In this document: one piece after another, positions 1 through 64,000 of the stretch | Layout: each line of letters opens with the position of its first letter | Position numbering within the stretch: the first letter of the stretch is position 1 | NCBI GenBank assembly: GCA_043781235.1 | Contig: JAYWBT010000182.1 | Span: forward strand, 140 to 64,139 | DNA from: Deltaproteobacteria bacterium | Lineage (GTDB): Bacteria > Myxococcota > Myxococcia > Myxococcales > 40CM-4-68-19 | Direction of reading: 5' to 3' | Length of the DNA stretch: 64,000 nt | Translations under genes and position numbers: made by a program | Notes under the pieces: generated by a model | Database searches by the model: none | Seen by the model: only the letters and a program-made list of their open reading frames with translations | Told to the model about the DNA's origin: nothing

Positions 1-3000
1 CGCCAGGGGCTCGCCGCGTCGGCGGTGGCCGGGACGGCGGTGATGGTCCTGCTCCCGTACTCTAGGACATAGAACCAGCGACCCGCGGCGTCGGTGGCGA
101 TCGACACCGGGCCAATCTGCAGCGGATGGATCTCTGTCTCGATGGTGGACTGGCCCGGCCGGTAAGCACGGCCGACATACGCGTTCTCGTAGGTGATCAT
201 CGACCATCCTCCGGCGGCGCTGTACGCGACCCGGCTGGACGAGCTGACACCCAGGTCCACCACAAACTGCGGTTGCGTGCCGGAATCCGTCACGACGGTG
301 GTGGTCCAGATGGCGAGTCTCTTGGACTGGCCGACCCCGTCGATGATCGCGTAGAGCGATTCCGATTTCTTGTCGGGCGACGGGACCAGCGCGAGATCGT
401 CGTGCCCGAGCCCCGCGATCGTCCCGTTCAGAGGCAGGGCGAAGGACCGGTGCGCCGCCGCCGGGGTGGCGCTGACTCCGAGGAGTTGATCGAAGGCGAC
501 CGGGTTCATGTCGCTGCTGTGCGCACCGGCGTAGAGAACAGTGGTGCCGCCCAGCCCGGAGGCCACCAGGTGACCGGTCGCAAAGAACGACGACAGCTGC
601 GTCGGAGCCGTCGTCGCGCCCGGATTGAACTGGTAGATCCCGAGACCGCGAGCCGCCGCATAGACCAACCCGGGCGACGCGTCGCTGGTCGCGAGGGTCA
701 CCAGCTTCATCAGCGGGCACGGCACCTGGTTGGTGTTCCAGCTGAGCGTTCCGTCGGCAGCGACGGCGCCGACGACGAACACGCTGTCGACCTTGGCTTG
801 ACCGGTCCAGGCGATCGCGTAGATGTCCTTGTCGTTGCCGACGGGAGCGAACGCGATGTCCTGGACGTCGGCGAGGGCAACCGGGAAGTCGACCGACGCG
901 ATCAGCTTCTTGCCCACGAGATCGTAGACGTTCACCTTGCCGTCGCCGCCGCAGGTAAAGGCGAGCGGCCGGCCGGGGTGGACCCGGATTCGGCTGTGCA
1001 TACCCGCGCCGAAGATCGTCGTCGGATGAGGCGTATTCGCAGGCAGGTTGCTGCGAAGGATGTCATAGGGCGGGTAAACGAGGTCGTCGAACATCGCGCA
1101 GAAGGTCTTGCTCTGGAGCAAGTTCTTGAGGCCATCGAAGAAGGCGCGCAGGATTGCGTCCTCCTCGTTATCGGCGCCCGGCGCGGACGGATCCTTCTCG
1201 CCCGAGATGAAGATGTGGATGCTGTTGGTCTGATTCGCGATCTGCCACAACAGGTTCATGAGCGCGATCAGACGCTTGGCCGCCAGCCCGACCGGCCCGT
1301 CTGCCGCGCCGGGAGTCAGCTGGCCCTTCACGAACTTGATCACGTTCAGGATGCAGTCCTTGTAGATGTCGAGAAGGATGGTGCCATCGAGCAGCTCCTC
1401 CCAGGGATTCTCCGGGTGGACATACGTCTCGGCATGGAAGGCGCGGCGCTTGTCGATCCAGAGGCTGACCGTGCCGTCGGCGAGCTTCCCGTCGGAGTTG
1501 CGCGACAGCGTGCCCTCGGCGACCGCAAGATCGCCCAGCGCGAGCGCAGTGATGGTGTCGTCGGCAGTTGACTCGAGCCGGATGTCGGCGCCCGTCGGAT
1601 GGAGGGCATAGCCATCGCGCACGATCACCGCCTCGCGCGGCTTCCCGAGCTTGTGGGCATCCGCATAGTCGGTCGTCATGCATTGCACCTGCAGGCCGCA
1701 GACCACGCCCCAGCCGTGGAGATGCTGGTTGTGAAACTCGAGGTCATCGTCCACCAGGTCCTGGAACCGCCGGCGGCAATCGGCCACTTCTGCGGTCTTC
1801 AGATCTGCATGCCAGTTGATCAGCGCCAGCGGCACCGCCCAGCGCTTCGGCCCATCGGGTGACTGGAACCGGGCGAGGCGCGCCGGGAGGAACGCGTGCG
1901 GCATTCCCGGCCGCACTCCGATCATCCAGTAATCGCCGGGGGCGCGAGCAGCGCCCTTGGTGTACACGCGTACACCGGTGCCGGTTCCATTCGACGCGAC
2001 CAGCTCAGTGGCGGTGTTCTCGTCGGCCGCGAAGGCGAACTGGTTTTCCCAGATTCGCAGGAACACCTGCGGCGGGAGGTGTTCGACGAAATCAGCCGGC
2101 AACGCCGCGTCCAGCGTCACTGTCCGCACGGTGGGGTCGTAGCTATCGACTTGCATCACCGCGCCGACCGCGGAGGCGATGCGCGCCCCATCTCCGAAGT
2201 CCACGGCGGTACCCAGTACCTCCACCCACTGCCTCGCGCTCGGTTGGTGATAGACGTCGACGGGAATGCCATCGAGCCGGAGCGTCCTCGGGCCCGTGAG
2301 GGTCACGCGATACAGGAAGGACGCATTGTCCCAGCCCCAAAGCATCCTTTCGTCGCCGGTCACCTGCACGCGAATCAACTGGTTCTCCGGGCCCAGAAAG
2401 CCGGTCTGCGCGGTCGGTTGACACGCGTCGCCGGCGGCGGTGGGGTCGGGAACGAGGTCGACACGCAGCATCATCGTCGAGTCGAGCCGCATGGTCGCCG
2501 GATCGAAAGCGACGCGCCCCGGGTAGGCCACCTCCAGCGCGTCGGAGAACGCGGTCTCGCAGCCCGAATCGTTGACGGGCAGCCGCTGTACCCGCTGGAT
2601 CAGGCGCGTGCGCGACGCGGTGTCGGGACCGCCGAGAGCGACCTCGCGCAGCGCCGCATCCTCGACTGCGCAAACCTCCTGCTCGGTAACGGCGAGGTAG
2701 ATCGCCTCGCTGAACGGCGCGGTATTGGTCGGATAAGGGGCCGGGCGCCCGGTGGGGTAGTCGACCCATTCGGTCCGCTGCTGTCCGAGGTACGTCGCCT
2801 GCGGCTCAGCGTTGCGGACCCGCATGCCCCCGACGTAGAGCGTCCCTTCCCCGATGTCGAAATCGAACGGCCCGGAGCCGGCGGCGGGTACCGAGATCTC
2901 GAACCCGCCGTCCGGCGCGCCGGTCGGCCCGATGATGTCGATCAGCTCGGCGCGCGACTCCTCGGCGCGGATCTCCTCGGCCTCGTTCGCGTCCGCCTCG

Positions 3001-3083
3001 ACGGTAACCCGCCCTTGCTGCGAAACGATCGACCGGTACATCCTGCCGGCATCGTAGGATCTGCGCGCTCTATCGCTGCCCAT
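1..3083 (-). CDS. Large distal CIS/baseplate-associated protein, 3' end beyond window (DUF6519-like N-terminus, beta-propeller-like C-terminal repeats)
   Basis: My own reverse-strand translation from ATG 3083 reads MGSDRARRSYDAGRMYRSIVSQQGRVTVEADANEAEEIRAEE... The track lists no minus-strand ORF with a stop in this frame between 1 and 3083, so the frame stays open to base 1. The gene is missing from the track because its stop lies outside the window. It starts 13 nt downstream of the gpI-like gene on the same strand and has high GC3. The later part has repeated strands (KVNVYDL, DIYAIAW, LVYAAARGLGIYQF, LYAIIDG, RWFYVLEYG) typical of propeller blades. Confidence 0.75.
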   Translation of the reverse strand, partial: MGSDRARRSYDAGRMYRSIVSQQGRVTVEADANEAEEIRAEESRAELIDIIGPTGAPDGGFEISVPAAGSGPFDFDIGEGTLYVGGMRVRNAEPQATYLGQQRTEWVDYPTGRPAPYPTNTAPFSEAIYLAVTEQEVCAVEDAALREVALGGPDTASRTRLIQRVQRLPVNDSGCETAFSDALEVAYPGRVAFDPATMRLDSTMMLRVDLVPDPTAAGDACQPTAQTGFLGPENQLIRVQVTGDERMLWGWDNASFLYRVTLTGPRTLRLDGIPVDVYHQPSARQWVEVLGTAVDFGDGARIASAVGAVMQVDSYDPTVRTVTLDAALPADFVEHLPPQVFLRIWENQFAFAADENTATELVASNGTGTGVRVYTKGAARAPGDYWMIGVRPGMPHAFLPARLARFQSPDGPKRWAVPLALINWHADLKTAEVADCRRRFQDLVDDDLEFHNQHLHGWGVVCGLQVQCMTTDYADAHKLGKPREAVIVRDGYALHPTGADIRLESTADDTITALALGDLAVAEGTLSRNSDGKLADGTVSLWIDKRRAFHAETYVHPENPWEELLDGTILLDIYKDCILNVIKFVKGQLTPGAADGPVGLAAKRLIALMNLLWQIANQTNSIHIFISGEKDPSAPGADNEEDAILRAFFDGLKNLLQSKTFCAMFDDLVYPPYDILRSNLPANTPHPTTIFGAGMHSRIRVHPGRPLAFTCGGDGKVNVYDLVGKKLIASVDFPVALADVQDIAFAPVGNDKDIYAIAWTGQAKVDSVFVVGAVAADGTLSWNTNQVPCPLMKLVTLATSDASPGLVYAAARGLGIYQFNPGATTAPTQLSSFFATGHLVASGLGGTTVLYAGAHSSDMNPVAFDQLLGVSATPAAAHRSFALPLNGTIAGLGHDDLALVPSPDKKSESLYAIIDGVGQSKRLAIWTTTVVTDSGTQPQFVVDLGVSSSSRVAYSAAGGWSMITYENAYVGRAYRPGQSTIETEIHPLQIGPVSIATDAAGRWFYVLEYGSRTITAVPATADAASPW

Positions 3084-3095
3084 TCAAGACCCCTG

Positions 3096-5501
3096 TCAGG
3101 TTACGTGGATGACCACCGGCTCAAGCCCGAGCGGCAGGTACTCCTGGTACTTGATGAGGAGGCTGCGCTCCTTGACCGCGCTCTTCTCCCGCGAGAAGGC
3201 CCCCATCTCGGAGCCGTCCTCGGCGCCCCCCGCAATCGCGCTGCTCGCGGTGGCAAGGAGCTGCGCGTACTCGGGCCGCCCGAATTCGCGCGACGCGAAC
3301 AGCCCGGCGCGCGGCCGCTCCGGCACGCTCTCGTATTGCCGCGGCAGGACGCTGCCGGTGGAATACGCGCTGAAGCGCACGCAGCCGTGCTGGCAGTCGT
3401 CGACACCGACGAAGTCGTGGAGGATGCATTCGCTTGCGTCCAAACGGTGGACCTGCGCCCAGCCGAGGACCGTGCAGCGCGAGAGCGCGACCTGACCGGT
3501 GCTCAAGGAGATCGCCAATGCCTCGTAATCCGCCCCCTGCACGATGCTGTCGCGCACCGCGACCGACTCGACCAGGCCCCGGCTACCATCGGGGGCTCGC
3601 TCGGTGAGGATCGGTCCGGTGATGCAGCGCTCGATCTCCAGCAGCCGCACCCTGCCCCGGATCGACAACCGGGTCGCCGCCAGCTTGCGGCCATCCGCGG
3701 CAAGTCGCCATCCGGGTCGAGGAGGAGCCGGGTTCCAGCTCCCGGGGTCGAGCGTGCAACACGAGAGGGTCACCCGGTCGAACGAGCCTTGCAGCACGAG
3801 GTCACAGCCGCCGCTGATGAAGAGGCCGCGGAGCGCGAGCGTCGCGTCGCCTCTTCCGGTGAACACCCACCTGGCGGCATCCGGGCGGATGACCGGGCGC
3901 TGCTTGTTCTCCGCGCGCAGCTCGACGTGGTCGATGAGATCCAGATCGGCGACCGTCGGATAGGTGACCGAGTCGCCGATCACGACCGTGCCGCTGAGCG
4001 CGCTGCTGCTTGGGTCTAGGTGCAGCAGCGCCGGCGCCAGCGGAACCCCCTCGTTGACGAGGGTGACCGGCAACGGCGGCTCCTCTTCCGACGCTCCCGG
4101 GGCGAGGCGATCGTAGGCCCCTGCACCGATCTCGGACGAGAAGCCGTGATGGTAGCTCACGCGGAACGGTCCGTCGGTGGGCGCGGCGGGCCAGACGATC
4201 CTCCCGCGCTCCGCATCGATCCACGGCCTGCCCGCCCGCTGGCGCGGATCGGATGAGATCTCCACCGCTGGAATCAGATCGTAGAGGGAGCCGAGCTTGC
4301 GGTACACGGCCAGCGAGCTCGCAGGAGCATCCGGCCGCGGGTCGCGATAGAGATCGAGCAGCGCGACCTTGATCAGATCCGCCGTGATCGGCCCCGGGAG
4401 CTGGTGCGGCTGCGGTGAGACCCACTGGTCGCCGAAGGGCCGAGCGCCGGCCGCGAAGAGGGGGATGTCCCGCCCGGTCGGGTCGAAGGTGTACTGGTTG
4501 GGACAGGTCTTGTCCCTGACCGGCGTGACCTGCGCGACCGGCAGGCTCTTCAACCGCCACAAGAACACGCCGAGGCGCGGGATGTCGTGCCAGCCGGTCA
4601 TTCCCCGGCCCCTCCGGACGTCGGCGGTGTGGAAGAACTCGTCGAAAGGGGTGTTGGTCAGGGCGGCACCGTGCACGTTGCGCAGATCCGCAAGGCCACC
4701 AGCACCGGTGAGAGTGCGCGCGCCGATCAGCCCCTGCGCCAGCTGCAACCGCAGGCGCGGATCGGCGGTCACCACGAAGGTAAAGGTGTCGTTGAGGACG
4801 AAGCTCGGCGTGCCGCCACCGTTGACCAGCATCACCACGATCGTCCCGCCACCCGGCGGGTCGAGGGTCGCGCTCGAAGCAGTGCCCTGCGAGACCCAGC
4901 CCGCTCCGTCGATGCTGGTCGACCAGGAGGCCACCGCCACCTGGCCGGCGACGTCGATGCTCACCGAAATGCTGTGATTGTTCAGCGGCGAGCCTCCGAG
5001 CCTCAGGGTGCCCGAGCTCGCGCCCGCGTGAGCGACGGCCGAAAATGTCGGCAGCACAGGAAAACCGATCGCAGGGTCGAGGCCGTGCCGGGTGCGCCCC
5101 AGCCGATGGAAGAACTCGACCGCGCGCGCGCTCCAGCCGGTGATGTCGCTGGCGAGCTCTTCGAGGAGGCCGATGGTGCCCTTGCGACGCCGGTAATAGA
5201 TGGTCCTGGCGACGTCGACTCGTCGCCCACGCGCGTCGAGACTGGCAACCAGATTGGTTTGCAGGAGCTCGCCCAGGTAGGCGATGACCCAGTCGTCGCA
5301 GGTCTCGATCGACTGGTCTTCCCAGAGGCGGTCGATGCTGCGGCGAACGACCGCGGCCTGTGCACCGACGCGCTCGACCAGCTCCCGGAGCGGGCCTTTG
5401 CGATTGAAATCGTCCGAGTCCTCGGCGCGATAGATCGCCGGGAGCAGGTTCCAGAGCTTCTCGGCGTACCAGGCCTCGTACCGATCCGGATCATTCGCCA
5501 T
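3096..5501 (-). CDS. Baseplate wedge protein, phage P2 gpI / Afp12(gp7)-like tail protein
   Basis: ORF 3096..5621 trimmed to ATG 5501 (MANDPDRYEAWYAEKLWNLLPAIYRAEDSDDFNRKGPLRELVERVG...). The LPxIYRxxD N-terminal signature is typical of gpI-type tail proteins in phage-tail-like clusters. The start overlaps the upstream stop (5491) by 11 nt. Confidence 0.75.
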   Translation of the reverse strand: MANDPDRYEAWYAEKLWNLLPAIYRAEDSDDFNRKGPLRELVERVGAQAAVVRRSIDRLWEDQSIETCDDWVIAYLGELLQTNLVASLDARGRRVDVARTIYYRRRKGTIGLLEELASDITGWSARAVEFFHRLGRTRHGLDPAIGFPVLPTFSAVAHAGASSGTLRLGGSPLNNHSISVSIDVAGQVAVASWSTSIDGAGWVSQGTASSATLDPPGGGTIVVMLVNGGGTPSFVLNDTFTFVVTADPRLRLQLAQGLIGARTLTGAGGLADLRNVHGAALTNTPFDEFFHTADVRRGRGMTGWHDIPRLGVFLWRLKSLPVAQVTPVRDKTCPNQYTFDPTGRDIPLFAAGARPFGDQWVSPQPHQLPGPITADLIKVALLDLYRDPRPDAPASSLAVYRKLGSLYDLIPAVEISSDPRQRAGRPWIDAERGRIVWPAAPTDGPFRVSYHHGFSSEIGAGAYDRLAPGASEEEPPLPVTLVNEGVPLAPALLHLDPSSSALSGTVVIGDSVTYPTVADLDLIDHVELRAENKQRPVIRPDAARWVFTGRGDATLALRGLFISGGCDLVLQGSFDRVTLSCCTLDPGSWNPAPPRPGWRLAADGRKLAATRLSIRGRVRLLEIERCITGPILTERAPDGSRGLVESVAVRDSIVQGADYEALAISLSTGQVALSRCTVLGWAQVHRLDASECILHDFVGVDDCQHGCVRFSAYSTGSVLPRQYESVPERPRAGLFASREFGRPEYAQLLATASSAIAGGAEDGSEMGAFSREKSAVKERSLLIKYQEYLPLGLEPVVIHVT

Positions 5502-8322
5502 GGCGCGCGACCTCCGCGCTGACGTGGAGGCGGTCTCCACGAAGCAGATAGAAGTTTCCCTCGCCAGGCGAGTGGCGTTTTCCGGAGTCCAATCGCAACT
5601 GGTCGGCCATCTCGAAGCCAAGCCCGCGCGCGGACCACCAGGCGTCGAGGCGGTCTAAGATTGGGACCGGCACCCGAATCCAGACGCGGAATTCCAATCC
5701 GCGGACCGCGACCACGCCCGGGACGCGCAGGCAGGCGTCATAGATGTAGCTGTCGTAGACGATCTGGCCGATCTGGACGACCTCGGTCCCGAAAGGCTCG
5801 GCACGCGGGTCGAGCAGCGCCGTGATGACCGCGGCCTGGACGAGGTCCGGGTCGTACGCTGGATCGACCTCCAGCGTGAGCCTGAGATCGGGATACAGCG
5901 GCGCCGCCAGCGCGACGAGGACCGGCCGATTCGGATCGGCGAACGCGCGGAGCGCCTCGGTGGCTGCCGCGACCACAGCGTCATCGTCCCCGACAAAGAC
6001 CTTGACCAGGCTGCGCTGGGAGGCGCCGTCCCAGCTGAAGTAGGACCGCGCCCGCCTCACCCCGGGCGTCTGTGCCGCGACCGCTTCGTAGTCGTCGCCG
6101 GAGACAGCGCGGCCGAAGGTGAGCACCGAGCGCGGCGCGTAACGGCGGACCTGTTCAGGCGGATCGGGATCGGCGCCGCCGCCCGGCGCGACCGGATTCT
6201 CGATCGCCTGGAGCCCCGGCTGGGGCTTGAGGATCGAGGTGAGCGTCCCGACGGGAGGCACCGCGGCGCCGCTGCCGTAGCGGTATTGAGCGACCACGTT
6301 CTCCCTGCCGGCGGGCAGCCTTGCACCGTTCTCGCCATCGCCGAATCGGACGTGGGTCTTCTGCTCGTCGTCCTCGCGGGTGACGAACACGCGTGCGTCG
6401 GGCGCCACGCCATAGAAGCTGGGGACTTCGCGCCATTCGATCCAGTCGACGCGGACCCGCAGCGTGCTCCGGTATCCGTTGAACGATCGCGGACCGGTAC
6501 CGGCCAGATAGGTGAGCGGCGAGCGCTTGAGCACGAACTCCTGCCCGATCAGGGTGGGGTCGCCGCTTCCGAGGATCTCGCTCGAGACCGTCTGGCCGCG
6601 GGAGACCGGCAACAGGTGCAGCAGCGCCCGCAGCGGGGGAACGAGATCCTTCCCGAAAGTGCTGCCCGTCGTCCCGATCCAGCCGGGGACGCCGTTGCCG
6701 ATCGCGTCCGTGACCAGCACCGGCGCCGTCCGTCCGGCCGGCAAGGCCGGCGGCGCGGGCACGTCCACGGCCGTGGGTTTGCCGGGAGCGGGAGGGCCGA
6801 TGAGCTGTCCGACCTCCTTCCAGCCGTAATGGATCACGATGGCCTTCAGGCCTTGGTCGCGTTGGGCCATCCTGTCGAGGTCACCATTTGCGGCGAAGGT
6901 GAGCTTGGAATGAGGGATGGGAATCGGGGGCGAAGAATTGCTGGGCGGGCCAATCGGCGGTCCCTGGCCGTACCGGTCGGACTGGGGTGCGTTGGCGTAC
7001 CATATCTGCTCGGAATATCCGGTGACCTTCACGAGCTGCGGGCGCGGAGTTTCGAAGTAATCGAGCAGTTGTTGCAGCAATGCTCCTAGGAATCCGCCAC
7101 TGATCTGCTTGAACAGCCAGTTGAGGCCCCCTTCGGCCGTCTTCTCGAACAGCACGGGATCGCCCGCGCTGATCCCTCGCGTGATCCCCTCCAGATGTGC
7201 GGCACCGAGCTTGTTATCGAGCAGCGAGGCGCCGGCAAGGACGCGTGGATCCTCGATAGGCTGGCTGGGGGGCCCGCCGCCGAAGATGAAAGCGAACGGA
7301 CTGAATAGGCCCTCCAGGAACTGTTGCGCCAGGCTAGCGTCCATCAACGAGGGGTCCGAAGAGCCAGGGTAACGGTCGTGGTACAGCCAGAGATGCGCGA
7401 GCTTTGTGGCCCGGAGGATGCGGTACTGGCTGTGTGCCAGGCCCTCGGGCAAGTTGTGCGCGGAGACGGCCGTCACCTCGGTGTACGCGTGCTCGACCTG
7501 GTCCCAGAAGGGAATGACGTCGCGGACCGTGACCAGCGCATAGCCGGATTCGCCGAGTCCCGCGGGCGAGCCGCTCGGCTGCTCCCCGTCCCAACTCCGC
7601 TTCAAGACCAGGATGACGTCGTCGCGCTTCACGTTGGTGATGGCACCATCGAGAGTGAACTTGAACAGCTCCCCTTCCTGGACCGTGAGCCCGGGCCCCG
7701 GGGGCAGCAGCACCCTGGCCGGAAAAAAATTGACGAAGAAGCCGGTCGCGTCCCTCGGGGCGGGGCCTGTCCAGGTCGTCGTACCCAGCCCGCCCGGGGC
7801 CGAGGAGAACCGCGCCGAGAAGGGCAGCGGTCGCCCGAGCTCGCCAATCTCGACATCGCCATCCAGCTCGAAGATCTGCGCCGGCTCACCCGGCGCGGAC
7901 CCACCCTCGAGCGGGAACCCGCTCGGAATGACGAATGACCGCGGGCTATCCGTCAGCGCCGCGACGACGCCGGTCGCGCCGATGCCAGGACGCGGCCGGT
8001 AGCCCAGCAGCCGGATGATGCGCCGGACATCCTCGGGGCGGACCGCCGTGCGCAGGAGCACTTCCTGGAGCGCGCGCTCATTGTAGAACGCGAGCACGTC
8101 GGCGAGGTAGGCCCACCACTCCAGCATCTGGAGAGCGAGGTCGCTCCCCTCGGTCGGGTGCCAGTCGGTGAGCGCCGTCTCGCCTGGACGCGAGCGCAGC
8201 AGCGCATGGCGGAACGCCACATAGTCGCCGACGCGGTAATCGAGGGAAGCGCGGCCCGGCGGATTGAAGATGGTCCGGGGATGAACGAAGACCTCGCAGG
8301 GGCACTCTGTCGGGGCGCTCAT
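5491..8322 (-). CDS. Baseplate J / gp6-like assembly protein (paralogue 2)
   Basis: ORF 5491..8658 trimmed to ATG 8322 (MSAPTECPCEVFVHPRTIFNPPGRASLDYRVGDYVAFRHALL...LQMLEWWAYLADVLAFYNERALQE). ATGA overlap with the upstream stop at 8319-8321. The N-terminal architecture matches the preceding gene. Confidence 0.75.
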   Translation of the reverse strand: MSAPTECPCEVFVHPRTIFNPPGRASLDYRVGDYVAFRHALLRSRPGETALTDWHPTEGSDLALQMLEWWAYLADVLAFYNERALQEVLLRTAVRPEDVRRIIRLLGYRPRPGIGATGVVAALTDSPRSFVIPSGFPLEGGSAPGEPAQIFELDGDVEIGELGRPLPFSARFSSAPGGLGTTTWTGPAPRDATGFFVNFFPARVLLPPGPGLTVQEGELFKFTLDGAITNVKRDDVILVLKRSWDGEQPSGSPAGLGESGYALVTVRDVIPFWDQVEHAYTEVTAVSAHNLPEGLAHSQYRILRATKLAHLWLYHDRYPGSSDPSLMDASLAQQFLEGLFSPFAFIFGGGPPSQPIEDPRVLAGASLLDNKLGAAHLEGITRGISAGDPVLFEKTAEGGLNWLFKQISGGFLGALLQQLLDYFETPRPQLVKVTGYSEQIWYANAPQSDRYGQGPPIGPPSNSSPPIPIPHSKLTFAANGDLDRMAQRDQGLKAIVIHYGWKEVGQLIGPPAPGKPTAVDVPAPPALPAGRTAPVLVTDAIGNGVPGWIGTTGSTFGKDLVPPLRALLHLLPVSRGQTVSSEILGSGDPTLIGQEFVLKRSPLTYLAGTGPRSFNGYRSTLRVRVDWIEWREVPSFYGVAPDARVFVTREDDEQKTHVRFGDGENGARLPAGRENVVAQYRYGSGAAVPPVGTLTSILKPQPGLQAIENPVAPGGGADPDPPEQVRRYAPRSVLTFGRAVSGDDYEAVAAQTPGVRRARSYFSWDGASQRSLVKVFVGDDDAVVAAATEALRAFADPNRPVLVALAAPLYPDLRLTLEVDPAYDPDLVQAAVITALLDPRAEPFGTEVVQIGQIVYDSYIYDACLRVPGVVAVRGLEFRVWIRVPVPILDRLDAWWSARGLGFEMADQLRLDSGKRHSPGEGNFYLLRGDRLHVSAEVARHGE

Positions 8323-10676
8323 TTGCCACCCAACACATCGACGCGCAGCGAGCCGGCTTCCGGCCGGCTCGGATCGTTGTCCACGCGCACGATCTCGTCT
8401 TGCGCGGGCCGGACGAAGTCGGGCATTGGCACCAGGCCGGGCGTGTACCCACGCCGGCGGTAGACGACGTCCACCACGCCGTCCACGCCGGGTACCTCCT
8501 GGACCGCCGCCTCGAGAGCGCTGCGCTCGAGGGCCACGCCGAAGGTGAAGCGATTGGGGTGGAAGAACCCGCTGGTCCCGTCGGCGTGCCTGCTGGCGTC
8601 CAAGGCCTTGAGTACGGCTTGCTTCACGTCGGCGCTGAACGCTCCGGGGCGCGCGCACACCGTGACGCCGAGATCGAGCGACGCGTACCGCGGGGCGAGG
8701 GTGAAGGACTCGTAACCGGCGAGGCGGTAGCGGTTGAGGAGACCGGTGAGGTCGGCGTTCGGGCCGGGCGAGAGCGATTCGCTGTCCTTCGGATCGACCG
8801 CGGTGAAGACGGTCAGCCAGCTCCCGGTGTACCGGAATGCGCTGCCCGCCCGCTGCACCCAGGGCAAAGTCATCGCCGCGTCCTCATAGTCCCCGGAGCG
8901 GACAGCACGGTACTGCTTTGCGCGGAATGCCTGCGGCGCCATCTCGCGCACTTGTTCCGCGGACTCGGCATCGCGGCCGCCAACGGCCGGCAGCGGATTG
9001 GCGGCCGAGACGATCTGCGACGCGATCCGATGGGCGGGGTCGACGCGGTTGATGGCGTTGGCGGCGAGGTTGCCGCGCGTGCCGCCCCCGGATCGATAGG
9101 TCACCTCGAAGACGGTGTCGTCCGCGGGGATCGCACCGAAGACACCGTCGCCGAAGCGGATGGTGTCGCCGTCGCTGCCGTCGTAGTCCGCCATTCCTTC
9201 GGCGGCGTCGGTGGCGCGGTACCGCATGGGATCGATGGTGACGATCTCCTTGATGGGAGTCGTATCCAGGAGGCTCCGGTACCAGGTCCACACCTTGCCG
9301 GCGGCGCCGAGCTCGGTCACGCGGAGCTCGGGCCGCGGCGACTCTGACGGATCGTCCTGCGCCAGCCAGGCCAGGGGCGCGTCGCGCAGCGTGTGGAGGA
9401 ATTGTGCGGTGTTGTTGGCGCCGGTGCGCACGATGGCCCGCGGCACGCCACGCGACGGCGTCCATGGTTTCCGCGTGGTGATGAAGCGCTCGGCGGAGCG
9501 ACGGCCTTGGGTCGCCGGGACGAGGTTGCCGCCGAGACGGGTCCGCGTCAGGTCGTGCTCGAAGCGCAACGCATCCTCCGCGCGCCAGGCAATGCGGACC
9601 AGCTGCACGCCGTAGAGCGGGTCGGTAATCGGAGGATCAACCTCGACGAGCCTGACGATCTCGCGCACCGGCGGATCGGCTTCCGGTTCCGCGGTGGTGT
9701 CGATGAGCACGAGCTGGTCGGGAGCGAGGGGCGTGGACCCCGGATCCTCGATCCACATCTCCGTGGCCCCGGGCAACAGGCACTGCTGCTGGTCGTCCCA
9801 CCAATACGGCCGCATCGCGTTCCATTCGGGCCTGGAGGGGTACGTGTCCTGGTTGTCGAGGCCGGTTCCGGTCTCGAAGTCCACCGAAGTACCGTCGGGC
9901 GCCAGCGCGCTGACCAGAAGCCCACCCGGGATGGGGTCGCTCGCCGTCGCGACCATCTCGAGCTCGAGCAAGACCCGCGCGGCCGTGGCGACGCGCGGCT
10001 CGTAGTCCACCAGCCGGGCCAACCGAACCAGCGACCGGCGCTGGGTGGCCGTCTCGATCCAGCCCTCCGCCGCGATCCGGTCCTGCTGGTAGCTGAGATC
10101 ATCCGCCACGCTGGCCAGGGCCTCCATGAACATGACGCCGAAGTCGGCTTCCGAGCGCTCTTGCCAGGCCGGGTACCGCAGCGCCGAGAAGTCGGACAGC
10201 GCCTTGCGGAAGCTCTGGAAGTCCTTCGCGAGGTAGTCGATGGGCGGCGCGGAGCCGGGCAGCGGCGGGCACTCCAGCTGCGGCGCCTCGCAATCGAGGG
10301 TCGATGGGCAGCCCGCCTTGAAGGAGAAATCGACGTGATCGAAGAACGGATCGAGCAGCGGGCTCGGGCTGGGCGGCACGGTGGCCGCGAGGAGGCGCAG
10401 CTGGTAGGTGGAGAAGTCGCCGGGCGAGGCGACCTGGAGGTCAAGCGTCGGCCGCCCCGCCCGGTCGGTGCCCCAGACGGGCGGAGTCACGACCGGCACC
10501 TGCGCGATGGTCTCGCCCCCGGTAATGCTTGCCTCCAGCGCCATCCGGCTGGGCGATGCGTTGATGAAGTGCACGCGGAGCCGCGTCTGACCGGGATCCA
10601 AGACCTCGACGAACTCGATGCCGTTCACCGTCGATTGAGACGCGAGCTTTGCTCGCCGGTCGTGTCCGGAGGTCAT
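8319..10676 (-). CDS. Baseplate J / gp6-like assembly protein (paralogue 1)
   Basis: ORF 8319..10913 trimmed to ATG 10676 (MTSGHDRRAKLASQSTVNGIEFVEVLD...IDYLAKDFQSFRKALSDFSALRYP...MFMEALASVADDLSYQQDRIAAEGWIETA). It starts 1 nt after the gp25 stop. Confidence 0.8.
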   Translation of the reverse strand: MTSGHDRRAKLASQSTVNGIEFVEVLDPGQTRLRVHFINASPSRMALEASITGGETIAQVPVVTPPVWGTDRAGRPTLDLQVASPGDFSTYQLRLLAATVPPSPSPLLDPFFDHVDFSFKAGCPSTLDCEAPQLECPPLPGSAPPIDYLAKDFQSFRKALSDFSALRYPAWQERSEADFGVMFMEALASVADDLSYQQDRIAAEGWIETATQRRSLVRLARLVDYEPRVATAARVLLELEMVATASDPIPGGLLVSALAPDGTSVDFETGTGLDNQDTYPSRPEWNAMRPYWWDDQQQCLLPGATEMWIEDPGSTPLAPDQLVLIDTTAEPEADPPVREIVRLVEVDPPITDPLYGVQLVRIAWRAEDALRFEHDLTRTRLGGNLVPATQGRRSAERFITTRKPWTPSRGVPRAIVRTGANNTAQFLHTLRDAPLAWLAQDDPSESPRPELRVTELGAAGKVWTWYRSLLDTTPIKEIVTIDPMRYRATDAAEGMADYDGSDGDTIRFGDGVFGAIPADDTVFEVTYRSGGGTRGNLAANAINRVDPAHRIASQIVSAANPLPAVGGRDAESAEQVREMAPQAFRAKQYRAVRSGDYEDAAMTLPWVQRAGSAFRYTGSWLTVFTAVDPKDSESLSPGPNADLTGLLNRYRLAGYESFTLAPRYASLDLGVTVCARPGAFSADVKQAVLKALDASRHADGTSGFFHPNRFTFGVALERSALEAAVQEVPGVDGVVDVVYRRRGYTPGLVPMPDFVRPAQDEIVRVDNDPSRPEAGSLRVDVLGGK

Positions 10677-10677
10677 T

Positions 10678-11064
10678 TCACACCACCCGCACGTCCACGC
10701 GCTGGGTCGCACGCGTTGACACCAGCACGTACTCGACCCGCACCCCGATCTGGTCCTCCTCCGGGGTGGCCTCGGGCGGCAGCACCTCGACCTTCCGCAC
10801 CGTGAGGTGCTCGGACAGCCAGGTCGCGAGAGCCTGCTGCACCAGCATCTGCGCGGTGGCCGAGACCGCGTCGGAGTTGCCGGCGAAGACCAGCGCCCGC
10901 AGGCCGCAGCCAAACTCCGGCAGGTCCGCGCGCTCGCCGGGCGAGGTCAGCAGCACCTGGAACACCATCTGCTTGACGTGGGCCTCATAATCCGCCCGCT
11001 GCGCCTGGCGCGACGCCGGGTCGATCCGGAACGGAAATGCATAGTCATGGCGCTCGGCCGGCAT
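10678..11064 (-). CDS. Baseplate wedge protein, GPW/gp25 family (Afp9-like)
   Basis: 128 aa. FPFRIDPASRQAQRADYEAHVKQMVFQVLLTSPGERADLPEFGCGLRALVF matches the gp25 signature (iL.T..GER...P.fG). Confidence 0.85.
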   Translation of the reverse strand: MPAERHDYAFPFRIDPASRQAQRADYEAHVKQMVFQVLLTSPGERADLPEFGCGLRALVFAGNSDAVSATAQMLVQQALATWLSEHLTVRKVEVLPPEATPEEDQIGVRVEYVLVSTRATQRVDVRVV

Positions 11065-11067
11065 CGG

Positions 11068-11400
11068 TCAGGTCCCCGCGCCGCGCGACTGCGTCGACGC
11101 AATCACCACGGTCCCCTGCATTCCGCCATCACCCGCGAGGCAAAACCCGACGCTCTCCTCGGTCAGCGATGGATCGCCGTCCGACGTGTGCCTCTCGGCA
11201 TGCACGTCCCATTGCACCCGCACGCACGGGTGAGGCGAGTTCCCGATGGTGAAGGAGCACCCGCCGACGGTGCAGGTGTCGGTTGAGCGCACGACAAAGT
11301 TTCCCTCGGCTTTGACCCGCGTATTCGACGTGGAGGAGGTGACGGTTCCCCCGTGCGGGCAAGACAGCGAGCTGGTGGTGGTCAGGAAGTGCGAAGCCAT
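11068..11400 (-). CDS. PAAR-like / DUF4280-like spike-tip protein (Afp10-like)
   Basis: 110 aa, Cys/Gly-rich (LSCPHGGTVTSS...TCTVGGCSFTIGNSPHPCVRVQW...GFCLAGDGG). It lies between the spike and gp25 genes, as in other CIS loci. Its start shares 1 nt with the spike stop (TAATG). Confidence 0.65.
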   Translation of the reverse strand: MASHFLTTTSSLSCPHGGTVTSSTSNTRVKAEGNFVVRSTDTCTVGGCSFTIGNSPHPCVRVQWDVHAERHTSDGDPSLTEESVGFCLAGDGGMQGTVVIASTQSRGAGT

Positions 11401-11909
11401 TAGGTGACCTCCATCGCGCCGTCGTTGACGCTGACCTTGTCCTCGGTGACGGCAATCTTGCCGGACTTGCGGACGATGGTGACGCCGTCGCGATCGAGCG
11501 TCACGCGGTTCTCGTTAGAGTCGGTGATGATGATCGCGTGATCCTTGTCGTCGAAGACGATCTGCTGGTTGCCCTTGGTCTTGATCACCTTCACTTCCTT
11601 CTTGACGCGGGCGGGGAGCTGATTCTGGCGCCAGTAGCACCCGACCCAGATCGGGTACGAGACGTCGCCGCCCTCGAACTCGATCCACACGCCCGCGTCG
11701 ACCTCGGGCAGGAACGCGATCCCGGCCTGTTCGCCAGCGTAGGGCACGCACGGCATGCACCAGCCGGTCTCGAGATCGCCGAGCACCGCGGGGACCTTGG
11801 CCTTGATGCGCGCGGTCGGCTCATCGATCTGCGTGACCGTGCCCCGGTACTTTCCGTAGAACCGGCTCCGGATCCGCTCGACGAGCTCCATCAGGGTCTG
11901 TTCATTCAT
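11400..11909 (-). CDS. Spike protein, phage baseplate assembly protein V / gp5 OB-fold type (Afp8-like, short)
   Basis: 169 aa. FYGKYRGTVTQIDEPTARIKAKVPAVLGDLETGWCMPCVPYAGEQAGIAFLPEVDAGVWIEFEGGDVSYPIWVGCYW is the classic gpV motif. Confidence 0.85.
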   Translation of the reverse strand: MNEQTLMELVERIRSRFYGKYRGTVTQIDEPTARIKAKVPAVLGDLETGWCMPCVPYAGEQAGIAFLPEVDAGVWIEFEGGDVSYPIWVGCYWRQNQLPARVKKEVKVIKTKGNQQIVFDDKDHAIIITDSNENRVTLDRDGVTIVRKSGKIAVTEDKVSVNDGAMEVT

Positions 11910-11931
11910 TGCGGCGCCTTTCTCTTCCGGG

Positions 11932-13047
11932 TCAGGGCGAGCCGACCGCGTTGCGGACCAGCACGAACCTCATGCGATGCGCCTGCGCCGTGATGGTGTG
12001 GCGCACGCTCCAGACGAAGTAATTTCCCGAGTGGACCTTTCCGGCGCCATTGATCTGAACGACCCTGCCGACGCGCAGCACCTTGTGCAGCCGGGCAAGA
12101 TCGGTCTCTCCCTCGCAGCGCACGAACCAGCCGGCCTCGGTCAGCAGGGCCGCGGAGAGCCGCTGCAGCTCGCTGGTGCTGTCAGCAGCGGCGGTGAGTC
12201 GCGCCTCCATGGCCTTATCGGTCTGGCCGGTGAAGGCAGCAAGCGATCGAGCGTCCATCGGCGAAAGTCCGGATTGCGCTGAGTCTCCGCTCTGCGAGTC
12301 CTTGCTGGTGAGCAGCAACACCTTGGCGAGCGCCGTGCTGGGCCGCGCGATGTCCCACTCGAAGTCCAGCGCATCGACCGTGGCGGCGTCCGGCGGGTTC
12401 AGGGTCAGGGGCACGTCGTCCGGGGTCGAATCGATCTTGGGCGTGATGAAGTAGCCGGTGTTGCTTCCCGGCGTGGCGCCGCAACACACGCGGAAGAGCT
12501 TGCCGTTGCGGCGCGCCCGATCGCGCAGGAACTGGGCGTCGGTGGCCCGCTGCATGAGCGTGTGTCCGCTCTTGGTGTGCTGGGGCGAGTCGTCGTCCGT
12601 GTTCGCGTCTGCCGCGATGAAACCGTAGCTCTGGAAGATGACGTTCGCGGTCTTGCCGTCGGTGGTGTCCTCCCACTCGTGGACCTGCTCCTTCAGGTTC
12701 ATCAGGCACGAGACGTCCTGGCCCCACACCCGCAGCGTCGCCGCGGTCGTGCCGCGATCGAGGTGAATCTTGTGCGACAGGACATAGCCCTCGAAGATGC
12801 ACTCGCTCGTTCCACTTTCGGGAGTGGCCACGACCGCGATGCGCGCATACGGCTGGAATTCGTCTCTTCCGATGTTGGTGAGGTCCTCCGATCCGGCCGC
12901 GCCCATGGTGGCGATCGGCAGGGTGATCTCGATCGCGCCGGGCAGATCGGCGTTCTCCTCGACTTCCAGGGAGGTGAAGAGGTCGTAGAACCAGGCCGGC
13001 GCGGCCTGACCCGGATCACCGAACATCACCTGGAAGGTGTCGCCCAT
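11932..13047 (-). CDS. gpD / gp27-like baseplate hub (late control D family; VgrG N-terminal module as a separate gene)
   Basis: 371 aa. N-terminus FYDLFTSLEVEENADLPGAIEITLP...ARIAVVA...CIFEGYVLSHKIHLDRG resembles gpD/VgrG N-domains. It sits directly upstream of the spike gene. Confidence 0.7.
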   Translation of the reverse strand: MGDTFQVMFGDPGQAAPAWFYDLFTSLEVEENADLPGAIEITLPIATMGAAGSEDLTNIGRDEFQPYARIAVVATPESGTSECIFEGYVLSHKIHLDRGTTAATLRVWGQDVSCLMNLKEQVHEWEDTTDGKTANVIFQSYGFIAADANTDDDSPQHTKSGHTLMQRATDAQFLRDRARRNGKLFRVCCGATPGSNTGYFITPKIDSTPDDVPLTLNPPDAATVDALDFEWDIARPSTALAKVLLLTSKDSQSGDSAQSGLSPMDARSLAAFTGQTDKAMEARLTAAADSTSELQRLSAALLTEAGWFVRCEGETDLARLHKVLRVGRVVQINGAGKVHSGNYFVWSVRHTITAQAHRMRFVLVRNAVGSP

Positions 13048-13049
13048 GG

Positions 13050-13325
13050 TCAGCGGTCCTTCGCGGGGACGCCGACGAGGTCGCGCGCGGCCAGCGCGTC
13101 GGGGGCGATGGCGTCGCCGGCGTCACACAGCCGCCAGAACGCGGTCGCGTCGCCGAGGTAGCGCGAGGCGATCAGATCGGGACGCTGCGTGTCCACCCGC
13201 GGATGAAACCCGCGAATGGCCGGCCGCAAACGGATGGGCAGCCGGGTGACGGTGAAGGTCGCCCCGCTCGCCGTGCGCGCGGTATACGTGCCGGCGTTCG
13301 CGTAGCGGCTATTGGGGTAAAACAT
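13050..13325 (-). CDS. LysM-like small tail protein (P2 gpX-like)
   Basis: 91 aa. RPDLIASRYLGDATAFWRLCDAGDAIAPDALAARDLVGVPAKD resembles the degenerate LysM found next to hub genes in CIS loci. There is a 2-nt gap to the gpD-like start. Confidence 0.55.
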   Translation of the reverse strand: MFYPNSRYANAGTYTARTASGATFTVTRLPIRLRPAIRGFHPRVDTQRPDLIASRYLGDATAFWRLCDAGDAIAPDALAARDLVGVPAKDR

Positions 13326-13337
13326 GGTTCCTCATGG

Positions 13338-13982
13338 TCAAGGGAGCATGCCGATCACCGCGCGGGCTGCGTCGCCGAGGTTGGCCACGGCCCCCGCCAC
13401 GCGCAGGCCCTGGGTGTAGTGGTAGGCTCCGCTGGCGATCGGGCCCAACGGTCCGGAGACCGACCGCAGCTCGCTCGGCGTGAGCACGCGCAGCTCGATT
13501 TGCGCATCGGCATGCGTCGGATTGAGATCTTCGTCGTAGAGCTTCTCGGTGATCGTCAGGCTGGTCACCCGGACCGGCACGATCCGGGCCGCCCCCCAGA
13601 CGAACAACACCGTTGGCACCTGGGCGCTCGGGGTCGGTCGGCTCTCGCCGGCGGACGCCGGCAGCGGCGGACCCGAGGCGGTGGGAAAGAGCAGCATCTC
13701 CAGCGCGGCGAGCCGCGGATGGATCCCGAAACTCTTGGCCATCGCTCTGACCGCGAGATCCGGGTCAGCCAGCTGGTCGGTGACGTCCAACGAAACGCTG
13801 AACGAGAAGGTCTCGCCCGGCTCGCCGGTCACGGCGAGCGGGTTCGATCCGGACTGCCCCGATGCGGTCGCGGCCTGCGACCAGACATGGCGCAACGTCT
13901 CGGGGTTGTACTGGAAGATGACGACGTTCGGCACCCCGACCTCGAAGGCCGACATGTACTCGACCAGCGCGCCCTTCTTCAT
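13338..13982 (-). CDS. Tube-initiator / CIS tube-like protein (Afp5/Afp7-class)
   Basis: ORF 13338..14126 trimmed to ATG 13982 (MKKGALVEYMSAFEVGVPNVVIFQYNPETL...VLFVWGAARIVPVRVTSLTITEKLYDEDLNPTHADAQIELRVLT). This is the LxFxWG...v.i.slti.e..fd..l.P..A.v.l.l motif of CIS tube-domain proteins. ATGA overlap with the upstream stop. Confidence 0.6.
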   Translation of the reverse strand: MKKGALVEYMSAFEVGVPNVVIFQYNPETLRHVWSQAATASGQSGSNPLAVTGEPGETFSFSVSLDVTDQLADPDLAVRAMAKSFGIHPRLAALEMLLFPTASGPPLPASAGESRPTPSAQVPTVLFVWGAARIVPVRVTSLTITEKLYDEDLNPTHADAQIELRVLTPSELRSVSGPLGPIASGAYHYTQGLRVAGAVANLGDAARAVIGMLP

Positions 13983-14212
13983 GACCACCTCGCCAGCGCG
14001 TAGGACATCTCGGCCGCGATCCGTCGCGCCATCGACTCGAGCGCTTCTCCGGGGCGAGGTGCGACGCTCACGCGCAGCCGATCGGTGGCGAACGCCGCGC
14101 CGGGCGCATCCGCCGACGCCAGGCACTCCGCGACGAGTCCCGCGAGACGGCGCGCGTCCGCTTCGGAGAGCCCCTCCAGTCGAAGAGTCAGGCGATCGAC
14201 GTGCAGGTCCAT
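13979..14212 (-). CDS. 77-aa hypothetical CIS-embedded microprotein
   Basis: MDLHVDRLTLRLEGLSEADARRLAGLVAECL... Its stop overlaps the next start as ATGA (13979-13982) and its start lies 4 nt after the ATPase stop. GC3-rich. No recognisable family. Confidence 0.55.
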   Translation of the reverse strand: MDLHVDRLTLRLEGLSEADARRLAGLVAECLASADAPGAAFATDRLRVSVAPRPGEALESMARRIAAEMSYALARWS

Positions 14213-14216
14213 TGCC

Positions 14217-16328
14217 TCATCCCTCCAACTCGCCCGCGCGCAGGAGCAAACCGTGCTTGGCGAGCTCGCGCCGCCCCGCGTGCAGCACGTGCGCCATTCC
14301 GATCCGCGCGCCCTCGCTGCGCGCGAGGAAGGCAGCGCCCATCGCCGCGGCCTTGATGTCGGCTCCGCTCATGTCGAACCGTTGCGCGAGGAGATCCCAG
14401 TCGATCGAATCGAGCAGCTCCTCGCCGTTCGGCGCGCGCGCCGGAAGGGCCAGCGTCCAGAGGAGCCGGCGCTCGTCGACTCCCGGCGGGAGGAAGTCGA
14501 CCACGAAGCGGATCCGACGCAGGAAGGCAGTGTCGATGTCGCCCTTGCGGTTGGTCGCGAGGACGGCGATTCCGTCGAAGTTCTCCATGCGCTGCAGGAG
14601 GTAATCGATCCCGATGTTGGCGAACCGGTCCTGCGCGTCATTGACCTTGGTCCGCTGGCCAAAGAGCGCGTCGGCCTCGTCGAAGAAGAGCAGCACATTC
14701 GCTCGCTCGCAGGAGTCGAAGACCTGGCGCAGGTTCTTTTCGGTCTCGCCGATGTACTTGCTCATCACGCCGGCGAGATCGACCCGGTAGATCTCCATCC
14801 CGAGCGAGCGCGCGAGGACCTGCGCCGTCATGGTCTTTCCCATGCCGCTCTTTCCGGTGAACAGCGCCGCGATGCCACGACCCATGGGACAGAGCCGCCC
14901 GAAGCCCCAATCTTCATAGACAGGCCAGCGGAGCTTCGCCTGCGCCTCGAACTCTTCCAGGTGGCGCCTCACCGACGGTGGGAGGACGAGGTCGTCCCAG
15001 ACGTACGGACGGGGCAGGCGCGCCGCCAGCGAACCGGAGTCCGCCCGCAGGGTCGCGCGGCAGGCGTCTATCACTGCCTCGGGTCCCGCCCGTGCCACCG
15101 CCGCTGCGCGCGCGATATCCGAGGGCAGGAGTGGCCAGTCGAGCACTGGCGGTGGCACGGGCTCCCCGGACAGCTTCGACCACAGCCCGGAGCGCGCCGC
15201 GCGGGTCAGCGGAGGGAGCCGCACCGTGCGGCGGGCGGCGTCCTCGCTCACGGCGTGCGAGGCGGAGCCCGCGAGGCTGGTGCCGAAAAGCGACAGCGGA
15301 ACGCGCCGGGTGGCATCGCGCCAGGCGGCGGGAATTGCCTCGTCGGCGTCGTGCCAGTAGACGACGGCGCGCAGGAGCCGGGCAGTCCGGGTCACCTGCA
15401 CGAACGCCTCGGCGGCCGCCGCCGGGTCCACGCCGGCGCCCATCAGTTTGCCGGCGTCGGCGACCAGCAGCGCGAGGTCGAACTCGTCGCACAGCTGCAT
15501 CGCGAGCGTGCGCTTGCCGGCTCCGGCAGCACCCGCGATCAGGATCTCGATCGACTGCTCGTCATCCTTCGAAAGCGTGCGGACGAAGGACGTCATCGCT
15601 GCGAGGTCGGCAGGGTAGAGGCAGTGGACCTTGCGGGCGGCCGAGGGTGGCACGAGCCTGGCCGCGCCTCCCAGGCGCGGATCGAGCGAGATTCCGTGCA
15701 AGAGACAGGTGGCGATGTGAGGGTCGATCACCCAAGACGCGGTGACCGACCAGGGATTGGCTTGTCCGTCCGAAGGTCGCGCCATCCTCCAGCGAAGGAG
15801 CGCGGAGTCCGGTCCGACCTGCGTGCCGGCCGGCCACTGGAAGAGCTGCCGCGCCAGCCACGGAGTCGGAAGGCTGCTGGTCGCGTCGTCGTGGATGTAT
15901 CCGAAGACGCGACGGAGCCAGGGGTCCGCCTCGACCGCGAGGGCCAGCGTCAGGAGATCCACCTCGGGATCGCGCAGGCCAAAGTCGAGTCGGAACCGGC
16001 CGAGAATTTCGTCCGCGGCGGTGGCGAGATCGGCGGCACGGATCGGGGCGTCCAGATCGCGCACCGCCGGATCGCTGTCGTAGAACGCAAGCTCGGCGCG
16101 GGCGAGCTGGTCCGGATCGGCCAGGACCCGGTCGACCTCAACATGCGAGATCGCAAGGCCCTGCCCGCCGGTGGCGTCGCCCGCCCAGAGGCTCCGGAGC
16201 CAGAGCACACGGCGGCGGGCGCGCAGGCGAATGCGGGTCAGGAAGGCCGGCTCCGTCGCGGAATGCTCCGCGGCGATCGTCAGCCGGTCGCCCCTCCCGG
16301 ACCTCATCTCGCGCGACGCTTCCCTCAT
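14217..16328 (-). CDS. AAA+ ATPase, Afp15/Pvc15-like CIS assembly ATPase
   Basis: 703 aa. Walker A GKSGMGKT, Walker B LLFFDEADALF, second-region motifs ATNRKGDIDTAFLRRIRFVVDF, and a long non-ATPase N-terminal domain. ATGA overlap with the upstream stop (16325-16328). Confidence 0.9.
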   Translation of the reverse strand: MREASREMRSGRGDRLTIAAEHSATEPAFLTRIRLRARRRVLWLRSLWAGDATGGQGLAISHVEVDRVLADPDQLARAELAFYDSDPAVRDLDAPIRAADLATAADEILGRFRLDFGLRDPEVDLLTLALAVEADPWLRRVFGYIHDDATSSLPTPWLARQLFQWPAGTQVGPDSALLRWRMARPSDGQANPWSVTASWVIDPHIATCLLHGISLDPRLGGAARLVPPSAARKVHCLYPADLAAMTSFVRTLSKDDEQSIEILIAGAAGAGKRTLAMQLCDEFDLALLVADAGKLMGAGVDPAAAAEAFVQVTRTARLLRAVVYWHDADEAIPAAWRDATRRVPLSLFGTSLAGSASHAVSEDAARRTVRLPPLTRAARSGLWSKLSGEPVPPPVLDWPLLPSDIARAAAVARAGPEAVIDACRATLRADSGSLAARLPRPYVWDDLVLPPSVRRHLEEFEAQAKLRWPVYEDWGFGRLCPMGRGIAALFTGKSGMGKTMTAQVLARSLGMEIYRVDLAGVMSKYIGETEKNLRQVFDSCERANVLLFFDEADALFGQRTKVNDAQDRFANIGIDYLLQRMENFDGIAVLATNRKGDIDTAFLRRIRFVVDFLPPGVDERRLLWTLALPARAPNGEELLDSIDWDLLAQRFDMSGADIKAAAMGAAFLARSEGARIGMAHVLHAGRRELAKHGLLLRAGELEG

Positions 16329-17221
16329 GGCACGTCCAGCCAGATCTCCATCAGCGGCTTGCCCGCGTCTGGCCGCACGGAGAGGAGGTATCGTCCCGGC
16401 GGAGTGGATTGCGGAATCTGGACCTCCAGCGTGGTCGGACTGACAACACGAAACTGGCCGGGCGTGAGTGGGCTGTTGGTGGTCGCCTCGAGCGGGAGCG
16501 CGCGAATCCGCGCCTCGGTCCCGCCGACGACGAAGCCCGTGAAGCTCCGGTCGGTGATGATGATCGTGGCGAGCCCCGTCGCGGAGGCGGTCGCGGTGAG
16601 CTCGATCGATCCGGGGATGATCTCGAACGCCTCGACCTCGTGGGGCCGCTTGAAGTCGGGCGCTTTCAGCACCGGTTTCGGCGCCTTCGGCGGCGGCGGC
16701 TCGATGAAGATGACGCTGGCCCGGTAGACCGCCGAGAGCCGCATCGGGCTGCTGATCGACTGCCAGAGCCTACCGGTCTCGTCGATCGTCTGGGGCTCGA
16801 GGGTGAGCGTAAACTCCTCGCTCCGATCTCCCGGGGGCACCGTGGCGCTGATGCTGGAGTGCTCGTGGAAGCACTTGAGGGCGATGCTCATCGCCTGCTG
16901 CTCCGCGATGTAGGACTTCGACGAATGGGCCGTGACCAGGTAATAGAGCGTGAGCGCGAGCGGCTGTTCGGGGATCTTCTGTGCGCTGCCGCCCGTCGGA
17001 AATGTGTTGCGATAGAATTTGTCCGGGGCGACGTGGAACAGGTAGACGCTGACCTGACAGCCGTCCTCCGCCCGCGCGGCGTCCGGCGCCAGGCCGGTCC
17101 AGGAAAAAGTGGGCGCGGAGCCCGGGTCGTCGACCCATAGCTGGGACGCGCGCACGCACGCTTTCAAGTGGTCGATCAGCCGATCGGTCACGATGGAGAG
17201 ATCGAGGAGTCCCAGCGTCAT
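16325..17221 (-). CDS. DUF4255 / Pvc16-Afp16-like tail terminator (cap) with C-terminal Ig-like extension
   Basis: ORF 16325..17680 trimmed to ATG 17221 (MTLGLLDLSIVTDRLIDHLKA...VSVYLFHVAPDKFYRN...LALTLYYLVTAH), the DUF4255 signature. The C-terminus (...PGRYLLSVRPDAGKPLMEIWLDVP) looks like an Ig/IPT-like beta-sandwich. Confidence 0.75.
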   Translation of the reverse strand: MTLGLLDLSIVTDRLIDHLKACVRASQLWVDDPGSAPTFSWTGLAPDAARAEDGCQVSVYLFHVAPDKFYRNTFPTGGSAQKIPEQPLALTLYYLVTAHSSKSYIAEQQAMSIALKCFHEHSSISATVPPGDRSEEFTLTLEPQTIDETGRLWQSISSPMRLSAVYRASVIFIEPPPPKAPKPVLKAPDFKRPHEVEAFEIIPGSIELTATASATGLATIIITDRSFTGFVVGGTEARIRALPLEATTNSPLTPGQFRVVSPTTLEVQIPQSTPPGRYLLSVRPDAGKPLMEIWLDVP

Positions 17222-17226
17222 GGCCG

Positions 17227-18216
17227 TCAACCCTGCCGAAGACCGATGGCCGACGTGAACCCGCGCGCCAGCTGGGTGGTCGGTGCGACGCGCGCGGCGG
17301 CGGGCGGGCGCGGGACCGACGGCGGCGCCGGCACCGGGAGCAGGTGCACCTCGACGGCTCCGATGTGGATCCCGGTGAACCGCTCGGGACCGGACACGGC
17401 TGCAGATCGCCCGCGAGGCGCCGCAGCGGCGCCCGGGCCCAGCGGCTCGCGAGGAGGCGGCCCCCGCGGCGGTGTCGCACGCGCTCCCGTTCCGCGAGCA
17501 GCCATCTCGCGCGCGGCCGTCTGCCGGGTGACGATCTCGCGGATGACCGTCTCGCGGATCGGCCCGGCGCGGTGCGCGGCTTCCGTCCTGGCAGGCTCGC
17601 GCCCGGGACGCGCCGCGGAAAGATCGCGCTCGGAGTGAGGGCGGGCGATCGGAGCGGTTTGCTCCCCGGAGGTGGTCCATCTCACCGCCGCCGCGAGGGC
17701 GACCGCCAGCGGGTCCGGGCCGAGCCGGACGTTGCTCCTCGGTTCCGTCCGGAGCCGCTCGGTTTGCGCTCTCGGGATCGGCTGGGTCCGTGGCGCGGCC
17801 GCGGGCGGTTCCGTTGGCTGCGACTGGAGAGCGTCCGCCGGGGCCGAGTCATGGGCGCTCGCCATTGGCAGGGACTCGTCGCGCCGGGCCGCCGGTGCGA
17901 GTCCGGCGTCGGAGGGCGCGGCGGGAGCCGCGATGACGGCGGGTGCCGCGATGACGGCGTGTGCCGCCGGCTCTGCCGCGATCGCCGGGTCATCGCTCCA
18001 TATATGTTGCGGGTCGATCTGCGCGGTTGCGCGCGGCCAGGTCGGGCCGGCGGGCGGCAACGTCAAAGGGGCTGTCCTCGGTACCCGTGCGGCAAACGCG
18101 GGCTCGTCCGGCGGCGTCGCGGGCAGCGACCGCACCAGCCGCCGCGGGCGCAGCAAGCCCGGGGTGTCCTGGACCGCTCGGCGCGCGACTTGCTGGAGAT
18201 ACGTTCCGCGCGGCAT
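17227..18216 (-). CDS. Pro/Ala-rich hypothetical protein; tape-measure (Afp14-like) candidate
   Basis: ORF 17227..18645 trimmed to ATG 18216 (MPRGTYLQQVARRAVQDTPGLLRPRR...). 329 aa and largely low-complexity, with an ordered C-terminus ERFTGIHIGAVEVHLLP...LARGFTSAIGLRQG. It sits between the tube module and cap/ATPase. One-nt overlap (TGATG) with the upstream gene. Function is inferred from position only. Confidence 0.55.
   Translation of the reverse strand: MPRGTYLQQVARRAVQDTPGLLRPRRLVRSLPATPPDEPAFAARVPRTAPLTLPPAGPTWPRATAQIDPQHIWSDDPAIAAEPAAHAVIAAPAVIAAPAAPSDAGLAPAARRDESLPMASAHDSAPADALQSQPTEPPAAAPRTQPIPRAQTERLRTEPRSNVRLGPDPLAVALAAAVRWTTSGEQTAPIARPHSERDLSAARPGREPARTEAAHRAGPIRETVIREIVTRQTAAREMAARGTGARATPPRGPPPREPLGPGAAAAPRGRSAAVSGPERFTGIHIGAVEVHLLPVPAPPSVPRPPAAARVAPTTQLARGFTSAIGLRQG
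17927..17962. repeat. 2 x 18-nt tandem repeat inside the tape-measure candidate
   Basis: gccgcgatgacggcgggt / gccgcgatgacggcgtgt, encoding AVIAAP AVIAAP on the minus strand. Confidence 0.7.
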
Positions 18217-19010
18217 CACGCCCTGGTCCTTTCCTGCTGCGCCTGCTGGGCTTCGGCCAGCTCCACGTAGCGGGCCCGGCGCGCCGCGGGGAGCGCGAGG
18301 ATCTCCGCCTCGGACCAATGGTAGTGGTGCGCGATCGCGCAGACGTCCTCGTAAACGAAGGCCGCCTGCTCGCGCAGCTCGCTCAGCGTGTACTGCAAGG
18401 GCTCGAAGCTGGCCTCGACGGTCGCGCCGCACTCCGGGCAGATGCCCTGGAGCTCGGAGTAGAGGCTCGGGGCCATCGCCTCCATCGCCGCCTCCACCTG
18501 CCGTTGCTCCCGCTCGGTGATGTCCGCGGGGCGGACGCAGCGCCGCAGCAGCGCCTGCTCGGGCTGCGGCGCGCGCGCGATCGCGAGCTGATCGGCGGCT
18601 CGCGGAAGCCGGAACTCGAGGTTCTGGTCCTCCAGCCGGTACCATCCGTCGTCTCCCGAAGGCAGGACGCCGGGCGGCGCGGCGGGCAGGTGATGCTCAA
18701 GATACGCCTGGATCGAGAACGTGATGTCGACGTGCGCGTGACAGCCGGGAGCGGTGCAGACCTCCTCCGCGCTGACGATGTCGCCCACCACCCGCCGGCG
18801 CAGATGGAGAAGGAGCGCGTCGACGTCGCCGATCGGCAAGGTCGCAGGATCGAGCGGGGCGCCGTCCGCGCAGCTTGCGACGAGTGACAGGAGCGCGAGA
18901 GCCACGCCCAGGTCCAGCGGACCTGCCTCGAGCAGCAAGATGTCCTCTGCGCCGGCAGGCAGCCGCAAGACGACGTCCCTGCCTGCTACCGGAAGCCGGA
19001 CGGCTGCCAC
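18216..19010 (-). CDS. Hypothetical CIS protein with two Cys pairs (possible Zn-ribbon); assembly-factor candidate
   Basis: 264 aa. Cys pairs CTAPGC and CPEC, and a conserved-looking tail VYEDVCAIAHHYHWSEAEILALPAARRARYVELAE. It lies between the tube and the tape-measure candidate and starts 1 nt after the tube stop. Confidence 0.65.
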   Translation of the reverse strand: MAAVRLPVAGRDVVLRLPAGAEDILLLEAGPLDLGVALALLSLVASCADGAPLDPATLPIGDVDALLLHLRRRVVGDIVSAEEVCTAPGCHAHVDITFSIQAYLEHHLPAAPPGVLPSGDDGWYRLEDQNLEFRLPRAADQLAIARAPQPEQALLRRCVRPADITEREQRQVEAAMEAMAPSLYSELQGICPECGATVEASFEPLQYTLSELREQAAFVYEDVCAIAHHYHWSEAEILALPAARRARYVELAEAQQAQQERTRA

Positions 19011-19011
19011 G

Positions 19012-19527
19012 TTACGTCTTCTTCTCGTCCGGCTCTACGATGGTGAGATCCCGCTCCCACCCCTCGTTCTCCAGCTTGACGTGCTGGAGGGCGATGGCGT
19101 TGCCTCCCGCATCGAGATCGGGGATCGCCTGGTATTCCGAGACCCAGCAGCGGTAGACGATGTATTGGTGCACCGGCTGACCAGCCTCGTTTTGAAGGAC
19201 GATCCGCACGGTCTTGCGGAGGTCCCCGAGCGACGACTTGGGTGCCCCCTTGTCCAGCACCTGGGACGCGTTGGCCCAGTTCTCGAAGTCGGAATCATGG
19301 GTCACGCCGCGCTCGAGCGTGATGGCCTCGTACTTGGTGCGCCCGATCCCCTTCAAGGTGATCGCGTTGCCCCCTTCCTTGTAATCGATGACGTCGGAAG
19401 ACCGCTTCATGCCCGTCACCTTGCTGACGCCGGCGACGGGCTGGACCGATTCCCCGAGGTAAACGAGGAAGCGGTAGTTCTTGTACGGATCGAAGCGATT
19501 GATGTTGACGGAAAATGGCTTGCTCAT
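19012..19527 (-). CDS. Tail tube protein (T4 gp19-like / Afp1-like)
   Basis: ORF 19012..19782 trimmed to ATG 19527 (MSKPFSVNINRFDPYKNYRFLVYLGESVQPVAGVSKVTGMKRSSDVIDYKEGGN...), the typical conserved phage-tail-region tube signature. Confidence 0.9.
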   Translation of the reverse strand: MSKPFSVNINRFDPYKNYRFLVYLGESVQPVAGVSKVTGMKRSSDVIDYKEGGNAITLKGIGRTKYEAITLERGVTHDSDFENWANASQVLDKGAPKSSLGDLRKTVRIVLQNEAGQPVHQYIVYRCWVSEYQAIPDLDAGGNAIALQHVKLENEGWERDLTIVEPDEKKT

Positions 19528-19537
19528 GGTCGCCCCC

Positions 19538-21142
19538 CTACGCCTGCACCTGACCCGCGATCTGCGAGATCTTGATGATGACGAACTCGGCCGGCTTGAG
19601 CGGGCGGAACCCGACCAGGATGTTGACGATACCGAGATCGATGTCGCTCTGCAGCGTGGTGCTCGCGTCGCACTTGACCCGGAACGCCTGGCTCGGCGAG
19701 GCGCCCTGGAAGGCGGCCTGACGGAAGAGCGAGAGCATGAAGTTTTCGATGCTGATGCGTATGGCGGACCACAGCGGCTCATCGTTGGGCTCGAACACCA
19801 CCCATCCGAGATTGCGCAGGAGCGTCTGCTCGATGAACAGCGCGGTGCGCCGCACCGGCACGTATCGCCACTGCTCGAATGCGGGGTTGGCGGTGACGGT
19901 GGTTCGTGCGCCCCAAACCACCGTCCCGCTGCCGGGAAACGACCGCAGCACGTTCACCCCGAGCGGGTTCAGGGTGCCCTGGCGCATGTCGGTCATCCTC
20001 CCCTCGTCGACGACGCCGGTGGTGTTGAGGATGGAGGTCTCGAGACCGGCAGGCGCCTTCCAGACTCCACGGTTGGTGTCGATGCGGGCGCAGATTCCGG
20101 CCACGAATCCGCTGGGCGGCAGGGCGATGACCTCGTTGGTGATGGGATCGATCGTCTTGAGGTAGGGGAAGTAGAAGGCGCCGTTGGGTACGGCGGTCGG
20201 CACGGTGCCGTTGAGGACGGCGTCCGCGATCTTGGGCAGGTCTCTTCCTGCCCCGTCGGCGGTCAAGTTGGGAGGCGGATCGATGATGAAGAAAGCCCGC
20301 TTGTGCTCGCAGAAGCCAAGGGCGGTGCTCCAGATGCCCGCGTCGGCGATCCCGGGGACGACGAGGAGGTTGAAGATGTCCACCTTGTCGAGCGAGCTGT
20401 CGGTCTCGAAGACGTCGTGAAAGTCCTGCGGGCTGAACGTCGTCCAGCCACCCGCGAGGGTGGCGGGGACCGTCAAGGCCGACAGCTCGATGGCCCCCGA
20501 CGTGAAGCTGCCCGGATACCGACCAAGGACCTGGTCCTGCGGAGCCACCTGCACGAGCCGCGACAACGCGAGGCGTTTTTCGATGAAGTTCGAGTCCGTA
20601 ATGGTCGCAGGGTCCGCGCCAGCGATCTTCACGCCTCGGTAGGACTCCACCTGCGAGCCGAAGGTGATGAGGATGTCCGCGGTATCGTTCGCCGGGGATG
20701 GCCTGACGTTGCCGATCGTGATCGTCATCCGGGTCACGTCAGTCAGCTGCCTGGCCGTGAAAGTGATTCCGCTTGTGCTGGCGCTGGCGGGCGAGATGGG
20801 CTGGGGGGAGATCGTTGGCGGGACCTGGGAATCGTAATATTGCGGCTGCAGGCCGACCACATAGGCGTCGGAGCCGCCGTTGAGGAAGAACTGGTTCACC
20901 GCGTACGCGACGTTGGAGTCGATGAAAGTGCTGCGATACAGCCCGCCGAAGATGCGCTCGTAGTCAGTGAAGTTGAAGATCCGGATTGCCCTGCCCCACT
21001 CGCCTCTTTCTGCGCACTCGCCCCTGAATGGATGCGTGTAACCAACGAAAGCGGTGATCGAGGTCGGCGCGGCCGTGATGGCGTGCGACGAGCTGGGTAC
21101 CTCTTCGATATAGAGGCCGGGATACGAGACGGAAACGGGCAT
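19538..21142 (-). CDS. Contractile tail sheath protein (Afp2-4-like)
   Basis: 534 aa. MPVSVSYPGLYIEEVPSSSHAITAAPTSITAFVGYT... is the canonical sheath N-terminus. A strong AAGGAG SD lies upstream of ATG 21142. Confidence 0.9.
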   Translation of the reverse strand: MPVSVSYPGLYIEEVPSSSHAITAAPTSITAFVGYTHPFRGECAERGEWGRAIRIFNFTDYERIFGGLYRSTFIDSNVAYAVNQFFLNGGSDAYVVGLQPQYYDSQVPPTISPQPISPASASTSGITFTARQLTDVTRMTITIGNVRPSPANDTADILITFGSQVESYRGVKIAGADPATITDSNFIEKRLALSRLVQVAPQDQVLGRYPGSFTSGAIELSALTVPATLAGGWTTFSPQDFHDVFETDSSLDKVDIFNLLVVPGIADAGIWSTALGFCEHKRAFFIIDPPPNLTADGAGRDLPKIADAVLNGTVPTAVPNGAFYFPYLKTIDPITNEVIALPPSGFVAGICARIDTNRGVWKAPAGLETSILNTTGVVDEGRMTDMRQGTLNPLGVNVLRSFPGSGTVVWGARTTVTANPAFEQWRYVPVRRTALFIEQTLLRNLGWVVFEPNDEPLWSAIRISIENFMLSLFRQAAFQGASPSQAFRVKCDASTTLQSDIDLGIVNILVGFRPLKPAEFVIIKISQIAGQVQA

Positions 21143-21184
21143 GAATTCTCCTTACGTCCTGGCGCAAATCATCGGACAGAAGCT

Positions 21185-22006
21185 TCAAGCGCTTGCGGGC
21201 AGGGTCGCTCTTGCCGGGGTGGCCGCGGTTGGCTCCGTTCCGCCAGCGAGATTGATGGAGCCCGGTTTCGGCCGCTTGTATCCATCCGGCGCGGAAACGG
21301 TCACCGCGAACCCCAGTTGAGGATTGAGGTCGCCAAGCCCGCTGACGGCAGTCACCTTCTTGGTCCACGTCACGGTGAGCGTGAAGGTCTTGGAGCCGGT
21401 GGCTGGCTGCTGGACGTTCGAAACCGCGATCGTCCATTCTGTGGGAGCGGAGCCAGTTCGCGCCGCCACAAGTGTAAACGACGTGGTCGGATTCCCGCCC
21501 GTGACGGGTCCTGCGACCGTCCAGTTCGGCGGATTCGTTGCTGCCACGAGAACAGCGGAACCCGCGATTGGATCCGGCGCACTGGGGGCGACTTGGGCGC
21601 GCACGAGGCTTGGCCTGGTCCCGGGAGGCCCGCTGGTGCCCCCGATGACGTTCGGCAGGGAACCGAGGGTCAGTCCCTCATACGTGTCCGTCTCGGTGAC
21701 CGTGACATCCACTTTGGCCGGATCGGTGTTTTGGGCCACCGTCACCACGATGTTGTTGCCCGTCGATCCCGGGGCCACGGCGGTGAACACCATCGCGATG
21801 CCAGGAGCGGGCACCTTGCCTGGACCGAGTCGCCCTTGCGCAACCAGATACTTCAGCCAATCCTGAAACGCGCCAGTGACTTCTGGATTGCTGGAATTGA
21901 CCCCATTCCCATCGAAGAAGATCTCGGCCAGCGGAAGAGAAAGCTGCTGGCCGGCATCCGTGACAAAAACGATCGGCCCATCTCCAACTGCTGCGATTTG
22001 CGTCAT
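21185..22006 (-). CDS. Hypothetical Thr/Val/Pro-rich protein, first gene of the CIS structural operon
   Basis: ORF 21185..22066 trimmed to ATG 22006 (MTQIAAVGDGPIVFVTDAGQQLSLPLAEIFFDGNG...), preceded by a GGGGGA SD. The beta-rich C-terminal half includes TFTLTVTWTKKVTAV. No family recognised. Confidence 0.6.
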   Translation of the reverse strand: MTQIAAVGDGPIVFVTDAGQQLSLPLAEIFFDGNGVNSSNPEVTGAFQDWLKYLVAQGRLGPGKVPAPGIAMVFTAVAPGSTGNNIVVTVAQNTDPAKVDVTVTETDTYEGLTLGSLPNVIGGTSGPPGTRPSLVRAQVAPSAPDPIAGSAVLVAATNPPNWTVAGPVTGGNPTTSFTLVAARTGSAPTEWTIAVSNVQQPATGSKTFTLTVTWTKKVTAVSGLGDLNPQLGFAVTVSAPDGYKRPKPGSINLAGGTEPTAATPARATLPASA

Positions 22007-22119
22007 CGGTCCCCCTACGACGCTTGATTGAATGTCTGTCTTGCTCCCCGCACGAACGGAAAGCAAGAGGGGTCAAGCATTCTTCGTGACGCGCAGTGGG
22101 ACAATCGAGGATCTGATTC
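22007..22119 (-). promoter_or_regulatory. Candidate promoter/regulatory gap upstream of the CIS structural operon
   Basis: This 113-nt gap is the only sizeable gap between the toxin/immunity pair and the structural genes, and it is comparatively AT-rich. TTGACC is present on the minus strand (plus-strand ggtcaa 22071-22076). A 7-bp inverted repeat is present: tcttgct (22039-22045) / agcaaga (22062-22068). I could not identify a convincing -10 or sigma-54 element. Confidence 0.2.
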
Positions 22120-22884
22120 TTACCTTCCCTCGGGAATGTTGAAGTTAGGAGCCTCGAGCGGGCGTTCCGGATCGGTCGGGTCGTAGAAGACACGACGCGG
22201 GATGGCGGCGGCGAAGCGGGCCGCGGCTTCGATCCCGGCCGGCTGATCCCAGTCCTCGGGGCGTTCGAGCACCTGCACGAACCAGCCACCGCCATCGAGG
22301 GGCTGCGAGACCACCGCCGGGGCGCGGGCCAAATGCTCGGGGCCGAGGAAGGCGGTGTACTCCGGTCCGAACCACATCCGATAGTGTGGATGTTCGAGAC
22401 CCTTCGTGTAATCCTGGACTGTCAACCGCATCTCTTCTCCGCCAATCGGCGACGGAACCCAACGCTGGCTGAATGCGCGATAGGCGTCCTGGCGGGCGGC
22501 GACGGCGAGCGGAGCACGGACGATCCCCATCAGCTTCCAAACGCCGTCGCGCTGGCTGTTGAGCTCGAAGCACTTCGCTGCGGCAGGCGCGCCCCAAGCG
22601 GTGTAGCCCGCGAACGAACGCTGAAACTCCCGGTCGGGAACGATGCTGAAGGTGATGTTCGCTTTGGGCTGCGCCAGTTCGAGTACCCCCCATCCGCGCA
22701 GCTTTTCCACGAGGAGGCGCAGCCGCTCGGCAGGGTCGGCGGGCAGCGACTCGCGCGCCGTCGCTTTGCCGTACTTATCCGGATCAATCCACCGGACATC
22801 GTTTAGGACGTGGCGGAGCAACGGCTCGCCCGTCTTGGACGGCAGAGGGCCGGGCGGGAGGTTCACGTGGGTCAACATCAACAT
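22120..22884 (-). CDS. Candidate immunity protein for the upstream nuclease toxin
   Basis: ORF 22120..23145 trimmed to ATG 22884 (MLMLTHVNLPPGPLPSKTGEPLLRHVLNDVRWIDPDKYGK...). The start is 12 nt after the toxin stop and has a GGAG SD. 254 aa with no signal peptide or TM segment. Function is inferred from the toxin-adjacent position. Confidence 0.6.
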   Translation of the reverse strand: MLMLTHVNLPPGPLPSKTGEPLLRHVLNDVRWIDPDKYGKATARESLPADPAERLRLLVEKLRGWGVLELAQPKANITFSIVPDREFQRSFAGYTAWGAPAAAKCFELNSQRDGVWKLMGIVRAPLAVAARQDAYRAFSQRWVPSPIGGEEMRLTVQDYTKGLEHPHYRMWFGPEYTAFLGPEHLARAPAVVSQPLDGGGWFVQVLERPEDWDQPAGIEAAARFAAAIPRRVFYDPTDPERPLEAPNFNIPEGR

Positions 22885-22895
22885 TCCGGCTCCGT

Positions 22896-25800
22896 TCAAG
22901 GAAAGCGATAGATCCTGGCGAGTCCATTGCGAACAAGCCTTGCGAGCCTGTCTTCTAACGGACGACTCAATCTGGTTTCGCCCCGCTCGTGGGCCGCTGA
23001 GCGGACCACGACCTCGATGAAGCCTCGGAAGGTCTCGACGTAGTCCAGCATGGCGTGGAGGTTCTCTGTGTGGAGGCTCTCTGTGGTGTCGTTGTAAATG
23101 TAGTCCCAGCCCTTGACCTCGACAAAGTGATACTGCCGTCCCCAAACAGGAGATCCGTTGCCGAGATCACGGACCCCGTCGGGACGGAATCCGCCCTCCC
23201 CGCTCGGATCCATGAAGACCTCGAAATTCTCCGGAACCCCGAGACGGTTGAGCGCAAGATTCTGAAATTCGCCGCCGGCGATTCTGTTGGTGAGAATTTG
23301 GCGGTACTGTCGCTCCCAGGCTGGGTCGGGCCGATCGGCGAGCTCCGGGAAGCGTTCGCGATGGGTTTGCTGATACTCGAACCAACGCTGTCGTATGTGG
23401 CCTTCGGTACCGGCCTGCAGCGGCGCCCCCGTCAGCGGATCCAGACGCGCGCGCGGTGCTTCCCCGCGGGTGGTCGCGGCTTCGGGGGCCGGGACCGGCC
23501 CTCCGCCGCGCAGCCGGTCCATCATCGCCGACAAGTCGCGGGCCGCAGCCTCGTCGAGAGCATGCCCCGCGGCCGCGCGCTCTCCGAGAGCGCGCAGCCG
23601 GGCTGCCTCCGCCGGTTCAAGCCTGCCCGCCAGCCGGAACATCCCTTCGACCTCGGCAGGCGAACGGCCCGTGCGCTGCGCCATGGCCTCGACGAGCGCG
23701 CGCGCTCTTCCTTCCGGCAGCCTGAGTGGTTCCTCGACGCGGAACCGCAACCGGCAACGGGTGCACTCGATCGAGAGGCGCGTGCGTCCGCGCACCGCTG
23801 CGAGGAAGCGGCCAGCCATTTCGGCCCCGACCGCCAGCGCCACGTCCGCCACCATCTCCCGGATGGGAACCGCCGCACGCTCCAGGTGCAAGTTCGAGAG
23901 ATCGTCGAGACGCCCGTCCTGCGGCGGCGCGATGCGGGTCAAATGATAGCCCGCTTCGACGAGGTGCCCGAGCGCGGAGCCGAGGAAATCAATCTGCATC
24001 GCCCATCCGACGATGGCGAGCGTGCCGCGGATCGCGGCGCCGATCGCCGGGAAGGGCGGCGGCATCGCCAGCATCGCCGTCGCGGCGCCGTGAACGGTGA
24101 GGAAGCCCACGAACACCGGCAGCATCTCTTCGAAGCGTTGCACCACCAGCTCCGGCAGACCCTCGATGACACGCTCCTTGACGAGGTCGCTGTTGTGCCA
24201 ATAGAAGTCCGCGCCGCGCGCCACGGCCCGCGTCGGCTCTGTCACGTCCATGCGCAGCGCGTTCAAGATCCCGAACAACACCGGGTCGGAGATGCCGGCG
24301 ATGTTGATGCCGTGGTGCATCGGCTCCGACCCGACGTATCCCGTGTCGCGGTAGCCTTGACCGGTGATGCCGCGCAACGGGTTGTTCTGTGAGTCGTAGA
24401 GGAGCACGCCGTTGGTGCGGTCAACGATGGCGATCTGGTCGCCTTCCCTGCTGTGATCGATCTGCAGCAGGTTCCGGGTGGCCGTCGGATTACCCCAGTT
24501 GAACTGCTCGAAGATCCGCTCCTCGAGGGGTTCGAAAGCCCGCTGCACCGTGCCGCCGGACCGAGCGAACTCGGTATATCCTTGCGTGAAGAGATGCGTG
24601 AAAAACCGCCTGCGGCCGTCGTCGCCGATGATCTGCAGGATCTCTTCGGGCGCGAGCCCGCCCTGCGCGAGCGCGGTCGTGGCGTCGCTGTGTGACACGC
24701 CCGCGAAGCGCCCCATCAGCGTGAGGTAGTAACGCGACAGGTCTTCGTTGCCGGCGAGCACGCTCCAGTTCGCCTCGACGGCAGCCGCCGGAGCATGATG
24801 ACCGCTGCGCTCGGCCATCGCCACTGCGTCGTCCACTGCGATGCCTGTGATCAGGGCATCGGTCTCCTCGAGCATCCGACCCGCCGTGGCGAGCAGGGCC
24901 GTCTGGTGTTCGTCGGCTCCGAGCGCTCCTCTGAGCACTTGCGCGACCGGCTCATCGAGCAGGACGCCCCTCAGGTGAGACTGGCGCTCGAACTGTTGGT
25001 GCGTCACCGCCTGCCCGCCGGTCGAATACTCGTTGACGGCGCCCTGCACCAGGTCGGTGATACGAGTCGCCTCTTCGGGCGAGCGCGCCAACCGCCGGAC
25101 GTAAGCGAAGATCGACGCGCGTATGCTTCCTTCCCAGCGGATCGTGATGCTCTGCGGTGCGCGCCGCCGCTGAGGCCTCGGCTGACGCTGGACTTCTGGA
25201 ACCTCGCTACTCGCACGGCGTGCAATCGTCGGCTGGGATGCCGATGACGGCAGCGTGGTCGCACCCTGCTGCACGGTGTGCGCGAGCTCGTGCGCGATCA
25301 GCTCGCGCCCCGCCGTCGAATGAGGGCTCCATTGAGCAGCGCCGAAATAGATGTTGGGGCCGGCAGTGAACGCGAGCGCGTTCAGCGACTCCGCCGCGTT
25401 CGCCGCCGCACGGCTGGTATGGATCCGCACGCCGCTGAAGTTCTGCCCGAATCGGACACCGAAGAAGTGCTCCAGCGACCCAGGCAGCGGCATTCCCGCT
25501 TCCGTCGGAAGCCCGTCGATCACCGGCAGCGCCATACGCCCGGCAACGTGCCTGGCTCGGACCGGGCCAGCCTCACTTTTGCACGCACAGCCGGGGCCGC
25601 AGGCAGGGCACGCCACGCTCCGCCTTTCAATGGGAACCGCGGTGCCGGCTGCATCCATGACCTGCCGCGCAGCGCGATCCGCCTCGGCCTCGAGTGGATC
25701 ATTTGGGGCACCGACTCTCAGCCTCGCCTGCACAGCGACCGCGCTCGGCTGGACGCGCAGCACGGCCTGATTGCCGACGCTGGCCTGGAGTCGCGCGGCA

Positions 25801-25910
25801 TTCCGCGCCGCACCTCCAGGAGGCGCAAAGCGCTCCTGCTTTGCTGCGCTCGACATGGACCGGATGGAACGCGCCAGCGCTGGCTGTGTCGCCCGACTGG
25901 GTGGATGCAT
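22896..25910 (-). CDS. Polymorphic toxin: N-terminal leader + DUF4157 (zincin-like HExxH) domain, long central region, C-terminal PD-(D/E)xK nuclease-like module
   Basis: ORF 22896..26054. The DUF4157 signature is LEHFFGVRFGQNFSGVRIHTSRAAANAAESLNALAFTAGPNIYFG...GRELIAHELAHTVQQG (HExxH at ~25278-25292). The leader motif is ARLQASVGNQAVLRV...VGAPNDPLEAEADRAARQVM. The C-terminus GGEFQNLALNRL...GGFRPDGVRD...YHFVEVKGW matches the PD...ExK pattern. Start chosen at ATG 25910 (MHPPSRAT, AGGA upstream). Alternatives are TTG 26054 and ATG 25856. Confidence 0.85.
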   Translation of the reverse strand: MHPPSRATQPALARSIRSMSSAAKQERFAPPGGAARNAARLQASVGNQAVLRVQPSAVAVQARLRVGAPNDPLEAEADRAARQVMDAAGTAVPIERRSVACPACGPGCACKSEAGPVRARHVAGRMALPVIDGLPTEAGMPLPGSLEHFFGVRFGQNFSGVRIHTSRAAANAAESLNALAFTAGPNIYFGAAQWSPHSTAGRELIAHELAHTVQQGATTLPSSASQPTIARRASSEVPEVQRQPRPQRRRAPQSITIRWEGSIRASIFAYVRRLARSPEEATRITDLVQGAVNEYSTGGQAVTHQQFERQSHLRGVLLDEPVAQVLRGALGADEHQTALLATAGRMLEETDALITGIAVDDAVAMAERSGHHAPAAAVEANWSVLAGNEDLSRYYLTLMGRFAGVSHSDATTALAQGGLAPEEILQIIGDDGRRRFFTHLFTQGYTEFARSGGTVQRAFEPLEERIFEQFNWGNPTATRNLLQIDHSREGDQIAIVDRTNGVLLYDSQNNPLRGITGQGYRDTGYVGSEPMHHGINIAGISDPVLFGILNALRMDVTEPTRAVARGADFYWHNSDLVKERVIEGLPELVVQRFEEMLPVFVGFLTVHGAATAMLAMPPPFPAIGAAIRGTLAIVGWAMQIDFLGSALGHLVEAGYHLTRIAPPQDGRLDDLSNLHLERAAVPIREMVADVALAVGAEMAGRFLAAVRGRTRLSIECTRCRLRFRVEEPLRLPEGRARALVEAMAQRTGRSPAEVEGMFRLAGRLEPAEAARLRALGERAAAGHALDEAAARDLSAMMDRLRGGGPVPAPEAATTRGEAPRARLDPLTGAPLQAGTEGHIRQRWFEYQQTHRERFPELADRPDPAWERQYRQILTNRIAGGEFQNLALNRLGVPENFEVFMDPSGEGGFRPDGVRDLGNGSPVWGRQYHFVEVKGWDYIYNDTTESLHTENLHAMLDYVETFRGFIEVVVRSAAHERGETRLSRPLEDRLARLVRNGLARIYRFP

Positions 25911-26090
25911 CGCGCCGTCCTGTCCCGGTGGTGCGGATACAACAGTCCGCTCCGATCCAACCGATGTCAATCCAGTCCCGGATCGCAATCGGAATATCCA
26001 CCGCCTCGGTGCGGCGCCGCCGTCGTGTACCAATGGAGGTTGACTCTTGTTCAACTAGATACGGCCGTGCCCATCCAAGGCTGGGTCGAT

Positions 26091-26466
26091 ATGGATGCGC
26101 CGACTCGCAAGGCAAGGACGCGGTCTGTTGTCACGGCGACGGGTGTCGCGCCGCCGAAGCACAAGCGGCGCCAATCGCATGCCGCACGACTTCAAGCCTC
26201 CGTTGGTAATCAAGCGATGGCGCGCGTTCAGGAAGCGCCCGACCTGGCAAGGCCCCTCTCCCGTGCGGGCTCAAGTACTCCACGCGGGCTTCGGAAATCA
26301 GGCGGCGTTGCGCCTTCCCTTGGATTCGATAACCAGCCTGGGCGACCCCGCCGACGACTTGTCGGCGGTCGCTCGGCAGCTCATCGGGGAGGGAGGTGAG
26401 CCGGGCGCTGTCCGTCGCGCAACCTCGTACTGGATGAACGCGACTTGGGACTGGACCAAACGATGA
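26091..26466 (+). pseudogene. Frameshifted remnant of a second DUF4157-type toxin leader (no HExxH core, no toxin domain)
   Basis: The frame from ATG 26091 gives ...HAARLQASVGNQAMARVQ. The +1 frame (ORF 26095..26466) continues ...VLHAGFGNQAALRLPLDSITSLGDPADDLSAVARQLIGEGG, which parallels the toxin's GNQA...NDPLEAEADRAARQVM. Good codon usage switches frame around 26220-26270. It could alternatively be a real small ORF. Confidence 0.4.
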
Positions 26467-26482
26467 CTCTCGCGACGCCGCT

Positions 26483-26944
26483 TCACCCGGCCGCGCCGCC
26501 GGACGACGGAGCCTTCTGCCAGACTGGCACGGGATCAATGCGCGCCAGCGCCTGTAGCACGCTGGCGAGCGAGACCAGCTGCTCGTTGCGAGCCGTCTGA
26601 TCCTGAGACGTCCCGCCGCTGGTGTCTTGCATTACCGCCTTGATGCGGTCGTACGCCAACGCTGCGAGGTCTTTCGTGTTCTCCAAGAGCGTCACCAACG
26701 CAGCGTAGCCTTCCCGGCCCCTTTGCTCCGAGAACATCGTGTCCGCCTGGACGAGCTGCTGGAGCGCAGATGTCATCTGAGCCTGCGCCTTTGCAAGTTC
26801 CGCTGCCCGCGCCTTCTTTTGGTCGTCCGTCGGATTCGGGACTTGTGCGGCGGTCACAATCGCGTACGCCGCGTTGAACTGAGCCACCGCGTACGTGCTG
26901 AGTTTTTCGATAGCCGAGGCGAGATTATCCTGAGTCAGCGGCAT
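26483..26944 (-). CDS. Small all-helical hypothetical protein in the lower-GC patch
   Basis: ORF 26483..27028 trimmed to ATG 26944 (MPLTQDNLASAIEKLSTYAVAQFNAAYAIVTAAQV...KKARAAELAKAQAQMTSALQQLVQ...). The codon pattern is coding-like but with lower GC3 than its neighbours. No family recognised. Confidence 0.5.
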   Translation of the reverse strand: MPLTQDNLASAIEKLSTYAVAQFNAAYAIVTAAQVPNPTDDQKKARAAELAKAQAQMTSALQQLVQADTMFSEQRGREGYAALVTLLENTKDLAALAYDRIKAVMQDTSGGTSQDQTARNEQLVSLASVLQALARIDPVPVWQKAPSSGGAAG

Positions 26945-27288
26945 ACTGACGGAGGATACCGCAGCGCGCCCGAAGAAGTCACTACACCGGGCCACGCCGG
27001 CTTGATCGCGAGCCGTCAAAAAAGGCATCGGCTTGAAGCCTGGGCGCCCGATTCGCTACAAAACTTCGAGCTTGGCAGCAGCACGCATCGGGGGAACAAC
27101 ATGAACGACCGGAGGACGATGGTCCGGGAGGCAGCGCCGCAATCCGTTCTGATGCGATTGAGCAAGATCATTGTTGACCCCGCCAAGGATCGGCGGGGCA
27201 GCCACCCGGATTTGCAGGTTTGCCAGAATTCCATCCCGAGGGTGGACGAGTGGGCCGCCGTCGTGCGAGCGATGGCGGCCTGTCCTTC

Positions 27289-27915
27289 GTGCTCGCTCTA
27301 TTGGGCGCCCTGCGTGCGGCAATGAAGAGCCGCGCGGACCTCGCGCTCGAGAACCTGGCCCTGCGCCAACAGCTCGCCCTGCTCCACCGGCGAGCGAAGC
27401 GACCGCGGTTCGGCCCGATCGACCGCCTCTTCTGGACCTGGCTGTCAAGCCGCTGGAACAGGTGGCGAGAGGCACTCCTCGTCATTCGGCCCGAGACCGT
27501 GATTCGCTGGCACCGTCAGGGTTGCGGCGCCTTCTGGAGCTGGAAGTCGCACCGCGGCCAGGTCGGCCGACCGCGGGTCGCCTCGGATCTTGCGGCGCTC
27601 GTTCGCACGATGGCCCTCGCCAATCCACTCTGGGGCGCGCCACGCATCCACGGCGAACTGCTCAAGCTCGGCCTCGACGTATCTCAGCGCACCGTTGCGC
27701 GATTGATGCCACGCCGACCGAAGCCGCCATCGCAGACGCGGCGCTCATTTCTCGAAAACCACCTCAAAGATCTCGTCTCCGTCGACTTCTTCGCCGTGCC
27801 AACCGCGACCTTCCGCGTGCTGTATGTGTTCGTCGTCCTGCTCCCATCATCGACGGCAGGTCGTCCACTTCAACGTCACCGAATCGCCGACCGCCGCTTG
27901 GACAGCCCAGCAGAA
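27289..27915 (+). mobile_element. Truncated, frameshifted DDE (rve/integrase-core family) transposase gene fragment
   Basis: (V)LALLGALRAAMKSRADLALENLALRQQLALLHRRAKRPRFGPIDRLFWTWLS...IRPETVIRWHRQG...LANPLWGAPRIHGELLKLGLDVSQRTVARLM...DFFAVPTATFRVLYVFVVL. After a frame change near 27842 it continues HHRRQVVHFNVTESPTAAWTAQQ (ORF 27824..). Homology stops near 27915, so the catalytic core is missing. Confidence 0.75.
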
Positions 27916-27975
27916 GATTCAGGGGATCGCGCGCCCATCGTCCAGTCTTGCGATCGAGTTTTGGCAACGACAAGC

Positions 27976-28120
27976 GATCGAGGCGCCCGAATTGCGGTCG
28001 CTTCGGTTGGCGGCGGATCATGGCGACTTGTTGCCGGAGCGCAAGGTTGTCGAGCGTGAGGCCGGTGCGGGTTCTGAGCGCCGCGCGCAGGGCGCCCAAC
28101 AGAGCCAGTGCGAGGGACAT
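27976..28120 (-). mobile_element. Second, inverted N-terminal fragment of the same transposase family
   Basis: Within ORF 27764..28240, from ATG 28120: MSLALALLGALRAALRTRTGLTLDNLALRQQVAMIRRQPKRPQFGRLDR. This is a clear paralogue of the plus-strand fragment's N-terminus. It is lost after ~48 aa, where it abuts the other fragment. Confidence 0.7.
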
Positions 28121-28285
28121 TGCTCTCCATGGCTCGCACGCCGCTGATGTTCCATCTTTATTCCAGGACACCGAAACGTCGCGCTCGCTCGAGCAAACCA
28201 GGCTGCGCGACCGCCCAGGAAGTACCGGCAGTTGCGGCAACTGCGCTGGGAGCGATGTGAACCGACGGCGTCGCCTTGCGCGGCG

Positions 28286-28329
28286 AGAAACATGAAAGAG
28301 CCCGGACCTCGATTAGTTCGAGATCCGGG
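28286..28329 (-). terminator. Rho-independent terminator downstream of tRNA-Gly
   Basis: The minus-strand RNA is CCCGGAUCUCGA-ACUAA-UCGAGGUCCGGG (12-bp stem with one G-U pair, 28301-28329), followed by CUCUUUCAUGUUUCUC. Confidence 0.55.
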
Positions 28330-28337
28330 CCTCGAAT

Positions 28338-28413
28338 TGGAGCGGAACACCAGATTCGAACTGGCGACCTTCGCCTTGGCAAGGCGACGCTCTACCAACT
28401 GAGCTAGTTCCGC
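28338..28413 (-). tRNA. tRNA-Gly (anticodon GCC), CCA encoded
   Basis: The reverse complement folds by hand as a cloverleaf: GCGGAAC-TA-GCTC-AGTTGGTA-GAGC-G-TCGCC-TTGCCAA-GGCGA-AGGTC-GCCAG-TTCGAAT-CTGGT-GTTCCGC-T-CCA. The acceptor, D, anticodon and T stems all pair, the T-loop is TTCGAAT, and the anticodon is GCC. Confidence 0.95.
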
Positions 28414-28428
28414 AAAGCGGCGACCTAA

Positions 28429-29064
28429 CTAGCTTCGCTGTTCTCCTGTGTCAAGCGTGTAGAAGGCGCGGACGTACTCGACCGCGGACCAGATGCCGGG
28501 GATGAGCGAGAGGTAGAGAATCACCAGTCCCACCGCCTGGAAGTCGGTCTCGATCGTCCCGAAGAGGTAGTCGATCGGGTAGTGGTAGTGGAGCATCAGG
28601 CAGATCAGGCTGGTGAGCTGCAGGGACGTCTTCCACTTGCCGCCCTGCGAGGCCGCGATCACCAGGCCCTCGCTCACCGCGATGGTGCGCAGGCCGGAGA
28701 TGAGGAACTCGCGCGCGAGGATCAGCACCACCACCCAGACCGGCACCCGGCCGAGCCGCAAGAGCTCGATGAGGGCGGCGGTGACGATGATCTTGTCGGC
28801 GAGCGGGTCGAGGAACTTGCCGAGCGTGGTCACCTTGCCGGAGACGCGGGCGAGCCAGCCGTCCACCCAGTCGGTGATGGCGGCGACCGCGAAGATGGCG
28901 GCGGCGAGGAAGCTGTTGCGGCGGCTCTCCCAGGCCAGCAAAGCGAGGAAGAGCGGGATCAGCGCCATCCGCGCGATGGTCATCATGTTCGGGGCGTTGA
29001 GGATCTCCGCGCGCAGCCGCTCGCGGCGGGTCGGCTTGCGGGGGAGCGTCAGGGGCGCGGACAT
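28429..29064 (-). CDS. pgsA: CDP-diacylglycerol--glycerol-3-phosphate 3-phosphatidyltransferase
   Basis: ORF 28429..30222 trimmed to ATG 29064. The CDP-alcohol phosphatidyltransferase motif is DWVDGWLARVSGKVTTLGKFLDPLADK. Multi-TM. Confidence 0.9.
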   Translation of the reverse strand: MSAPLTLPRKPTRRERLRAEILNAPNMMTIARMALIPLFLALLAWESRRNSFLAAAIFAVAAITDWVDGWLARVSGKVTTLGKFLDPLADKIIVTAALIELLRLGRVPVWVVVLILAREFLISGLRTIAVSEGLVIAASQGGKWKTSLQLTSLICLMLHYHYPIDYLFGTIETDFQAVGLVILYLSLIPGIWSAVEYVRAFYTLDTGEQRS

Positions 29065-29081
29065 CGCTTCGGCACCCACGG

Positions 29082-30671
29082 CTAGCGGCCGTCCGGCGCG
29101 TCGAGCAGCGCGCGGCCCTCGCCGGCCAGCTCGAGCGCGATGCCCAGCTCCGGCGCTTCCTCGACGATGGGCACCAGCCGCGGCTGGATCAGCGGGCCGT
29201 GCCAGCCGACCAGCTGGTCCATCGGGATGCGGATCGGCTCTCCCTTGATAATCTGGACGGCCTTGGGCTTGCCGGCAGTTACCAGCAGCAGCTTGCCGCG
29301 GCCGCGCAGGTGGACCAGGTGCAGGTCGGAGCCGATCTTGGACGGCACGCGGCCGTTCTCGAAGACGATGCTCTCCTGAAAGGCGAAGAGGATCTCCTCG
29401 CGGAAGTAGGCGGGCTCGTCGCCGAGCTCGAGCGAGGTGAAGTGGCGGCCCTCGCGCGAGATGATGAAGCGGCCTTCGCCGAGGGCGCGCAGCATCCGCC
29501 GCGCCCCCTCGCCGAACGGCTTGTCGGTGGCCTTGCCGCGGAAGCGCTTCAGCTCGGGCTTCATCACCACCGAGCCCCAGCTGGCGACCAGGCCGTCGAG
29601 GCGGGTGAGCATCTCGCCCTTCACCTGGATAAGGACCTCGCTGGGACCGATGCCGAAGCCGCCGGCGTTCGCCGGCACGAGCAGCATGGTCGAGCTGGTG
29701 TAGCTCGCAAGAGCGCTCGCGTCGCTCAGCTCGGCGGCGGCCTCGGACGGCGTGGCGGCCGGGGGGGCCTCGGGCGAGGGCGCGTGGACCGCGAGGCGGC
29801 CAAGGGGCGTGGGCTGCTGCTCGCGCGGGGCGACGGGGGGCGCGCCCGGGGTCGCGGGATCGGTCGCGACCCAGCGGGTGCCGAACGCGGGTGTCGGCTG
29901 CGACTCGGCTCGCGTCGCGGAGCTCGCAGCGGTCTCGGAAGTCGCAGCGGTCTTCGAGGTCGCAGCGGTGCCGGAGGACAGGGCCGCGCTCAAGGTCGCA
30001 GCGGCGGCGGCCATCGCCGGAATCTTGTCGGTTTTTTGGTGCGCCTGCTGCGCGGCGGGATCGGAGGGGACCGTGGTCGGCTCGCGCTCCAGCGCAGACT
30101 TGAACGGCTTCTCCACGCTGAGCGCACGCGCGGCCTCCTGCGCGACCTCGCGCACCGGCGAGGCGGCGAGAGCCTGGCTCATCCGGTCGGCCATCGCCGT
30201 GTTGCCGCTCTTGCGGAACCACTCGCGCGCTCGGCCGATGTCGCCCTTCTGCGCGAGCGCGAGGCCGAGATAGTTCTGCGCCTTCTGGTGATCGGGCGCG
30301 AGGTCGAGCGCGGTCTCGAAGCAGCGGACGGCGTCGGACGAGGCGTTCGACTTGAGGAAGACGAGGCCGAGGTTTACCCGCAACGTTGGATCGGCCGGGT
30401 GGTCCTCGATCAGGCCGCGATAGATGGACTCGGCCCGCTCCAGCTCGCCCAGCTTGAAGAGCGAGAGGCCGAGAAGATTGCGCGCCCGCTGGTTGCGCGG
30501 TTTGTAGCGCAGCGCCTTCTCCAGCGTGTTGCGGGCGAGGGCCGCGTCGCCGCGCTGGAGCGCGTCGGTGCCCTGCGCGAGCGTGCGGTCGAACTCATGG
30601 TTCTCGACCAGGTCTGCATCCTCGTCATCGAAGATGCCGGCTGCCGTCTCGGCCCCCCGGGGCTCGGTCAC
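29082..30671 (-). CDS. TPR-repeat protein with conserved C-terminal beta-rich domain
   Basis: Within ORF 29082..31385. GTG 30671 overlaps the upstream stop (GTGA). TPR repeats include ALRYKPRNQRARNLLGLSLFKLGELERAESIY and FETALDLAPDHQKAQNYLGLALAQKGDIGRAREWF. Confidence 0.7.
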   Translation of the reverse strand: MTEPRGAETAAGIFDDEDADLVENHEFDRTLAQGTDALQRGDAALARNTLEKALRYKPRNQRARNLLGLSLFKLGELERAESIYRGLIEDHPADPTLRVNLGLVFLKSNASSDAVRCFETALDLAPDHQKAQNYLGLALAQKGDIGRAREWFRKSGNTAMADRMSQALAASPVREVAQEAARALSVEKPFKSALEREPTTVPSDPAAQQAHQKTDKIPAMAAAAATLSAALSSGTAATSKTAATSETAASSATRAESQPTPAFGTRWVATDPATPGAPPVAPREQQPTPLGRLAVHAPSPEAPPAATPSEAAAELSDASALASYTSSTMLLVPANAGGFGIGPSEVLIQVKGEMLTRLDGLVASWGSVVMKPELKRFRGKATDKPFGEGARRMLRALGEGRFIISREGRHFTSLELGDEPAYFREEILFAFQESIVFENGRVPSKIGSDLHLVHLRGRGKLLLVTAGKPKAVQIIKGEPIRIPMDQLVGWHGPLIQPRLVPIVEEAPELGIALELAGEGRALLDAPDGR

Positions 30672-31294
30672 GGCCCGGACTCCGCCCGCGCCAGTTTCTG
30701 TTTCTGCGCCTGACGCTTGAGCTCGTAGTAATGGCTCATCACCTTGCGCACGTACTGGCGCGTCTCCTCGAAGGGCGGCACGCCGCGGTACTTGCGTACA
30801 GCTTCGGGACCGGCGTTGTAAGCGGCGAGGACCAGCATCATGTCGCCACCGAACTGGTTGGCGAGCTGGCGGAGGTAGCGCGTGCCGCCGAAAATGTTCT
30901 GCCGGGGATCGACGGGATCTTCGACGTACATCTCGCCAGCGGTTCCGGGCATCAGCTGCATCAGACCCTGCGCGCCCTTCTGCGAGACGGCGCCCGCATC
31001 GCCTGCGCTCTCGACGGCGATGACCGCCCGGACCAGCTCTGCCGGGATGTTGTAGAGCTGCGCGGCGCGGTCGATCTGATCGGGCGGCGCGTCGCTGCGG
31101 CGCTCCCACCAGTGTAACTCGGCGCGGGCCGGCGGCGTCTTTCGCTGGACGCGACGTCGCGAGGGCGCGGGCGCGTCGTCGAGATGGGCGACGCCGTCCT
31201 TGTCGGTCCACAGGTGGACCTGCGAGCGCGCCATGGCGGGCGCGCCCCCCAGGCCCAGGAAGACCAGGACGGCAAGGAAGGCAAGACGAGACAT
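30668..31294 (-). CDS. Lytic transglycosylase (SLT domain), secreted
   Basis: ORF 30668..31336 trimmed to ATG 31294 (MSRLAFLAVLVFLG signal). The SLT motif is VIAVESAGDAGAVSQKGAQGLMQLMP...AAYNAG. Confidence 0.85.
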   Translation of the reverse strand: MSRLAFLAVLVFLGLGGAPAMARSQVHLWTDKDGVAHLDDAPAPSRRRVQRKTPPARAELHWWERRSDAPPDQIDRAAQLYNIPAELVRAVIAVESAGDAGAVSQKGAQGLMQLMPGTAGEMYVEDPVDPRQNIFGGTRYLRQLANQFGGDMMLVLAAYNAGPEAVRKYRGVPPFEETRQYVRKVMSHYYELKRQAQKQKLARAESGP

Positions 31295-31376
31295 GATCCA
31301 GATTTGACGATAACCCTCGGCAGAGCCGGCAGGCAAATGTTTGCCTCTGGCGCTGAAGGTGTATCTGTTGGCTTAC

Positions 31377-32996
31377 ATGCGCCACCAGTTCGACTGTCTC
31401 GTGCTCGGATCAGGAATCGCCGGTCTCTCGTTCGCCCTCCAGGCGGCCCGCCATGGGTCCGTCGCCGTGCTCACCAAGCGGGGGCGGTCCGAGACGAACA
31501 CCGCCTACGCGCAGGGCGGGATCGCGGCGGTGTTCGGGCCGCAAGACAGCGTCGAGCAGCACGTGCAGGACACGCTGGTGGCAGGCGCGGGGCTCTGCCG
31601 CGAGCCCGCGGTCCGCGTCACGATCGAGGAGGGCCCGGCCCGCGTGCGCGAGCTGATCGAGCTCGGCGTCGACTTCACCCGCGACGCGACGCCCTTCGGC
31701 TTCCATCTCACGCGAGAAGGCGGGCACTCGCAGCGCCGCATCCTGCACGTCGCGGACTTGACCGGCCGCGAGGTCGAGCGGGGCCTGCTGCGCGCAGCCG
31801 AGGAGGCCGGCGTGCAGTTCTTCGAGGATCACGCCGCCATCGACCTCATCACCGAGGCGAAGCTCGGGGCCTCGCCGGGCCGCGACCGCGCGCTGGGCTG
31901 CTACGCGCTCGACACGCGGTCGGGCGCGGTGCACGTCTTCCTCGGCAAGGCGGTGGTGCTGGCGACGGGCGGCGCCGGAAAGGTGTATCTTTACACCTCG
32001 AATCCCGACGTCGCGACCGGCGACGGCCTGGCGATGGCCCATCGCGCTGGCGCCGCGGTGGCAAACCTCGAGTTCATCCAGTTCCACCCCACCTGCCTCT
32101 ACCACCCGCAGGCCAAGAGCTTCCTGATCAGCGAAGCGCTGCGCGGCGAGGGCGGCATCCTGCGCAACAAGGCGGGCGAAGCGTTCATGGAGCGCTATGA
32201 CCCGCGCAAGGAGCTGGCGCCGCGCGATGTGGTCGCGCGCAGCATCGACAGCGAGCTCAAGCGGCGCGGCGACGACTGCGCCTTCCTCGACATGACCCAC
32301 CTCGGGAAGGCCTTCCTGGTCGAGCACTTTCCGAACATCTACACGACCTGCCAGGCGTTCGGCATCGACATGGCGGTCACGCCGATCCCGGTGGTGCCGG
32401 CGGCGCACTACGTCTGCGGCGGCGTCTGCACGGACTTGACTGGACAGACCTCGATTCCGGGATTGCTCGCCATCGGCGAGGTGGCCTGCACCGGGCTCCA
32501 CGGCGCGAACCGGCTGGCGTCGAACTCGCTGCTCGAGGGGATGGTCTTCGGGCGGCGCGCGGCGTCGGTCGCGCGGGAGCTGGTAGCGCAGTCGCCGGGG
32601 CCGTTCGCGCGGGTGCCGGACTGGGACCCGGGGAGCGCGGTGCCGCCGGACGAGGGCGTGATCGTCAAGCAGAACTGGGACGAGATCCGCGCGCTGATGT
32701 GGAACTACGTCGGCATCGTACGGACCGACAAGCGGCTGGCGCGGGCGCAGCGGCGGCTCGACAACCTGGTCGACGAGATCCACGAATACTACTGGGGCTA
32801 CCTGATCACGCGCGACCTGCTCGAGCTGCGCAACCTCGCCGACGTGGCGCGGCTGATCGTCGCCTGCGCGCAGGAGCGCAAGGAGAGCCGTGGGCTGCAC
32901 TACACGCTGTCGTGGCCGCGGCGCGACGACGTCACCTGGGTGCGCGACACGGTGCTGGTGCGGGGGAAGCCGGCGCCGGAGGCGTGGCCACGCTGA
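31377..32996 (+). CDS. nadB: L-aspartate oxidase
   Basis: ORF 31341..32996. MRHQFDCLVLGSGIAGL is the FAD-binding N-terminus. Also RGEGGILRN and GLHGANRLASNSLLEG motifs. Confidence 0.9.
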   Translation: MRHQFDCLVLGSGIAGLSFALQAARHGSVAVLTKRGRSETNTAYAQGGIAAVFGPQDSVEQHVQDTLVAGAGLCREPAVRVTIEEGPARVRELIELGVDFTRDATPFGFHLTREGGHSQRRILHVADLTGREVERGLLRAAEEAGVQFFEDHAAIDLITEAKLGASPGRDRALGCYALDTRSGAVHVFLGKAVVLATGGAGKVYLYTSNPDVATGDGLAMAHRAGAAVANLEFIQFHPTCLYHPQAKSFLISEALRGEGGILRNKAGEAFMERYDPRKELAPRDVVARSIDSELKRRGDDCAFLDMTHLGKAFLVEHFPNIYTTCQAFGIDMAVTPIPVVPAAHYVCGGVCTDLTGQTSIPGLLAIGEVACTGLHGANRLASNSLLEGMVFGRRAASVARELVAQSPGPFARVPDWDPGSAVPPDEGVIVKQNWDEIRALMWNYVGIVRTDKRLARAQRRLDNLVDEIHEYYWGYLITRDLLELRNLADVARLIVACAQERKESRGLHYTLSWPRRDDVTWVRDTVLVRGKPAPEAWPR

Positions 32997-33650
32997 TCAG
33001 GGCTTCGGCGACCCGGGCGGGCGCTGCCGCTCGCCGGCTTCAGTGGTGGCCGCGCTGCCGCTGCCGTCGGCGAGCACCCAGCGGAACTCCATCTTGCCGA
33101 GCGCGCCCGCGACCACGAGCTGGGCGTCGGTCGGCTCGCTGCCGTCGGGGCCGTGGGCGTCGGGGAAGTGGAGAACGTAGGCGACCGAATACTCGTCGAG
33201 GTACGGATAAAGCGCACGCAGCTCGGCGGTGAACGGCCGCTCCAGGCGCTCGACGCGCTCGGGAGCGTGCTCACCGAAGCCGTTGTTGAGGGCGATGCGC
33301 CAGGCCGGGTTGGGCGCGTTCCAGTCGTTCGCGGTCTTGTCGGGGACGTAGACGATGGCGAAGAAGGTCGGGTGCGCGTCGTCTTTGCGCAGCCGCTCGA
33401 GCGTTTCGGCGGCCTGGTCGGGCAGCTCGGCGCGCATCTGCGAGATCTCCCTGGCCTGCGCGGCGATCAACTCGGGGGAGAGGTAGACGAGCCGGGCGAA
33501 GGCGCGGGTCTCGAGGCCGCTGTAGAGGGCGGCCTTGCGGGTCCAGCGCGCGAGGGTGCGGCCGTAAGCGCCTTCGAGGTGCGGGTCGGGGAACGGGAGC
33601 GAGCGGCAGCCGGCGGCCAGCGCCAGGCAGAGACTCAGGCCCTTGACCAT
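32997..33650 (-). CDS. Hypothetical lipoprotein
   Basis: Within ORF 32997..34310, trimmed to ATG 33650 (MVKGLSLCLALAAGC lipobox). Confidence 0.6.
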   Translation of the reverse strand: MVKGLSLCLALAAGCRSLPFPDPHLEGAYGRTLARWTRKAALYSGLETRAFARLVYLSPELIAAQAREISQMRAELPDQAAETLERLRKDDAHPTFFAIVYVPDKTANDWNAPNPAWRIALNNGFGEHAPERVERLERPFTAELRALYPYLDEYSVAYVLHFPDAHGPDGSEPTDAQLVVAGALGKMEFRWVLADGSGSAATTEAGERQRPPGSPKP

Positions 33651-33682
33651 CAAGCTTCTGGGAAAGCTCTTCGTCGTTCGCG

Positions 33683-34228
33683 TCAAAATTCGCTCCGGGT
33701 GAAGAGCGCTCGCAAGGAGATGCCCGCCGCCTCGACCGCCGCGCGCCCGCCCTCCTCGCGGTCCACCAGCGCCACCACCCCCAGCACCGTCAGCCCCTCG
33801 CTGCGACACCGCTCCACCGCCTGCAGCGTCGAGGCTCCGGTCGTCACCACGTCCTCCACCACCGCCACCCGCGCGGCTTGCGGCAGCCCCTTCTTCCCCT
33901 CCAGCCACTGGTTCGTCCCGTGGCCCTTCGGCTCCTTGCGGACATAGAACGCCGGCAGCGGCACTCCCTCGAGGAACGACGTCAGCGACACCGCGCTCGC
34001 CAGGGGATCCGCGCCCATCGTCATGCCGCCGACCGCCTGGGCGTCTGGATATGCCGCCCGGATCTCCGCCAGCAGGAGCCGCCCGGTGAGGTAATGCCCC
34101 TCGGCCGACAGCGTCGCCTGCTTGGTGTCGATGTAGAAGTCGCTCTCGCGCCCGCTCGAGAGCACCACCTTGCGCTTCTCGTACGCGAGCCGCTTGAGCA
34201 GGGCCAGCAGCCGCTCCCGCTCGCTCAC
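33683..34228 (-). CDS. pyrE: Orotate phosphoribosyltransferase
   Basis: 181 aa. SGRESDFYIDTK and the PRPP-binding motif VAVVEDVVTTGAST. Confidence 0.9.
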   Translation of the reverse strand: MSERERLLALLKRLAYEKRKVVLSSGRESDFYIDTKQATLSAEGHYLTGRLLLAEIRAAYPDAQAVGGMTMGADPLASAVSLTSFLEGVPLPAFYVRKEPKGHGTNQWLEGKKGLPQAARVAVVEDVVTTGASTLQAVERCRSEGLTVLGVVALVDREEGGRAAVEAAGISLRALFTRSEF

Positions 34229-35088
34229 GACACCTTCCGCGCGGCGCCCCGCGCCCGCTCGTCGAGCCAGCCGACCACGTCCTTGAAGACCAGCTCGCGT
34301 TCGGGCTCATGGTAAAGTTCGTGCAAGAAGCCGTCGTATTGCTTGAACTGCTTGTCCTTCGCGGTCGCGTGCTCGAAGAACTCGCGGCCCGCGGCTGGGT
34401 CGGCGATGGGGTCCGCCCCGCCGAACGTCAGCAGGAACGGCGTCACGAACTCGGTCGCCCGCCGCAGCACCGTCTCCTGGGCCGCGTTCGATTCGGTGAA
34501 CCAGCCAGGCGTCGCGATCTGCTGGTAGAGCGGATCGGCGCGGGTCGCCTTCTGGATCTCCACGTCGCGCGTCAGTTGCTCGGCCTTGAGCTCGTTCTTC
34601 ATCGGGAGGCTGGGCAGGATGCGCGACATCAGCTTGCCCGCCAGGATCTTCAGCGCCGGCACCTGCAGCTTGAGGCGGAAGTAGGGTGAGCCCAGGATGA
34701 CGCCGCGGACGGCCTCGGGCTTGTCCAGCAGGTAGCGAGCGGCGATCAACGAACCGTGGCTGTGTGCCGCGATGAACAGCGGCGCCGCCGGCGCCTGCTC
34801 GCGGACGCGGTCGAGGAACAGCTCGAGATCGGAGAGGTAATCGTCGAAGCGATCGACGTGGGCGCGCTTGCCGCCGCTCTGGCCGTGGCCGCGGCAGTCC
34901 ATCGCGTGCACCGCGTACCCCGCGTCGCCGAGCGCCTTGGTGATCTCGGCGTGACGGCCCAAATGCTCGGCGTAGCCGTGCAGCACCACCACCTGCGCAG
35001 GGGCGCCTTCGAGCTTGCGCGACTGGTAGTAGAGGCGCAGCCCGTCGCGCGCCGTGAAAAAGCCTTCGTCCGTCTTGAGTTCTGCCAT
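34225..35088 (-). CDS. Alpha/beta hydrolase (lysophospholipase / monoacylglycerol lipase-like)
   Basis: 287 aa. VVLHGYAEHLGRH, nucleophile elbow AHSHGS, and C-terminal GFLHEL. Confidence 0.8.
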   Translation of the reverse strand: MAELKTDEGFFTARDGLRLYYQSRKLEGAPAQVVVLHGYAEHLGRHAEITKALGDAGYAVHAMDCRGHGQSGGKRAHVDRFDDYLSDLELFLDRVREQAPAAPLFIAAHSHGSLIAARYLLDKPEAVRGVILGSPYFRLKLQVPALKILAGKLMSRILPSLPMKNELKAEQLTRDVEIQKATRADPLYQQIATPGWFTESNAAQETVLRRATEFVTPFLLTFGGADPIADPAAGREFFEHATAKDKQFKQYDGFLHELYHEPERELVFKDVVGWLDERARGAARKVS

Positions 35089-35112
35089 GAAGCTTGCCTC
35101 AAGAGCACGGCG

Positions 35113-37101
35113 TCAGCGGACAGTCAAGGAGCGAAGCTTTGCCTCGATCTCCTCTCGCACACGCGCGTCGTCCGGGTCGGGCGCGCGATCGGGCGGGTCC
35201 ACCGCCGATGCCTGCGCGGACTGCTTCCGGCGGCGCGCGCCGTTGGGCGCGAGGCGCTCGAGCGCGCGGCGGAAGGCGCTCGTCGCCTCGGTACGCCTGC
35301 CGTTCGCGAGCAGCGCGTCGCCGAGGTGGCTCAGGATCACCGGATCGCCGGGCGCGAGGTGATCGGCCCGCGACAGTTCCTCGAGCGCGCGCCGCGCCTC
35401 ACCGCGCCGGAGCAGGCAGAAGCCGTACGAGTCCGCCACCGAGCCGTCGTCGGGCCGCAGATCGACGGCGCGCGCAAGCAGCTGCTCGGCCTCGCGCAAC
35501 GCCGACGGCGACGCGTTCTGCTCGGTGAGCGCGTAGCCGACGTAGTTGAGCGCGCCCACGTGCTGCGGCGCGAGCAGCAGCAGCTTGCGCATCGCCGCGA
35601 GCGCTTCGGACTTGCGCCCCACCCGGTCCAGCGCGTTGCCCAGGGCGAAGAGCAGCCCCTCGGATTCTGGATGGACGCGCGCTGCCGCGGAGAGGAGCTG
35701 CGTCGCCTCCGCCGCGCGCCCGGCGCGGTCGAAGGCCTCGAGCAGCCCCTCCGCGACGCCCTCGTCGAGCGGCTGCTCGGCGAAGAGCGTCTTGAGTTGG
35801 CGGCACGCCTCCGCCTTCTCGCCGCCCTTCCCGCGCGCCAGCGCCGCCTGCACGCGCGCGTCGAGCAGCAGCGTCGCCGGCTCCACGCCGAGGAACGCGG
35901 GCGCGATCGGCTCGCCCTTGCGCAGCCACTTCTCGACGCGATCGAGCGCCAGCGCGCCCTCGCGCGCGCGTCCGCGCTGTGCCAGCGCCAGGCCGCGATA
36001 GAAAGCGAGCTCGGGGTGCTCCGGGTAGAGCCGCAGCGCCCCCTCGAGCGCGGTTTGCGCCTCGGCGGCCCGCCTGGCGCCGAGGAGCGGCACCGCCACA
36101 CGCAAGAGCGCGCTCGCGACCTCGCGCCGCTCGTCCTCGCGCTCGGTCTTGCTGGGGTCGGTGGGCTCGAGATCGGCCGCCAGCGCGAGCAGCTTCCTCG
36201 CGTGCGCCGACGCGCTCTCGGCGTCGCCCTCCTCCAGCGACAGCCGCGCCAGCGCCGCGATCACCTCGGCGCCCTCGGGCCGCTGCGCGAGCAGCTTGAG
36301 CTGCAGCGTCCGCGCCTCGTCGTACCTGCGCCGCGATTCCAGGTAGGCCGCCTCGGCCGCGAGCGCGTCGGGATCGGCTGGCTGCGCCTCACGCGCCCGC
36401 GCGAACGCCTGGGACGCGCCCGGATCTTCGTGCCGGACCGCGAACCCGCGCGCGACGTCCACCCACGCGCCCGCGCCCTCCCCGCCCAGCTTCTCCGCGG
36501 TCCAGGTCGCTTCGCCGCCGTCGTCCTCGTGCTCGCTCTCGGCGGCCTTCCGCTGCGCTGTGTGCAGCACCTCCGACAGCGCTGCTGCCGCGGCACTGGC
36601 GGCCGCGAGGTCGCCCTGCGCGACCTCGATCCGCACCAGCTCCCGCGCGGCGTCGGGGTCATCGGGCTGCGCTGCGATGGCCGCGCGCAGCAGGCCGCGC
36701 GCCTGGTCGGGCCGCTGGCGCGCCTCCGCGATACGCGCCAGCAAAAGCAGCGCTGGAGCGTGGCGCGGGTCGGCCGCGAGCGCCGCATGCAGCTGCTCCT
36801 CGGCGTCCGCGACGCGGCCCTCCCGCAGCAGCACCTCGGCCAGCACGCCGTGCAGATGCGGGGACTCGGGATCGTAGAGCAGCGCCTCGCGCAGCTCGTC
36901 CACGGCGGCCTGGTAGTTGTCGTCGCCGCGGGCGAGCAGCGCCTGCAAGTAATGGCTGTAGGCGCGGGCGCTCACGTACGGCTGCGGCTCGTAGCTGTCT
37001 CTGGTGGCCTCGGCGATGGCGTCAGCATCGGGCGCCGTCTTCGCCGCCGGCCGGTGAGCACAGGCGGCGGCGAGGCAGAGCGCGAGCGCGACCTTCTTCA
37101 T
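35113..37101 (-). CDS. TPR-repeat lipoprotein
   Basis: 662 aa. MKKVALALCLAAAC lipobox and many TPR-like helical repeats. Confidence 0.75.
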   Translation of the reverse strand: MKKVALALCLAAACAHRPAAKTAPDADAIAEATRDSYEPQPYVSARAYSHYLQALLARGDDNYQAAVDELREALLYDPESPHLHGVLAEVLLREGRVADAEEQLHAALAADPRHAPALLLLARIAEARQRPDQARGLLRAAIAAQPDDPDAARELVRIEVAQGDLAAASAAAAALSEVLHTAQRKAAESEHEDDGGEATWTAEKLGGEGAGAWVDVARGFAVRHEDPGASQAFARAREAQPADPDALAAEAAYLESRRRYDEARTLQLKLLAQRPEGAEVIAALARLSLEEGDAESASAHARKLLALAADLEPTDPSKTEREDERREVASALLRVAVPLLGARRAAEAQTALEGALRLYPEHPELAFYRGLALAQRGRAREGALALDRVEKWLRKGEPIAPAFLGVEPATLLLDARVQAALARGKGGEKAEACRQLKTLFAEQPLDEGVAEGLLEAFDRAGRAAEATQLLSAAARVHPESEGLLFALGNALDRVGRKSEALAAMRKLLLLAPQHVGALNYVGYALTEQNASPSALREAEQLLARAVDLRPDDGSVADSYGFCLLRRGEARRALEELSRADHLAPGDPVILSHLGDALLANGRRTEATSAFRRALERLAPNGARRRKQSAQASAVDPPDRAPDPDDARVREEIEAKLRSLTVR

Positions 37102-39614
37102 GGACAGTACGATGCCGCCGCGTTGCGGCTGTTGCAGCTATCGCGGCCCGGCCGCGGCCAGGCGGTCGCGCTCGCCGCTACCGGCGCCTGATCGATCTGC
37201 ACCGCCCAGACATAGCCCGCGCCGTCGGGGATGTAGGCGACCCCGCCGCTGCCGCGCGCGTCCACCACCGGCGTTGGCGGCGGGCCGGACGCAGCGTAGG
37301 ACGCCAACGCGCCCGCCGGCGTCCTCATCTGCAGCAGCGTGACGGCGTTCGAGGAGACCGGCGCCGCTGGCGTCACCAGCCGCACGGTCGCGTCGTGCTG
37401 CACCACCAGCGCCTGTCCCGTGCCGACCAGCACCGGCGAGGAGACTGCGAGGGTAGTCGTCGGCGCGACCTGGCTGGTCGTCGCTCCCGCGACGGCCTGC
37501 GAGAACGCGTAGACAACGCCGTTGGAATCAGTGACATAGACGGCGTTGGCGTCGAACACCGGCGTGCCGTTCAGGTTGGCCGAAATGTTGGTCCAGGTCA
37601 TTGCCGACTGCCAGCAGGGCGTGCCCGTACAGCTGGGGTTGAACTGGGCCTTGTGCACCTTCTTGTCACCGCCGGCGAAGATCGGAGTCTCGGTGGGGGA
37701 GGCGCCGAGGATGGCGGGCCCGCCGCGCGCAGGCGGGTTGCCGCCGCTGCCGCTGTACGAGACACCCACCGGATCGAAGGTCCCGTTGAACGCACTCGAG
37801 GTGAATCCCGCCCCGTGGGCGAAGAAGAGCGTGCTCCCCTCGGCGCTCGCGCCGTTGAACATGGTTTGCCCGTCCAGCGTGAGCGGCTCCTGATCGATCG
37901 GCGTGCAATTGCCCTTCTGGAAGACGAAGACGTTGTTTACCGCGCTGGTCGCGTTGGCCACGAGCACCGCCAGCGGCGCGCCGGGCATACCCGCGATTAC
38001 TGGCGGCCAGCTCAGCGTGGCGTTGGCTACGTCGCAGGCCGCGAATGTGGTCGGCGTGCTCGCCGAGTCGAACATGGTCAGCTTGCTCGCGTCGGGGTTG
38101 CCCAACGAGCCGGGAATGACCCCGACCGCATAGATGACGCCGGCCTTGTCCACCGCCACGTCGCTGGAGATGCGCGCGACAGTCGCCCCCTGCACTTGCC
38201 CTCCTTGCGGATCGAGGATGAACAAGTTGGCACCGCTCACGGCGGCCGTGCCGATGACCACCTGCCGCGGAGGGTTGCCCGGCAACAGCGCCGGCGAGCC
38301 CGACGGCGCCGCCCCGCCGAAGAGCGGCGACCGCCAGCGCACGATGGAGATCAGCGCCGCGCCATCCAGGTTGTCGGCGCGGCGGCCGAGGAGATCGATG
38401 GAGTGGCCGTCGAGCGCGAGCTTTTCGCTGCCATTCGGGTCGGGCGCGCCGGGCGACTGCGCGGAGACGTCGAGCAGCAGCGTGTAGTGATGGACCGGAT
38501 TTGAGTTCGCACACGTACTGCTGGGAGTCGGCGCCGCCGCAGTCGCCGCATCGAGCCCGTTGAGACCCGCGCCGCCCGAGGGGGGAAGACCCGCGCCGCA
38601 GTCCTGCGCGTCGAAGGTGACGGTGGCGGTGTCGTCGCGGAGGAGGTGGTCGGCGACGAAGACGCCGGCAACCGTGGCGCCGCGACCACAGATCACGTTG
38701 CCGGTCGGGGAGCAGACAGCCGCCAGGGCGGGCATCGCGCTCGCGTAATTCACCACCACGTTGCTCACCACCGGCGGGTCGTCGTCCACGAACACCGAAG
38801 CCGGCGCCTCGGGCAGCGACGCGGTGTGGTGGAGAGCGTCGCGCGCGGTCAGCGAGAAGCGCAGCGCGCCCTCGCGTCCAACCACCGCCGCAGCGGGAAG
38901 CAGGAAGTGGAAGCTGCCGTCCGCATTCGCCAGGGGCCCGGGATCGGCTGTGCCCGTCGCTACGTCGGCGGGATCGAGGTGCAGCGCGAGGTCGAGCAGC
39001 CCCGCGCCGTGATCGCTGGCGGCGACGGCGATCTCGACCGGAGCCGCGCTCGCGCCTCCCGGAAACCACCTGTGGCCGTCCTCGCCTTTGACACCGGCGG
39101 TGACGAGCACAACCGGACCGAGCGCGGGAGGGGCGTCGTCGATCTTGAGCGACACCGTCTTGCGCCCCACGTTCTGCACCTGATCCAGCGCGACGATCAC
39201 GCCGGTGACCGGCGCCTCGCTGCCAGCCGCCTGCACCGCGCGCGGCACCGTGAACGAGAAGGTCGCGGCGCCGGCCGAGGGACGCGACACCACCGTGCCT
39301 GCATAGCTGCAGGGCACGGCGGTCGGGCACTGGTCGAGCGTCAGGGTCGCGCTCGCGGCCCCGCTGCCCGCGCCGTCGTCCACCTGGGCCTGCACCTCGA
39401 GCGTGCCGGAGGTGCGCGCGACCCAGCCGTTCACCATGTCGCTCGTCACCGGCACGAAGACGTTCACGGTAGGGCGCAAAACGTTGACGCAGAGGCCATC
39501 GAGCGAGCAGGCCGAGCCGGCGCGGCAGTCGGAGTCGCTGCTGCAGCGGCCGCGCACGGTCGGCTGGCAGGCAGCGAGCGCGACCAACAACGATGCGGCT
39601 CTGCGCAGCGACAT
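37098..39614 (-). CDS. Large secreted lipoprotein (Ig-like / beta-propeller-like repeats)
   Basis: 838 aa. MSLRRAASLLVALAAC lipobox. Gly/Ala/Thr-rich and beta-rich. ATGA overlap with the downstream TPR gene. Confidence 0.7.
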   Translation of the reverse strand: MSLRRAASLLVALAACQPTVRGRCSSDSDCRAGSACSLDGLCVNVLRPTVNVFVPVTSDMVNGWVARTSGTLEVQAQVDDGAGSGAASATLTLDQCPTAVPCSYAGTVVSRPSAGAATFSFTVPRAVQAAGSEAPVTGVIVALDQVQNVGRKTVSLKIDDAPPALGPVVLVTAGVKGEDGHRWFPGGASAAPVEIAVAASDHGAGLLDLALHLDPADVATGTADPGPLANADGSFHFLLPAAAVVGREGALRFSLTARDALHHTASLPEAPASVFVDDDPPVVSNVVVNYASAMPALAAVCSPTGNVICGRGATVAGVFVADHLLRDDTATVTFDAQDCGAGLPPSGGAGLNGLDAATAAAPTPSSTCANSNPVHHYTLLLDVSAQSPGAPDPNGSEKLALDGHSIDLLGRRADNLDGAALISIVRWRSPLFGGAAPSGSPALLPGNPPRQVVIGTAAVSGANLFILDPQGGQVQGATVARISSDVAVDKAGVIYAVGVIPGSLGNPDASKLTMFDSASTPTTFAACDVANATLSWPPVIAGMPGAPLAVLVANATSAVNNVFVFQKGNCTPIDQEPLTLDGQTMFNGASAEGSTLFFAHGAGFTSSAFNGTFDPVGVSYSGSGGNPPARGGPAILGASPTETPIFAGGDKKVHKAQFNPSCTGTPCWQSAMTWTNISANLNGTPVFDANAVYVTDSNGVVYAFSQAVAGATTSQVAPTTTLAVSSPVLVGTGQALVVQHDATVRLVTPAAPVSSNAVTLLQMRTPAGALASYAASGPPPTPVVDARGSGGVAYIPDGAGYVWAVQIDQAPVAASATAWPRPGRDSCNSRNAAASYCP

Positions 39615-39616
39615 CC

Positions 39617-40051
39617 TCAGCTACGCGACGCGAGCTGCGGGCTGGCGGGCCCCGTCAGCTTCCACATCACCTGCCCGTTGGCGTCGAAGTCCATATCGAA
39701 GAGGCCCTGGCCCGTCAGCGTCCGCATCCGCGCGGTGGCCTCGTCTTTGGCCAGCCCGCTCGCCTTGCAGACCTGGTCGAGCGCGACCTGGCCACCGTTC
39801 TTGCGCGCGAGCGCGACGGTCATCTCGGAGAAGCCGCGCTCGTCGCTCTCGGCCTCGAGCTTGCCGCGGCGGCCGCCGATGCTGATCAGCACCAGCCCCG
39901 CAGCCGCTGGCACTGCGCCCAGGATCAGCACCGCCATTAGATTGGAGAACATGCTGCCCTGCCCGAGCAGCAGCGGCTTCACGAACATGAGCCCGCCCAG
40001 CCCGCCGAGCACGAGCAGCACCACGCCGCCGAAGAAGAGTATCTTGCCCAC
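39617..40051 (-). CDS. Small membrane protein, hypothetical
   Basis: Within ORF 39617..40255. GTG 40051 (VGKILFFGGVVLLVLGGLGGLMF...) lies just after the lemA stop. There are two hydrophobic segments. The start is uncertain. Confidence 0.5.
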   Translation of the reverse strand: MGKILFFGGVVLLVLGGLGGLMFVKPLLLGQGSMFSNLMAVLILGAVPAAAGLVLISIGGRRGKLEAESDERGFSEMTVALARKNGGQVALDQVCKASGLAKDEATARMRTLTGQGLFDMDFDANGQVMWKLTGPASPQLASRS

Positions 40052-40067
40052 TTGGCGCTCCGCTTGG

Positions 40068-40628
40068 TTATTGGAACGAGACTTTCGGCACGGCCTTCGC
40101 GCCGGCCTCACTTTTGAAATAGTCCTTCTGCGAAGCGAACCCGCCGATGCGCGCCCACCAGGCGCCGGGGATGCCGCGCACGTCCGTGTTGTACTGCTGG
40201 ACGGCCTCGTTGTAACGCTTGCGCTCGACGGCGAGACGGTTCTCGGTGCCGGCAAGCTCGTCCATCAGCCGCTGGAAGTTCGCGTCGGCCTTCAGCTGCG
40301 GATAGCTCTCGGTGATGCTGATCATCCGCGAGATGGCGTCGGTAAATTGATTGGCTGTGTGGATCTTGTCGGCGCGGGCGCTCGCGCCCATCATCGCCGC
40401 GCGGGCGTTGGCGATGTCGTCGAACACGCCCTTCTCGTGCTTGGCGTAGCCCTTCACCACCTCGACCAGGTTGGGGATCAGGTCGGCCCTGCGCTGGAGC
40501 TGGTTCTCCACCTGGCTCCACGCGGCCTCGACCTGCTGCTCTTCATTGACGATGCGATTGTACCCGCAGGGCCCGCAGCCGGTGGCCATGACGAGAAAAG
40601 CGATCGGAACCCAGGTGCGCGTGCGCAT
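40068..40628 (-). CDS. lemA: LemA family protein
   Basis: ORF 40068..40724 trimmed to ATG 40628. AWSQVENQLQRRADLIPNLVEVVKGYAKHEKGVF...YPQLKADANFQRLMDELAGTENRLAVERKRYNEAVQQYN is the LemA signature. Confidence 0.85.
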   Translation of the reverse strand: MRTRTWVPIAFLVMATGCGPCGYNRIVNEEQQVEAAWSQVENQLQRRADLIPNLVEVVKGYAKHEKGVFDDIANARAAMMGASARADKIHTANQFTDAISRMISITESYPQLKADANFQRLMDELAGTENRLAVERKRYNEAVQQYNTDVRGIPGAWWARIGGFASQKDYFKSEAGAKAVPKVSFQ

Positions 40629-40698
40629 TCCATTCCTCCCGTTCGGAGCCGGAAGAACATAACACGCAGATCCGTGACTTCTCCTGAATCTTGCGCAC

Positions 40699-41457
40699 TC
40701 ACCCCTGCAGATAGCCGCGGACAAAGGCCTTCGCCTCCTCCGCCGCGGCGAGCAGCGGTCTCCCCGCCGCGAGCCCCGCCGCGAGCGCGCTCGCGAGCCT
40801 GCATCCCGTGCCGCGCCGGCGCACGGCGAGGCGCGAAGCCGCGAGCCGAAAGACGTGTTCGCCGTCGAAGAGAAGATCGATCGCGTCTCCCTCGAGGTGA
40901 CCGCCCTTGACCAGCGCGGCCTTCGCGCCCCGCTCCACCAGCGCGCGCGCCGCCGCCTCCTGAGCGCGCGTCCCCGCCAGCGCCTCCGCCTCGTCGAGGT
41001 TCGGGGTCACGATCGCGCCGCGCATCAGCTCGAGATAGGCCGCGGCGCCGTCGGGGCCCTTGAAGAGCGGCGCGCCGGAAGACGCCACCAACACCGGATC
41101 GACCACCAGCGGCAGCGCGCGAAAGTCCGGCAGCAGATCGGCGATGGCGCGCGCCACCTGCTCCGCGCCCACCATGCCGATCTTGATTGAGCGGATATCC
41201 TCCTCCTCGAGCAGCGCGCGCGCGCTGTCCCGCACCAGGAGCGGCGCGACGGGCTGGAACTGCAGCGCGTGGCGAGTGGTCTGCACGGTCAGCGCGGTGG
41301 CCACGCAGAGCGGGCGCAGGCCGAAGGCGCGGATCGTCTCCGCGTCGGCGAGCAGCCCCGCGCCGCCGCTGGGGTCGAGGCCCGCCAGCACCAGCACGCA
41401 GCCGCGGTCTCGCCGCTCGCCGCCCTCGTCCCGCGGCGCGCCGCCCGGTGCGCTCAC
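40699..41457 (-). CDS. thiD: Hydroxymethylpyrimidine/phosphomethylpyrimidine kinase
   Basis: 252 aa. VLVLAGLDPSGGAGLLAD, IKIGMV, VVDPVL, VTPNLDEAEAL and KGGH motifs. Confidence 0.85.
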   Translation of the reverse strand: MSAPGGAPRDEGGERRDRGCVLVLAGLDPSGGAGLLADAETIRAFGLRPLCVATALTVQTTRHALQFQPVAPLLVRDSARALLEEEDIRSIKIGMVGAEQVARAIADLLPDFRALPLVVDPVLVASSGAPLFKGPDGAAAYLELMRGAIVTPNLDEAEALAGTRAQEAAARALVERGAKAALVKGGHLEGDAIDLLFDGEHVFRLAASRLAVRRRGTGCRLASALAAGLAAGRPLLAAAEEAKAFVRGYLQG

Positions 41458-42185
41458 GTCCGCGCGGCCCGCACCAGCGCCTGGTAGAGCGCGAGGTGCT
41501 CAGGCGCTTCGAGCAGCTCCGGATGCCACTGCACGCCAAGCGCAAAGCAGTCCGACAGCTCGATCGCCTCGATGATGCCGTCGGGCGAGAGCGCGCTGAT
41601 GCGGGCGCGGCCCGGGTCGCGGACGGCCTGGTGGTGCGTCGAGTTCACCGCCAGCTCGCGCGTGGCGACGATGGCCTCGAGCGCCGTGCCCTCGATGATG
41701 CTGACCGGATGGCAGGGCTCGCGCGGGTCGAGCTTCTGCTCGTGATCGAAGGCCTGCGGAACTTGATCGCGAATGTCCTGCCAGAGCGAGCCGCCGACCT
41801 CGACCGCGAGCAGTTGCATGCCACCGCAGACGCCGAGCACCGGCTTTTTCGCCTCCAGCGCCGCGCGCAGGAGGCGCTGCTCGTACTGCGTGCGCTCCTT
41901 CTTGAGCGGGCCCAGCTTGCGATGCGCCCGCGCGCCGTAGGCTACGGGCGGGATGTCGAACGCACCGCCGGTCACCACCAGCCCGTCGCAGAGCGCCACC
42001 GCTTCGGCTGGCGCGGTCTCGTCTTCGCTGTACGGCAACACGATGGGCAGGCCGCCGGCCGCGAGCACGATGTCGGCGTAGGCCTGCTTCAGCTCGTAGC
42101 GAGGCACCGACGGCCGGCCGGGCCTGGCCGCGGTCTCGCCGACGTCGGGGGTGAGCCCGATCACCGGCCGCCTCACCCTTGCCAT
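41454..42185 (-). CDS. Class I glutamine amidotransferase (peptidase C26 / gamma-glutamyl-GABA hydrolase family)
   Basis: 243 aa. VLGVCGGMQLL (nucleophile Cys) and VNSTHHQAV. Confidence 0.8.
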   Translation of the reverse strand: MARVRRPVIGLTPDVGETAARPGRPSVPRYELKQAYADIVLAAGGLPIVLPYSEDETAPAEAVALCDGLVVTGGAFDIPPVAYGARAHRKLGPLKKERTQYEQRLLRAALEAKKPVLGVCGGMQLLAVEVGGSLWQDIRDQVPQAFDHEQKLDPREPCHPVSIIEGTALEAIVATRELAVNSTHHQAVRDPGRARISALSPDGIIEAIELSDCFALGVQWHPELLEAPEHLALYQALVRAART

Positions 42186-42796
42186 GCGGCCACCGGCGCA
42201 CGGAACGCCTCGGCGAAGCGACGGGCGGCGAGCGTGTCGCGCGAAAGCTCGGCGATGGCCGCGGCGCCGCGCGCGCCGGTCGCGACCACCTCGCGCACCG
42301 TGGCCGAGGTGATGCCGCCGATGGCGACGACCGGCACTTCGCCTGCCCGCCGCACCGCGCGCGCGAGAGCCTCGAGGCCGTGCGGCGGAGGCAGCGCCGT
42401 CTCCTTGGAAGCGGTCGCGAAGATGGGACCGAAGCCGAGGTAGTCGGCGCCCGCCGCGAGCGCGGCGTCGAGCTCTTGGTCCGAGTGGGTGGACACGCCG
42501 ACGAGCTTGCCCGGTCCGACGATGGCGCGCGCGGCCGCCACCGGCAGATCGTCCTGCCCGAGATGCACGCCGTCGGCGTCGGAGAGCCGCGCGATGTCAG
42601 GCCGATCGTTCATGATGAAAACTGCCCTCCCGTTGCAAAGCGCTCGAATCTCGCGCGCGGTATTCAGTATCTCGCCAGCCCCCGCACGCTTGATCCGAAG
42701 CTGTACCACCGCGGCGCCCCCCTCGAGAGCGGCGCCCGCCCGCTCGGTCGAGTCGACGATGGCATAAAGTCCCCGCGGCAGATGAAGGAAGTCCAT
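42173..42796 (-). CDS. thiE: Thiamine-phosphate synthase
   Basis: ORF 42173..42946 trimmed to ATG 42796 (MDFLHLPRGLYAIVD...VQLRIK...GVHLGQDD...GFGPIFAT..K...VVAIGGI). Confidence 0.85.
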   Translation of the reverse strand: MDFLHLPRGLYAIVDSTERAGAALEGGAAVVQLRIKRAGAGEILNTAREIRALCNGRAVFIMNDRPDIARLSDADGVHLGQDDLPVAAARAIVGPGKLVGVSTHSDQELDAALAAGADYLGFGPIFATASKETALPPPHGLEALARAVRRAGEVPVVAIGGITSATVREVVATGARGAAAIAELSRDTLAARRFAEAFRAPVAAWQG

Positions 42797-42847
42797 GCTT
42801 GTGTTATAAGCCGCGCCCGACAATTTTGAGCCTGTCAAGGAGCCGCC

Positions 42848-43042
42848 GTGGCCGAGAAGGAAACGAAAGATCTCCCCGTGAAGTTCTACGACCGCCGCGT
42901 GGTGGAGCGCTACCTCAAGAAGGGCCTGCTCGATGAGAAGGAGCACGCCCGGTACCTCAAGACGCTCCCCGACCTGCAGGAGAGCGCGTCGAAGATCGAC
43001 ACCGAGTTCACTTCCATCGGCGAGCTCGGCCCCGCCCGCTAG
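42848..43042 (+). CDS. Small conserved-looking hypothetical protein (64 aa)
   Basis: GTG 42848 is preceded by an AAGGAG SD. The protein is charged and helical, and the HtrA gene follows 2 nt after its stop. Confidence 0.55.
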   Translation: MAEKETKDLPVKFYDRRVVERYLKKGLLDEKEHARYLKTLPDLQESASKIDTEFTSIGELGPAR

Positions 43043-43044
43043 CC

Positions 43045-44361
43045 GTGCTCGCGCTCGCCATCGTCCTGGCGGCGGCGCAGCCCTCCGCGGCGCGCCGCAC
43101 GCCGCTCGTGGTCGCGGTGGAACGCGCCAGGGGCGCCGTCGTCAACATCAGCGCCCAGGAGATCGTCAAGGGACACGCCGCTACCGGCGACGCCTTCGAG
43201 CTCTTCTTTGGCGGAGGCCGCGCGCGCGACGAGGTGCACACCTCGCTCGGCTCGGGCTTCGTCTTCGACCCCGCGGGGTTCGTCCTCACCAACTATCACG
43301 TGGTCGCGCGCGGCAGCCGCGTGCGGGTGAGCTTCGACGACGGCAGCGAATACGAGGCCAAGGTGGTCGGCACCGACCCCGGCGGCGACCTCGCGGTGCT
43401 GAAGCTCGCCTCGGAGAAGAAGTTCCCCGCCGCGCCGCTGGGCCAGAGCGGAGACCTCATGTTGGGCGAGCCCACCATCGCCATCGGCAACCCCTTCGGG
43501 CTCAACCAGAGCGTCAGCGCCGGCGTGGTCTCCGCGCTGCACCGCACCGTGCGCGCCGAGGAGCACAGCTACTACGACTTCATCCAGACCGACGCGTCGA
43601 TCAACCCCGGCAACAGCGGCGGCCCGCTGCTCAACGCCGAGGGCAACGTGATCGGCGTCTGCTCCGCCATCTACGCCAACGCGCAGGGCATCGGGTTCGC
43701 CATCCCCATCGACCGCGCGCTGCGCGTCGCGCGCGAGTTGCAGAAGTCCGGCGAGCTCGCCGACACCTGGTGGGGCTTCGACGCCGAATCGCTCGCCGGC
43801 GAGGCGGCCGCGGCGATGGGCGTTCGCGTTGGCGCGCTGGTCACCACCATCGAGGAAGGGTCGCCCGCCGACAAAGCGGGCCTGCACCGCGGCGACGCGA
43901 TCACCCGCGTGGACAGCTCGCCGGTGCGCGACGCCGACGAGCTGCGCTTCCTGCTGCGCGATCTGCCGGTCGGCACCCGCGTCGCCGTCGGCCTGCAGCG
44001 CGGCAAGGAGAAGGCCGAGGTGCAGCTCAGCGCCGCGCGCCTCACCGTCGAAAAGCAGCAGGCGGTCTTCGAGACGCGCACCGGCCTGGGGGTCGTCGAG
44101 CTCTCTGCCGCACAGGCGCGCGACGCCGGCTACAAGACCAGCCGCAGCTCGATCCTGGCGGTGCGGAGCGTCGACCGCGGCTCGCCCGCCTCCCGCGTCG
44201 GCCTGCGCAAAGGTGATCTGGTGCTGTCGATCAACAGCGCCGAGGTGGACAACCTGCGCGACTTCCGCAAGGCGCTCTCGCAGGCGCGCAAGAGCGGCCG
44301 CGCCACGCTGCTCGTCCAGCGCGGGTACCAGCTGCAGGAGTTCGCGTTCGACCTGGGGTGA
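43045..44361 (+). CDS. HtrA/DegP-family serine protease with PDZ domains
   Basis: 438 aa. Catalytic-triad context TNYHVV, GGDLAVLK and GNSGGPLLN. The C-terminal half is PDZ-like. Confidence 0.9.
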   Translation: MLALAIVLAAAQPSAARRTPLVVAVERARGAVVNISAQEIVKGHAATGDAFELFFGGGRARDEVHTSLGSGFVFDPAGFVLTNYHVVARGSRVRVSFDDGSEYEAKVVGTDPGGDLAVLKLASEKKFPAAPLGQSGDLMLGEPTIAIGNPFGLNQSVSAGVVSALHRTVRAEEHSYYDFIQTDASINPGNSGGPLLNAEGNVIGVCSAIYANAQGIGFAIPIDRALRVARELQKSGELADTWWGFDAESLAGEAAAAMGVRVGALVTTIEEGSPADKAGLHRGDAITRVDSSPVRDADELRFLLRDLPVGTRVAVGLQRGKEKAEVQLSAARLTVEKQQAVFETRTGLGVVELSAAQARDAGYKTSRSSILAVRSVDRGSPASRVGLRKGDLVLSINSAEVDNLRDFRKALSQARKSGRATLLVQRGYQLQEFAFDLG

Positions 44362-44364
44362 CGC

Positions 44365-44631
44365 ATGGAAGAGAACAAGCTGGACTTCAACGCCTTCGTG
44401 CTCTCGCTCGGCTCGAGCGCCATTATCCACATGGGCGAGGCGCCCGATCCGACCACCGGCGAGAAGGCCGAGCCGAACCTCGCGCTCGCGCAGCAGTCGA
44501 TCGATCTGCTGGCGCTGTTGCAGGAAAAGACGCGCGGCAACCTCACCGCTGACGAGTCAAAGTTCATCGAGCAGATGCTCTACGACCTGCGCATGCTCTT
44601 CGTCAGCGTAAAGAAGACTGCGAAGAAGTAG
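44365..44631 (+). CDS. DUF1844 domain protein
   Basis: 88 aa. FNAFVLSLGSSAIIHMGE...LALAQQSIDLLALLQEKTRGNLTADE matches the DUF1844 pattern. Confidence 0.75.
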   Translation: MEENKLDFNAFVLSLGSSAIIHMGEAPDPTTGEKAEPNLALAQQSIDLLALLQEKTRGNLTADESKFIEQMLYDLRMLFVSVKKTAKK

Positions 44632-44644
44632 CACCCGGACCGGT

Positions 44645-45574
44645 TCAGGCCTCGCCAGGCTCCACGAACAGACCGTACTTGCGGTCGCCGTTCGCGCCGT
44701 CGATCACCCAGCCGACGCGCGCGCCAGCGAAGCGGTGCGGGCCCAGGCCGCAATCGGGCGTGAGCAGCCAGTTGAGCAGCCGCCGCGCGCGCACGGGATC
44801 GATGCCGAGCGTTTCGGAGAGAAAGACGATGGCGGCGCTGGTGAACTCGTCGAGCGGGACGCGCCGGCCGTGCTCATCCTCGGTGGTGCCGCCGTAGGCG
44901 ACGTCGGTGCGGGCGAGCGAGGCGTCCATCGAATCGAAGAGGAGCTGCAGGCGCTGCAGCCGCTGCCCCGCATCCGCCGAGCCACGCAGCTCGGCGAACG
45001 GCGCGCGGTAGACGAGCGGGCCCTCGACCGATCGGGCGAGCGCGGAACCAACGAGAGGATTGGTCGCGAGGCGTGCCGCCGCGTTCCCGATCAGCCGCTT
45101 GTGCGACGCGCGCCGGGCCGCGTCCTGCAGGCCGATCAGGCGCGCCGATAGAGCGGGCTGCGGGCCCAGCCTTTCCAGCAGCGCGGCCAACTCGCGCGCC
45201 GCGCCCGCGTCGTCGCCCAGCGCCTCGAGCGCCGCCGCTCGCTGCGCGCGCGCTCCCGTATGCTCCGGATCGATCGCCAGCGCATCGGCCTGCGCCTGCG
45301 CCGCGAGCCCGACCTCGCCCGCCTCGAGCAGCGCGATGCCGCGATCGTGCGGTGGCTCGGGATCGCGAGGTGCCAACTCTCCCGCCCGCCGGTACCAGCG
45401 CACCGCCACCCGCGGCTCGCCCGCCCGCTGCGCCGCGCGGCCCGCCGCCGTGGCCACGCGCGCGCGATCGAGCGGCGGCGCCTCGGCGAGCGCGCGGTCG
45501 AACAGCTCCTCCGCCTCGCGCGGCTGGTGCGCTTCGAGCCGCGCCCGGCCCTGCTGGATCAGCTCGTCCATCAT
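44645..45574 (-). CDS. TPR-like hypothetical protein
   Basis: 309 aa. N-terminal TPR-like helices. ATGA overlap with the upstream hydrolase stop. Confidence 0.6.
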   Translation of the reverse strand: MMDELIQQGRARLEAHQPREAEELFDRALAEAPPLDRARVATAAGRAAQRAGEPRVAVRWYRRAGELAPRDPEPPHDRGIALLEAGEVGLAAQAQADALAIDPEHTGARAQRAAALEALGDDAGAARELAALLERLGPQPALSARLIGLQDAARRASHKRLIGNAAARLATNPLVGSALARSVEGPLVYRAPFAELRGSADAGQRLQRLQLLFDSMDASLARTDVAYGGTTEDEHGRRVPLDEFTSAAIVFLSETLGIDPVRARRLLNWLLTPDCGLGPHRFAGARVGWVIDGANGDRKYGLFVEPGEA

Positions 45575-46581
45575 TGCTTCGGCGCCGCGCGCTTCAGCAG
45601 CCGCTCCAGCTCCGGCTTCCAGAACTCCGGGTGCGTGTGCGTCCCGTGACCGTAGGTCTGAGCGGAGGCCGGGATCAGCACGAACTCGCCGCGCGGGAGG
45701 CGCTTGATCTCGCGCTCCAGGATGCCGAGCTCCGGTGGATTGATGGTGTCGTCGGCGCTGTTCACCGCCGTCAGCGGCGCGGTGATCGTCTCCAGCTGAG
45801 GCGCCGGGTCATAGCTACGCGAAGCATCGAAGGCATAGAGGACGTCATTCGCATCATATCCGGGCAATCGCTTCTTCATCCATTCTTCATAGAATCCGTC
45901 CGCGGCCGCCCGCGTGGGATAGTCCGCCTGCCAGCGCAGCGGCGCGCTGCCCATCAGGAGAATCACGTTCAGCGCCGCGCGCAGCCCGAGCAGCGGCTCC
46001 TGCTTGTAATCGCCGCCGGCCCACGCCGGGTCATCGCGAATCGAATCCATCACCATCGTCCGCAGGATTCGATTGCGCCCCGCGATCTGCACCGGCGCGC
46101 TGGCGAGCGGCATCAGCGCGTCCATGAACCCGGGATACTTCTCGCCCCATACCCAAGCGTGCATTCCACCCATCGAGGTGCCGATCACCAACTTCACATG
46201 TTTGACGCCGAGCTGCAGCAGCAGGTCGTGCTGCGCGGCCACCATGTCGTCGTAATCGTAATGGGGAAACCGCGCGTGCATTCCGTCGCTCGGCTTCGAC
46301 GACTTTCCGTGGCCGATGCCGTCGGGCATCACGATGAAGTGCGTCTTTGCATCGAGCGGCTGGCCCTCGTCGAAGAGCGCGCCGGCGAAGCCCGGTCCGG
46401 TGAACTGCGCGCCGCTGCCGGTGGTGCCGTGCAGCACCAGCACAGCGGGGTGGTCCGGGGTTCCCCAGGTCCGGTAATGCACGCGCAGATCCAATGCTTC
46501 GCCCGAGGCGAAGTGGAAGTGCGGGAGGACCTTGTCGCCCTCGGAGGGCGCGGCCAAAGCAAGCAGAAGGGCGAATAGCAT
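45571..46581 (-). CDS. Secreted alpha/beta hydrolase (homoserine O-acetyltransferase-like fold)
   Basis: 336 aa. Signal-like N-terminus, [11 protein letters not shown], and nucleophile elbow GTSMGG. Confidence 0.75.
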
Positions 46582-46636
46582 TCACTCCGGATACCACGCG
46601 TCTTGCCACGCTGTTTGGCTGCGTTACGTTCCGGCC

Positions 46637-49240
<2,604 letters not shown>

Positions 49241-49250
49241 GGATCGCACC

Positions 49251-49730
49251 ATGGACCTCGAAGCCCTTCGCGAGCAGTCCGGTCTGCGCCTCGATCGCGA
49301 GGGGCGGTTCTGGCACCGCGACGAGCTCGTCGAGCACGCGCGCACCCTCGTGGTGCTGCATCGAGGATTGCACCGCGCTCCCAATGGCCGCTGGGCCACG
49401 CGCATCGGCCCCGAGTGGGGCTATGTCGAGGTCGAAGACGCGGCGCTCTGGCTCCGCCGCATCGAGCCCGAGGGCGCAAGCCTGCGAGCGCAGCTCGCCT
49501 CGGGCGCGTGGGTTGTCATCGAGCCATCAACTCTGATGCTCGGCGCCAGCGACGCGCTCTATGCGCGCGTCGACGGCGAGCGCGCCCGGCTCACGCGGGC
49601 GGCGCAGCTCTCGCTCTCGGAATGCCTGCGCGAGGAGGCCGGCTCGTTCTACCTGGAGCTCGGCGGCGTCCGCCATCGCATCGGCCGCGACAGCGGCCCC
49701 GAGCCGGTCCGACCTGGGCGCGACAGCTGA
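49251..49730 (+). CDS. Hypothetical protein (159 aa)
   Basis: ATG has a GAGGA SD and lies 10 nt after the clpB stop. Coding-like composition. No family recognised. Confidence 0.55.
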   Translation: MDLEALREQSGLRLDREGRFWHRDELVEHARTLVVLHRGLHRAPNGRWATRIGPEWGYVEVEDAALWLRRIEPEGASLRAQLASGAWVVIEPSTLMLGASDALYARVDGERARLTRAAQLSLSECLREEAGSFYLELGGVRHRIGRDSGPEPVRPGRDS

Positions 49731-49804
49731 CCGGCGCCGGTGCCTGGTTTACCTTTGAGAGCTTAGAGGTTGACGATTCTGGCTTTGCAGTTTACCTTTC
49801 CGCG

Positions 49805-50809
49805 ATGCCTCGCCCCGATCCCTCCCGCGTCATCGACTCGCTGCTCGGGGAAGCGCGGCCCTTCTCCAGCTCCGAGGTGGCGAAGCGTGCTGGGGTGTCC
49901 CGCCAGGCGGCGCACAAGGCGCTTCGAAAGCTCGAGCTGGCGGGAAGCGTTCGCAGGGAGGGTGCGGGCCGCGCGGCGCGGTGGCTCGGCAAGACGGGTG
50001 GGCCGCTTCGCCTGCGCTTTCCGCTGGCGACCTCGGCCGAGGATCGGATCTGGAGCGAGCACCTGGCCTCTCATCCTGCGGTCCGGGCGCTCGGCTCCAG
50101 CGCGCGGGCGCTGCTTTCGTATGCGGCGACGGAGATGCTGAACAACGCCATCGAGCACTCAGCCGGCCGCGAGCTCGAGTTGCGATTCGAGGTGGCCGGT
50201 TCAAAGCTGGTTCTCGAAGTGCTGGATGACGGCTTGGGAATCTTCGAGCACGTCAGGGAGAAGCTGAAGCTTCCGCTTGTTCTCGACGCCGCCGCCGAGC
50301 TGACCAAGGGCAAGGTCACGACCGACCCCGCCCGCCACACAGGAGAGGGAATCTTCTTCACCAGCAAGGCCGCCACGCGCTTCGAGGCGCAGAGCAGCGG
50401 GCTGCGATGGGTGGTGGACAACGAGCGCGGCGACACCGCGATCCTGGAAGCGCCCCCAACCACTGGAACACGCATTCGAGTCGAGCTTCTGCGCAAGCCG
50501 AGGCGTTCCCTGAAGCAGATCTTCGCTCGCTACACCGACGAATTCGCCTTCACGCGCACCGAGATCGTGGTCAAGCTATTCGACAACGGCAGCGAGTTCG
50601 TCTCCCGCTCAGAGGCGCGGCGGCTCCTGCATGGGCTCGACCGATTTCGCCGGGTGACGCTCGATTTCCGCGGCGTTCGTGGCGTCGGGCAGGGCTTTGC
50701 CGACGAAGTGTTTCGCGTCTGGCCCGCGCAGTATCCCGGGATCGAGCTGAAGCCAATCCAGATGGCCGCGCCGGTGAAGTTCATGGTCCTTCGCGCGACC
50801 CGGCGCTAG
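49805..50809 (+). CDS. wHTH + HATPase-like + STAS-like (DUF4325) fusion protein
   Basis: Within ORF 49415..50809, trimmed to ATG 49805 (MPRPDPSRVIDSLL...). HTH-like SSSEVAKRAGVSRQAAHKALRKLELAG. ATPase-like EMLNNAIEHS...VLDDGLGIF...GEGIFF. C-terminal RRVTLDFRGVRGVGQGFADEVFRVW is DUF4325-like. Confidence 0.7.
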   Translation: MPRPDPSRVIDSLLGEARPFSSSEVAKRAGVSRQAAHKALRKLELAGSVRREGAGRAARWLGKTGGPLRLRFPLATSAEDRIWSEHLASHPAVRALGSSARALLSYAATEMLNNAIEHSAGRELELRFEVAGSKLVLEVLDDGLGIFEHVREKLKLPLVLDAAAELTKGKVTTDPARHTGEGIFFTSKAATRFEAQSSGLRWVVDNERGDTAILEAPPTTGTRIRVELLRKPRRSLKQIFARYTDEFAFTRTEIVVKLFDNGSEFVSRSEARRLLHGLDRFRRVTLDFRGVRGVGQGFADEVFRVWPAQYPGIELKPIQMAAPVKFMVLRATRR

Positions 50810-51240
50810 CGTCTGACGGCGCGCCTGCCGATGCGGACGCCGGCGGCGCCTGCGGCGATGCTGACGAGAAGGCCCGCGGCGCGGACCAGGGCGAGCTGCG
50901 GCGGGCCGAGCGCGTCGAGGCCTTCGCCGAGCGCGATCACCAGCGCGGGGACGGACGCGGCGATGGCGCCGCCAGCAGCGCCCACGGCGGCGGGAAGCTC
51001 GGCGCTCAGCCCCGCCAGCGCGGCGACCGCGAGGACCGCGACGGCGAGCACCGCCGAGAGCGCTGCCTGCCCGAGCGCGGCCTGCCCCAGCTCCTTCGAG
51101 GAAAGCGACGCGAAGCGGGCGATGGAGCCCGAGATCGCGATCGAGACGAACGCCTGCAGCACCGCCGCGAAGAGGCCGATGGCGGCCGCCCAGGCGAACA
51201 GCCGCACCGCGGTCGAAGCGCGATTACTCATCTTCGTCAT
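50806..51240 (-). CDS. Hypothetical Ala-rich membrane protein
   Basis: 144 aa with 3-4 hydrophobic segments. It is convergent with the previous gene, with a 4-nt overlap. Confidence 0.5.
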   Translation of the reverse strand: MTKMSNRASTAVRLFAWAAAIGLFAAVLQAFVSIAISGSIARFASLSSKELGQAALGQAALSAVLAVAVLAVAALAGLSAELPAAVGAAGGAIAASVPALVIALGEGLDALGPPQLALVRAAGLLVSIAAGAAGVRIGRRAVRR

Positions 51241-52000
51241 CCGCCGAAGAAGCCAGCTCCGGCGCAGAGAGCGCGCGTGCCGCGGTGCCGCCGTCCGCCT
51301 GGGCGCGCGGGTCGGCGGCGCCGGGCTGCGCGCGCGGGTCGGCGTTTCCCGGCAGGTAGAAGACCTCGTCGAGCACCAGCCCGTGCGGCGGCGCGGTGGG
51401 CCCGGCGAGGGTGCGGTCGCGGCTCTCGATTAAAGCAGCTATCGAGTCCGGCGCGCGACGGCCGTGGCCGACCTCGATCAGCGTTCCGACGATATTGCGG
51501 ACCATATGCTTGAGGAAGGCGGTGGCCTCGACGATGACGGTGAGATCGTCGCGGATCTCGAGGCGCCTGATTTCGCGCACCGTGGTGAGAGCGTGGCAAT
51601 TCGAAGCTCGCAGCGCGGAGAAGTCGTGACGGCCGATCAGCTGCGCGGCGGCCGTGCGCATTGCCGCGAGATCGACCGGCCGGCGGATCTCCCAGACGCG
51701 CCCGCGCCGCAACGGCGAGCGCACCCGCGTTTGCAATACTGAATATTGATATCGCTTCCCGCGCGCCCAGCGCCGCGCGTCGAAGCCGTCGGGCGCGAGC
51801 TCGGCCCGCACGCACGACACCTCGGGCGGCAGCAAGCCATTCAATCCCACCGTCCAGGCTTTCAATGGCAGCTCGCGCGGCGGCATCAAAGACGCCACCT
51901 GCCCGCGCGCGTGCACGCCAGCGTCGGTGCGTCCCGCGCCGGTCATGCGCACCGGCGCTCCGCACAGTCTGGAAGCCGCCTCTTCGAGCACGCCCTGCAC
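51224..52000 (-). CDS. truA: tRNA pseudouridine(38-40) synthase TruA (annotated start probably too short, see findings)
   Basis: GAGRTDAGVHARGQV catalytic motif. The conserved N-terminal strand KLTLEYDGSAFVGWQVQ is encoded in frame upstream of GTG 52000, up to ~52081. Confidence 0.85.
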   Translation of the reverse strand: MQGVLEEAASRLCGAPVRMTGAGRTDAGVHARGQVASLMPPRELPLKAWTVGLNGLLPPEVSCVRAELAPDGFDARRWARGKRYQYSVLQTRVRSPLRRGRVWEIRRPVDLAAMRTAAAQLIGRHDFSALRASNCHALTTVREIRRLEIRDDLTVIVEATAFLKHMVRNIVGTLIEVGHGRRAPDSIAALIESRDRTLAGPTAPPHGLVLDEVFYLPGNADPRAQPGAADPRAQADGGTAARALSAPELASSADDEDE

Positions 52001-52083
52001 GCTCGGCCCATTGGGCTGTACCTGCCAGCCGACGAAAGCGCTCCCGTCGTACTCGAGCGTGAGCTTGAGCGTCCCGGGCGTGG

Positions 52084-53148
52084 CTACTTCCCCTCCGCAG
52101 CCGCGGGGGCCGGCTCGGCGTCCGCTTTCTTCCGCTCGACCGCGTCCGCGGCGGCGAAGCGCGCGATCAGGTCGTTCACGTTCATGGTCTGCAGCCCGCC
52201 GCCTTTCCCGCCGCCGGGCAGGAAGATGATCTGCTTGCCCGCCAGCGCCTCGGCGACCTTGAGCTTCACCATGGTCTTGCCGCCCGCGCCGCTCATGGCC
52301 GCGTTCTGCTTGGAGACGCCCTGCGCGTGCGCGCGCCGCTCGGCCACGATGGCCTCCGCCTCGCGCTGCGCCTTGAAGAAGTCGGCGTCGGCGTGCAGCT
52401 TCACCTGATCGAGCGCGCCGGTCGCCTTGGCGATCTGCTGCGCGACCTGCCCCTTGGCCGTCTCGAGGTTGCGAATCGACTCCTGCGTCGCGGCGTTGCC
52501 CTCGGAGACACTGCGCTCCGCCGTCTGCTCCGCCAGCTTCTTGTCGTGAATGACCTTCTCGTATTCAGGCGTGAAGTGGTGCTCGCCGAGAATCACGCGC
52601 TCGACGATGACGCCCTCGGGGCCCAGCACCTTGGCGAGGTTGTCGCGCGCCTCCTCCGCCTTCTGGAAGCGCTTGTCCGAGACGTAGAACTCCTCGCTGG
52701 TCATGGTGTTCAAAGCGTCGCGCACGATGCTGCGGCAGGCGGGCCGGACCAGGTGCTCCTTCACGTCGGGCGTCGAGCGGCCCACGTGCTCGGTGATATA
52801 GGCCGCCTTGGCGGTGTCGATGCGCCACGCGACCGTGACGTCCACCGCGATGTCGTTGCCGTCGTGGGTCTTGAACTCGATGTCGTCGCGTCCCGCCCGA
52901 TCGCCTTTCGTCGCCGCCGCGATCATCTCCAGGTTCTGCAGCGCGACATTGAAGACGTTCCAATCGGTGATCAGCGCGGGGAAGGTGTAGGTCGCGCCCG
53001 GGGGGTAGGTCTCGGTTTGGACGCCCGACTTTCCCAGCAGCCCGAGGAAGGTCACCTTGCGCGTCAGCACGCCGACCTCGGTGGAGTCGGTGCTGTGAAA
53101 AGTGCAGGCGGAGGCGAGCAGCAGCAGCGGCAGAAGTCGGCGCACCAT
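52084..53148 (-). CDS. SPFH/band-7 domain lipoprotein
   Basis: 354 aa. LLLLASAC lipobox, an SPFH core (...DIAVDVTVAWRID...VRPACRSIVRDALN...), and a coiled-coil tail. Confidence 0.75.
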   Translation of the reverse strand: MVRRLLPLLLLASACTFHSTDSTEVGVLTRKVTFLGLLGKSGVQTETYPPGATYTFPALITDWNVFNVALQNLEMIAAATKGDRAGRDDIEFKTHDGNDIAVDVTVAWRIDTAKAAYITEHVGRSTPDVKEHLVRPACRSIVRDALNTMTSEEFYVSDKRFQKAEEARDNLAKVLGPEGVIVERVILGEHHFTPEYEKVIHDKKLAEQTAERSVSEGNAATQESIRNLETAKGQVAQQIAKATGALDQVKLHADADFFKAQREAEAIVAERRAHAQGVSKQNAAMSGAGGKTMVKLKVAEALAGKQIIFLPGGGKGGGLQTMNVNDLIARFAAADAVERKKADAEPAPAAAEGK

Positions 53149-54191
53149 TACTCCTTCACATCGAAGCGCTTGAGCAGCGAGCGCAGGTCGAGCGGGTTCA
53201 TGGCGCCCTCGCCGTCGGTGGGCAGCACGATCACGCGGGTGCCGCGCAGCGCCTCGGCCATCTTGAGCCCGACCAGGTTCTCGCTGCCGACGCCGCGCAG
53301 CGCCTGGTTTTCCAGCTCGATGCCCTGCGCCTCGGCGAGCTTGACCAGCAGGTCCCCCTCGGCCGCTTTCTTGCGCCGGTAGAGATCGCCCCCGGCCTCG
53401 AGCTTCTTCACCTCGGCGTCGCCGCGCGTCAGCTCGACCAGCACCGCCGCCGCGCCCTGCGCGACGATCTTGTTTTTGCCCGCGTTGGCGGTGGCGGCCT
53501 TCGCTTCGGCCTCGTTCTTGTAAACGGTCTGGTCCTGGATCTTCCGCTGCTCGATCGCCTGCTGGTAGCGCTGATCGTAGATATAGCGGCGGACCAGCAC
53601 CTGCAGCACCTCGATGCCCTTGTCCTTGAGCTCCGCCGAGAGCTGCTGCTGCGCCTCGTGCGCTTTGTCCATGCGCTTGGTGCCGCGGTAGAAGTCCTCC
53701 GCGTCGAGCTCGCCCAGCGTGCGGCGCAGATCCTGGGTGGCTCGCGGAATCACCGCGCTATCTTCGAAGAGCCGGCCCGGCCCGATGGTGGTCATCACCT
53801 TCAGCGGATCGTAGATGCGATACAGCACGGTCGCATCGACCTGGACGTTATAGCCTTCGCTGGTCTGGATATTGATCGCCGTCGTGGTGCGGTGTCCTTC
53901 GATATCGGCGCTCCCCTCGCTGCTCGAGTTGGTCAGCTCCAATACCTGGAGGCTGGTGGGAAAGATGTGCATGGTCTCGCCGACGCCGACGTAATGAAGG
54001 CCGACGCCGTAAATGCGCGGCTCGATGCCCTTGCCGGGGCCGAGCTTGATCTGCTTCACCCCGGCCTCACCCGGCCGCACGTAGGTGCTGCACGAGTTGT
54101 AGCCGACCAGGATCACCAGCAGCGTCGAGGCGGCGATCCAGATCCGCCCGAGACCTTTCGGCAGGTGGATGCGGGGAATATCGATGGCCAT
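53148..54191 (-). CDS. SPFH/band-7 domain membrane protein
   Basis: ORF 53148..55199 trimmed to ATG 54191 (MAIDIPRIHLPKGLGRIWIAASTLLVILVGY...NVQVDATVLYRIYDP...). One-nt overlaps on both sides. Confidence 0.75.
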   Translation of the reverse strand: MAIDIPRIHLPKGLGRIWIAASTLLVILVGYNSCSTYVRPGEAGVKQIKLGPGKGIEPRIYGVGLHYVGVGETMHIFPTSLQVLELTNSSSEGSADIEGHRTTTAINIQTSEGYNVQVDATVLYRIYDPLKVMTTIGPGRLFEDSAVIPRATQDLRRTLGELDAEDFYRGTKRMDKAHEAQQQLSAELKDKGIEVLQVLVRRYIYDQRYQQAIEQRKIQDQTVYKNEAEAKAATANAGKNKIVAQGAAAVLVELTRGDAEVKKLEAGGDLYRRKKAAEGDLLVKLAEAQGIELENQALRGVGSENLVGLKMAEALRGTRVIVLPTDGEGAMNPLDLRSLLKRFDVKE

Positions 54192-54820
54192 CAGCTCCTC
54201 ACCTTCGTTGGATCGTGCGCGCCTTCGAGGCCGCTGGTGGCGGGCGCGTCGACCAGGTCGGCGCGCAGGCTCTCCTGCACCTCGCTGAGCGGCCGATAGG
54301 TCTCGAGGCTGTCGGCGGCCTTCGCCAGATCGGCGATCAGCAGCGCGAGCTTCTTCCGGTAGCGCCGCCGGAACCACCACAGGGCGGCGTCGGGGAAGAG
54401 CGGGCCCGCGATCAGCATCAGCGCGGGAAACCACTTCGCGTAGATGGGGATGTACGGCGTCTCGACGGCGATGATGCCGAGGAGAAAGCCCGCCGCCGCG
54501 AAGGCCGCGCGCGAGACCAGATCGCCGCCGCGCCAGATGCCGTAGTCGCGGTTGGCGAGCGCAATCTCGTCCCGCGCCAGCGCGGCGTAGCGCGGAATCA
54601 CCACGTCCTCGACCGCGGCGCGCACGCGCTGCCAGTACTTCGGGTCGGTCACGCCAAGTTCGGAGCACTGCCGCTCCATCTGCGCGATCTCGTCCTCGGC
54701 CTCGTGGCGCAGCGCCGCGTCGATCTCCCGCGACCACTCGCGAAGGCTGAGGCGCCGCCGCTCGAACGACTCGATCAAATAGCGGCCGACCGCCGCCAGC
54801 GAATATTTCTCGGGAACCAT
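54191..54820 (-). CDS. Hypothetical membrane protein, first gene of the SPFH operon
   Basis: 209 aa with two central TM segments (AAFAAAGFLLGIIAV..., WFPALMLIAGPLF). Confidence 0.55.
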   Translation of the reverse strand: MVPEKYSLAAVGRYLIESFERRRLSLREWSREIDAALRHEAEDEIAQMERQCSELGVTDPKYWQRVRAAVEDVVIPRYAALARDEIALANRDYGIWRGGDLVSRAAFAAAGFLLGIIAVETPYIPIYAKWFPALMLIAGPLFPDAALWWFRRRYRKKLALLIADLAKAADSLETYRPLSEVQESLRADLVDAPATSGLEGAHDPTKVRS

Positions 54821-54963
54821 GGGGACGCTTCCTTAGCACGCACGGGCGGCCGCCGCATTGCGCTGTTGAGCGCCGTTTCACCAGGCCGCCGCCGGGCGTC
54901 CCCGAGCCCTGCCGGCGGCACAGTCGCGTTGCCGAATACGGCAACACGCGGCTAGAGTCGGGA

Positions 54964-56532
54964 ATGTTGTCTGCCGCCGCCCTGCCCGTCGCCCAGGACC
55001 AGTTCGCGCGCCTCTCCACCGTGGTCGCGATGATGTGGTGGGCGATCTGCTTCGCGCTCATCTTCTTCATGCAGAGCGGCTTCCTCCTGCTGGAGGCCGG
55101 GTCGGTACGCGCCAAGAACGCCGCGCACGTGGCCGCCAAGGTGCTCTCGCACACCGCGATCGCCACGCTCTGCTTCTGGGCGGTGGGCTTCGCCATCAAG
55201 GGCTTCGCCTGGCCGCTCTGCTACGTGCTCCACCAGGGCGGCACCGGCACCACCTTCGCGGCGCTCGACGACGCGGTCACCGGCTACGTCGGCTGGGCCG
55301 GCTCGTCCACCTCGTGGACGCCGTGGAGCTTCTCCGCCGCGCCCGACATCTACCTCTACAATTTCTTCGGCTCGATGACTTTCGCCATCACCTCCACCGC
55401 GATTCCGGGCACCGTCTTTTCCGAGCGGTTCCACTTCAAGGCCTATCTCCTCTATGCAGTCCTCTATTCGGGCATCGTCTATCCCATCTTCGGCTTCCTG
55501 ATCTGGGGCGGCATCGGCGGCTCGCCGCTGCTCGACCCGCACGCCTGGCTCGTGCAAACCATGGACCGGTGGTTCACGCCCGCGATCGCCTCGCCGCGCG
55601 GGCAGCAATTGCTCGCTTATGGAATGACCCCGGACGCCACCGGCCAGCATTTCTGGGCGCCTTATACCGATTACGCCGGTTCGACCGGCGTGCACGCGCT
55701 GGGGGGGATCGTCGGCCTGGTCGGCGGCTGGTACGTCGGCCCGCGGCTCGGGCGCTACAAGCGCGACGGCACGCCGCTCGCCATCCCCGCCCATAACGTA
55801 TTGCTCACCGTGTTCGCGGCGCTGCTGCTCGCGTTCTGCTGGTTCGGCTTCAACGGCGGGTCGGTGGTGGCCAACGCAGCCGCCCACCCCACGCTGGGCA
55901 AGGGCGCGGGCCTGCGCGGGCTCTATATGGCCGATTACCTCTTTACCGATATCTGGTGGGTGCTCGTCACCACCGCGCTCGCCGGCGCGGGCGGGACCAT
56001 CGGCGCCTTGATCGCGGGATATCGGCTGCACCGCGCGGCCGACCCGCTGGTGCTCGCGAACGGCCTGCTGGGCGGGCTGGTGGCGGTCTGCGGCTGCGTC
56101 GGCTTCGCACCGCCCGGATATGGATTGCTGATTGGATTGATTGCCGGCTTTCAATTCCCCTATACCTTCCGCTGGGTGGAGCGGACGCTGCGCATCGACG
56201 ACGCCATCGGCACCATCGCCTGCCACCTCGCCTCGGGGATCCTGGGCGGCTTGATGGCCGGCATCTATGGCCAGCTCTTCTGGTGGGGCCTCCTGCCGGC
56301 GGGCTGGGTGCACCCGGGCGGCGAGCTGGCCGGGGGCACCACCATTCCGACCCTCGGCATCCAGATCAGCGGGTTTTTGGTGCTGCTGGTCTACGGGCTG
56401 CCCGCCGCGTACGGCATCTTCAAGGTGTGCGATCGCCTGGTCGGCGTGCGCCCGTCGCCCGAGGATGAGCGGGAGGGTCTCGACCGCGCCGAGCACGGGC
56501 TCGAAGCCTATCCCCACGACGGCAACGGCTAG
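54964..56532 (+). CDS. amt: Ammonium transporter (Amt family)
   Basis: 522 aa. FALIFFMQSGFLLLEAGSVRAKN and multiple TM segments typical of Amt. Confidence 0.9.
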   Translation: MLSAAALPVAQDQFARLSTVVAMMWWAICFALIFFMQSGFLLLEAGSVRAKNAAHVAAKVLSHTAIATLCFWAVGFAIKGFAWPLCYVLHQGGTGTTFAALDDAVTGYVGWAGSSTSWTPWSFSAAPDIYLYNFFGSMTFAITSTAIPGTVFSERFHFKAYLLYAVLYSGIVYPIFGFLIWGGIGGSPLLDPHAWLVQTMDRWFTPAIASPRGQQLLAYGMTPDATGQHFWAPYTDYAGSTGVHALGGIVGLVGGWYVGPRLGRYKRDGTPLAIPAHNVLLTVFAALLLAFCWFGFNGGSVVANAAAHPTLGKGAGLRGLYMADYLFTDIWWVLVTTALAGAGGTIGALIAGYRLHRAADPLVLANGLLGGLVAVCGCVGFAPPGYGLLIGLIAGFQFPYTFRWVERTLRIDDAIGTIACHLASGILGGLMAGIYGQLFWWGLLPAGWVHPGGELAGGTTIPTLGIQISGFLVLLVYGLPAAYGIFKVCDRLVGVRPSPEDEREGLDRAEHGLEAYPHDGNG

Positions 56533-58312
56533 AAACAAACAGGCCGAGCAGCGCGAGCCAGCTGCTGCCCGCCGCCGCGCAGCCCTGAGCGGCGGCCTCG
56601 ACCGGGCCAGCGCCGCCGTCGGCAGCGCCCGCGTCCGGCAAGCCGGCGATCCCGGCATCCGGTGCCGTCCCGGCGTCGGCGCTCCCGGCGTCCCCCCCGT
56701 CTGCATTCGACCCCGCATCGGCGCCCAGCACCTCGACCCGCGTGCGCGCGACGTCGTCCTGCGGGACGTCCACGCCCTCGTGCACCACCGCGGCCCAGAG
56801 CGCGCGCGTGCCCGCGGTCTCCAGGCGGACCTGCGCCTGCACCGTGGCCTCCGCGCCGGGCCCGAGCGGCTCCTGGAGCCCCCAGCGGAACGGATGCGCC
56901 TGCTGCGAGGCGGGCCGCGCGTCGTCGTCGACCGCGATGCGCCAGGTGCCGGAGACCGAACCGGTCGAGCTCTGCGACTCGTCGTAGATCACCGACGGCG
57001 GCGGCGCGACCGCGTCGATCGTTTGACCTCCAACGTTCTTGACGTGCACCGAGACGACGACCGTGCCGCCGGCGGAGACCGAGGCGGGCGCGAAGCTGGC
57101 GGCGAGGATCTGCAGCTTGCCCTCCGCGACCGGTGGCGGTGGAGGCGGCGCCGCGCCGAAGGCAGCGTCGATGGCGCTCCACATCTCGCGGCGCCCGGCG
57201 TCGTAGCCGAGCGCCCAGATCATGATCCCCGCGAGGTTCTTGCTTTCGACGAATTGATACTTGAGCGCCAGCGATTGACCGTCGTCGCACCAGCCCTGCG
57301 TCCCACCCTCGAGATACCAGGGCGTCTGCGAGCCGCTGTCCCAGCGCCGGCCGAAGGCGGAGAACTTCGCGAACACGTCCTTGATCAGCACGGTGGTGCC
57401 CGGCCCGGTGGTGGCAGCGCCGGGGCTATCCGAGACTGCGGGCCAGTCATATCCGTAATAAGGAACTCCGAGCGCGAGCGAGGCGACCGGCGCGACCGCC
57501 GCGAAGCCGTTCACCGCGTTCTCGACCGACGGCAGCGGAGAGCTCGCGCCGGTGGTGGGCGCCGTGCGCCAGTGCCAGTCGTACTCCATCATCAGCAGCC
57601 GCTCGGTGGCGGCGGCGAGGGACGCGGTGTCGTAGCCCGTGTAGCCCGTGCTCGAGGGCATGGCGAGCGTGAGCTCGGCGCCGGGCACCGCCGAGCGCAG
57701 GGCCTCGTGGGAGCGGCGCACGAAGGTGGTGAAGGCGTCGCGATACAGGGAAGTGACGAACTCGAAGTCGAGATTGAGCCCGTCGGCGCCGGCTCCCGCG
57801 ACCAGGTGCACGAGAGAATCGATGGCGCGTGACTGCGCGGCGGCGCTGCCGAGGAAGACGCCGATCTCGCCCGCGCCGCTGTTGAAGAGCGTGGCGCAGA
57901 GGTGGACCTTGACCCCGTGCGCGTGCGCGGCCAAGAGGAGCGCGGCGCCCGGCAGCGCGTGCGGGTTCGAGATGGTGCCGTCGGTGCCGAGGCCGACCGA
58001 GAAGGTGACCACGTCGCTGACCAGGTCCCAGCGGAAGGCTTGCAGATCGATCGACGACCAGTACGGGAGGTAGCCGTAGACGCGGCGCGAGAGCGCCGGA
58101 GCGGAGGTCGCCGCGAGCGGGATCGTGGGCGCAGGGACGGCCGGATGGGTGGTCCAGCTGCCGCCGGGCGCCATAGTCCAGCTGCCGGCGGGCGCCGTGG
58201 TCCAGCTAGCCGCGGGCGCGGAGACGTGGCCGGCGGAGTCGCGTGCGTGCGGGCCGACTTCGAGCTCGACCGGGTCCAGCGCGACCAGCGCGACGAGGAG
58301 CAAGCTCCACAT
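56420..58312 (-). CDS. Secreted glycoside hydrolase family 18-like protein with MYXO-CTERM-like tail
   Basis: 630 aa. YGYLPYWS and DGLNLDFE (GH18 DxxDxDxE with the second D replaced by N). The tail is QGCAAAGSSWLALLGLFVSSRCRR. Confidence 0.75.
   Translation of the reverse strand: MWSLLLVALVALDPVELEVGPHARDSAGHVSAPAASWTTAPAGSWTMAPGGSWTTHPAVPAPTIPLAATSAPALSRRVYGYLPYWSSIDLQAFRWDLVSDVVTFSVGLGTDGTISNPHALPGAALLLAAHAHGVKVHLCATLFNSGAGEIGVFLGSAAAQSRAIDSLVHLVAGAGADGLNLDFEFVTSLYRDAFTTFVRRSHEALRSAVPGAELTLAMPSSTGYTGYDTASLAAATERLLMMEYDWHWRTAPTTGASSPLPSVENAVNGFAAVAPVASLALGVPYYGYDWPAVSDSPGAATTGPGTTVLIKDVFAKFSAFGRRWDSGSQTPWYLEGGTQGWCDDGQSLALKYQFVESKNLAGIMIWALGYDAGRREMWSAIDAAFGAAPPPPPPVAEGKLQILAASFAPASVSAGGTVVVSVHVKNVGGQTIDAVAPPPSVIYDESQSSTGSVSGTWRIAVDDDARPASQQAHPFRWGLQEPLGPGAEATVQAQVRLETAGTRALWAAVVHEGVDVPQDDVARTRVEVLGADAGSNADGGDAGSADAGTAPDAGIAGLPDAGAADGGAGPVEAAAQGCAAAGSSWLALLGLFVSSRCRRGDRLRARARRGRDPPAHPRATGARRPGDRTP
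58149..58220. repeat. 3 x 24-nt tandem repeat in the GH18 N-terminal region
   Basis: gtggtccagctgccgccgggcgcc / atagtccagctgccggcgggcgcc / gtggtccagctagccgcgggcgcg, encoding (A/G)P(A/G)GSWT(T/M) x3 on the minus strand. Confidence 0.75.
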
Positions 58313-58385
58313 GCCGCGAGTGTCGCAAACCTTGCCCCCTACGCGCCATCGGGCGAACGGCCCCGTCGCTTGCTATGCTTCGGAC

Positions 58386-58760
58386 ATGCTCACCGTCGTC
58401 TACGACGCCGACTGCGGAGTCTGCCAGGCGAGCGTGGCGTGGCTTCGCAAGCGCGACCGGCGCTCTGCGCTTCGCTATGTCGGCAATGATACCCAGCCTC
58501 TCCCTGCGGGCGTGACGCTCGGAGAGACCGGGCACACGGTGGTGGTGCTCGAAGAGGACGGTCGCAAGTACGTCCGCGCCGAGGGTGTCGCGCGCGTCCT
58601 CCGTGAGCTGCGCGGCTATCGCGCGCTGGCGGCGTTGCTCACCGCGCCGGGGCTCAAGGCGCTGGCGAATCTCGGCTACGACCAGTTTGCCAGGCACCGC
58701 CACCGCATCTCGGCCGCGCTGGGCCTGCGCGCCTGCGCAATGCCGCAGCGCAAAGCCTGA
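58386..58760 (+). CDS. DCC-family thiol-disulfide oxidoreductase (DUF393)
   Basis: ORF 58125..58760 trimmed to ATG 58386 (MLTVVYDADCGVCQASVAWLRKRD...). Confidence 0.8.
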   Translation: MLTVVYDADCGVCQASVAWLRKRDRRSALRYVGNDTQPLPAGVTLGETGHTVVVLEEDGRKYVRAEGVARVLRELRGYRALAALLTAPGLKALANLGYDQFARHRHRISAALGLRACAMPQRKA

Positions 58761-58910
58761 CTATTTCTGCAGCTCGCTCAGGCAGTCGGCCGAGACCTGC
58801 CCCTCGTGCTGCTTGAGGCCATCACGCGGCCTTCGCCGGGCTTGACGTCCTTGCAGCATCGTCGGCGCAGGGGTGCACGGCAGCAGAGAGCAACAGCGCG
58901 ATCACCATCG

Positions 58911-59975
58911 TCATGGTTGACTCCTGACCAGGTCGAGCATGGCACTGCGGATCGAAGGCAGCTGCGGCACCGACGCCATCTCCAGATTGTCCGCCAGACC
59001 GATACCGGGAATATGCGCGCCCGCGAGCAGCCGCGGCGGCGCGAGCAGCTCGTAGAACAGCTCCTCGACGGCGCGGCGCAGGAGGTGCTCGCCGAAGTTG
59101 GTCACCTCGGTGTCCTCGTTGACGAAGAGGACGCGGCCGGTCTTCTGGATGCTGGCCCGGATGGTTTCCCAGTCGTACGGCCAGAGCGAGCGCAGGTCGA
59201 TCACCTCGACGTCCACGCCTTCCTTTTCGGCGAGCTCGGCGGCGGCCTTGGTGCAGAGAGGGAGAGTGCGTCCGTAAGAGACGACGGTGAGGTCTTTGCC
59301 GGCGCGAACCGTGCGCGCCTCGCCCAGCTTGATGAAGAGGTCCGGCGTGTCGGGCCACTGCGGCTGCCACTTGCTGCGATCGCCGAGCGGCGCGTCGATG
59401 CGCTTGCTGAGCGCCTTGTCGTCGCCCGGCTCGCCGGGGATCTCCTCGCCGGGGAGGTTGCGCACGCGCATCAGCGCCTTGGGCACCAGGAAGAAGCAGG
59501 GGTTCGGATCGACGATGCAGGAGAGCAACAGCCCGTACGCCTCGCGCGGCGTGGAGGGCATGGCGATCTTGTAACCGGGGATGTGCGTCGCCATCGCGTC
59601 GAACGAGTGCGAGTGGTAGACGCTGCCGCGGATACCCGAGCCCACCGGCGTCATGATGGTCATCGGGCAGTTCCAGTCGCCGTTCGAGGTCCAGTGGATC
59701 ATGCCGCCCTGCTTGAGCAGGTCGATGGTGTTGAAGGCGTAATCGCAGAACTGGATCTCGGCGACGTTGCGCTGGCCGGCGAGCCCGAGCCCGATGGCGG
59801 CGCCGACGATGCCGCGCTCGTCGAGCGGCGAGTTCCACGCCGTCTTCAAACCCTGCGTCGCGGTGAAGGCGCCACCGAGCGGCGGGCCGACGTCCTCGCC
59901 GAAAATGTCGGTGACTCCGTGGCGCTCCTCGGCGACGTGCAGCGCCATGCGGATGGCCTGGACCATGTTGCTCAT
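58911..59975 (-). CDS. 2-oxoacid dehydrogenase E1 component, beta subunit
   Basis: Within ORF 58911..60779, trimmed to ATG 59975 (MSNMVQAIRMALHVAEERHGVTDIFGEDVG...). Transketolase-like pyrimidine-binding and C-terminal domains. ATGA overlap with the alpha-subunit stop. Confidence 0.9.
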   Translation of the reverse strand: MSNMVQAIRMALHVAEERHGVTDIFGEDVGPPLGGAFTATQGLKTAWNSPLDERGIVGAAIGLGLAGQRNVAEIQFCDYAFNTIDLLKQGGMIHWTSNGDWNCPMTIMTPVGSGIRGSVYHSHSFDAMATHIPGYKIAMPSTPREAYGLLLSCIVDPNPCFFLVPKALMRVRNLPGEEIPGEPGDDKALSKRIDAPLGDRSKWQPQWPDTPDLFIKLGEARTVRAGKDLTVVSYGRTLPLCTKAAAELAEKEGVDVEVIDLRSLWPYDWETIRASIQKTGRVLFVNEDTEVTNFGEHLLRRAVEELFYELLAPPRLLAGAHIPGIGLADNLEMASVPQLPSIRSAMLDLVRSQP

Positions 59976-61009
59976 CGCGCGAGCACCGGGGTGCCCCGCA
60001 CCAGGTCCCGATCCGAAAAGACATGCTCGAAGATGCTCTCGCCCGAAGGCTGCGGCTCGGCGCGCACCTTCTTGTGCGCCTCCTGCAGCTCGAGGGTGAG
60101 CCGCGCCCGCAGCGCGTCCATCTGCTCGCGCGAGATCAGCTTGCGCTCTTCCAGACGGCGCTCGAAACCCTTGAGGCAGTCGGCCTCGTCGAGCACCGGG
60201 TTCGCGCCCGACGCGCTCGAGTGGCCGTAGAGCCGGCTCACCATCGCCTCGAGCATGAAGGGCTTGCGCTTGGTGCGCACGTACTCCATGGCAGCGGCGA
60301 GCTCGCGGTAGCAGACCTCGGGATCGTTGCCGTCGATGGTCTTGCTCTCGATGTTGAACGACCTGGCGCGATCGCTGATGCGTGTCTCGCCGTGCTGGCC
60401 TTCGCTGCGGGTCGAGATGCCGTAGTTGTTGTTGGTGACGATGATCAGCAGCGGCAGCGGGTTCGCCGGGCGCGAGGCCCAGACGAGACAGGTGGCGAAG
60501 TCGCCTTCGGCCGTGCCCGCGTCGCCGCCGGTGACGATGGTGATGCCGCGGCCGCCCGCGCGCTTCTGCGCGATCGCGGTGCCCGGGGCGATCGAGTACT
60601 GCACCTCGATGGGGCTGGAGACCGGCACCACGTTCCACTCGCGCTTCGAGTAATGCCCGACGAAGTTGCGGCCGCCCGAGTAGGGATCGGTGGCCGTGTT
60701 CTTCATCTGCCGCAGAGCATCGATCGGCGCGGCGCCCATCGCGACGAGAATGGCGCTGCTGCGGTAATGGAAATGGCAATAGTCGTGCCCGGGCCCCTGC
60801 CCCTTGTCGATGAGCATCCCCAGCGGGACGTTGAACGCCTCCTCGCCGGGGCCGCCGATCCAGAAGTACCCGTCGCCCTGCTTGTACATCTGGATCAGGC
60901 GCTCCTCGAGCAGGCGCGCTTTGAGCATCAGCCCGTGGAGGCGGACCAGGAGCTCGGGCGAGAGGTCCGGATCCTTGGCGGAGAGGACGGGGCGAAGGCT
61001 GGTGCTCAC
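59972..61009 (-). CDS. 2-oxoacid dehydrogenase E1 component, alpha subunit (TPP-binding)
   Basis: Within ORF 59972..61525. GTG 61009 has a GGAGAA SD. The TPP motif is GGDAGTAEGDF...VTNNNYGIS. Confidence 0.85.
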   Translation of the reverse strand: MSTSLRPVLSAKDPDLSPELLVRLHGLMLKARLLEERLIQMYKQGDGYFWIGGPGEEAFNVPLGMLIDKGQGPGHDYCHFHYRSSAILVAMGAAPIDALRQMKNTATDPYSGGRNFVGHYSKREWNVVPVSSPIEVQYSIAPGTAIAQKRAGGRGITIVTGGDAGTAEGDFATCLVWASRPANPLPLLIIVTNNNYGISTRSEGQHGETRISDRARSFNIESKTIDGNDPEVCYRELAAAMEYVRTKRKPFMLEAMVSRLYGHSSASGANPVLDEADCLKGFERRLEERKLISREQMDALRARLTLELQEAHKKVRAEPQPSGESIFEHVFSDRDLVRGTPVLAR

Positions 61010-61059
61010 GGGAGTTCTCCGGGCTGGGGCATCTGGAACTGGCGGCGCGCGGGAGGTGG

Positions 61060-62436
61060 TCAGCCCTCCGAGCGGGGCTCGGCGGCGGGGGACGCTGGAT
61101 CCGGCGACACTGTGTCCGACGAGGCTGGATCGGCCGACGCTGCGTGCGACGTAGCTGCGGAAGCCTCGGTGGCCGGTGGCGCGGAAGGCTCCGCCGCGCG
61201 CGGCTGCGCGGAGGAACCCGCCGGTCCAGGATCGGAGGCAGCGGCCACGGCGCCGGGCGAGGCCTCGGCCACCGGCGGCGCGCCGACCACCCTCCTGCCC
61301 GCGGGCGGCGGCGCCGAATGGCGCGGGTCGCCGTGCACCGCCAGCTCGACGTAGCGGTTGAGCTGCGTCCACGCGAGGAAGCGATCGGCCTCGGCGGCCA
61401 TCGCCTCGTCGGCGCCTGCCGTCAGCGGCTGATCGGCCCAGGCTTCGGCATACGCGTCGAATAACTGGCGGGCGAAGTCCACCGCGCGGCGCGACTCTTC
61501 CAGGACCTCGCGGTCCGAGCGCCACGGACCCGGCGAGCGGCGCGGCGCCGCGGCACGGCGCACGTTGGCGACGCTGCGGCGATAGGCCTGCGCGGCCTTC
61601 GACAGCTGCGGCACGGCGGCGAGCAGCTTCGACCGCAGCTCGAGCCGCGGAGAGACAGGTCCGGCGGCCTCGGCGACTCCCGGAGAAGCCTCGTTGCCCG
61701 CAGCCGGCGCGTCGCCGCTGCCCACCGCAGCAGCAGCGTTGCCCTCACCGGCGGCGTTGCCGTCTGCCGCGGCCTCTAAGTTCGCAGCGGACGTCCCGGC
61801 CGCATCGGCCGCGGCGCCGGAGGTGGATTCGCCGCTCGTTGCGCTCGCATCCGCGGCGGTGGCGCTGGCATCCGCTGTCGTCTCGGGAGCTGTGGTCGCG
61901 CCTGGCATCTCTGCCGCCGTGGCGTCGGCGCTCGGGCTCTCGGAGACGGGCTTCTCCGCGCGCGACTCCTTCGCGGCGCCGACGTCCTTCGCGCCGACAC
62001 CCTTCGCGCCGGATTCCTTCGCGCCGGCGGCCGCGCGGCGCGCCTGCCCCTCGGCAATTGCGAGCTGCGAGAGCGCGAGCGGCAGATCCCGCAGGAACCG
62101 CGCCAGGTCGAAGCCCTGCCCTCCCTCGTAGAGCCGCGACAGCGACCCGCCCACGCGCTCGAGCGCGCCCGAGCGCAGCTGCTCCATCACGCGCGGAAAG
62201 TCGGTGAAGAGCCGGCGCTGCGTATCGAGCCGCGAATGCAGCCGCTCGGCGAACGCGAGCGACGAGCCCGCCTGCTCGATCTCGCGGCGGACCGCATCGC
62301 GCAGCGTGCCCCAGCCGCCGCCCTGCGTTCCACCGCCGGTGAAGCCGCCACCGGCTCCGGCCGGCTGCTGCGGCGCGCCCTGCTGGCCCTGCGCTCCGGG
62401 TCCCCGTCCCTTGCCACTCCGCTGCTTTCTCGACAC
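61060..62436 (-). CDS. Ala/Gly-rich low-complexity hypothetical protein
   Basis: ORF 61060..62559. GTG 62436 is preceded by a GGGAGG SD 4 nt upstream. Ordered helical segments flank a long A/T/S/E-rich central region. Confidence 0.5.
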   Translation of the reverse strand: MSRKQRSGKGRGPGAQGQQGAPQQPAGAGGGFTGGGTQGGGWGTLRDAVRREIEQAGSSLAFAERLHSRLDTQRRLFTDFPRVMEQLRSGALERVGGSLSRLYEGGQGFDLARFLRDLPLALSQLAIAEGQARRAAAGAKESGAKGVGAKDVGAAKESRAEKPVSESPSADATAAEMPGATTAPETTADASATAADASATSGESTSGAAADAAGTSAANLEAAADGNAAGEGNAAAAVGSGDAPAAGNEASPGVAEAAGPVSPRLELRSKLLAAVPQLSKAAQAYRRSVANVRRAAAPRRSPGPWRSDREVLEESRRAVDFARQLFDAYAEAWADQPLTAGADEAMAAEADRFLAWTQLNRYVELAVHGDPRHSAPPPAGRRVVGAPPVAEASPGAVAAASDPGPAGSSAQPRAAEPSAPPATEASAATSHAASADPASSDTVSPDPASPAAEPRSEG

Positions 62437-62576
62437 GCTGCCTCCCGATCCGGAGGCACCTTCAAGCGGAAACCCCGGCCGGATGCAAGCTTTCCCTGCG
62501 CGCCGCTGTCCGCCGCCCAGCGTTCGCCGCCCGCCGACCGGCGACGTGCCAGCCAACATGCGCTATAGGGCCAGCC

Positions 62577-63068
62577 ATGCCGAAGCTCCGTCCGTACTCC
62601 GCGAAGGACTGGCCCCATTTCCTCGAGCTCGATCTGGAGACCGCCGAGGACGGCCTCGGCACCGACGCCACCGACACCGAGCGAGCCACGCTGCGCGAGC
62701 GCTGGCCCGCGCTGCTCGACGTCAACCTCGGCTTCAGCAAGGCAGGCTTCCGCCGCCCCGGCGCGCAACTCTGGGTGCTCGAGGGCGAGGGCGGCAAGTA
62801 CCTTGGGCACCTCTGGCTCACCGAGAAGGACGACGCCATCCACTGCACCCGCACGCTCGAGGTCACGACCATGGGCGCGGTCCGCGACGAGCGCGGCAAG
62901 GGCTACGGCCGCCAGCTGATGGACAAGGCCGAGCAGGAAGCGAAGGCGCGCGGCATCGAGCTGATCGAGCTGTCGGTCGCGGGCAACAACCGGCACGCGC
63001 GCGAGATGTACGACGAGCTCGGCTACGAGACCGTGGCCAGCACGATGCGCAAGAGGTTGCGGGACTGA
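62577..63068 (+). CDS. GNAT-family N-acetyltransferase
   Basis: 163 aa. Acetyl-CoA motif VRDERGKGYGRQLMDKAEQEAKARG...N..A..MYDELGY. Confidence 0.85.
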   Translation: MPKLRPYSAKDWPHFLELDLETAEDGLGTDATDTERATLRERWPALLDVNLGFSKAGFRRPGAQLWVLEGEGGKYLGHLWLTEKDDAIHCTRTLEVTTMGAVRDERGKGYGRQLMDKAEQEAKARGIELIELSVAGNNRHAREMYDELGYETVASTMRKRLRD

Positions 63069-63583
63069 TCTTCACCCTCGGCCACTCCACGCGGACCTCC
63101 GCCGGGCTTTTGTCGCTGCTCGCGGAGCACGGCGTGCACAGGGTCGCCGACGTGCGCCGGCTGCGCGGGTCGAACGCGATGCCGCAATTCAATGAAGCGC
63201 GGCTGCGGCGCACGCTGCTGCGGGCCGGCATCGAATATCTGCCGATTCAAGAGCTCAGCGGCCGCCGGCCGAAGCAGGCCGACCCCTGGCCGCGCAATTG
63301 CTGGCGCAACCGCAGCTTCGCGAACTATGCCGACTTCATGCGAACGCCCGAGTTCCGCGAGGGCGTTCGCATGCTGCTCGCCGCGGCGCGCGGTGTGAAC
63401 CTCGGCGTGATGTGCGCCGAGGCCGTGCCGTGGCGCTGCCACCGCTCCCTGATCGCCGACTATCTGGTGGTGGAGAAGCACCGCCGCGTGACCGAGATCG
63501 TCGGCACGCGCGCCCGCCCGCACCAGCTCACGGCCTGCGCGCGCATCGTGCGCGGGAAGCTCACGTATAGTGCGCCGCCATGA
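63065..63583 (+). CDS. DUF488 domain protein (probable CTG start)
   Basis: C-terminal part of ORF 62204..63583: (L)IFTLGHSTR...VMCAEAVPWRCHRSLIADYL. There is no ATG/GTG/TTG near the conserved N-terminus. CTG 63065 overlaps the GNAT stop (CTGA). Confidence 0.65.
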   Translation: MIFTLGHSTRTSAGLLSLLAEHGVHRVADVRRLRGSNAMPQFNEARLRRTLLRAGIEYLPIQELSGRRPKQADPWPRNCWRNRSFANYADFMRTPEFREGVRMLLAAARGVNLGVMCAEAVPWRCHRSLIADYLVVEKHRRVTEIVGTRARPHQLTACARIVRGKLTYSAPP

Positions 63584-63897
63584 CGGAGATCAGCGTCGAG
63601 GAGCTGCGGGAGATGCGCGAGCGCGGGGAGAAGTGTTTGTTGCTCGACGTGCGCCAGCCCTGGGAGCACGAGCTCGCGCGGATTCAGGATGACCTCCTCA
63701 TTCCGCTCGACCAGCTCTCCGCGCGCCTGGCCGAGCTCGACGATGCCCATCTCGTGGTCTGCTATTGCCACCACGGCGTGCGCAGTCTCAGCGCGGCGGC
63801 GTTCCTCGAGCGCAATGGCGTCGCGAGCGTGGCTTCGCTCACAGGCGGGATCGACGCCTGGTCGGAGCGCATCGACGCGGCCGTGCCGCGCTATTGA
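63580..63897 (+). CDS. Rhodanese-like domain protein
   Basis: 105 aa. LLLDVRQPWEHE and active-site loop CYCHHGVRS. ATGA overlap with the DUF488 stop. Confidence 0.85.
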   Translation: MTEISVEELREMRERGEKCLLLDVRQPWEHELARIQDDLLIPLDQLSARLAELDDAHLVVCYCHHGVRSLSAAAFLERNGVASVASLTGGIDAWSERIDAAVPRY

Positions 63898-64000
63898 AGC
63901 GATTCAATCCCAGGACAGGCGATCCCGGCTGAGCCCCTCACGGGGCGGGCTGAAAGATCCCCTCGTCGCACTCCCCGAGGGGCGCCATTCACGCTGGTTG

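Follow-up and report, generated by a model that had tools for sequence, protein, structure and literature searches.

A contractile injection system locus resembling lineage II on an uncultured Myxococcota chromosome

The window, a 64-kb stretch of DNA, contains a block of 18 intact, co-directional and tightly packed genes of a contractile injection system (CIS) on the minus strand at 1-22006. Genes were defined by GC3-based open reading frame (ORF) calling plus translation, and independent calls on public contigs concur. All 13 junctions listed in a preliminary description coincide with stop/start boundaries (5491/5501, 8319/8322, 10676/10678, 11064/11068, 11400, 13047/13050, 13979/13982, 14212/14217, 16325/16328, 17221/17227, 18216, 19010/19012 and 19527/19538). 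By our ORF calls, neighbouring genes at these junctions overlap by 1-11 nt or lie at most 10 nt apart. Further gaps, absent from that list, measure 12 nt (3083/3096), 22 nt (11909/11932), 12 nt (13325/13338) and 42 nt (21142/21185). The same description took 1-22006 for a complete operon, but neither limit holds: there are cargo genes upstream (22120-25910) and, past base 1, downstream. A tRNA-Gly gene is located 1.3 kb upstream of the CIS locus; a repeat of its 3' end was searched for and not found. The attribution of the host to Myxococcota holds, since all organism-named ClpB matches (76-86% identical) come from Myxococcales or Deltaproteobacteria MAGs. The genes are:

26483..27028, minus strand: g21, Ala/Gln-rich protein of 181 aa, locus-associated, membership uncertain
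22896..25910, minus strand: g20, cargo/toxin candidate of about 1004 aa (N-terminal eCIS_core (DUF4157), 1.5e-25; HELAH motif)
22120..22884, minus strand: g19, partner of g20 and immediately downstream of it, 254 aa (gene call corroborated by public contig L043)
21185..22006, minus strand: g18, Thr/Ala/Gly/Val-rich protein of 273 aa upstream of the sheath
19538..21142, minus strand: g17, sheath (Cis2/Afp2-4 class), 534 aa (Phage_sheath_1, 1.6e-12; Phage_sheath_1C, 6e-7)
19012..19527, minus strand: g16, inner tube (Cis1/Afp1), 171 aa (Phage_T4_gp19, 6.6e-33; TIGR02241, 2.9e-35, above cut-off)
18216..19010, minus strand: g15, T4 gp26/gp51-like baseplate-hub assembly protein (Pfam T4_baseplate, 1.1e-6)
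17227..18216, minus strand: g14, Pro/Ala/Arg-rich "slot" protein of 329 aa (A 21%, P 16%, R 12%)
16325..17221, minus strand: g13, tail terminator/cap (Cis16/Afp16), 298 aa (Pvc16_N (DUF4255), 1.6e-29)
14217..16328, minus strand: g12, AAA+ ATPase (Cis15/Afp15), 703 aa (AAA, 7.1e-30, residues 489-609)
13979..14212, minus strand: g11, conserved 77-aa protein, no family match
13338..13982, minus strand: g10, tube-initiator/adaptor (Cis5/Cis7 class), 214 aa (CIS_tube, 1.4e-4)
13050..13325, minus strand: g9, conserved 91-aa protein, LysM/gpX-like candidate (hhalign)
11932..13047, minus strand: g8, gp27/gpD-like hub, the N-terminal half of a split VgrG (Cis8a) (NCBIfam VgrG_rel, positions 273-346)
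11400..11909, minus strand: g7, gp5/gpV OB-fold spike, the C-terminal half of the split VgrG (Phage_base_V, 4e-22; VgrG_rel, positions 372-513)
11068..11400, minus strand: g6, PAAR-like spike tip (DUF4280, PAAR_H type), 110 aa (DUF4280, 3.3e-4, below gathering score)
10678..11064, minus strand: g5, gp25-like sheath initiator (Cis9) (GPW_gp25, 1.1e-13)
8319..10676, minus strand: g4, gp6/J-like baseplate wedge protein (Cis11a), 785 aa (TIGR02243, 5.4e-50, above cut-off; Baseplate_J, 6.7e-4)
5491..8322, minus strand: g3, second gp6/J-like wedge protein (Cis11b), 943 aa (TIGR02243, 8.3e-48; Baseplate_J, 1.9e-3)
3096..5501, minus strand: g2, Tail_P2_I-type (gpI-like) baseplate/fibre adaptor, 801 aa (assigned via an orthologue)
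1..3083, minus strand: g1, tail-fibre protein with an N-terminal DUF6519 (eBAP5) baseplate anchor (DUF6519, 3.4e-18)

Profile searches gave family matches for the sheath, tube, gp25, spike, cap, ATPase and baseplate proteins, in agreement with the identities first proposed. The best full-length PDB match of the sheath is the Streptomyces CIS sheath 8bky (3.7e-59), and the haloarchaeal sheath 9ezm is matched at 9.4e-59. The ATPase has a winged helix at its N-terminus (WHD, 6e-7) and two P-loop regions, with a weaker AAA_33 match at 262-308. The cap has 372 homologues at E<=1e-5. Among the eCIS hallmarks claimed earlier, these two are thus backed by profile matches, whereas the Pro-rich tape-measure candidate is only suggestive. 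Upstream of the sheath, g18 matches Phage_sheath_domII weakly (E 0.026; 3/14 orthologues match, best E 0.0018) and sheath residues 115-171 by BLASTP (E 0.048). Of 38 related loci, 17 have a detectable g18 homologue upstream of the sheath; in L007, L008 and L010 a second sheath paralogue immediately precedes the sheath gene, and no homologue of g18 was detected. g18 is possibly a sheath-derived beta-sandwich protein.

The tube initiator, hub and PAAR-like tip are corroborated by orthologues. CIS_tube is matched by 14/18 orthologues of g10 (best E 1.5e-6), and residues 123-181 of g10 align with the tube-like half of a CIS LysM protein (E 0.005). Phage_GPD is matched by 14/17 orthologues of g8 (best E 4.3e-10). 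The L042 protein, 47% identical to g8, matches Phage_GPD at 1.4e-10. The g6 orthologues match DUF4280, a family classed as PAAR_H (PMC8651086), in 6/16 and PAAR_motif in 1/16 cases. The wedge protein g4 matches Cis11 of PDB 9gtp at 3.7e-14. g9 has no match in Pfam, and its designation as LysM-like is only suggestive, at an hhalign E of about 0.01. A 20-sequence alignment of g9 matched P2 gpX (E 0.013) and, in the same register and collinear with g10, the LysM domain of an S. clavuligerus CIS protein (E 0.009). g9 is probably a LysM/gpX-like module, which would make it the detached C-terminal half of an Afp7-type protein.

The preliminary description saw no fibre, which is misleading, because the truncated first gene, g1, carries the DUF6519 anchor and lies behind a Tail_P2_I-type adaptor. 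The window edge cuts g1 (1027 of 1346 aa inside); its full length was read from contig L001, and its middle region gives faint beta-propeller hints. The adaptor g2 has no direct Pfam match. It is 42-66% identical to its S. anthocyanicus orthologue in three segments, and this orthologue passes the Pfam Tail_P2_I threshold within the region aligned to g2 at 66% identity, which supports the proposed gpI-like identity. DUF6519 is eBAP5, the domain that anchors the tail fibres of eCIS to the baseplate, and systems with eBAP5 employ adaptors of the Tail_P2_I family (PMC12923769, 2026). Together, g1 and g2 fit this fibre/adaptor pairing.

Two further conserved genes accompany these parts. Each of the 36 related loci covering the position of g15 has this gene, whose product carries four invariant Cys. 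Its AlphaFold2 model (38-sequence alignment, pLDDT 95.9) gave 44 Foldseek matches in BFVD at E<=1e-3 to myovirus "baseplate hub subunit / hub assembly protein" entries (TM 0.36-0.58) and no fold match in the PDB. As judged from its conservation, g15 is a core gene of its CIS lineage. g11 is tblastn-detectable behind the ATPase in 20 related loci, and L042 and L046 have annotated small genes at this position.

Two DUF4157 cargo genes flank the structural genes, each with a partner gene behind it. DUF4157 is a marker of eCIS toxins (PMC8213781). The start of g20 is uncertain: an ATG at 25910 has an upstream GGA-rich stretch, and the ORF stays open to 26054. Its payload part is not conserved in other loci, and a C-terminal "RPDG...FVEVKG" motif resembles PD-(D/E)xK nucleases, a likeness with no profile match behind it. 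The partner g19 has neither a Pfam match nor a homologue in related loci. The order of g20 and g19 mirrors the haloarchaeal CIS pairs of a toxin gene with an immunity gene downstream (PMC11566945), and we infer that g19 is a candidate immunity or chaperone gene. Further upstream, g21 has no Pfam match; its homologues (32-41% identity) adjoin the three closest CIS loci (L004, L005 and L006).

As assigned by profiles and orthologues, the core CIS parts are all present and intact: sheath, tube, initiator, split gp27/gp5 spike, PAAR-like tip, gp25, two gp6/J proteins, Tail_P2_I-type adaptor, DUF6519/eBAP5 fibre, DUF4255 cap and AAA+ ATPase. The preliminary description regarded the module order as distinctive. 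However, in all 38 related loci recovered, the cap and ATPase genes separate the tube from the baseplate module; these loci come from many phyla and share the order sheath, tube, gp26/51-like, Pro-rich, cap, ATPase, small protein, tube initiator, LysM-like, hub, spike, PAAR, gp25, J, J. The same order occurs on two RefSeq plasmids, from Streptomyces anthocyanicus and Mycobacterium sp. JS623, and subtype-specific gene arrangements in lineage II were already described by Chen et al. 2019 (PMC6899500). Judged by these comparisons, the genes are arranged as is standard in a widespread, catalogued lineage, to which the locus adds a good new example; it is not a new kind of system. As first stated, the system is not of the Afp/PVC type; in gene composition it agrees with dbeCIS lineage II and, within it, best with subtype IIa. 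It has two afp11, a split afp8, afp10 and divergent afp12/13, the combination diagnostic according to the text of Chen et al. 2019, which places divergent afp12/13 copies in IIa and IIb, while Table 1 of that paper (PMC6899500) lists them in lineages I and IIb only.

The structural proteins are all homologous to myovirus tail proteins and a tRNA-Gly gene is nearby, as would suit a defective prophage tail or R-type tailocin. Against this, the AAA+ ATPase, DUF4255 cap and DUF4157 cargo are eCIS marks, and the gene set is kept as a unit across phyla without head genes. Among the ORFs scanned in the 64 kb and just past base 1, we found no capsid, portal, terminase, integrase, TssJLM or lysis gene, including holin and endolysin, and the tRNA 3'-end repeat is lacking. 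A prophage tail or tailocin is thus extremely improbable and effectively refuted. The locus is a chromosomal CIS of the eCIS superfamily, neither prophage tail nor T6SS, as originally proposed.

The function of such systems, called essentially unexplored, is so for Myxococcota but not for lineage II, with relatives characterised in Streptomyces and haloarchaea, nor for the related Anabaena CIS. The Streptomyces CIS is cytoplasmic, the haloarchaeal CIS membrane-bound and T6SS-like, and the Anabaena CIS thylakoid-anchored. One possible mode is membrane-anchored, contact-dependent firing from the producer into a touching neighbour, as in haloarchaeal clade IIa. The composition matches this clade, whose only characterised members act in this way, and the match to 9ezm, the toxin-partner order and the lack of lysis genes among the ORFs scanned are consistent with it. 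Myxobacteria also live in dense, contact-rich swarms. However, a trans-envelope anchor would be needed in a Gram-negative envelope, and the locus encodes none. The hydropathy scan found no transmembrane-type segment in any structural protein, so no membrane anchor is evident; no multi-TM protein comparable to the haloarchaeal Hbor_38620 lies in or beside the locus, where strong hydrophobic helices are confined to the cargo protein g0. With a large fibre gene and its probable receptor-binding region also present, we regard anchored firing as unlikely.

Alternatively, a cytoplasmic CIS could fire within its producer and cause regulated death under stress or in development, as in Streptomyces coelicolor. 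Developmental lysis occurs in myxobacteria, the top full-length sheath match is the Streptomyces 8bky, and a release mechanism is not encoded. Yet in Streptomyces type IId Cis11 is single, VgrG is unsplit and a fibre is lacking, whereas the present locus has two Cis11, a split VgrG and an eBAP5 fibre. Fibre-carrying loci are treated as likely extracellular in action (PMC12923769), and immunity-like partner genes argue for kin protection over self-killing. Intracellular firing therefore seems quite improbable.

We consider it reasonably probable that the locus encodes a complete phage-tail-derived CIS of lineage II, near IIa, acting as a released toxin injector. Counting against release, the closest characterised relatives are not classical released eCIS. 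In the proposed model, the baseplate would assemble around the spike, aided by the gp26/51-like g15. Tube and sheath would then polymerise until closure by the cap, with the Pro/Ala-rich g14 perhaps setting the length, and the ATPase may help to load DUF4157-tagged toxins. Particles would be released, probably at cell lysis, although no lysis cassette was found among the ORFs scanned. The fibre would then bind a target cell, and the contracting sheath would push spike and cargo into it. The partner genes would shield kin, which would point to bacterial targets, in competition or predation.

The most interesting remaining point of the locus is the slot protein g14. The literature calls a tape measure absent from lineage II, and g14 is an unproven candidate for it. 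It has no Pfam match. A C-terminal motif is conserved among same-position ORFs in 32/40 sequences scanned. In 16 members with assignable starts, the N-terminus is conserved as M.R.sYL.qIA.R..L.PPR and the C-terminus as IG.IEV.i.PPP...LsRGf.s.FGLRQG, with a variable middle and total lengths of 249-445 aa. A phmmer search against 1.8 billion proteins recovered only 29 representatives.

The window has a G+C content of about 68%, and codon-position G+C analysis together with translation resolves 18 intact, co-directional genes on the minus strand at 1-22006. The gene junctions listed in the preliminary description all fall on stop/start boundaries by ORF calling and translation, and independent gene calls on public contigs with identical proteins agree. 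That description took the operon to be complete at 1-22006, but the contractile injection system (CIS) region measures about 31 kb rather than 22 kb, given the genes g19-g21 upstream and the genes past base 1. Two of the upstream genes, g20 and g19, are co-directional with the array; gene calls for 26-29 kb come from our own ORF calling. The window's sequence belongs to a metagenome scaffold of 64,778 bp (ENA ERZ28573551, scaffold_502); at the other end, a second assembly of it (public contig L001) reaches about 6 kb past base 1. Beyond the fibre gene g1 it encodes a 584-aa DUF4157 protein (g0), an adjoining 348-aa partner, an ArsR regulator and an SBF-family transporter; these 6 kb hold the cargo and partner genes, and Pfam searches of their candidate ORFs matched no head or lysis genes. 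The genes flanking the structural array, with g1 at its edge, are as follows:

26483-27028, g21, homologues adjoin the three closest loci
22896-25910, minus strand, g20, cargo protein of about 1004 aa, eCIS_core/DUF4157 (1.5e-25) with a HELAH motif
22120-22884, minus strand, g19, 254 aa, directly after g20, no family match
from the start of the window, cut by its edge, g1, fibre of 1346 aa at full length, N-terminal DUF6519
L001 16729-18483, beyond base 1, g0, cargo protein of 584 aa, DUF4157 (2.4e-30)

The 113-nt gap between g19 and g18 (22007-22119) is the largest in the gene array. Its sequence includes an inverted repeat of 6 bp (CTTGCT...AGCAAG) and the hexamer TTGACC, and it may harbour a promoter or attenuator element, internal to the array, that serves the structural genes. 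A scan for sigma-70 promoters gave no match, and a sigma-54-like TGGC-N8-TGC upstream of g20 was indistinguishable from background.

It is close to certain that the locus encodes a CIS. Profile searches bear out its earlier identification as a chromosomal CIS of a non-Afp/PVC type: the sheath, tube, gp25, Pvc16_N/DUF4255, AAA and Phage_base_V families were matched directly and Phage_GPD through orthologues. The sheath g17 matches Phage_sheath_1 (1.6e-12) and, over its full length, CIS sheaths in the PDB (3.7e-59). The tube g16 matches gp19 (6.6e-33) and TIGR02241 (2.9e-35), the cap g13 Pvc16_N, or DUF4255 (1.6e-29), the AAA+ ATPase g12 AAA (7.1e-30), the OB-fold spike g7 Phage_base_V (4e-22) and the gp25-like g5 GPW_gp25 (1.1e-13), and the gp6/J-like wedge pair g4 and g3 both pass TIGR02243 (5e-50 and 8e-48). 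Other parts were recognized in related loci, where Phage_GPD is matched by 14 of 17 orthologues of the hub g8 and CIS_tube by 14 of 18 orthologues of the tube initiator g10. DUF4280, which is of the PAAR_H type (PMC8651086), is matched weakly by g6 itself and by 6 of its 16 orthologues. On the NCBIfam model VgrG_rel, g8 covers positions 273-346 and g7 positions 372-513, and the spike is thus split into gp27-like and gp5-like genes. The 801-aa g2 has no direct family match but is of the Tail_P2_I type by orthology: its Streptomyces anthocyanicus counterpart, at 42-66% identity, passes Pfam Tail_P2_I in the best-conserved segment. The cap, the fibre, g15, the PAAR-like protein and the two cargo proteins all went unmatched in sequence searches of the PDB, as did g14, the 77-aa g11 and g19 in relaxed-threshold Pfam searches.

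The "LysM-like protein" of the preliminary description is g9, for which alignments suggest this identity and no firm match was obtained. A 20-sequence alignment of g9 aligns weakly with P2 gpX (hhalign E 0.013) and, in the same register, with the LysM domain, over its entire length, of a CIS protein from Streptomyces clavuligerus (hhalign E 0.009), whose tube-like half aligns with g10 (E 0.005). These alignments suggest that g9 and g10 fit a split Afp7-type protein, with g9 carrying the LysM module. A single-sequence AlphaFold2 model of g9 reached a pLDDT of 40, and a tblastn search of g9 against phages gave no match. As for g18, Phage_sheath_domII is matched by 3 of its 14 orthologues, and the protein itself has a faint likeness to sheath domain II. 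Tandem sheath paralogues occur in L007, L008 and L010 (Acetobacteraceae and Nostoc-type cyanobacterial MAGs), in which g18 was not detected. It may be that g18 is a reduced sheath paralogue.

A prophage tail or R-type tailocin is effectively excluded: the linked head, lysis and integration genes such an element would bring were not found, and an ATPase, a DUF4255 protein and DUF4157 cargo are present. As the preliminary description had noted for the window, genes for capsid, portal, terminase, lysis, integrase or a T6SS membrane complex are missing: Pfam searches of candidate ORFs, which also took in the 6 kb past base 1, matched none of these families. Likewise, no TssJLM, TssB/C sheath or ClpV family of a canonical T6SS was matched; the ClpB at 46628-49240 is the housekeeping protein and lies 20 kb outside the locus.

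Membership of the eCIS (extracellular CIS) superfamily requires at least eight core subunit types (Chen et al. 2019, PMC6899500). The locus encodes the Afp1/5 tube, Afp2/3/4 sheath, Afp15 ATPase, Afp16 DUF4255 cap, Afp8 spike (its g8 hub part through orthologues), Afp9 gp25 and Afp11 baseplate J; of Afp7, the tube-like half is supported by the CIS_tube matches, and the hhalign values for g9 suggest the LysM half. The DUF4157 cargo marker of eCIS is present in both g20 and g0. Within lineage II, two afp11 copies are found only in subtypes IIa and IIc, afp8 is split into gp27 and gp5 ORFs in IIa, IIb and IIc, and the afp10 PAAR gene is absent only in IIb (Chen et al. 2019, PMC6899500). According to the text of that paper, which disagrees with its Table 1 on this point, divergent afp12/13 occur in IIa and IIb and are absent from most IIc and IId. 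The window locus has two afp11 (g4, g3), a split afp8 (g8/g7), an afp10 (g6) and divergent afp12/13 (g2, g1). By gene composition, rather than Afp11 phylogeny, only subtype IIa appears to fit the text of Chen et al.

The preliminary description saw no Afp13-type fibre, which is literally true, but a fibre is present all the same. DUF6519 is eBAP5, the N-terminal baseplate-anchoring domain of 658 eCIS tail-fibre genes, and eBAP5 systems have Tail_P2_I adaptors in place of Afp12 (PMC12923769, 2026). Both g1, with its DUF6519, and the Tail_P2_I-type g2 match this description. Loci with multiple fibres are enriched in Myxococcota (PMC12923769).

Afp and PVC (subtype Ia) share the superfamily and the core parts (tube, sheath, spike, gp25, gp6-like wedge, ATPase and cap) with the window locus. 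In these systems afp14-16, which encode tape measure, ATPase and cap, come after the fibre gene, VgrG is one protein, the sheath has three paralogues and the fibre is adenovirus-like (in part after Table 1 of Chen et al. 2019). Here, in contrast, cap and ATPase lie between tube and baseplate, VgrG is split and the fibre is of the DUF6519 type; sheath likeness to Afp/PVC is confined to the C-terminal half.

How would such a particle act? We think it somewhat probable that it is a released, fibre-targeted injector that would deliver toxins to other cells, probably bacteria. This reading is favoured by the fibre, the lack of an evident membrane anchor in the structural proteins, and the DUF4157 cargo with partner genes. 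However, none of the characterised relatives closest to the lineage acts as a released injector: a haloarchaeal clade IIa relative is membrane-bound and T6SS-like (PMC11566945), a Streptomyces IId relative is cytoplasmic and causes cell death (PMC10066040, PMC12237407), and an Anabaena relative is thylakoid-anchored. Since no lysis genes were found, some weight falls on two other modes. T6SS-like, contact-dependent firing from the producer seems unlikely, and firing inside the producer we consider quite improbable.

The dbeCIS subtype IIa systems, with the membrane-bound "archaeal T6SS" of Halogeometricum borinquense (PMC11566945), share two Cis11, a split VgrG, Cis12/13-class proteins, Cis15 and Cis16 with the window locus. 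As here, no Cis6, Cis14 or Cis19 is recognised, and DUF4157 toxins are accompanied by downstream partner genes; the sheath here matches 9ezm at 9.4e-59. In contrast to the window locus, H. borinquense has a gene for a six-helix membrane anchor, its structural genes are interrupted by an 8.7-kb cargo region (PMC11566945), and the host is a haloarchaeon rather than a Gram-negative bacterium. The plasmid pHBOR03 was not among the plasmid-collection matches of the cap protein. The S. coelicolor cytoplasmic CIS (IId; PMC10066040, PMC12237407) provides the closest solved sheath to g17 (8bky, 3.7e-59, full length); both systems belong to lineage II and are without a recognised tape measure. The IId system carries a single Cis11, keeps VgrG unsplit, lacks a fibre and includes the membrane protein CisA, whereas the window locus has two Cis11, a split VgrG and an eBAP5 fibre.

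To analyze the gene order in relatives, we scanned with a cap-protein profile, taking one genome per species, which gave 38 loci, and then searched these by tblastn with the proteins of the window. Within the reach of each fragment, the order is kept in 38 of 38 loci: (g18)-sheath-tube-g15-(slot gene)-cap-ATPase-(g11)-tube initiator-g9-hub-spike-(PAAR)-gp25-J-J, where parentheses mark variable members and the slot gene is g14. The hosts include Rhodospirillales, Acetobacteraceae, Pseudolabrys, Methylococcaceae, Kofleriaceae (Myxococcota), Nostoc, Microcoleus, Leptolyngbya, Acidobacteriota, Chloroflexia, Chthonomonadaceae, Binataceae and many Actinomycetota, including Mycobacterium and Mycolicibacterium isolates. 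In the actinobacterial loci from the genome scan, the PAAR gene was not detectable. Two RefSeq plasmids, NZ_CP109103.1 of S. anthocyanicus NBC 01777 and pMYCSM01 of Mycobacterium sp. JS623 (NC_019957.1), have the same order, which runs on to a Tail_P2_I protein and a DUF6519 fibre where the sequence reaches. The closest locus found is that of a Rhodospirillales MAG (L004, JADJRE010000043; 37-86% identity), and the S. anthocyanicus locus is 35-66% identical gene by gene. Orthologous loci, including that of a Kofleriaceae MAG (JBGQCL010000255), share the order from the gene upstream of the sheath through the fibre, but differ from the window in cargo genes, cargo positions and host phylum. In L004 (JADJRE010000043.1), several CIS genes appear in adjacent tblastn pieces and one translated match region contains stop codons; these breaks may be assembly frameshifts rather than real pseudogenes.

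A CIS of another lineage on the S. clavuligerus plasmid NZ_CP065257.1 shares the cap, sheath, tube, LysM protein, gpD, gpV, gp25 and J, but its cap comes first, its sheath and tube are duplicated and its LysM is fused to a tube-like protein. Gene order is therefore a lineage trait, and subtype-specific arrangements have already been reported in lineage II (Chen et al. 2019, PMC6899500). The module order that the preliminary description held to be distinctive is shared by the 38 loci and both plasmids. The locus is a further member of a known, catalogued system, and what is unusual about it had been misjudged. Loci with this exact architecture are common and already present in eCIS catalogues, and horizontal transfer has carried them into at least ten phyla. 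This one is of value because it is clean and intact, comes from Myxococcota and includes both a fibre and two toxin/partner modules. To our knowledge, no myxobacterial CIS has been the subject of experiments, and a part in predation or in competition among kin would be testable.

The DUF4157 cargo genes lie at the two ends of the locus here, whereas in other loci they are internal. In L004, L007-L010, L014, L015, L022, L025, L028 and L046, two internal insertion sites for cargo recur, of which one follows the ATPase and small protein and the other lies between the spike and PAAR genes. The position of the cargo seems to vary in an operon that is otherwise fixed. Neither g20 nor g0 matched a toxin domain in relaxed-threshold Pfam searches. 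In g0, residues 406-469 contain two very hydrophobic helices, which suggest a membrane-inserting payload rather than an enzyme toxin, and the C-terminus of g20 is, by motif only, a candidate PD-(D/E)xK nuclease. No related locus has a homologue of the payload part of either cargo protein or of either partner gene, a pattern to be expected of exchangeable toxin modules.

For work on lineage II, the locus yields a conserved candidate tape-measure family (g14), a fold assignment of g15 to T4 gp26/gp51-like proteins and suggestive evidence for an Afp7-type LysM module split off as a small gene; g14 and g15 are the most useful leads. An AlphaFold model of g15 (18216-19010) from a 38-sequence alignment has a pLDDT of 95.9. 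Compared with predicted myovirus proteins, its fold gave 44 matches (best E 5.5e-9, TM 0.36-0.58), whose annotations read baseplate hub subunit or hub assembly protein and which are of the T4 gp26/gp51 type; solved structures gave none. A weak Pfam T4_baseplate match agrees, and we are confident in the predicted assignment of g15 as a T4 gp26/gp51-like hub assembly protein by fold.

The neighbouring g14 (17227-18216), between g15 and the cap, consists of 21% Ala, 16% Pro and 12% Arg and has no family match in profile searches. Its C-terminal motif is present in a same-position ORF in 32 of the 40 sequences scanned. Among 16 members with assignable starts, the N-terminus (M.R.sYL.qIA.R..L.PPR) and C-terminus (IG.IEV.i.PPP...LsRGf.s.FGLRQG) are conserved, while the middle is variable and the length ranges from 249 to 445 aa; the Mycobacterium JS623 homologue retains this architecture. 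On the S. anthocyanicus plasmid (L042), the slot gene at 15100-15993 ends in ...VVFGLGQG directly before the cap, but the RefSeq gene table has no more than a hypothetical protein of 53 aa at this place, and public records therefore seem to under-annotate the family. A search with g14 alone against 1.8 billion protein representatives found just 29 relatives, which indicates that the family diverges fast. A tape measure has been described as absent from lineage II in papers on three model systems. The preliminary description had proposed this Pro-rich protein as a tape measure; it does belong to a conserved family with fixed ends and a variable middle, but the role is unproven, and we put it forward tentatively as a possible candidate for the missing tape measure or length determinant. 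If so, g15 would be its hub-assembly partner, and the arrangement would echo the T4 gene cluster 26-51-27-28-29.

Elsewhere in the window the genes have ordinary chromosomal functions, with products that include TPR proteins, an FAD flavoprotein, hydrolases, LemA, ThiD, a C26 peptidase, HtrA, ClpB, SPFH proteins, an ammonium transporter, a GH18 enzyme and an E1 dehydrogenase. Every organism-named match of ClpB (76-86% identity) is a Myxococcales or Deltaproteobacteria MAG, which supports the Myxococcota host suggested earlier. At a distance of 1.3 kb upstream from the CIS region there is a tRNA-Gly(GCC) gene (28338-28413, minus strand) with a terminator-like hairpin (28331-28299, minus strand); the 3' end of the tRNA gene points towards the locus, in the geometry of a tRNA-targeted island. 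The idea of such an island was set aside, as neither an integrase nor a repeat of the tRNA 3' end was found in the window or L001. The roughly 1.2 kb between g21 and the tRNA (27056-28300) are lower in G+C (about 64.5% for 26001-28000), with no ORF of typical codon bias and no Pfam match. Next to clpB, a plus-strand ORF (49241-50809) combines a winged-helix HTH, HATPase_c_2 (a histidine-kinase-like ATPase) and a STAS-like DUF4325, a predicted regulator-like architecture that is unusual. At 52084-55220 on the minus strand, two overlapping stop-to-stop ORFs in different frames each match SPFH/Band 7, beside a short ORF of very high GC3 (54191-54832).

Follow-up and report, generated by a model that had tools for sequence, protein, structure and literature searches.

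Known DUF4157 toxins and PD-(D/E)xK effector/immunity pairs

The association of DUF4157 with extracellular contractile injection systems (eCIS), which are phage-tail-like machines, has been quantified with an odds ratio of 2614, and the observation that most antibacterial eCIS toxins come without immunity genes has been raised as a puzzle (Geller et al., 2021; PMC8213781). Equally, nuclease C-termini and occasional toxin-immunity pairs have already been described for DUF4157 toxins (PMC3482391; PMC8213781). These PVC-metallopeptidase (DUF4157) toxins (EATs) combine DUF4157 and its HExxH motif with a long linker and a variable C-terminal toxin, and are encoded beside CIS structural genes. The toxin considered here, encoded by an uncultured, high-GC environmental bacterium within a window of 64,000 nucleotides (the whole stretch of DNA analysed), shares these traits, but its C-terminal domain is not among the annotated ones, and it is found together with a candidate immunity gene 5' of the sheath genes, whereas a 3' position is more usual for DUF4157 eCIS toxins.

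A close experimental counterpart is AlgoCIS, for which cargo in the tube lumen and a requirement of the region N-terminal to DUF4157 for loading have been described (10.64898/2026.05.27.728243). Its cargo proteins Cgo1 and Cgo2 have the layout of a disordered NTD, DUF4157 and a CTD as has the window toxin, Cgo2 is with 1228 aa of similar size, and both operons encode an AAA+ ATPase. On the other hand, the cargo has no sequence relation to the window toxin, itself only a candidate cargo, outside DUF4157, and no immunity gene is mentioned where Cgo1 and Cgo2 are described.

With respect to the C-terminal domain, the Tox-REase-7 (PF15649) toxins of CdiA, Rhs and T6SS effectors, for which the motifs GxxxE, IxD, ExK and Q but no PVC delivery have been listed (Zhang et al., 2012; PMC3482391), appear to share the G-x-x-x-E/Q helix, the (I/R)PD and ExK strands and the C-terminal position, and relatives of the window domain as well as their consensus match the Pfam model over almost its whole length. 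These toxins differ in that the window sequence and the consensus of its family stay below the Pfam gathering threshold, that the family is extended at its N-terminus by a further ~70 aa, conserved and rich in W/H, and that the partner encoded here is not ImmHEAT, Imm23 or Imm54. A PD-(D/E)xK effector that is neutralized by an alpha/beta immunity protein encoded downstream, as proposed for the window pair, is found in TseT/TsiT and in TseV/TsiV (PA0822/PA0821; Salmonella TseV2/3-TsiV, DUF3396), with PA0821 conferring immunity to PA0822, a VRR-Nuc effector of the PD-(D/E)xK kind (PMC9635880; PMC10281587). These effectors are, however, delivered by T6SS PAAR/VgrG and not of the eCIS type, their toxin domain is VRR-Nuc or Tox-REase-5 unlike the one in the window, and TsiV-type proteins appear to resemble the immunity candidate of the window in predicted fold only (TM 0.5-0.6), with no similarity at the sequence level.

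Compared with these systems, the locus probably encodes an effector/immunity pair of the polymorphic-toxin type which is linked to an eCIS, with a putative PD-(D/E)xK (Tox-REase-7-like) nuclease end. While DUF4157 toxins and eCIS toxin-immunity pairs as such have been published (PMC3482391; PMC8213781), the present pair is unnamed in databases. Domain order, the invariant D...ExK residues, varied N-termini and strict pairing all speak for an eCIS-type toxin with an immunity gene, as it had been proposed in a preliminary description of this DNA.

Candidate toxin gene, leader and CIS operon

The features of the locus are as follows, in the direction of transcription:

22896-25910, minus strand: toxin gene, 1004 aa (open reading frame list and start-codon survey)
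25491-25910, minus strand: leader, aa 1-140 (motif coordinates and composition)
25260-25490, minus strand: DUF4157/eCIS_core (PVC-metallopeptidase) domain (Pfam PF13699)
23697-25259, minus strand: linker and unique middle region, ~520 aa (BLASTP, hydropathy)
22899-23696, minus strand: mobile C-terminal cassette, aa 739-1004 (BLASTP boundary)
22899-23480, minus strand: putative Tox-REase-7-like PD-(D/E)xK toxin domain, last 194 aa (family alignment)
22890-22893, minus strand: GGAG ribosome-binding site, 5 nt before ATG 22884, within an 11-nt spacer (sequence read)
22120-22884, minus strand: immunity gene candidate, 254 aa (homologues, synteny, model)
3096-22066, minus strand: CIS structural operon (Pfam scans)
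21185-22066, minus strand: sheath-like open reading frame, 273/293 aa, first CIS gene after the immunity gene
19538-21142, minus strand: sheath (Pfam scans)
minus strand, further CIS genes in order: gp19 tube, Pvc16_N cap, AAA ATPase, CIS_tube, Phage_base_V spike
minus strand, thereafter: DUF4280 (PAAR-like), gp25, two Baseplate_J proteins

A DUF4157-headed toxin of ~1000 aa had been described previously, and the 1004 aa counted from ATG 25910 agree with its size and start; equally, all strings quoted at that time were located on the minus strand. An alternative ATG is present at 25856, the TGA stop occupies 22896-22898 and the stop-to-stop frame reaches 26054. The public gene call P0006, 879 aa from ATG 25535, does not include the leader. 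The protein is composed of a conserved leader, DUF4157/eCIS_core, ~500-520 unique aa and a ~270-aa C-terminal cassette, with BLASTP similarity to other DUF4157 members (P0007, P0013) restricted to three parts, namely leader, DUF4157 and the final ~270 aa.

The leader is rich in A, G, P, S and R, with 69% disorder-prone residues (disorder being judged by composition only), contains a CPACGPGCAC cluster and resembles the N-terminus of P0013 (BLASTP E 5e-6). The two motifs reported to precede DUF4157, RLQASVGNQAVLRV at 25752-25793 and NDPLEAEADRAARQVM at 25656-25703 (both minus strand), were found within 25656-25793, and the same pair is also seen at the N-terminus of further DUF4157 members of the family; by analogy, the leader is probably a loading signal. 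The DUF4157 signature with its zincin-like HExxH was likewise recovered: PF13699, for which DUF4157 is the former and eCIS_core the current name, matches with 89.6 bits (cut-off 22; E 1.5e-25; model positions 1-77 of 79), with LEHFFGV starting at 25475 and the zinc-binding motif HELAH at 25278-25292, as part of HELAHTVQQG at 25263-25292 (minus strand). The subsequent, lineage-specific middle region has no Pfam or PDB match and no BLASTP similarity to P0007 or P0013, and contains one hydrophobic stretch as judged by hydropathy.

The position of the pair directly upstream (5') of the CIS structural genes holds, with the same-strand order from sheath to Baseplate_J confirmed. Another CIS locus, L001, which is only distantly related (its sheath is 37% identical), carries DUF4157, the cassette and the immunity gene as well. 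By analogy, the pair is thereby supported as the candidate CIS payload, on the basis of the published DUF4157-eCIS association and L001. A genuine toxin/immunity module which is not delivered by the CIS, but constitutes a neighbour at the island border with another exit or with action inside the producer, would be in line with the hydrophobic stretch in the middle region, the 113-nt gap that sets the pair apart from the first CIS gene, the location at the island edge beside an IS remnant (27220-28059) and the occurrence of the cassette also on PT-TG, lipoprotein and other non-CIS N-termini. Such a module is nevertheless unlikely in view of the eCIS-specific DUF4157 N-terminus with its typical leader (PMC8213781 for the association), the same arrangement in L001, an operon on the same strand, with the stretch from immunity gene to first CIS gene lacking any terminator-like site, and the DUF4157 proteins of AlgoCIS, which are experimentally loaded cargo.

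C-terminal cassette and candidate immunity partner

The cassette, consisting of a helical pre-toxin stretch from LVEAMAQRTGRS followed by the toxin domain, starts at the exact onset of BLASTP similarity to P0007 (49% identity, E 2e-63) and P0013 (38%, E 5e-44), and in other family members the same block stands after PT-TG. An exhaustive search of 1.84 billion proteins retrieved 54 representatives of the toxin domain, which is C-terminal in every case. Among 40 relatives, the N-termini comprise PT-TG (13), eCIS_core (9), Poly_export (4), DUF6861 (2) and T6SS_Tse3_N (2), and at least five lipoprotein signals occur. One C-terminal domain is combined with varied delivery N-termini, as is characteristic for polymorphic toxins.

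In the alignment of 33 family members, D101, E121 and K123 (PD...ExK) are invariant, as are W33, W55, Y59, G69, G114, Y117, N140 and Y147. Together with the strong E-value for DUF4157, the invariance of PD...ExK speaks against a chance match. The window copy retains the putative catalytic residues D911 (codon 23178-23180), E931 (23118-23120) and K933 (23112-23114), situated in GGFRPDGVRD (23166-23195) and YHFVEVKGW (23106-23132), with GGEFQNLALNRL at 23241-23276 in the same C-terminal region (all minus strand). Judged by this alignment, the toxin domain appears to carry the conserved D...(D/E)xK residues of the PD-(D/E)xK nuclease superfamily. Furthermore, Pfam Tox-REase-7 is matched by 10 of the 33 relatives (best E 4.7e-7), and the family consensus reaches E 0.0011 and 19.6 bits (gathering 25 bits) over model positions 1-77 of 84, with the match beginning at the glycine of GxxxE, in agreement with the published motifs GxxxE, IxD and ExK (PMC3482391).

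The PD-(D/E)xK module proposed previously for this C-terminus therefore stands with respect to the invariant D/E/K and the Tox-REase-7 matches of relatives and consensus, but not as a match of the window copy itself, for which Pfam, NCBIfam and PDB provided none up to E 10. Neither did the family profile match any solved structure, and, with respect to the alpha-beta-beta-beta-alpha-beta core expected of a PD-(D/E)xK nuclease, the structure prediction for the toxin domain alone (single-sequence AlphaFold) gave a pLDDT of 47 and no Foldseek matches. The family motifs, GxxFE and IPD in most members and ExK, read GGEFQ, RPD and EVK in the window copy, TEN replaces the TGN of most members, and a 7-aa insertion follows EVKGW; in the family, an invariant N and not the Q of Zhang et al. 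(2012) comes after ExK. Since the window copy has no match of its own, the consensus scores 19.6 bits and a subset of relatives matches, the toxin domain is best regarded as an outlying or sister subfamily of Tox-REase-7.

The preliminary description had also pointed to a linked immunity candidate 12 nt after the toxin stop. Its own GGAG is present, whereas the spacer is 11 nt. The open reading frame starts with ATG 22884, ends at 22120 and encodes no signal peptide. Homologues (P0002-P0005) form an unannotated family, and a homologue is located directly 3' of the toxin domain in 8/8 other loci with downstream DNA, with toxin-immunity distances of 0-40 nt across L001-L009 and co-variation of immunity and toxin identity (Pearson 0.96, Spearman 0.85). 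The five family members have no sequence match in Pfam, NCBIfam or PDB, including DUF3396, Imm52 and any Imm family, so that an assignment to a known immunity family by sequence fails. The AlphaFold model of the window protein (pLDDT 81.8, pTM 0.81; 55-62 for the other four of the five family models) retrieved 4rho (E 2.4e-7) and 7drg/PA0821 (TsiV; E 7.7e-6) with Foldseek, at prob 1.0 and TM 0.50-0.60, and its predicted fold appears to resemble TsiV/DUF3396. Pairing, co-variation and modelled fold suggest the 254-aa protein as a candidate immunity partner co-inherited with the toxin domain.

A decayed or non-nuclease C-terminal domain, with D, E and K in another role and the downstream protein acting as a chaperone or adaptor, can be considered as well, as the window copy is without the glutamate of helix 1 and a number of residues that are nearly invariant, contains the insertion, does not match Tox-REase-7 itself and yielded no fold model. 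The window copy has, however, kept D, E, K and the eight further invariant residues, Q in place of the FE glutamate recurs among other family members, and the predicted fold of the partner appears to resemble known immunity proteins. Equally, the intact partner gene accompanies the cassette irrespective of the delivery system, which fits immunity and not a system-specific chaperone. Such a reading is regarded as highly improbable.

Proposed delivery, target and significance

For the preferred reading, an eCIS-attached effector/immunity pair, a course of action can be proposed. The 254-aa protein would bind and block the nuclease in the cytoplasm of the producer, as TsiV does for TseV. The AAA+ ATPase of the operon would recognize the leader, with the unfolded toxin being packed into the tube lumen, and upon contraction the toxin would be expelled into the target cell, where its nuclease domain, perhaps freed by the DUF4157 peptidase, might cleave nucleic acid, with DNA as the likelier and RNA as a possible substrate. 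An immunity gene alone proves no bacterial target, because every nuclease produced in the cytoplasm requires such protection; as the cassette is common to PT-TG and lipoprotein toxins, though, other bacteria are by analogy the most likely target.

Alternatively, the CIS could be of the Streptomyces type, cytoplasmic or membrane-bound, and serve regulated death of producer or kin, with the immunity protein restraining the nuclease until firing. Published cytoplasmic CIS do mediate cell death, toxin and immunity protein encoded 5' would be expressed with the machine, and among the 3' open reading frames no tail-fibre domain was recognized. Against this stand the unannotated 841-aa open reading frame after the baseplate genes (3096-5621), which could be a fibre, the secreted or surface toxins among the other cassette carriers, and the DUF4157 cargo known for a released eCIS, and such a role is considered very unlikely. 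A more far-reaching view of the locus as a clean natural eCIS used by bacterium versus bacterium, with an unnamed REase-type toxin and TsiV-fold immunity, whose cassette moves horizontally among eCIS (DUF4157), PT-TG/T6SS-type and myxobacterial-style lipoprotein toxins, is offered tentatively, with a confidence somewhat short of even. If true, use between bacteria would bear on the immunity-gene puzzle of Geller et al. (2021).

A defined, putative toxin/immunity pair becomes available for an eCIS, a class of systems whose toxins reportedly seldom come in such pairs, and offers a tractable test of whether some eCIS act against bacteria, of leader-DUF4157 cargo loading and of a TsiV-like block of a Tox-REase-type nuclease. 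Furthermore, toxin domain and immunity partner are two families missed by current domain libraries, which would allow better annotation of many DUF4157 proteins with 'no other domain'. The current picture of how eCIS work is unchanged by the present locus, and the 5' position of the pair is a minor variation, with the pair of L001 lying in the middle of its CIS cluster.

The toxin gene and its surroundings

The toxin gene, its small downstream neighbour and the contractile injection system (CIS) operon lie on the minus strand in the following arrangement.

Features around the toxin gene, with strand and content
22896-26054, minus: single long stop-to-stop open frame
25910, minus: ATG start of the toxin, giving a 1004-aa protein
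25260-25490, minus: DUF4157 (PF13699, now named 'eCIS core domain'), Pfam E 1.5e-25, 89.6 bits (cut-off 22)
22896-22898, minus: TGA stop of the toxin gene, as read in the sequence
22884 to 22120, minus: 254-aa ORF, from its ATG, with GGAG 5 nt before the ATG
From the 254-aa ORF onward, minus: sheath-like ORF, sheath, gp19 tube, Pvc16_N cap, AAA+ ATPase, CIS_tube, then Phage_base_V spike, DUF4280 (PAAR-like), gp25 and two Baseplate_J proteins
26483-27028, minus: unannotated 181-aa alanine/glutamine-rich ORF directly upstream of the toxin gene, family matches at chance level only
27220-28059, plus: transposase (IS) fragment with HTH_21/HTH_32 only

The peptides quoted in the preliminary description were all recovered at their places on the minus strand, the codon at 25910 is indeed the ATG of a 1004-aa product, and the DUF4157 head with its HExxH motif, which reads HELAH, is borne out by the Pfam match. 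The public gene call (P0006) starts at ATG 25535 with MALPVIDG, comprises 879 aa and misses about 125 aa of the leader. Other DUF4157 proteins have a conserved counterpart of this leader at their N-termini (BLASTP against P0013, another DUF4157 carrier of the same C-terminal cassette, E 5e-6), and since its motifs also recur there, the 879-aa call loses a genuine part of the protein; judged by sequence, the 1004-aa gene model is the better one. The leader also holds a CPACGPGCAC cluster (25584-25613, minus strand; aa 100-109 of the 1004-aa protein) with four cysteines in ten residues in otherwise disordered-looking surroundings, which might form a small knot held by metal or by disulphides.

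The linked 254-aa ORF and its GGAG ribosome-binding site are present as described, but the spacer between the toxin stop and the ATG is 11 nt and not 12. The CIS genes start 113 nt beyond this ORF on the same strand, and a search for a terminator-like site between the pair and the operon found none. Upstream, the 181-aa ORF is followed by the transposase fragment, in which a catalytic domain was not found and which separates the CIS island from housekeeping genes (CDP-alcohol phosphatidyltransferase, TPR protein, FAD flavoprotein); the toxin and the 254-aa ORF therefore delimit the island on its 5' side. The 181-aa ORF was rejected as a conserved partner, being unrelated to a 181-aa ORF near the toxin of another locus (L002). 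A remnant that keeps only the leader of a second, divergently oriented DUF4157-type gene lies at 26091-26466 on the plus strand: ATG 26091 opens 'MDAPTRK...HAARLQASVGNQAMARV', a shifted frame carries on '...GFGNQAALRLPLDSITSLGDPADDLSAVARQLIGE' to the end at 26466 and no DUF4157 domain follows, this remnant probably being a pseudogene left by rearrangement.

Relatives and motifs of the C-terminal domain

The C-terminus had been read as a PD-(D/E)xK nuclease module. HMM search with the last 170 aa, proposed as a way to recognise it, gave no match in Pfam, NCBIfam and PADLOC, nor did the last 194 and 334 aa; PDB sequence searches, run for the domain and for the 254-aa ORF with single sequences and with the profiles A1 and A4, returned chance-level matches only. 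Equally, a word-indexed protein search with the domain, also with a 33-sequence alignment, yielded no relatives, and tblastn of the domain and of the family consensus against plasmids no match. HMMER run exhaustively over 1.84 billion cluster representatives, on the other hand, recovered 54 relatives, 38 of them below 1e-10. Leaving aside relatives truncated at contig ends, nearly all have the domain at the extreme C-terminus, in carriers of about 250 to 1370 aa.

Among 33 aligned full-length copies, W33, W55, Y59, G69, D101, G114, Y117, E121, K123, N140 and Y147 are invariant, a set in which D101 belongs to (I/R)PD, and E121 and K123 to ExK. When scanned member by member against Pfam, 10 of the 33 matched Tox-REase-7 (PF15649; best E 4.7e-7), while other families appeared in at most three members each and never below E 0.2. 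The family consensus aligns to model positions 1-77 of 84 (E 0.0011; 19.6 bits, under the 25-bit cut-off), and as this match begins at the GxxFE glycine, it fits the published signature of Tox-REase-7, GxxxE, IxD and ExK (PMC3482391). The nuclease reading is carried by the family, with its invariant D, E and K and its members that match Tox-REase-7, but the window copy itself matches no library model. It is an outlier, with GGEFQ where most have FE, RPD for the common IPD, TEN for TGN and a 7-aa insertion after EVKGW. Structure prediction of the domain alone, from the single sequence, reached a pLDDT of 47, and Foldseek of this model against the PDB returned no matches. That this copy is inactive or not a nuclease is nevertheless very improbable in our estimation, the putative catalytic triad being intact (D911, E931 and K933 of the 1004-aa protein).

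The full-length relatives differ in their N-termini: PT-TG (13 of 40), eCIS_core (9 of 40), Poly_export (4), DUF6861 (2), T6SS_Tse3_N (2), Ntox3 (1) and, in at least five, lipoprotein-type signal peptides. BLASTP of the window toxin against two DUF4157 members finds similarity only in the leader, in DUF4157 and in the last ~270 aa, where the block opens at LVEAMAQRTGRS; the ~500 aa between DUF4157 and the cassette are unique to the window protein. Both observations indicate the behaviour of a polymorphic-toxin cassette. Some DUF4157 proteins with this cassette (P0012, P0013) have, in the middle region, Poly_export (Wza-type) domains together with an evident PT-TG domain; the corresponding PT-TG-like stretch of the window protein (PIREMVADVALAVGAEMAGRFL) is degenerate, with no Pfam match.

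The 254-aa ORF as immunity candidate

The 254-aa ORF matched nothing in Pfam, NCBIfam, PADLOC or PDB sequences, so that the search against Imm families suggested for it came out empty. A large protein collection contains four homologues (58-36% identity), all directly 3' of a gene ending in the same toxin domain. A locus search with the toxin domain (6-sequence alignment) gave one genome locus and four metagenome loci.

Loci with the toxin domain and a partner gene
L001: 1021-aa DUF4157 toxin inside another CIS cluster; partner homologue directly downstream
L002: 537-aa PT-TG toxin; partner homologue directly downstream
L003; L004/L005: gene ending in the toxin domain; partner homologue directly downstream
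L006 (Myxococcaceae MAG), L007-L009: found via the toxin domain; partner gene 0-40 nt downstream

The partner gene thus lies downstream of the toxin domain in 8/8 other loci. Toxin-domain and partner identities rise together over 28 locus pairs (Pearson 0.96, Spearman 0.85), which, the pairs being phylogenetically non-independent, is taken as co-inheritance and not as a formal test. AlphaFold of the 254-aa protein with a five-sequence alignment gave a best model of pLDDT 81.8 and pTM 0.81 (the other four 55-62), for which Foldseek found four significant PDB matches to just two proteins, BPSL2088 (4rho; E 2.4e-7, TM 0.50) and PA0821 (7drg; E 7.7e-6 to 1.6e-5, TM 0.53-0.60). PA0821 is TsiV, a DUF3396 protein that confers immunity to the VRR-Nuc (PD-(D/E)xK) T6SS effector PA0822 (PMC9635880, PMC10281587), and the predicted-fold match is an independent second pointer to immunity against a PD-(D/E)xK nuclease. 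Pairing, correlated identities and the TsiV-like predicted fold together support the ORF as the immunity candidate it had been proposed to be. An identity as PoNe/PoNi was rejected, PoNi being DUF1911/DUF1910, which were not found here.

Delivery, target and novelty

No known sequence feature marks eCIS-associated toxins more strongly than DUF4157 (odds ratio 2614; PMC8213781), and the domain has been read as the releasing peptidase of PVC-delivered polymorphic toxins (Zhang et al.; PMC3482391). According to 10.64898/2026.05.27.728243, Cgo1 and Cgo2 of AlgoCIS share the NTD-DUF4157-CTD plan of the window toxin, reside in the tube lumen and require the NTD for loading, DUF4157 being dispensable. 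In L001, DUF4157, cassette and immunity gene recur inside a different CIS cluster, with a sheath only 37% identical to that of the window and a cassette 49-59% identical. The pair is mid-cluster there; its place 5' of the structural genes, correctly described for the window, is a minor variation. A pair merely adjacent to the CIS and not delivered by it would suit a cassette that also travels on PT-TG and lipoprotein carriers; given the DUF4157 head and the recurrence in L001, we regard it as unlikely. The toxin with its linked ORF beside the CIS is confirmed as an observation and its interpretation as payload and immunity is supported, loading into the CIS remaining inferential.

The best joint reading, and a probable one, is that of an immunity-checked, leader/AAA+-loaded, CIS-delivered Tox-REase-7-like nuclease toxin. 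The 254-aa protein would neutralise the nuclease inside the producer, the leader would steer the unfolded toxin into the tube via the AAA+ ATPase, contraction would bring it into the target cell, and the nuclease domain, possibly freed by DUF4157, would there cut nucleic acid (DNA or RNA). The antibacterial role had been argued from the immunity gene, which alone is no proof, for no cytoplasmic nuclease can do without an inhibitor. Bacteria are the favoured target, given that PT-TG and lipoprotein toxins are armed with this cassette too. A cytoplasmic cell-death CIS would equally call for such an inhibitor, and with these carriers of the cassette in view it appears distinctly improbable.

Proteins built as DUF4157, linker and toxin domain have been published, as have nuclease C-termini in this class, the occasional toxin-immunity pair next to an eCIS, and Tox-REase toxins whose immunity gene lies downstream (PMC3482391, PMC8213781, PMC11297309 and PMC9635880 jointly). 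What is new here is modest: an outlying Tox-REase-7-like subfamily missed by domain libraries, a dedicated immunity family for it, unannotated so far and TsiV-like in predicted fold, and the link of this toxin type to eCIS, absent from the listing for Tox-REase-7 in Zhang 2012 (PMC3482391).

Several cassette-bearing lipoproteins of ~520-570 aa with lipobox-type signal peptides (P0017, P0018, P0023, P0026, P0031; also locus L006, from a Myxococcaceae MAG) may be SitA-like toxins, passed on by outer-membrane exchange. L001 encodes a second DUF4157 protein (10760-13045, minus strand; 761 aa), which converges on the toxin-immunity pair, so that in this group a single CIS locus can have more than one DUF4157 effector.
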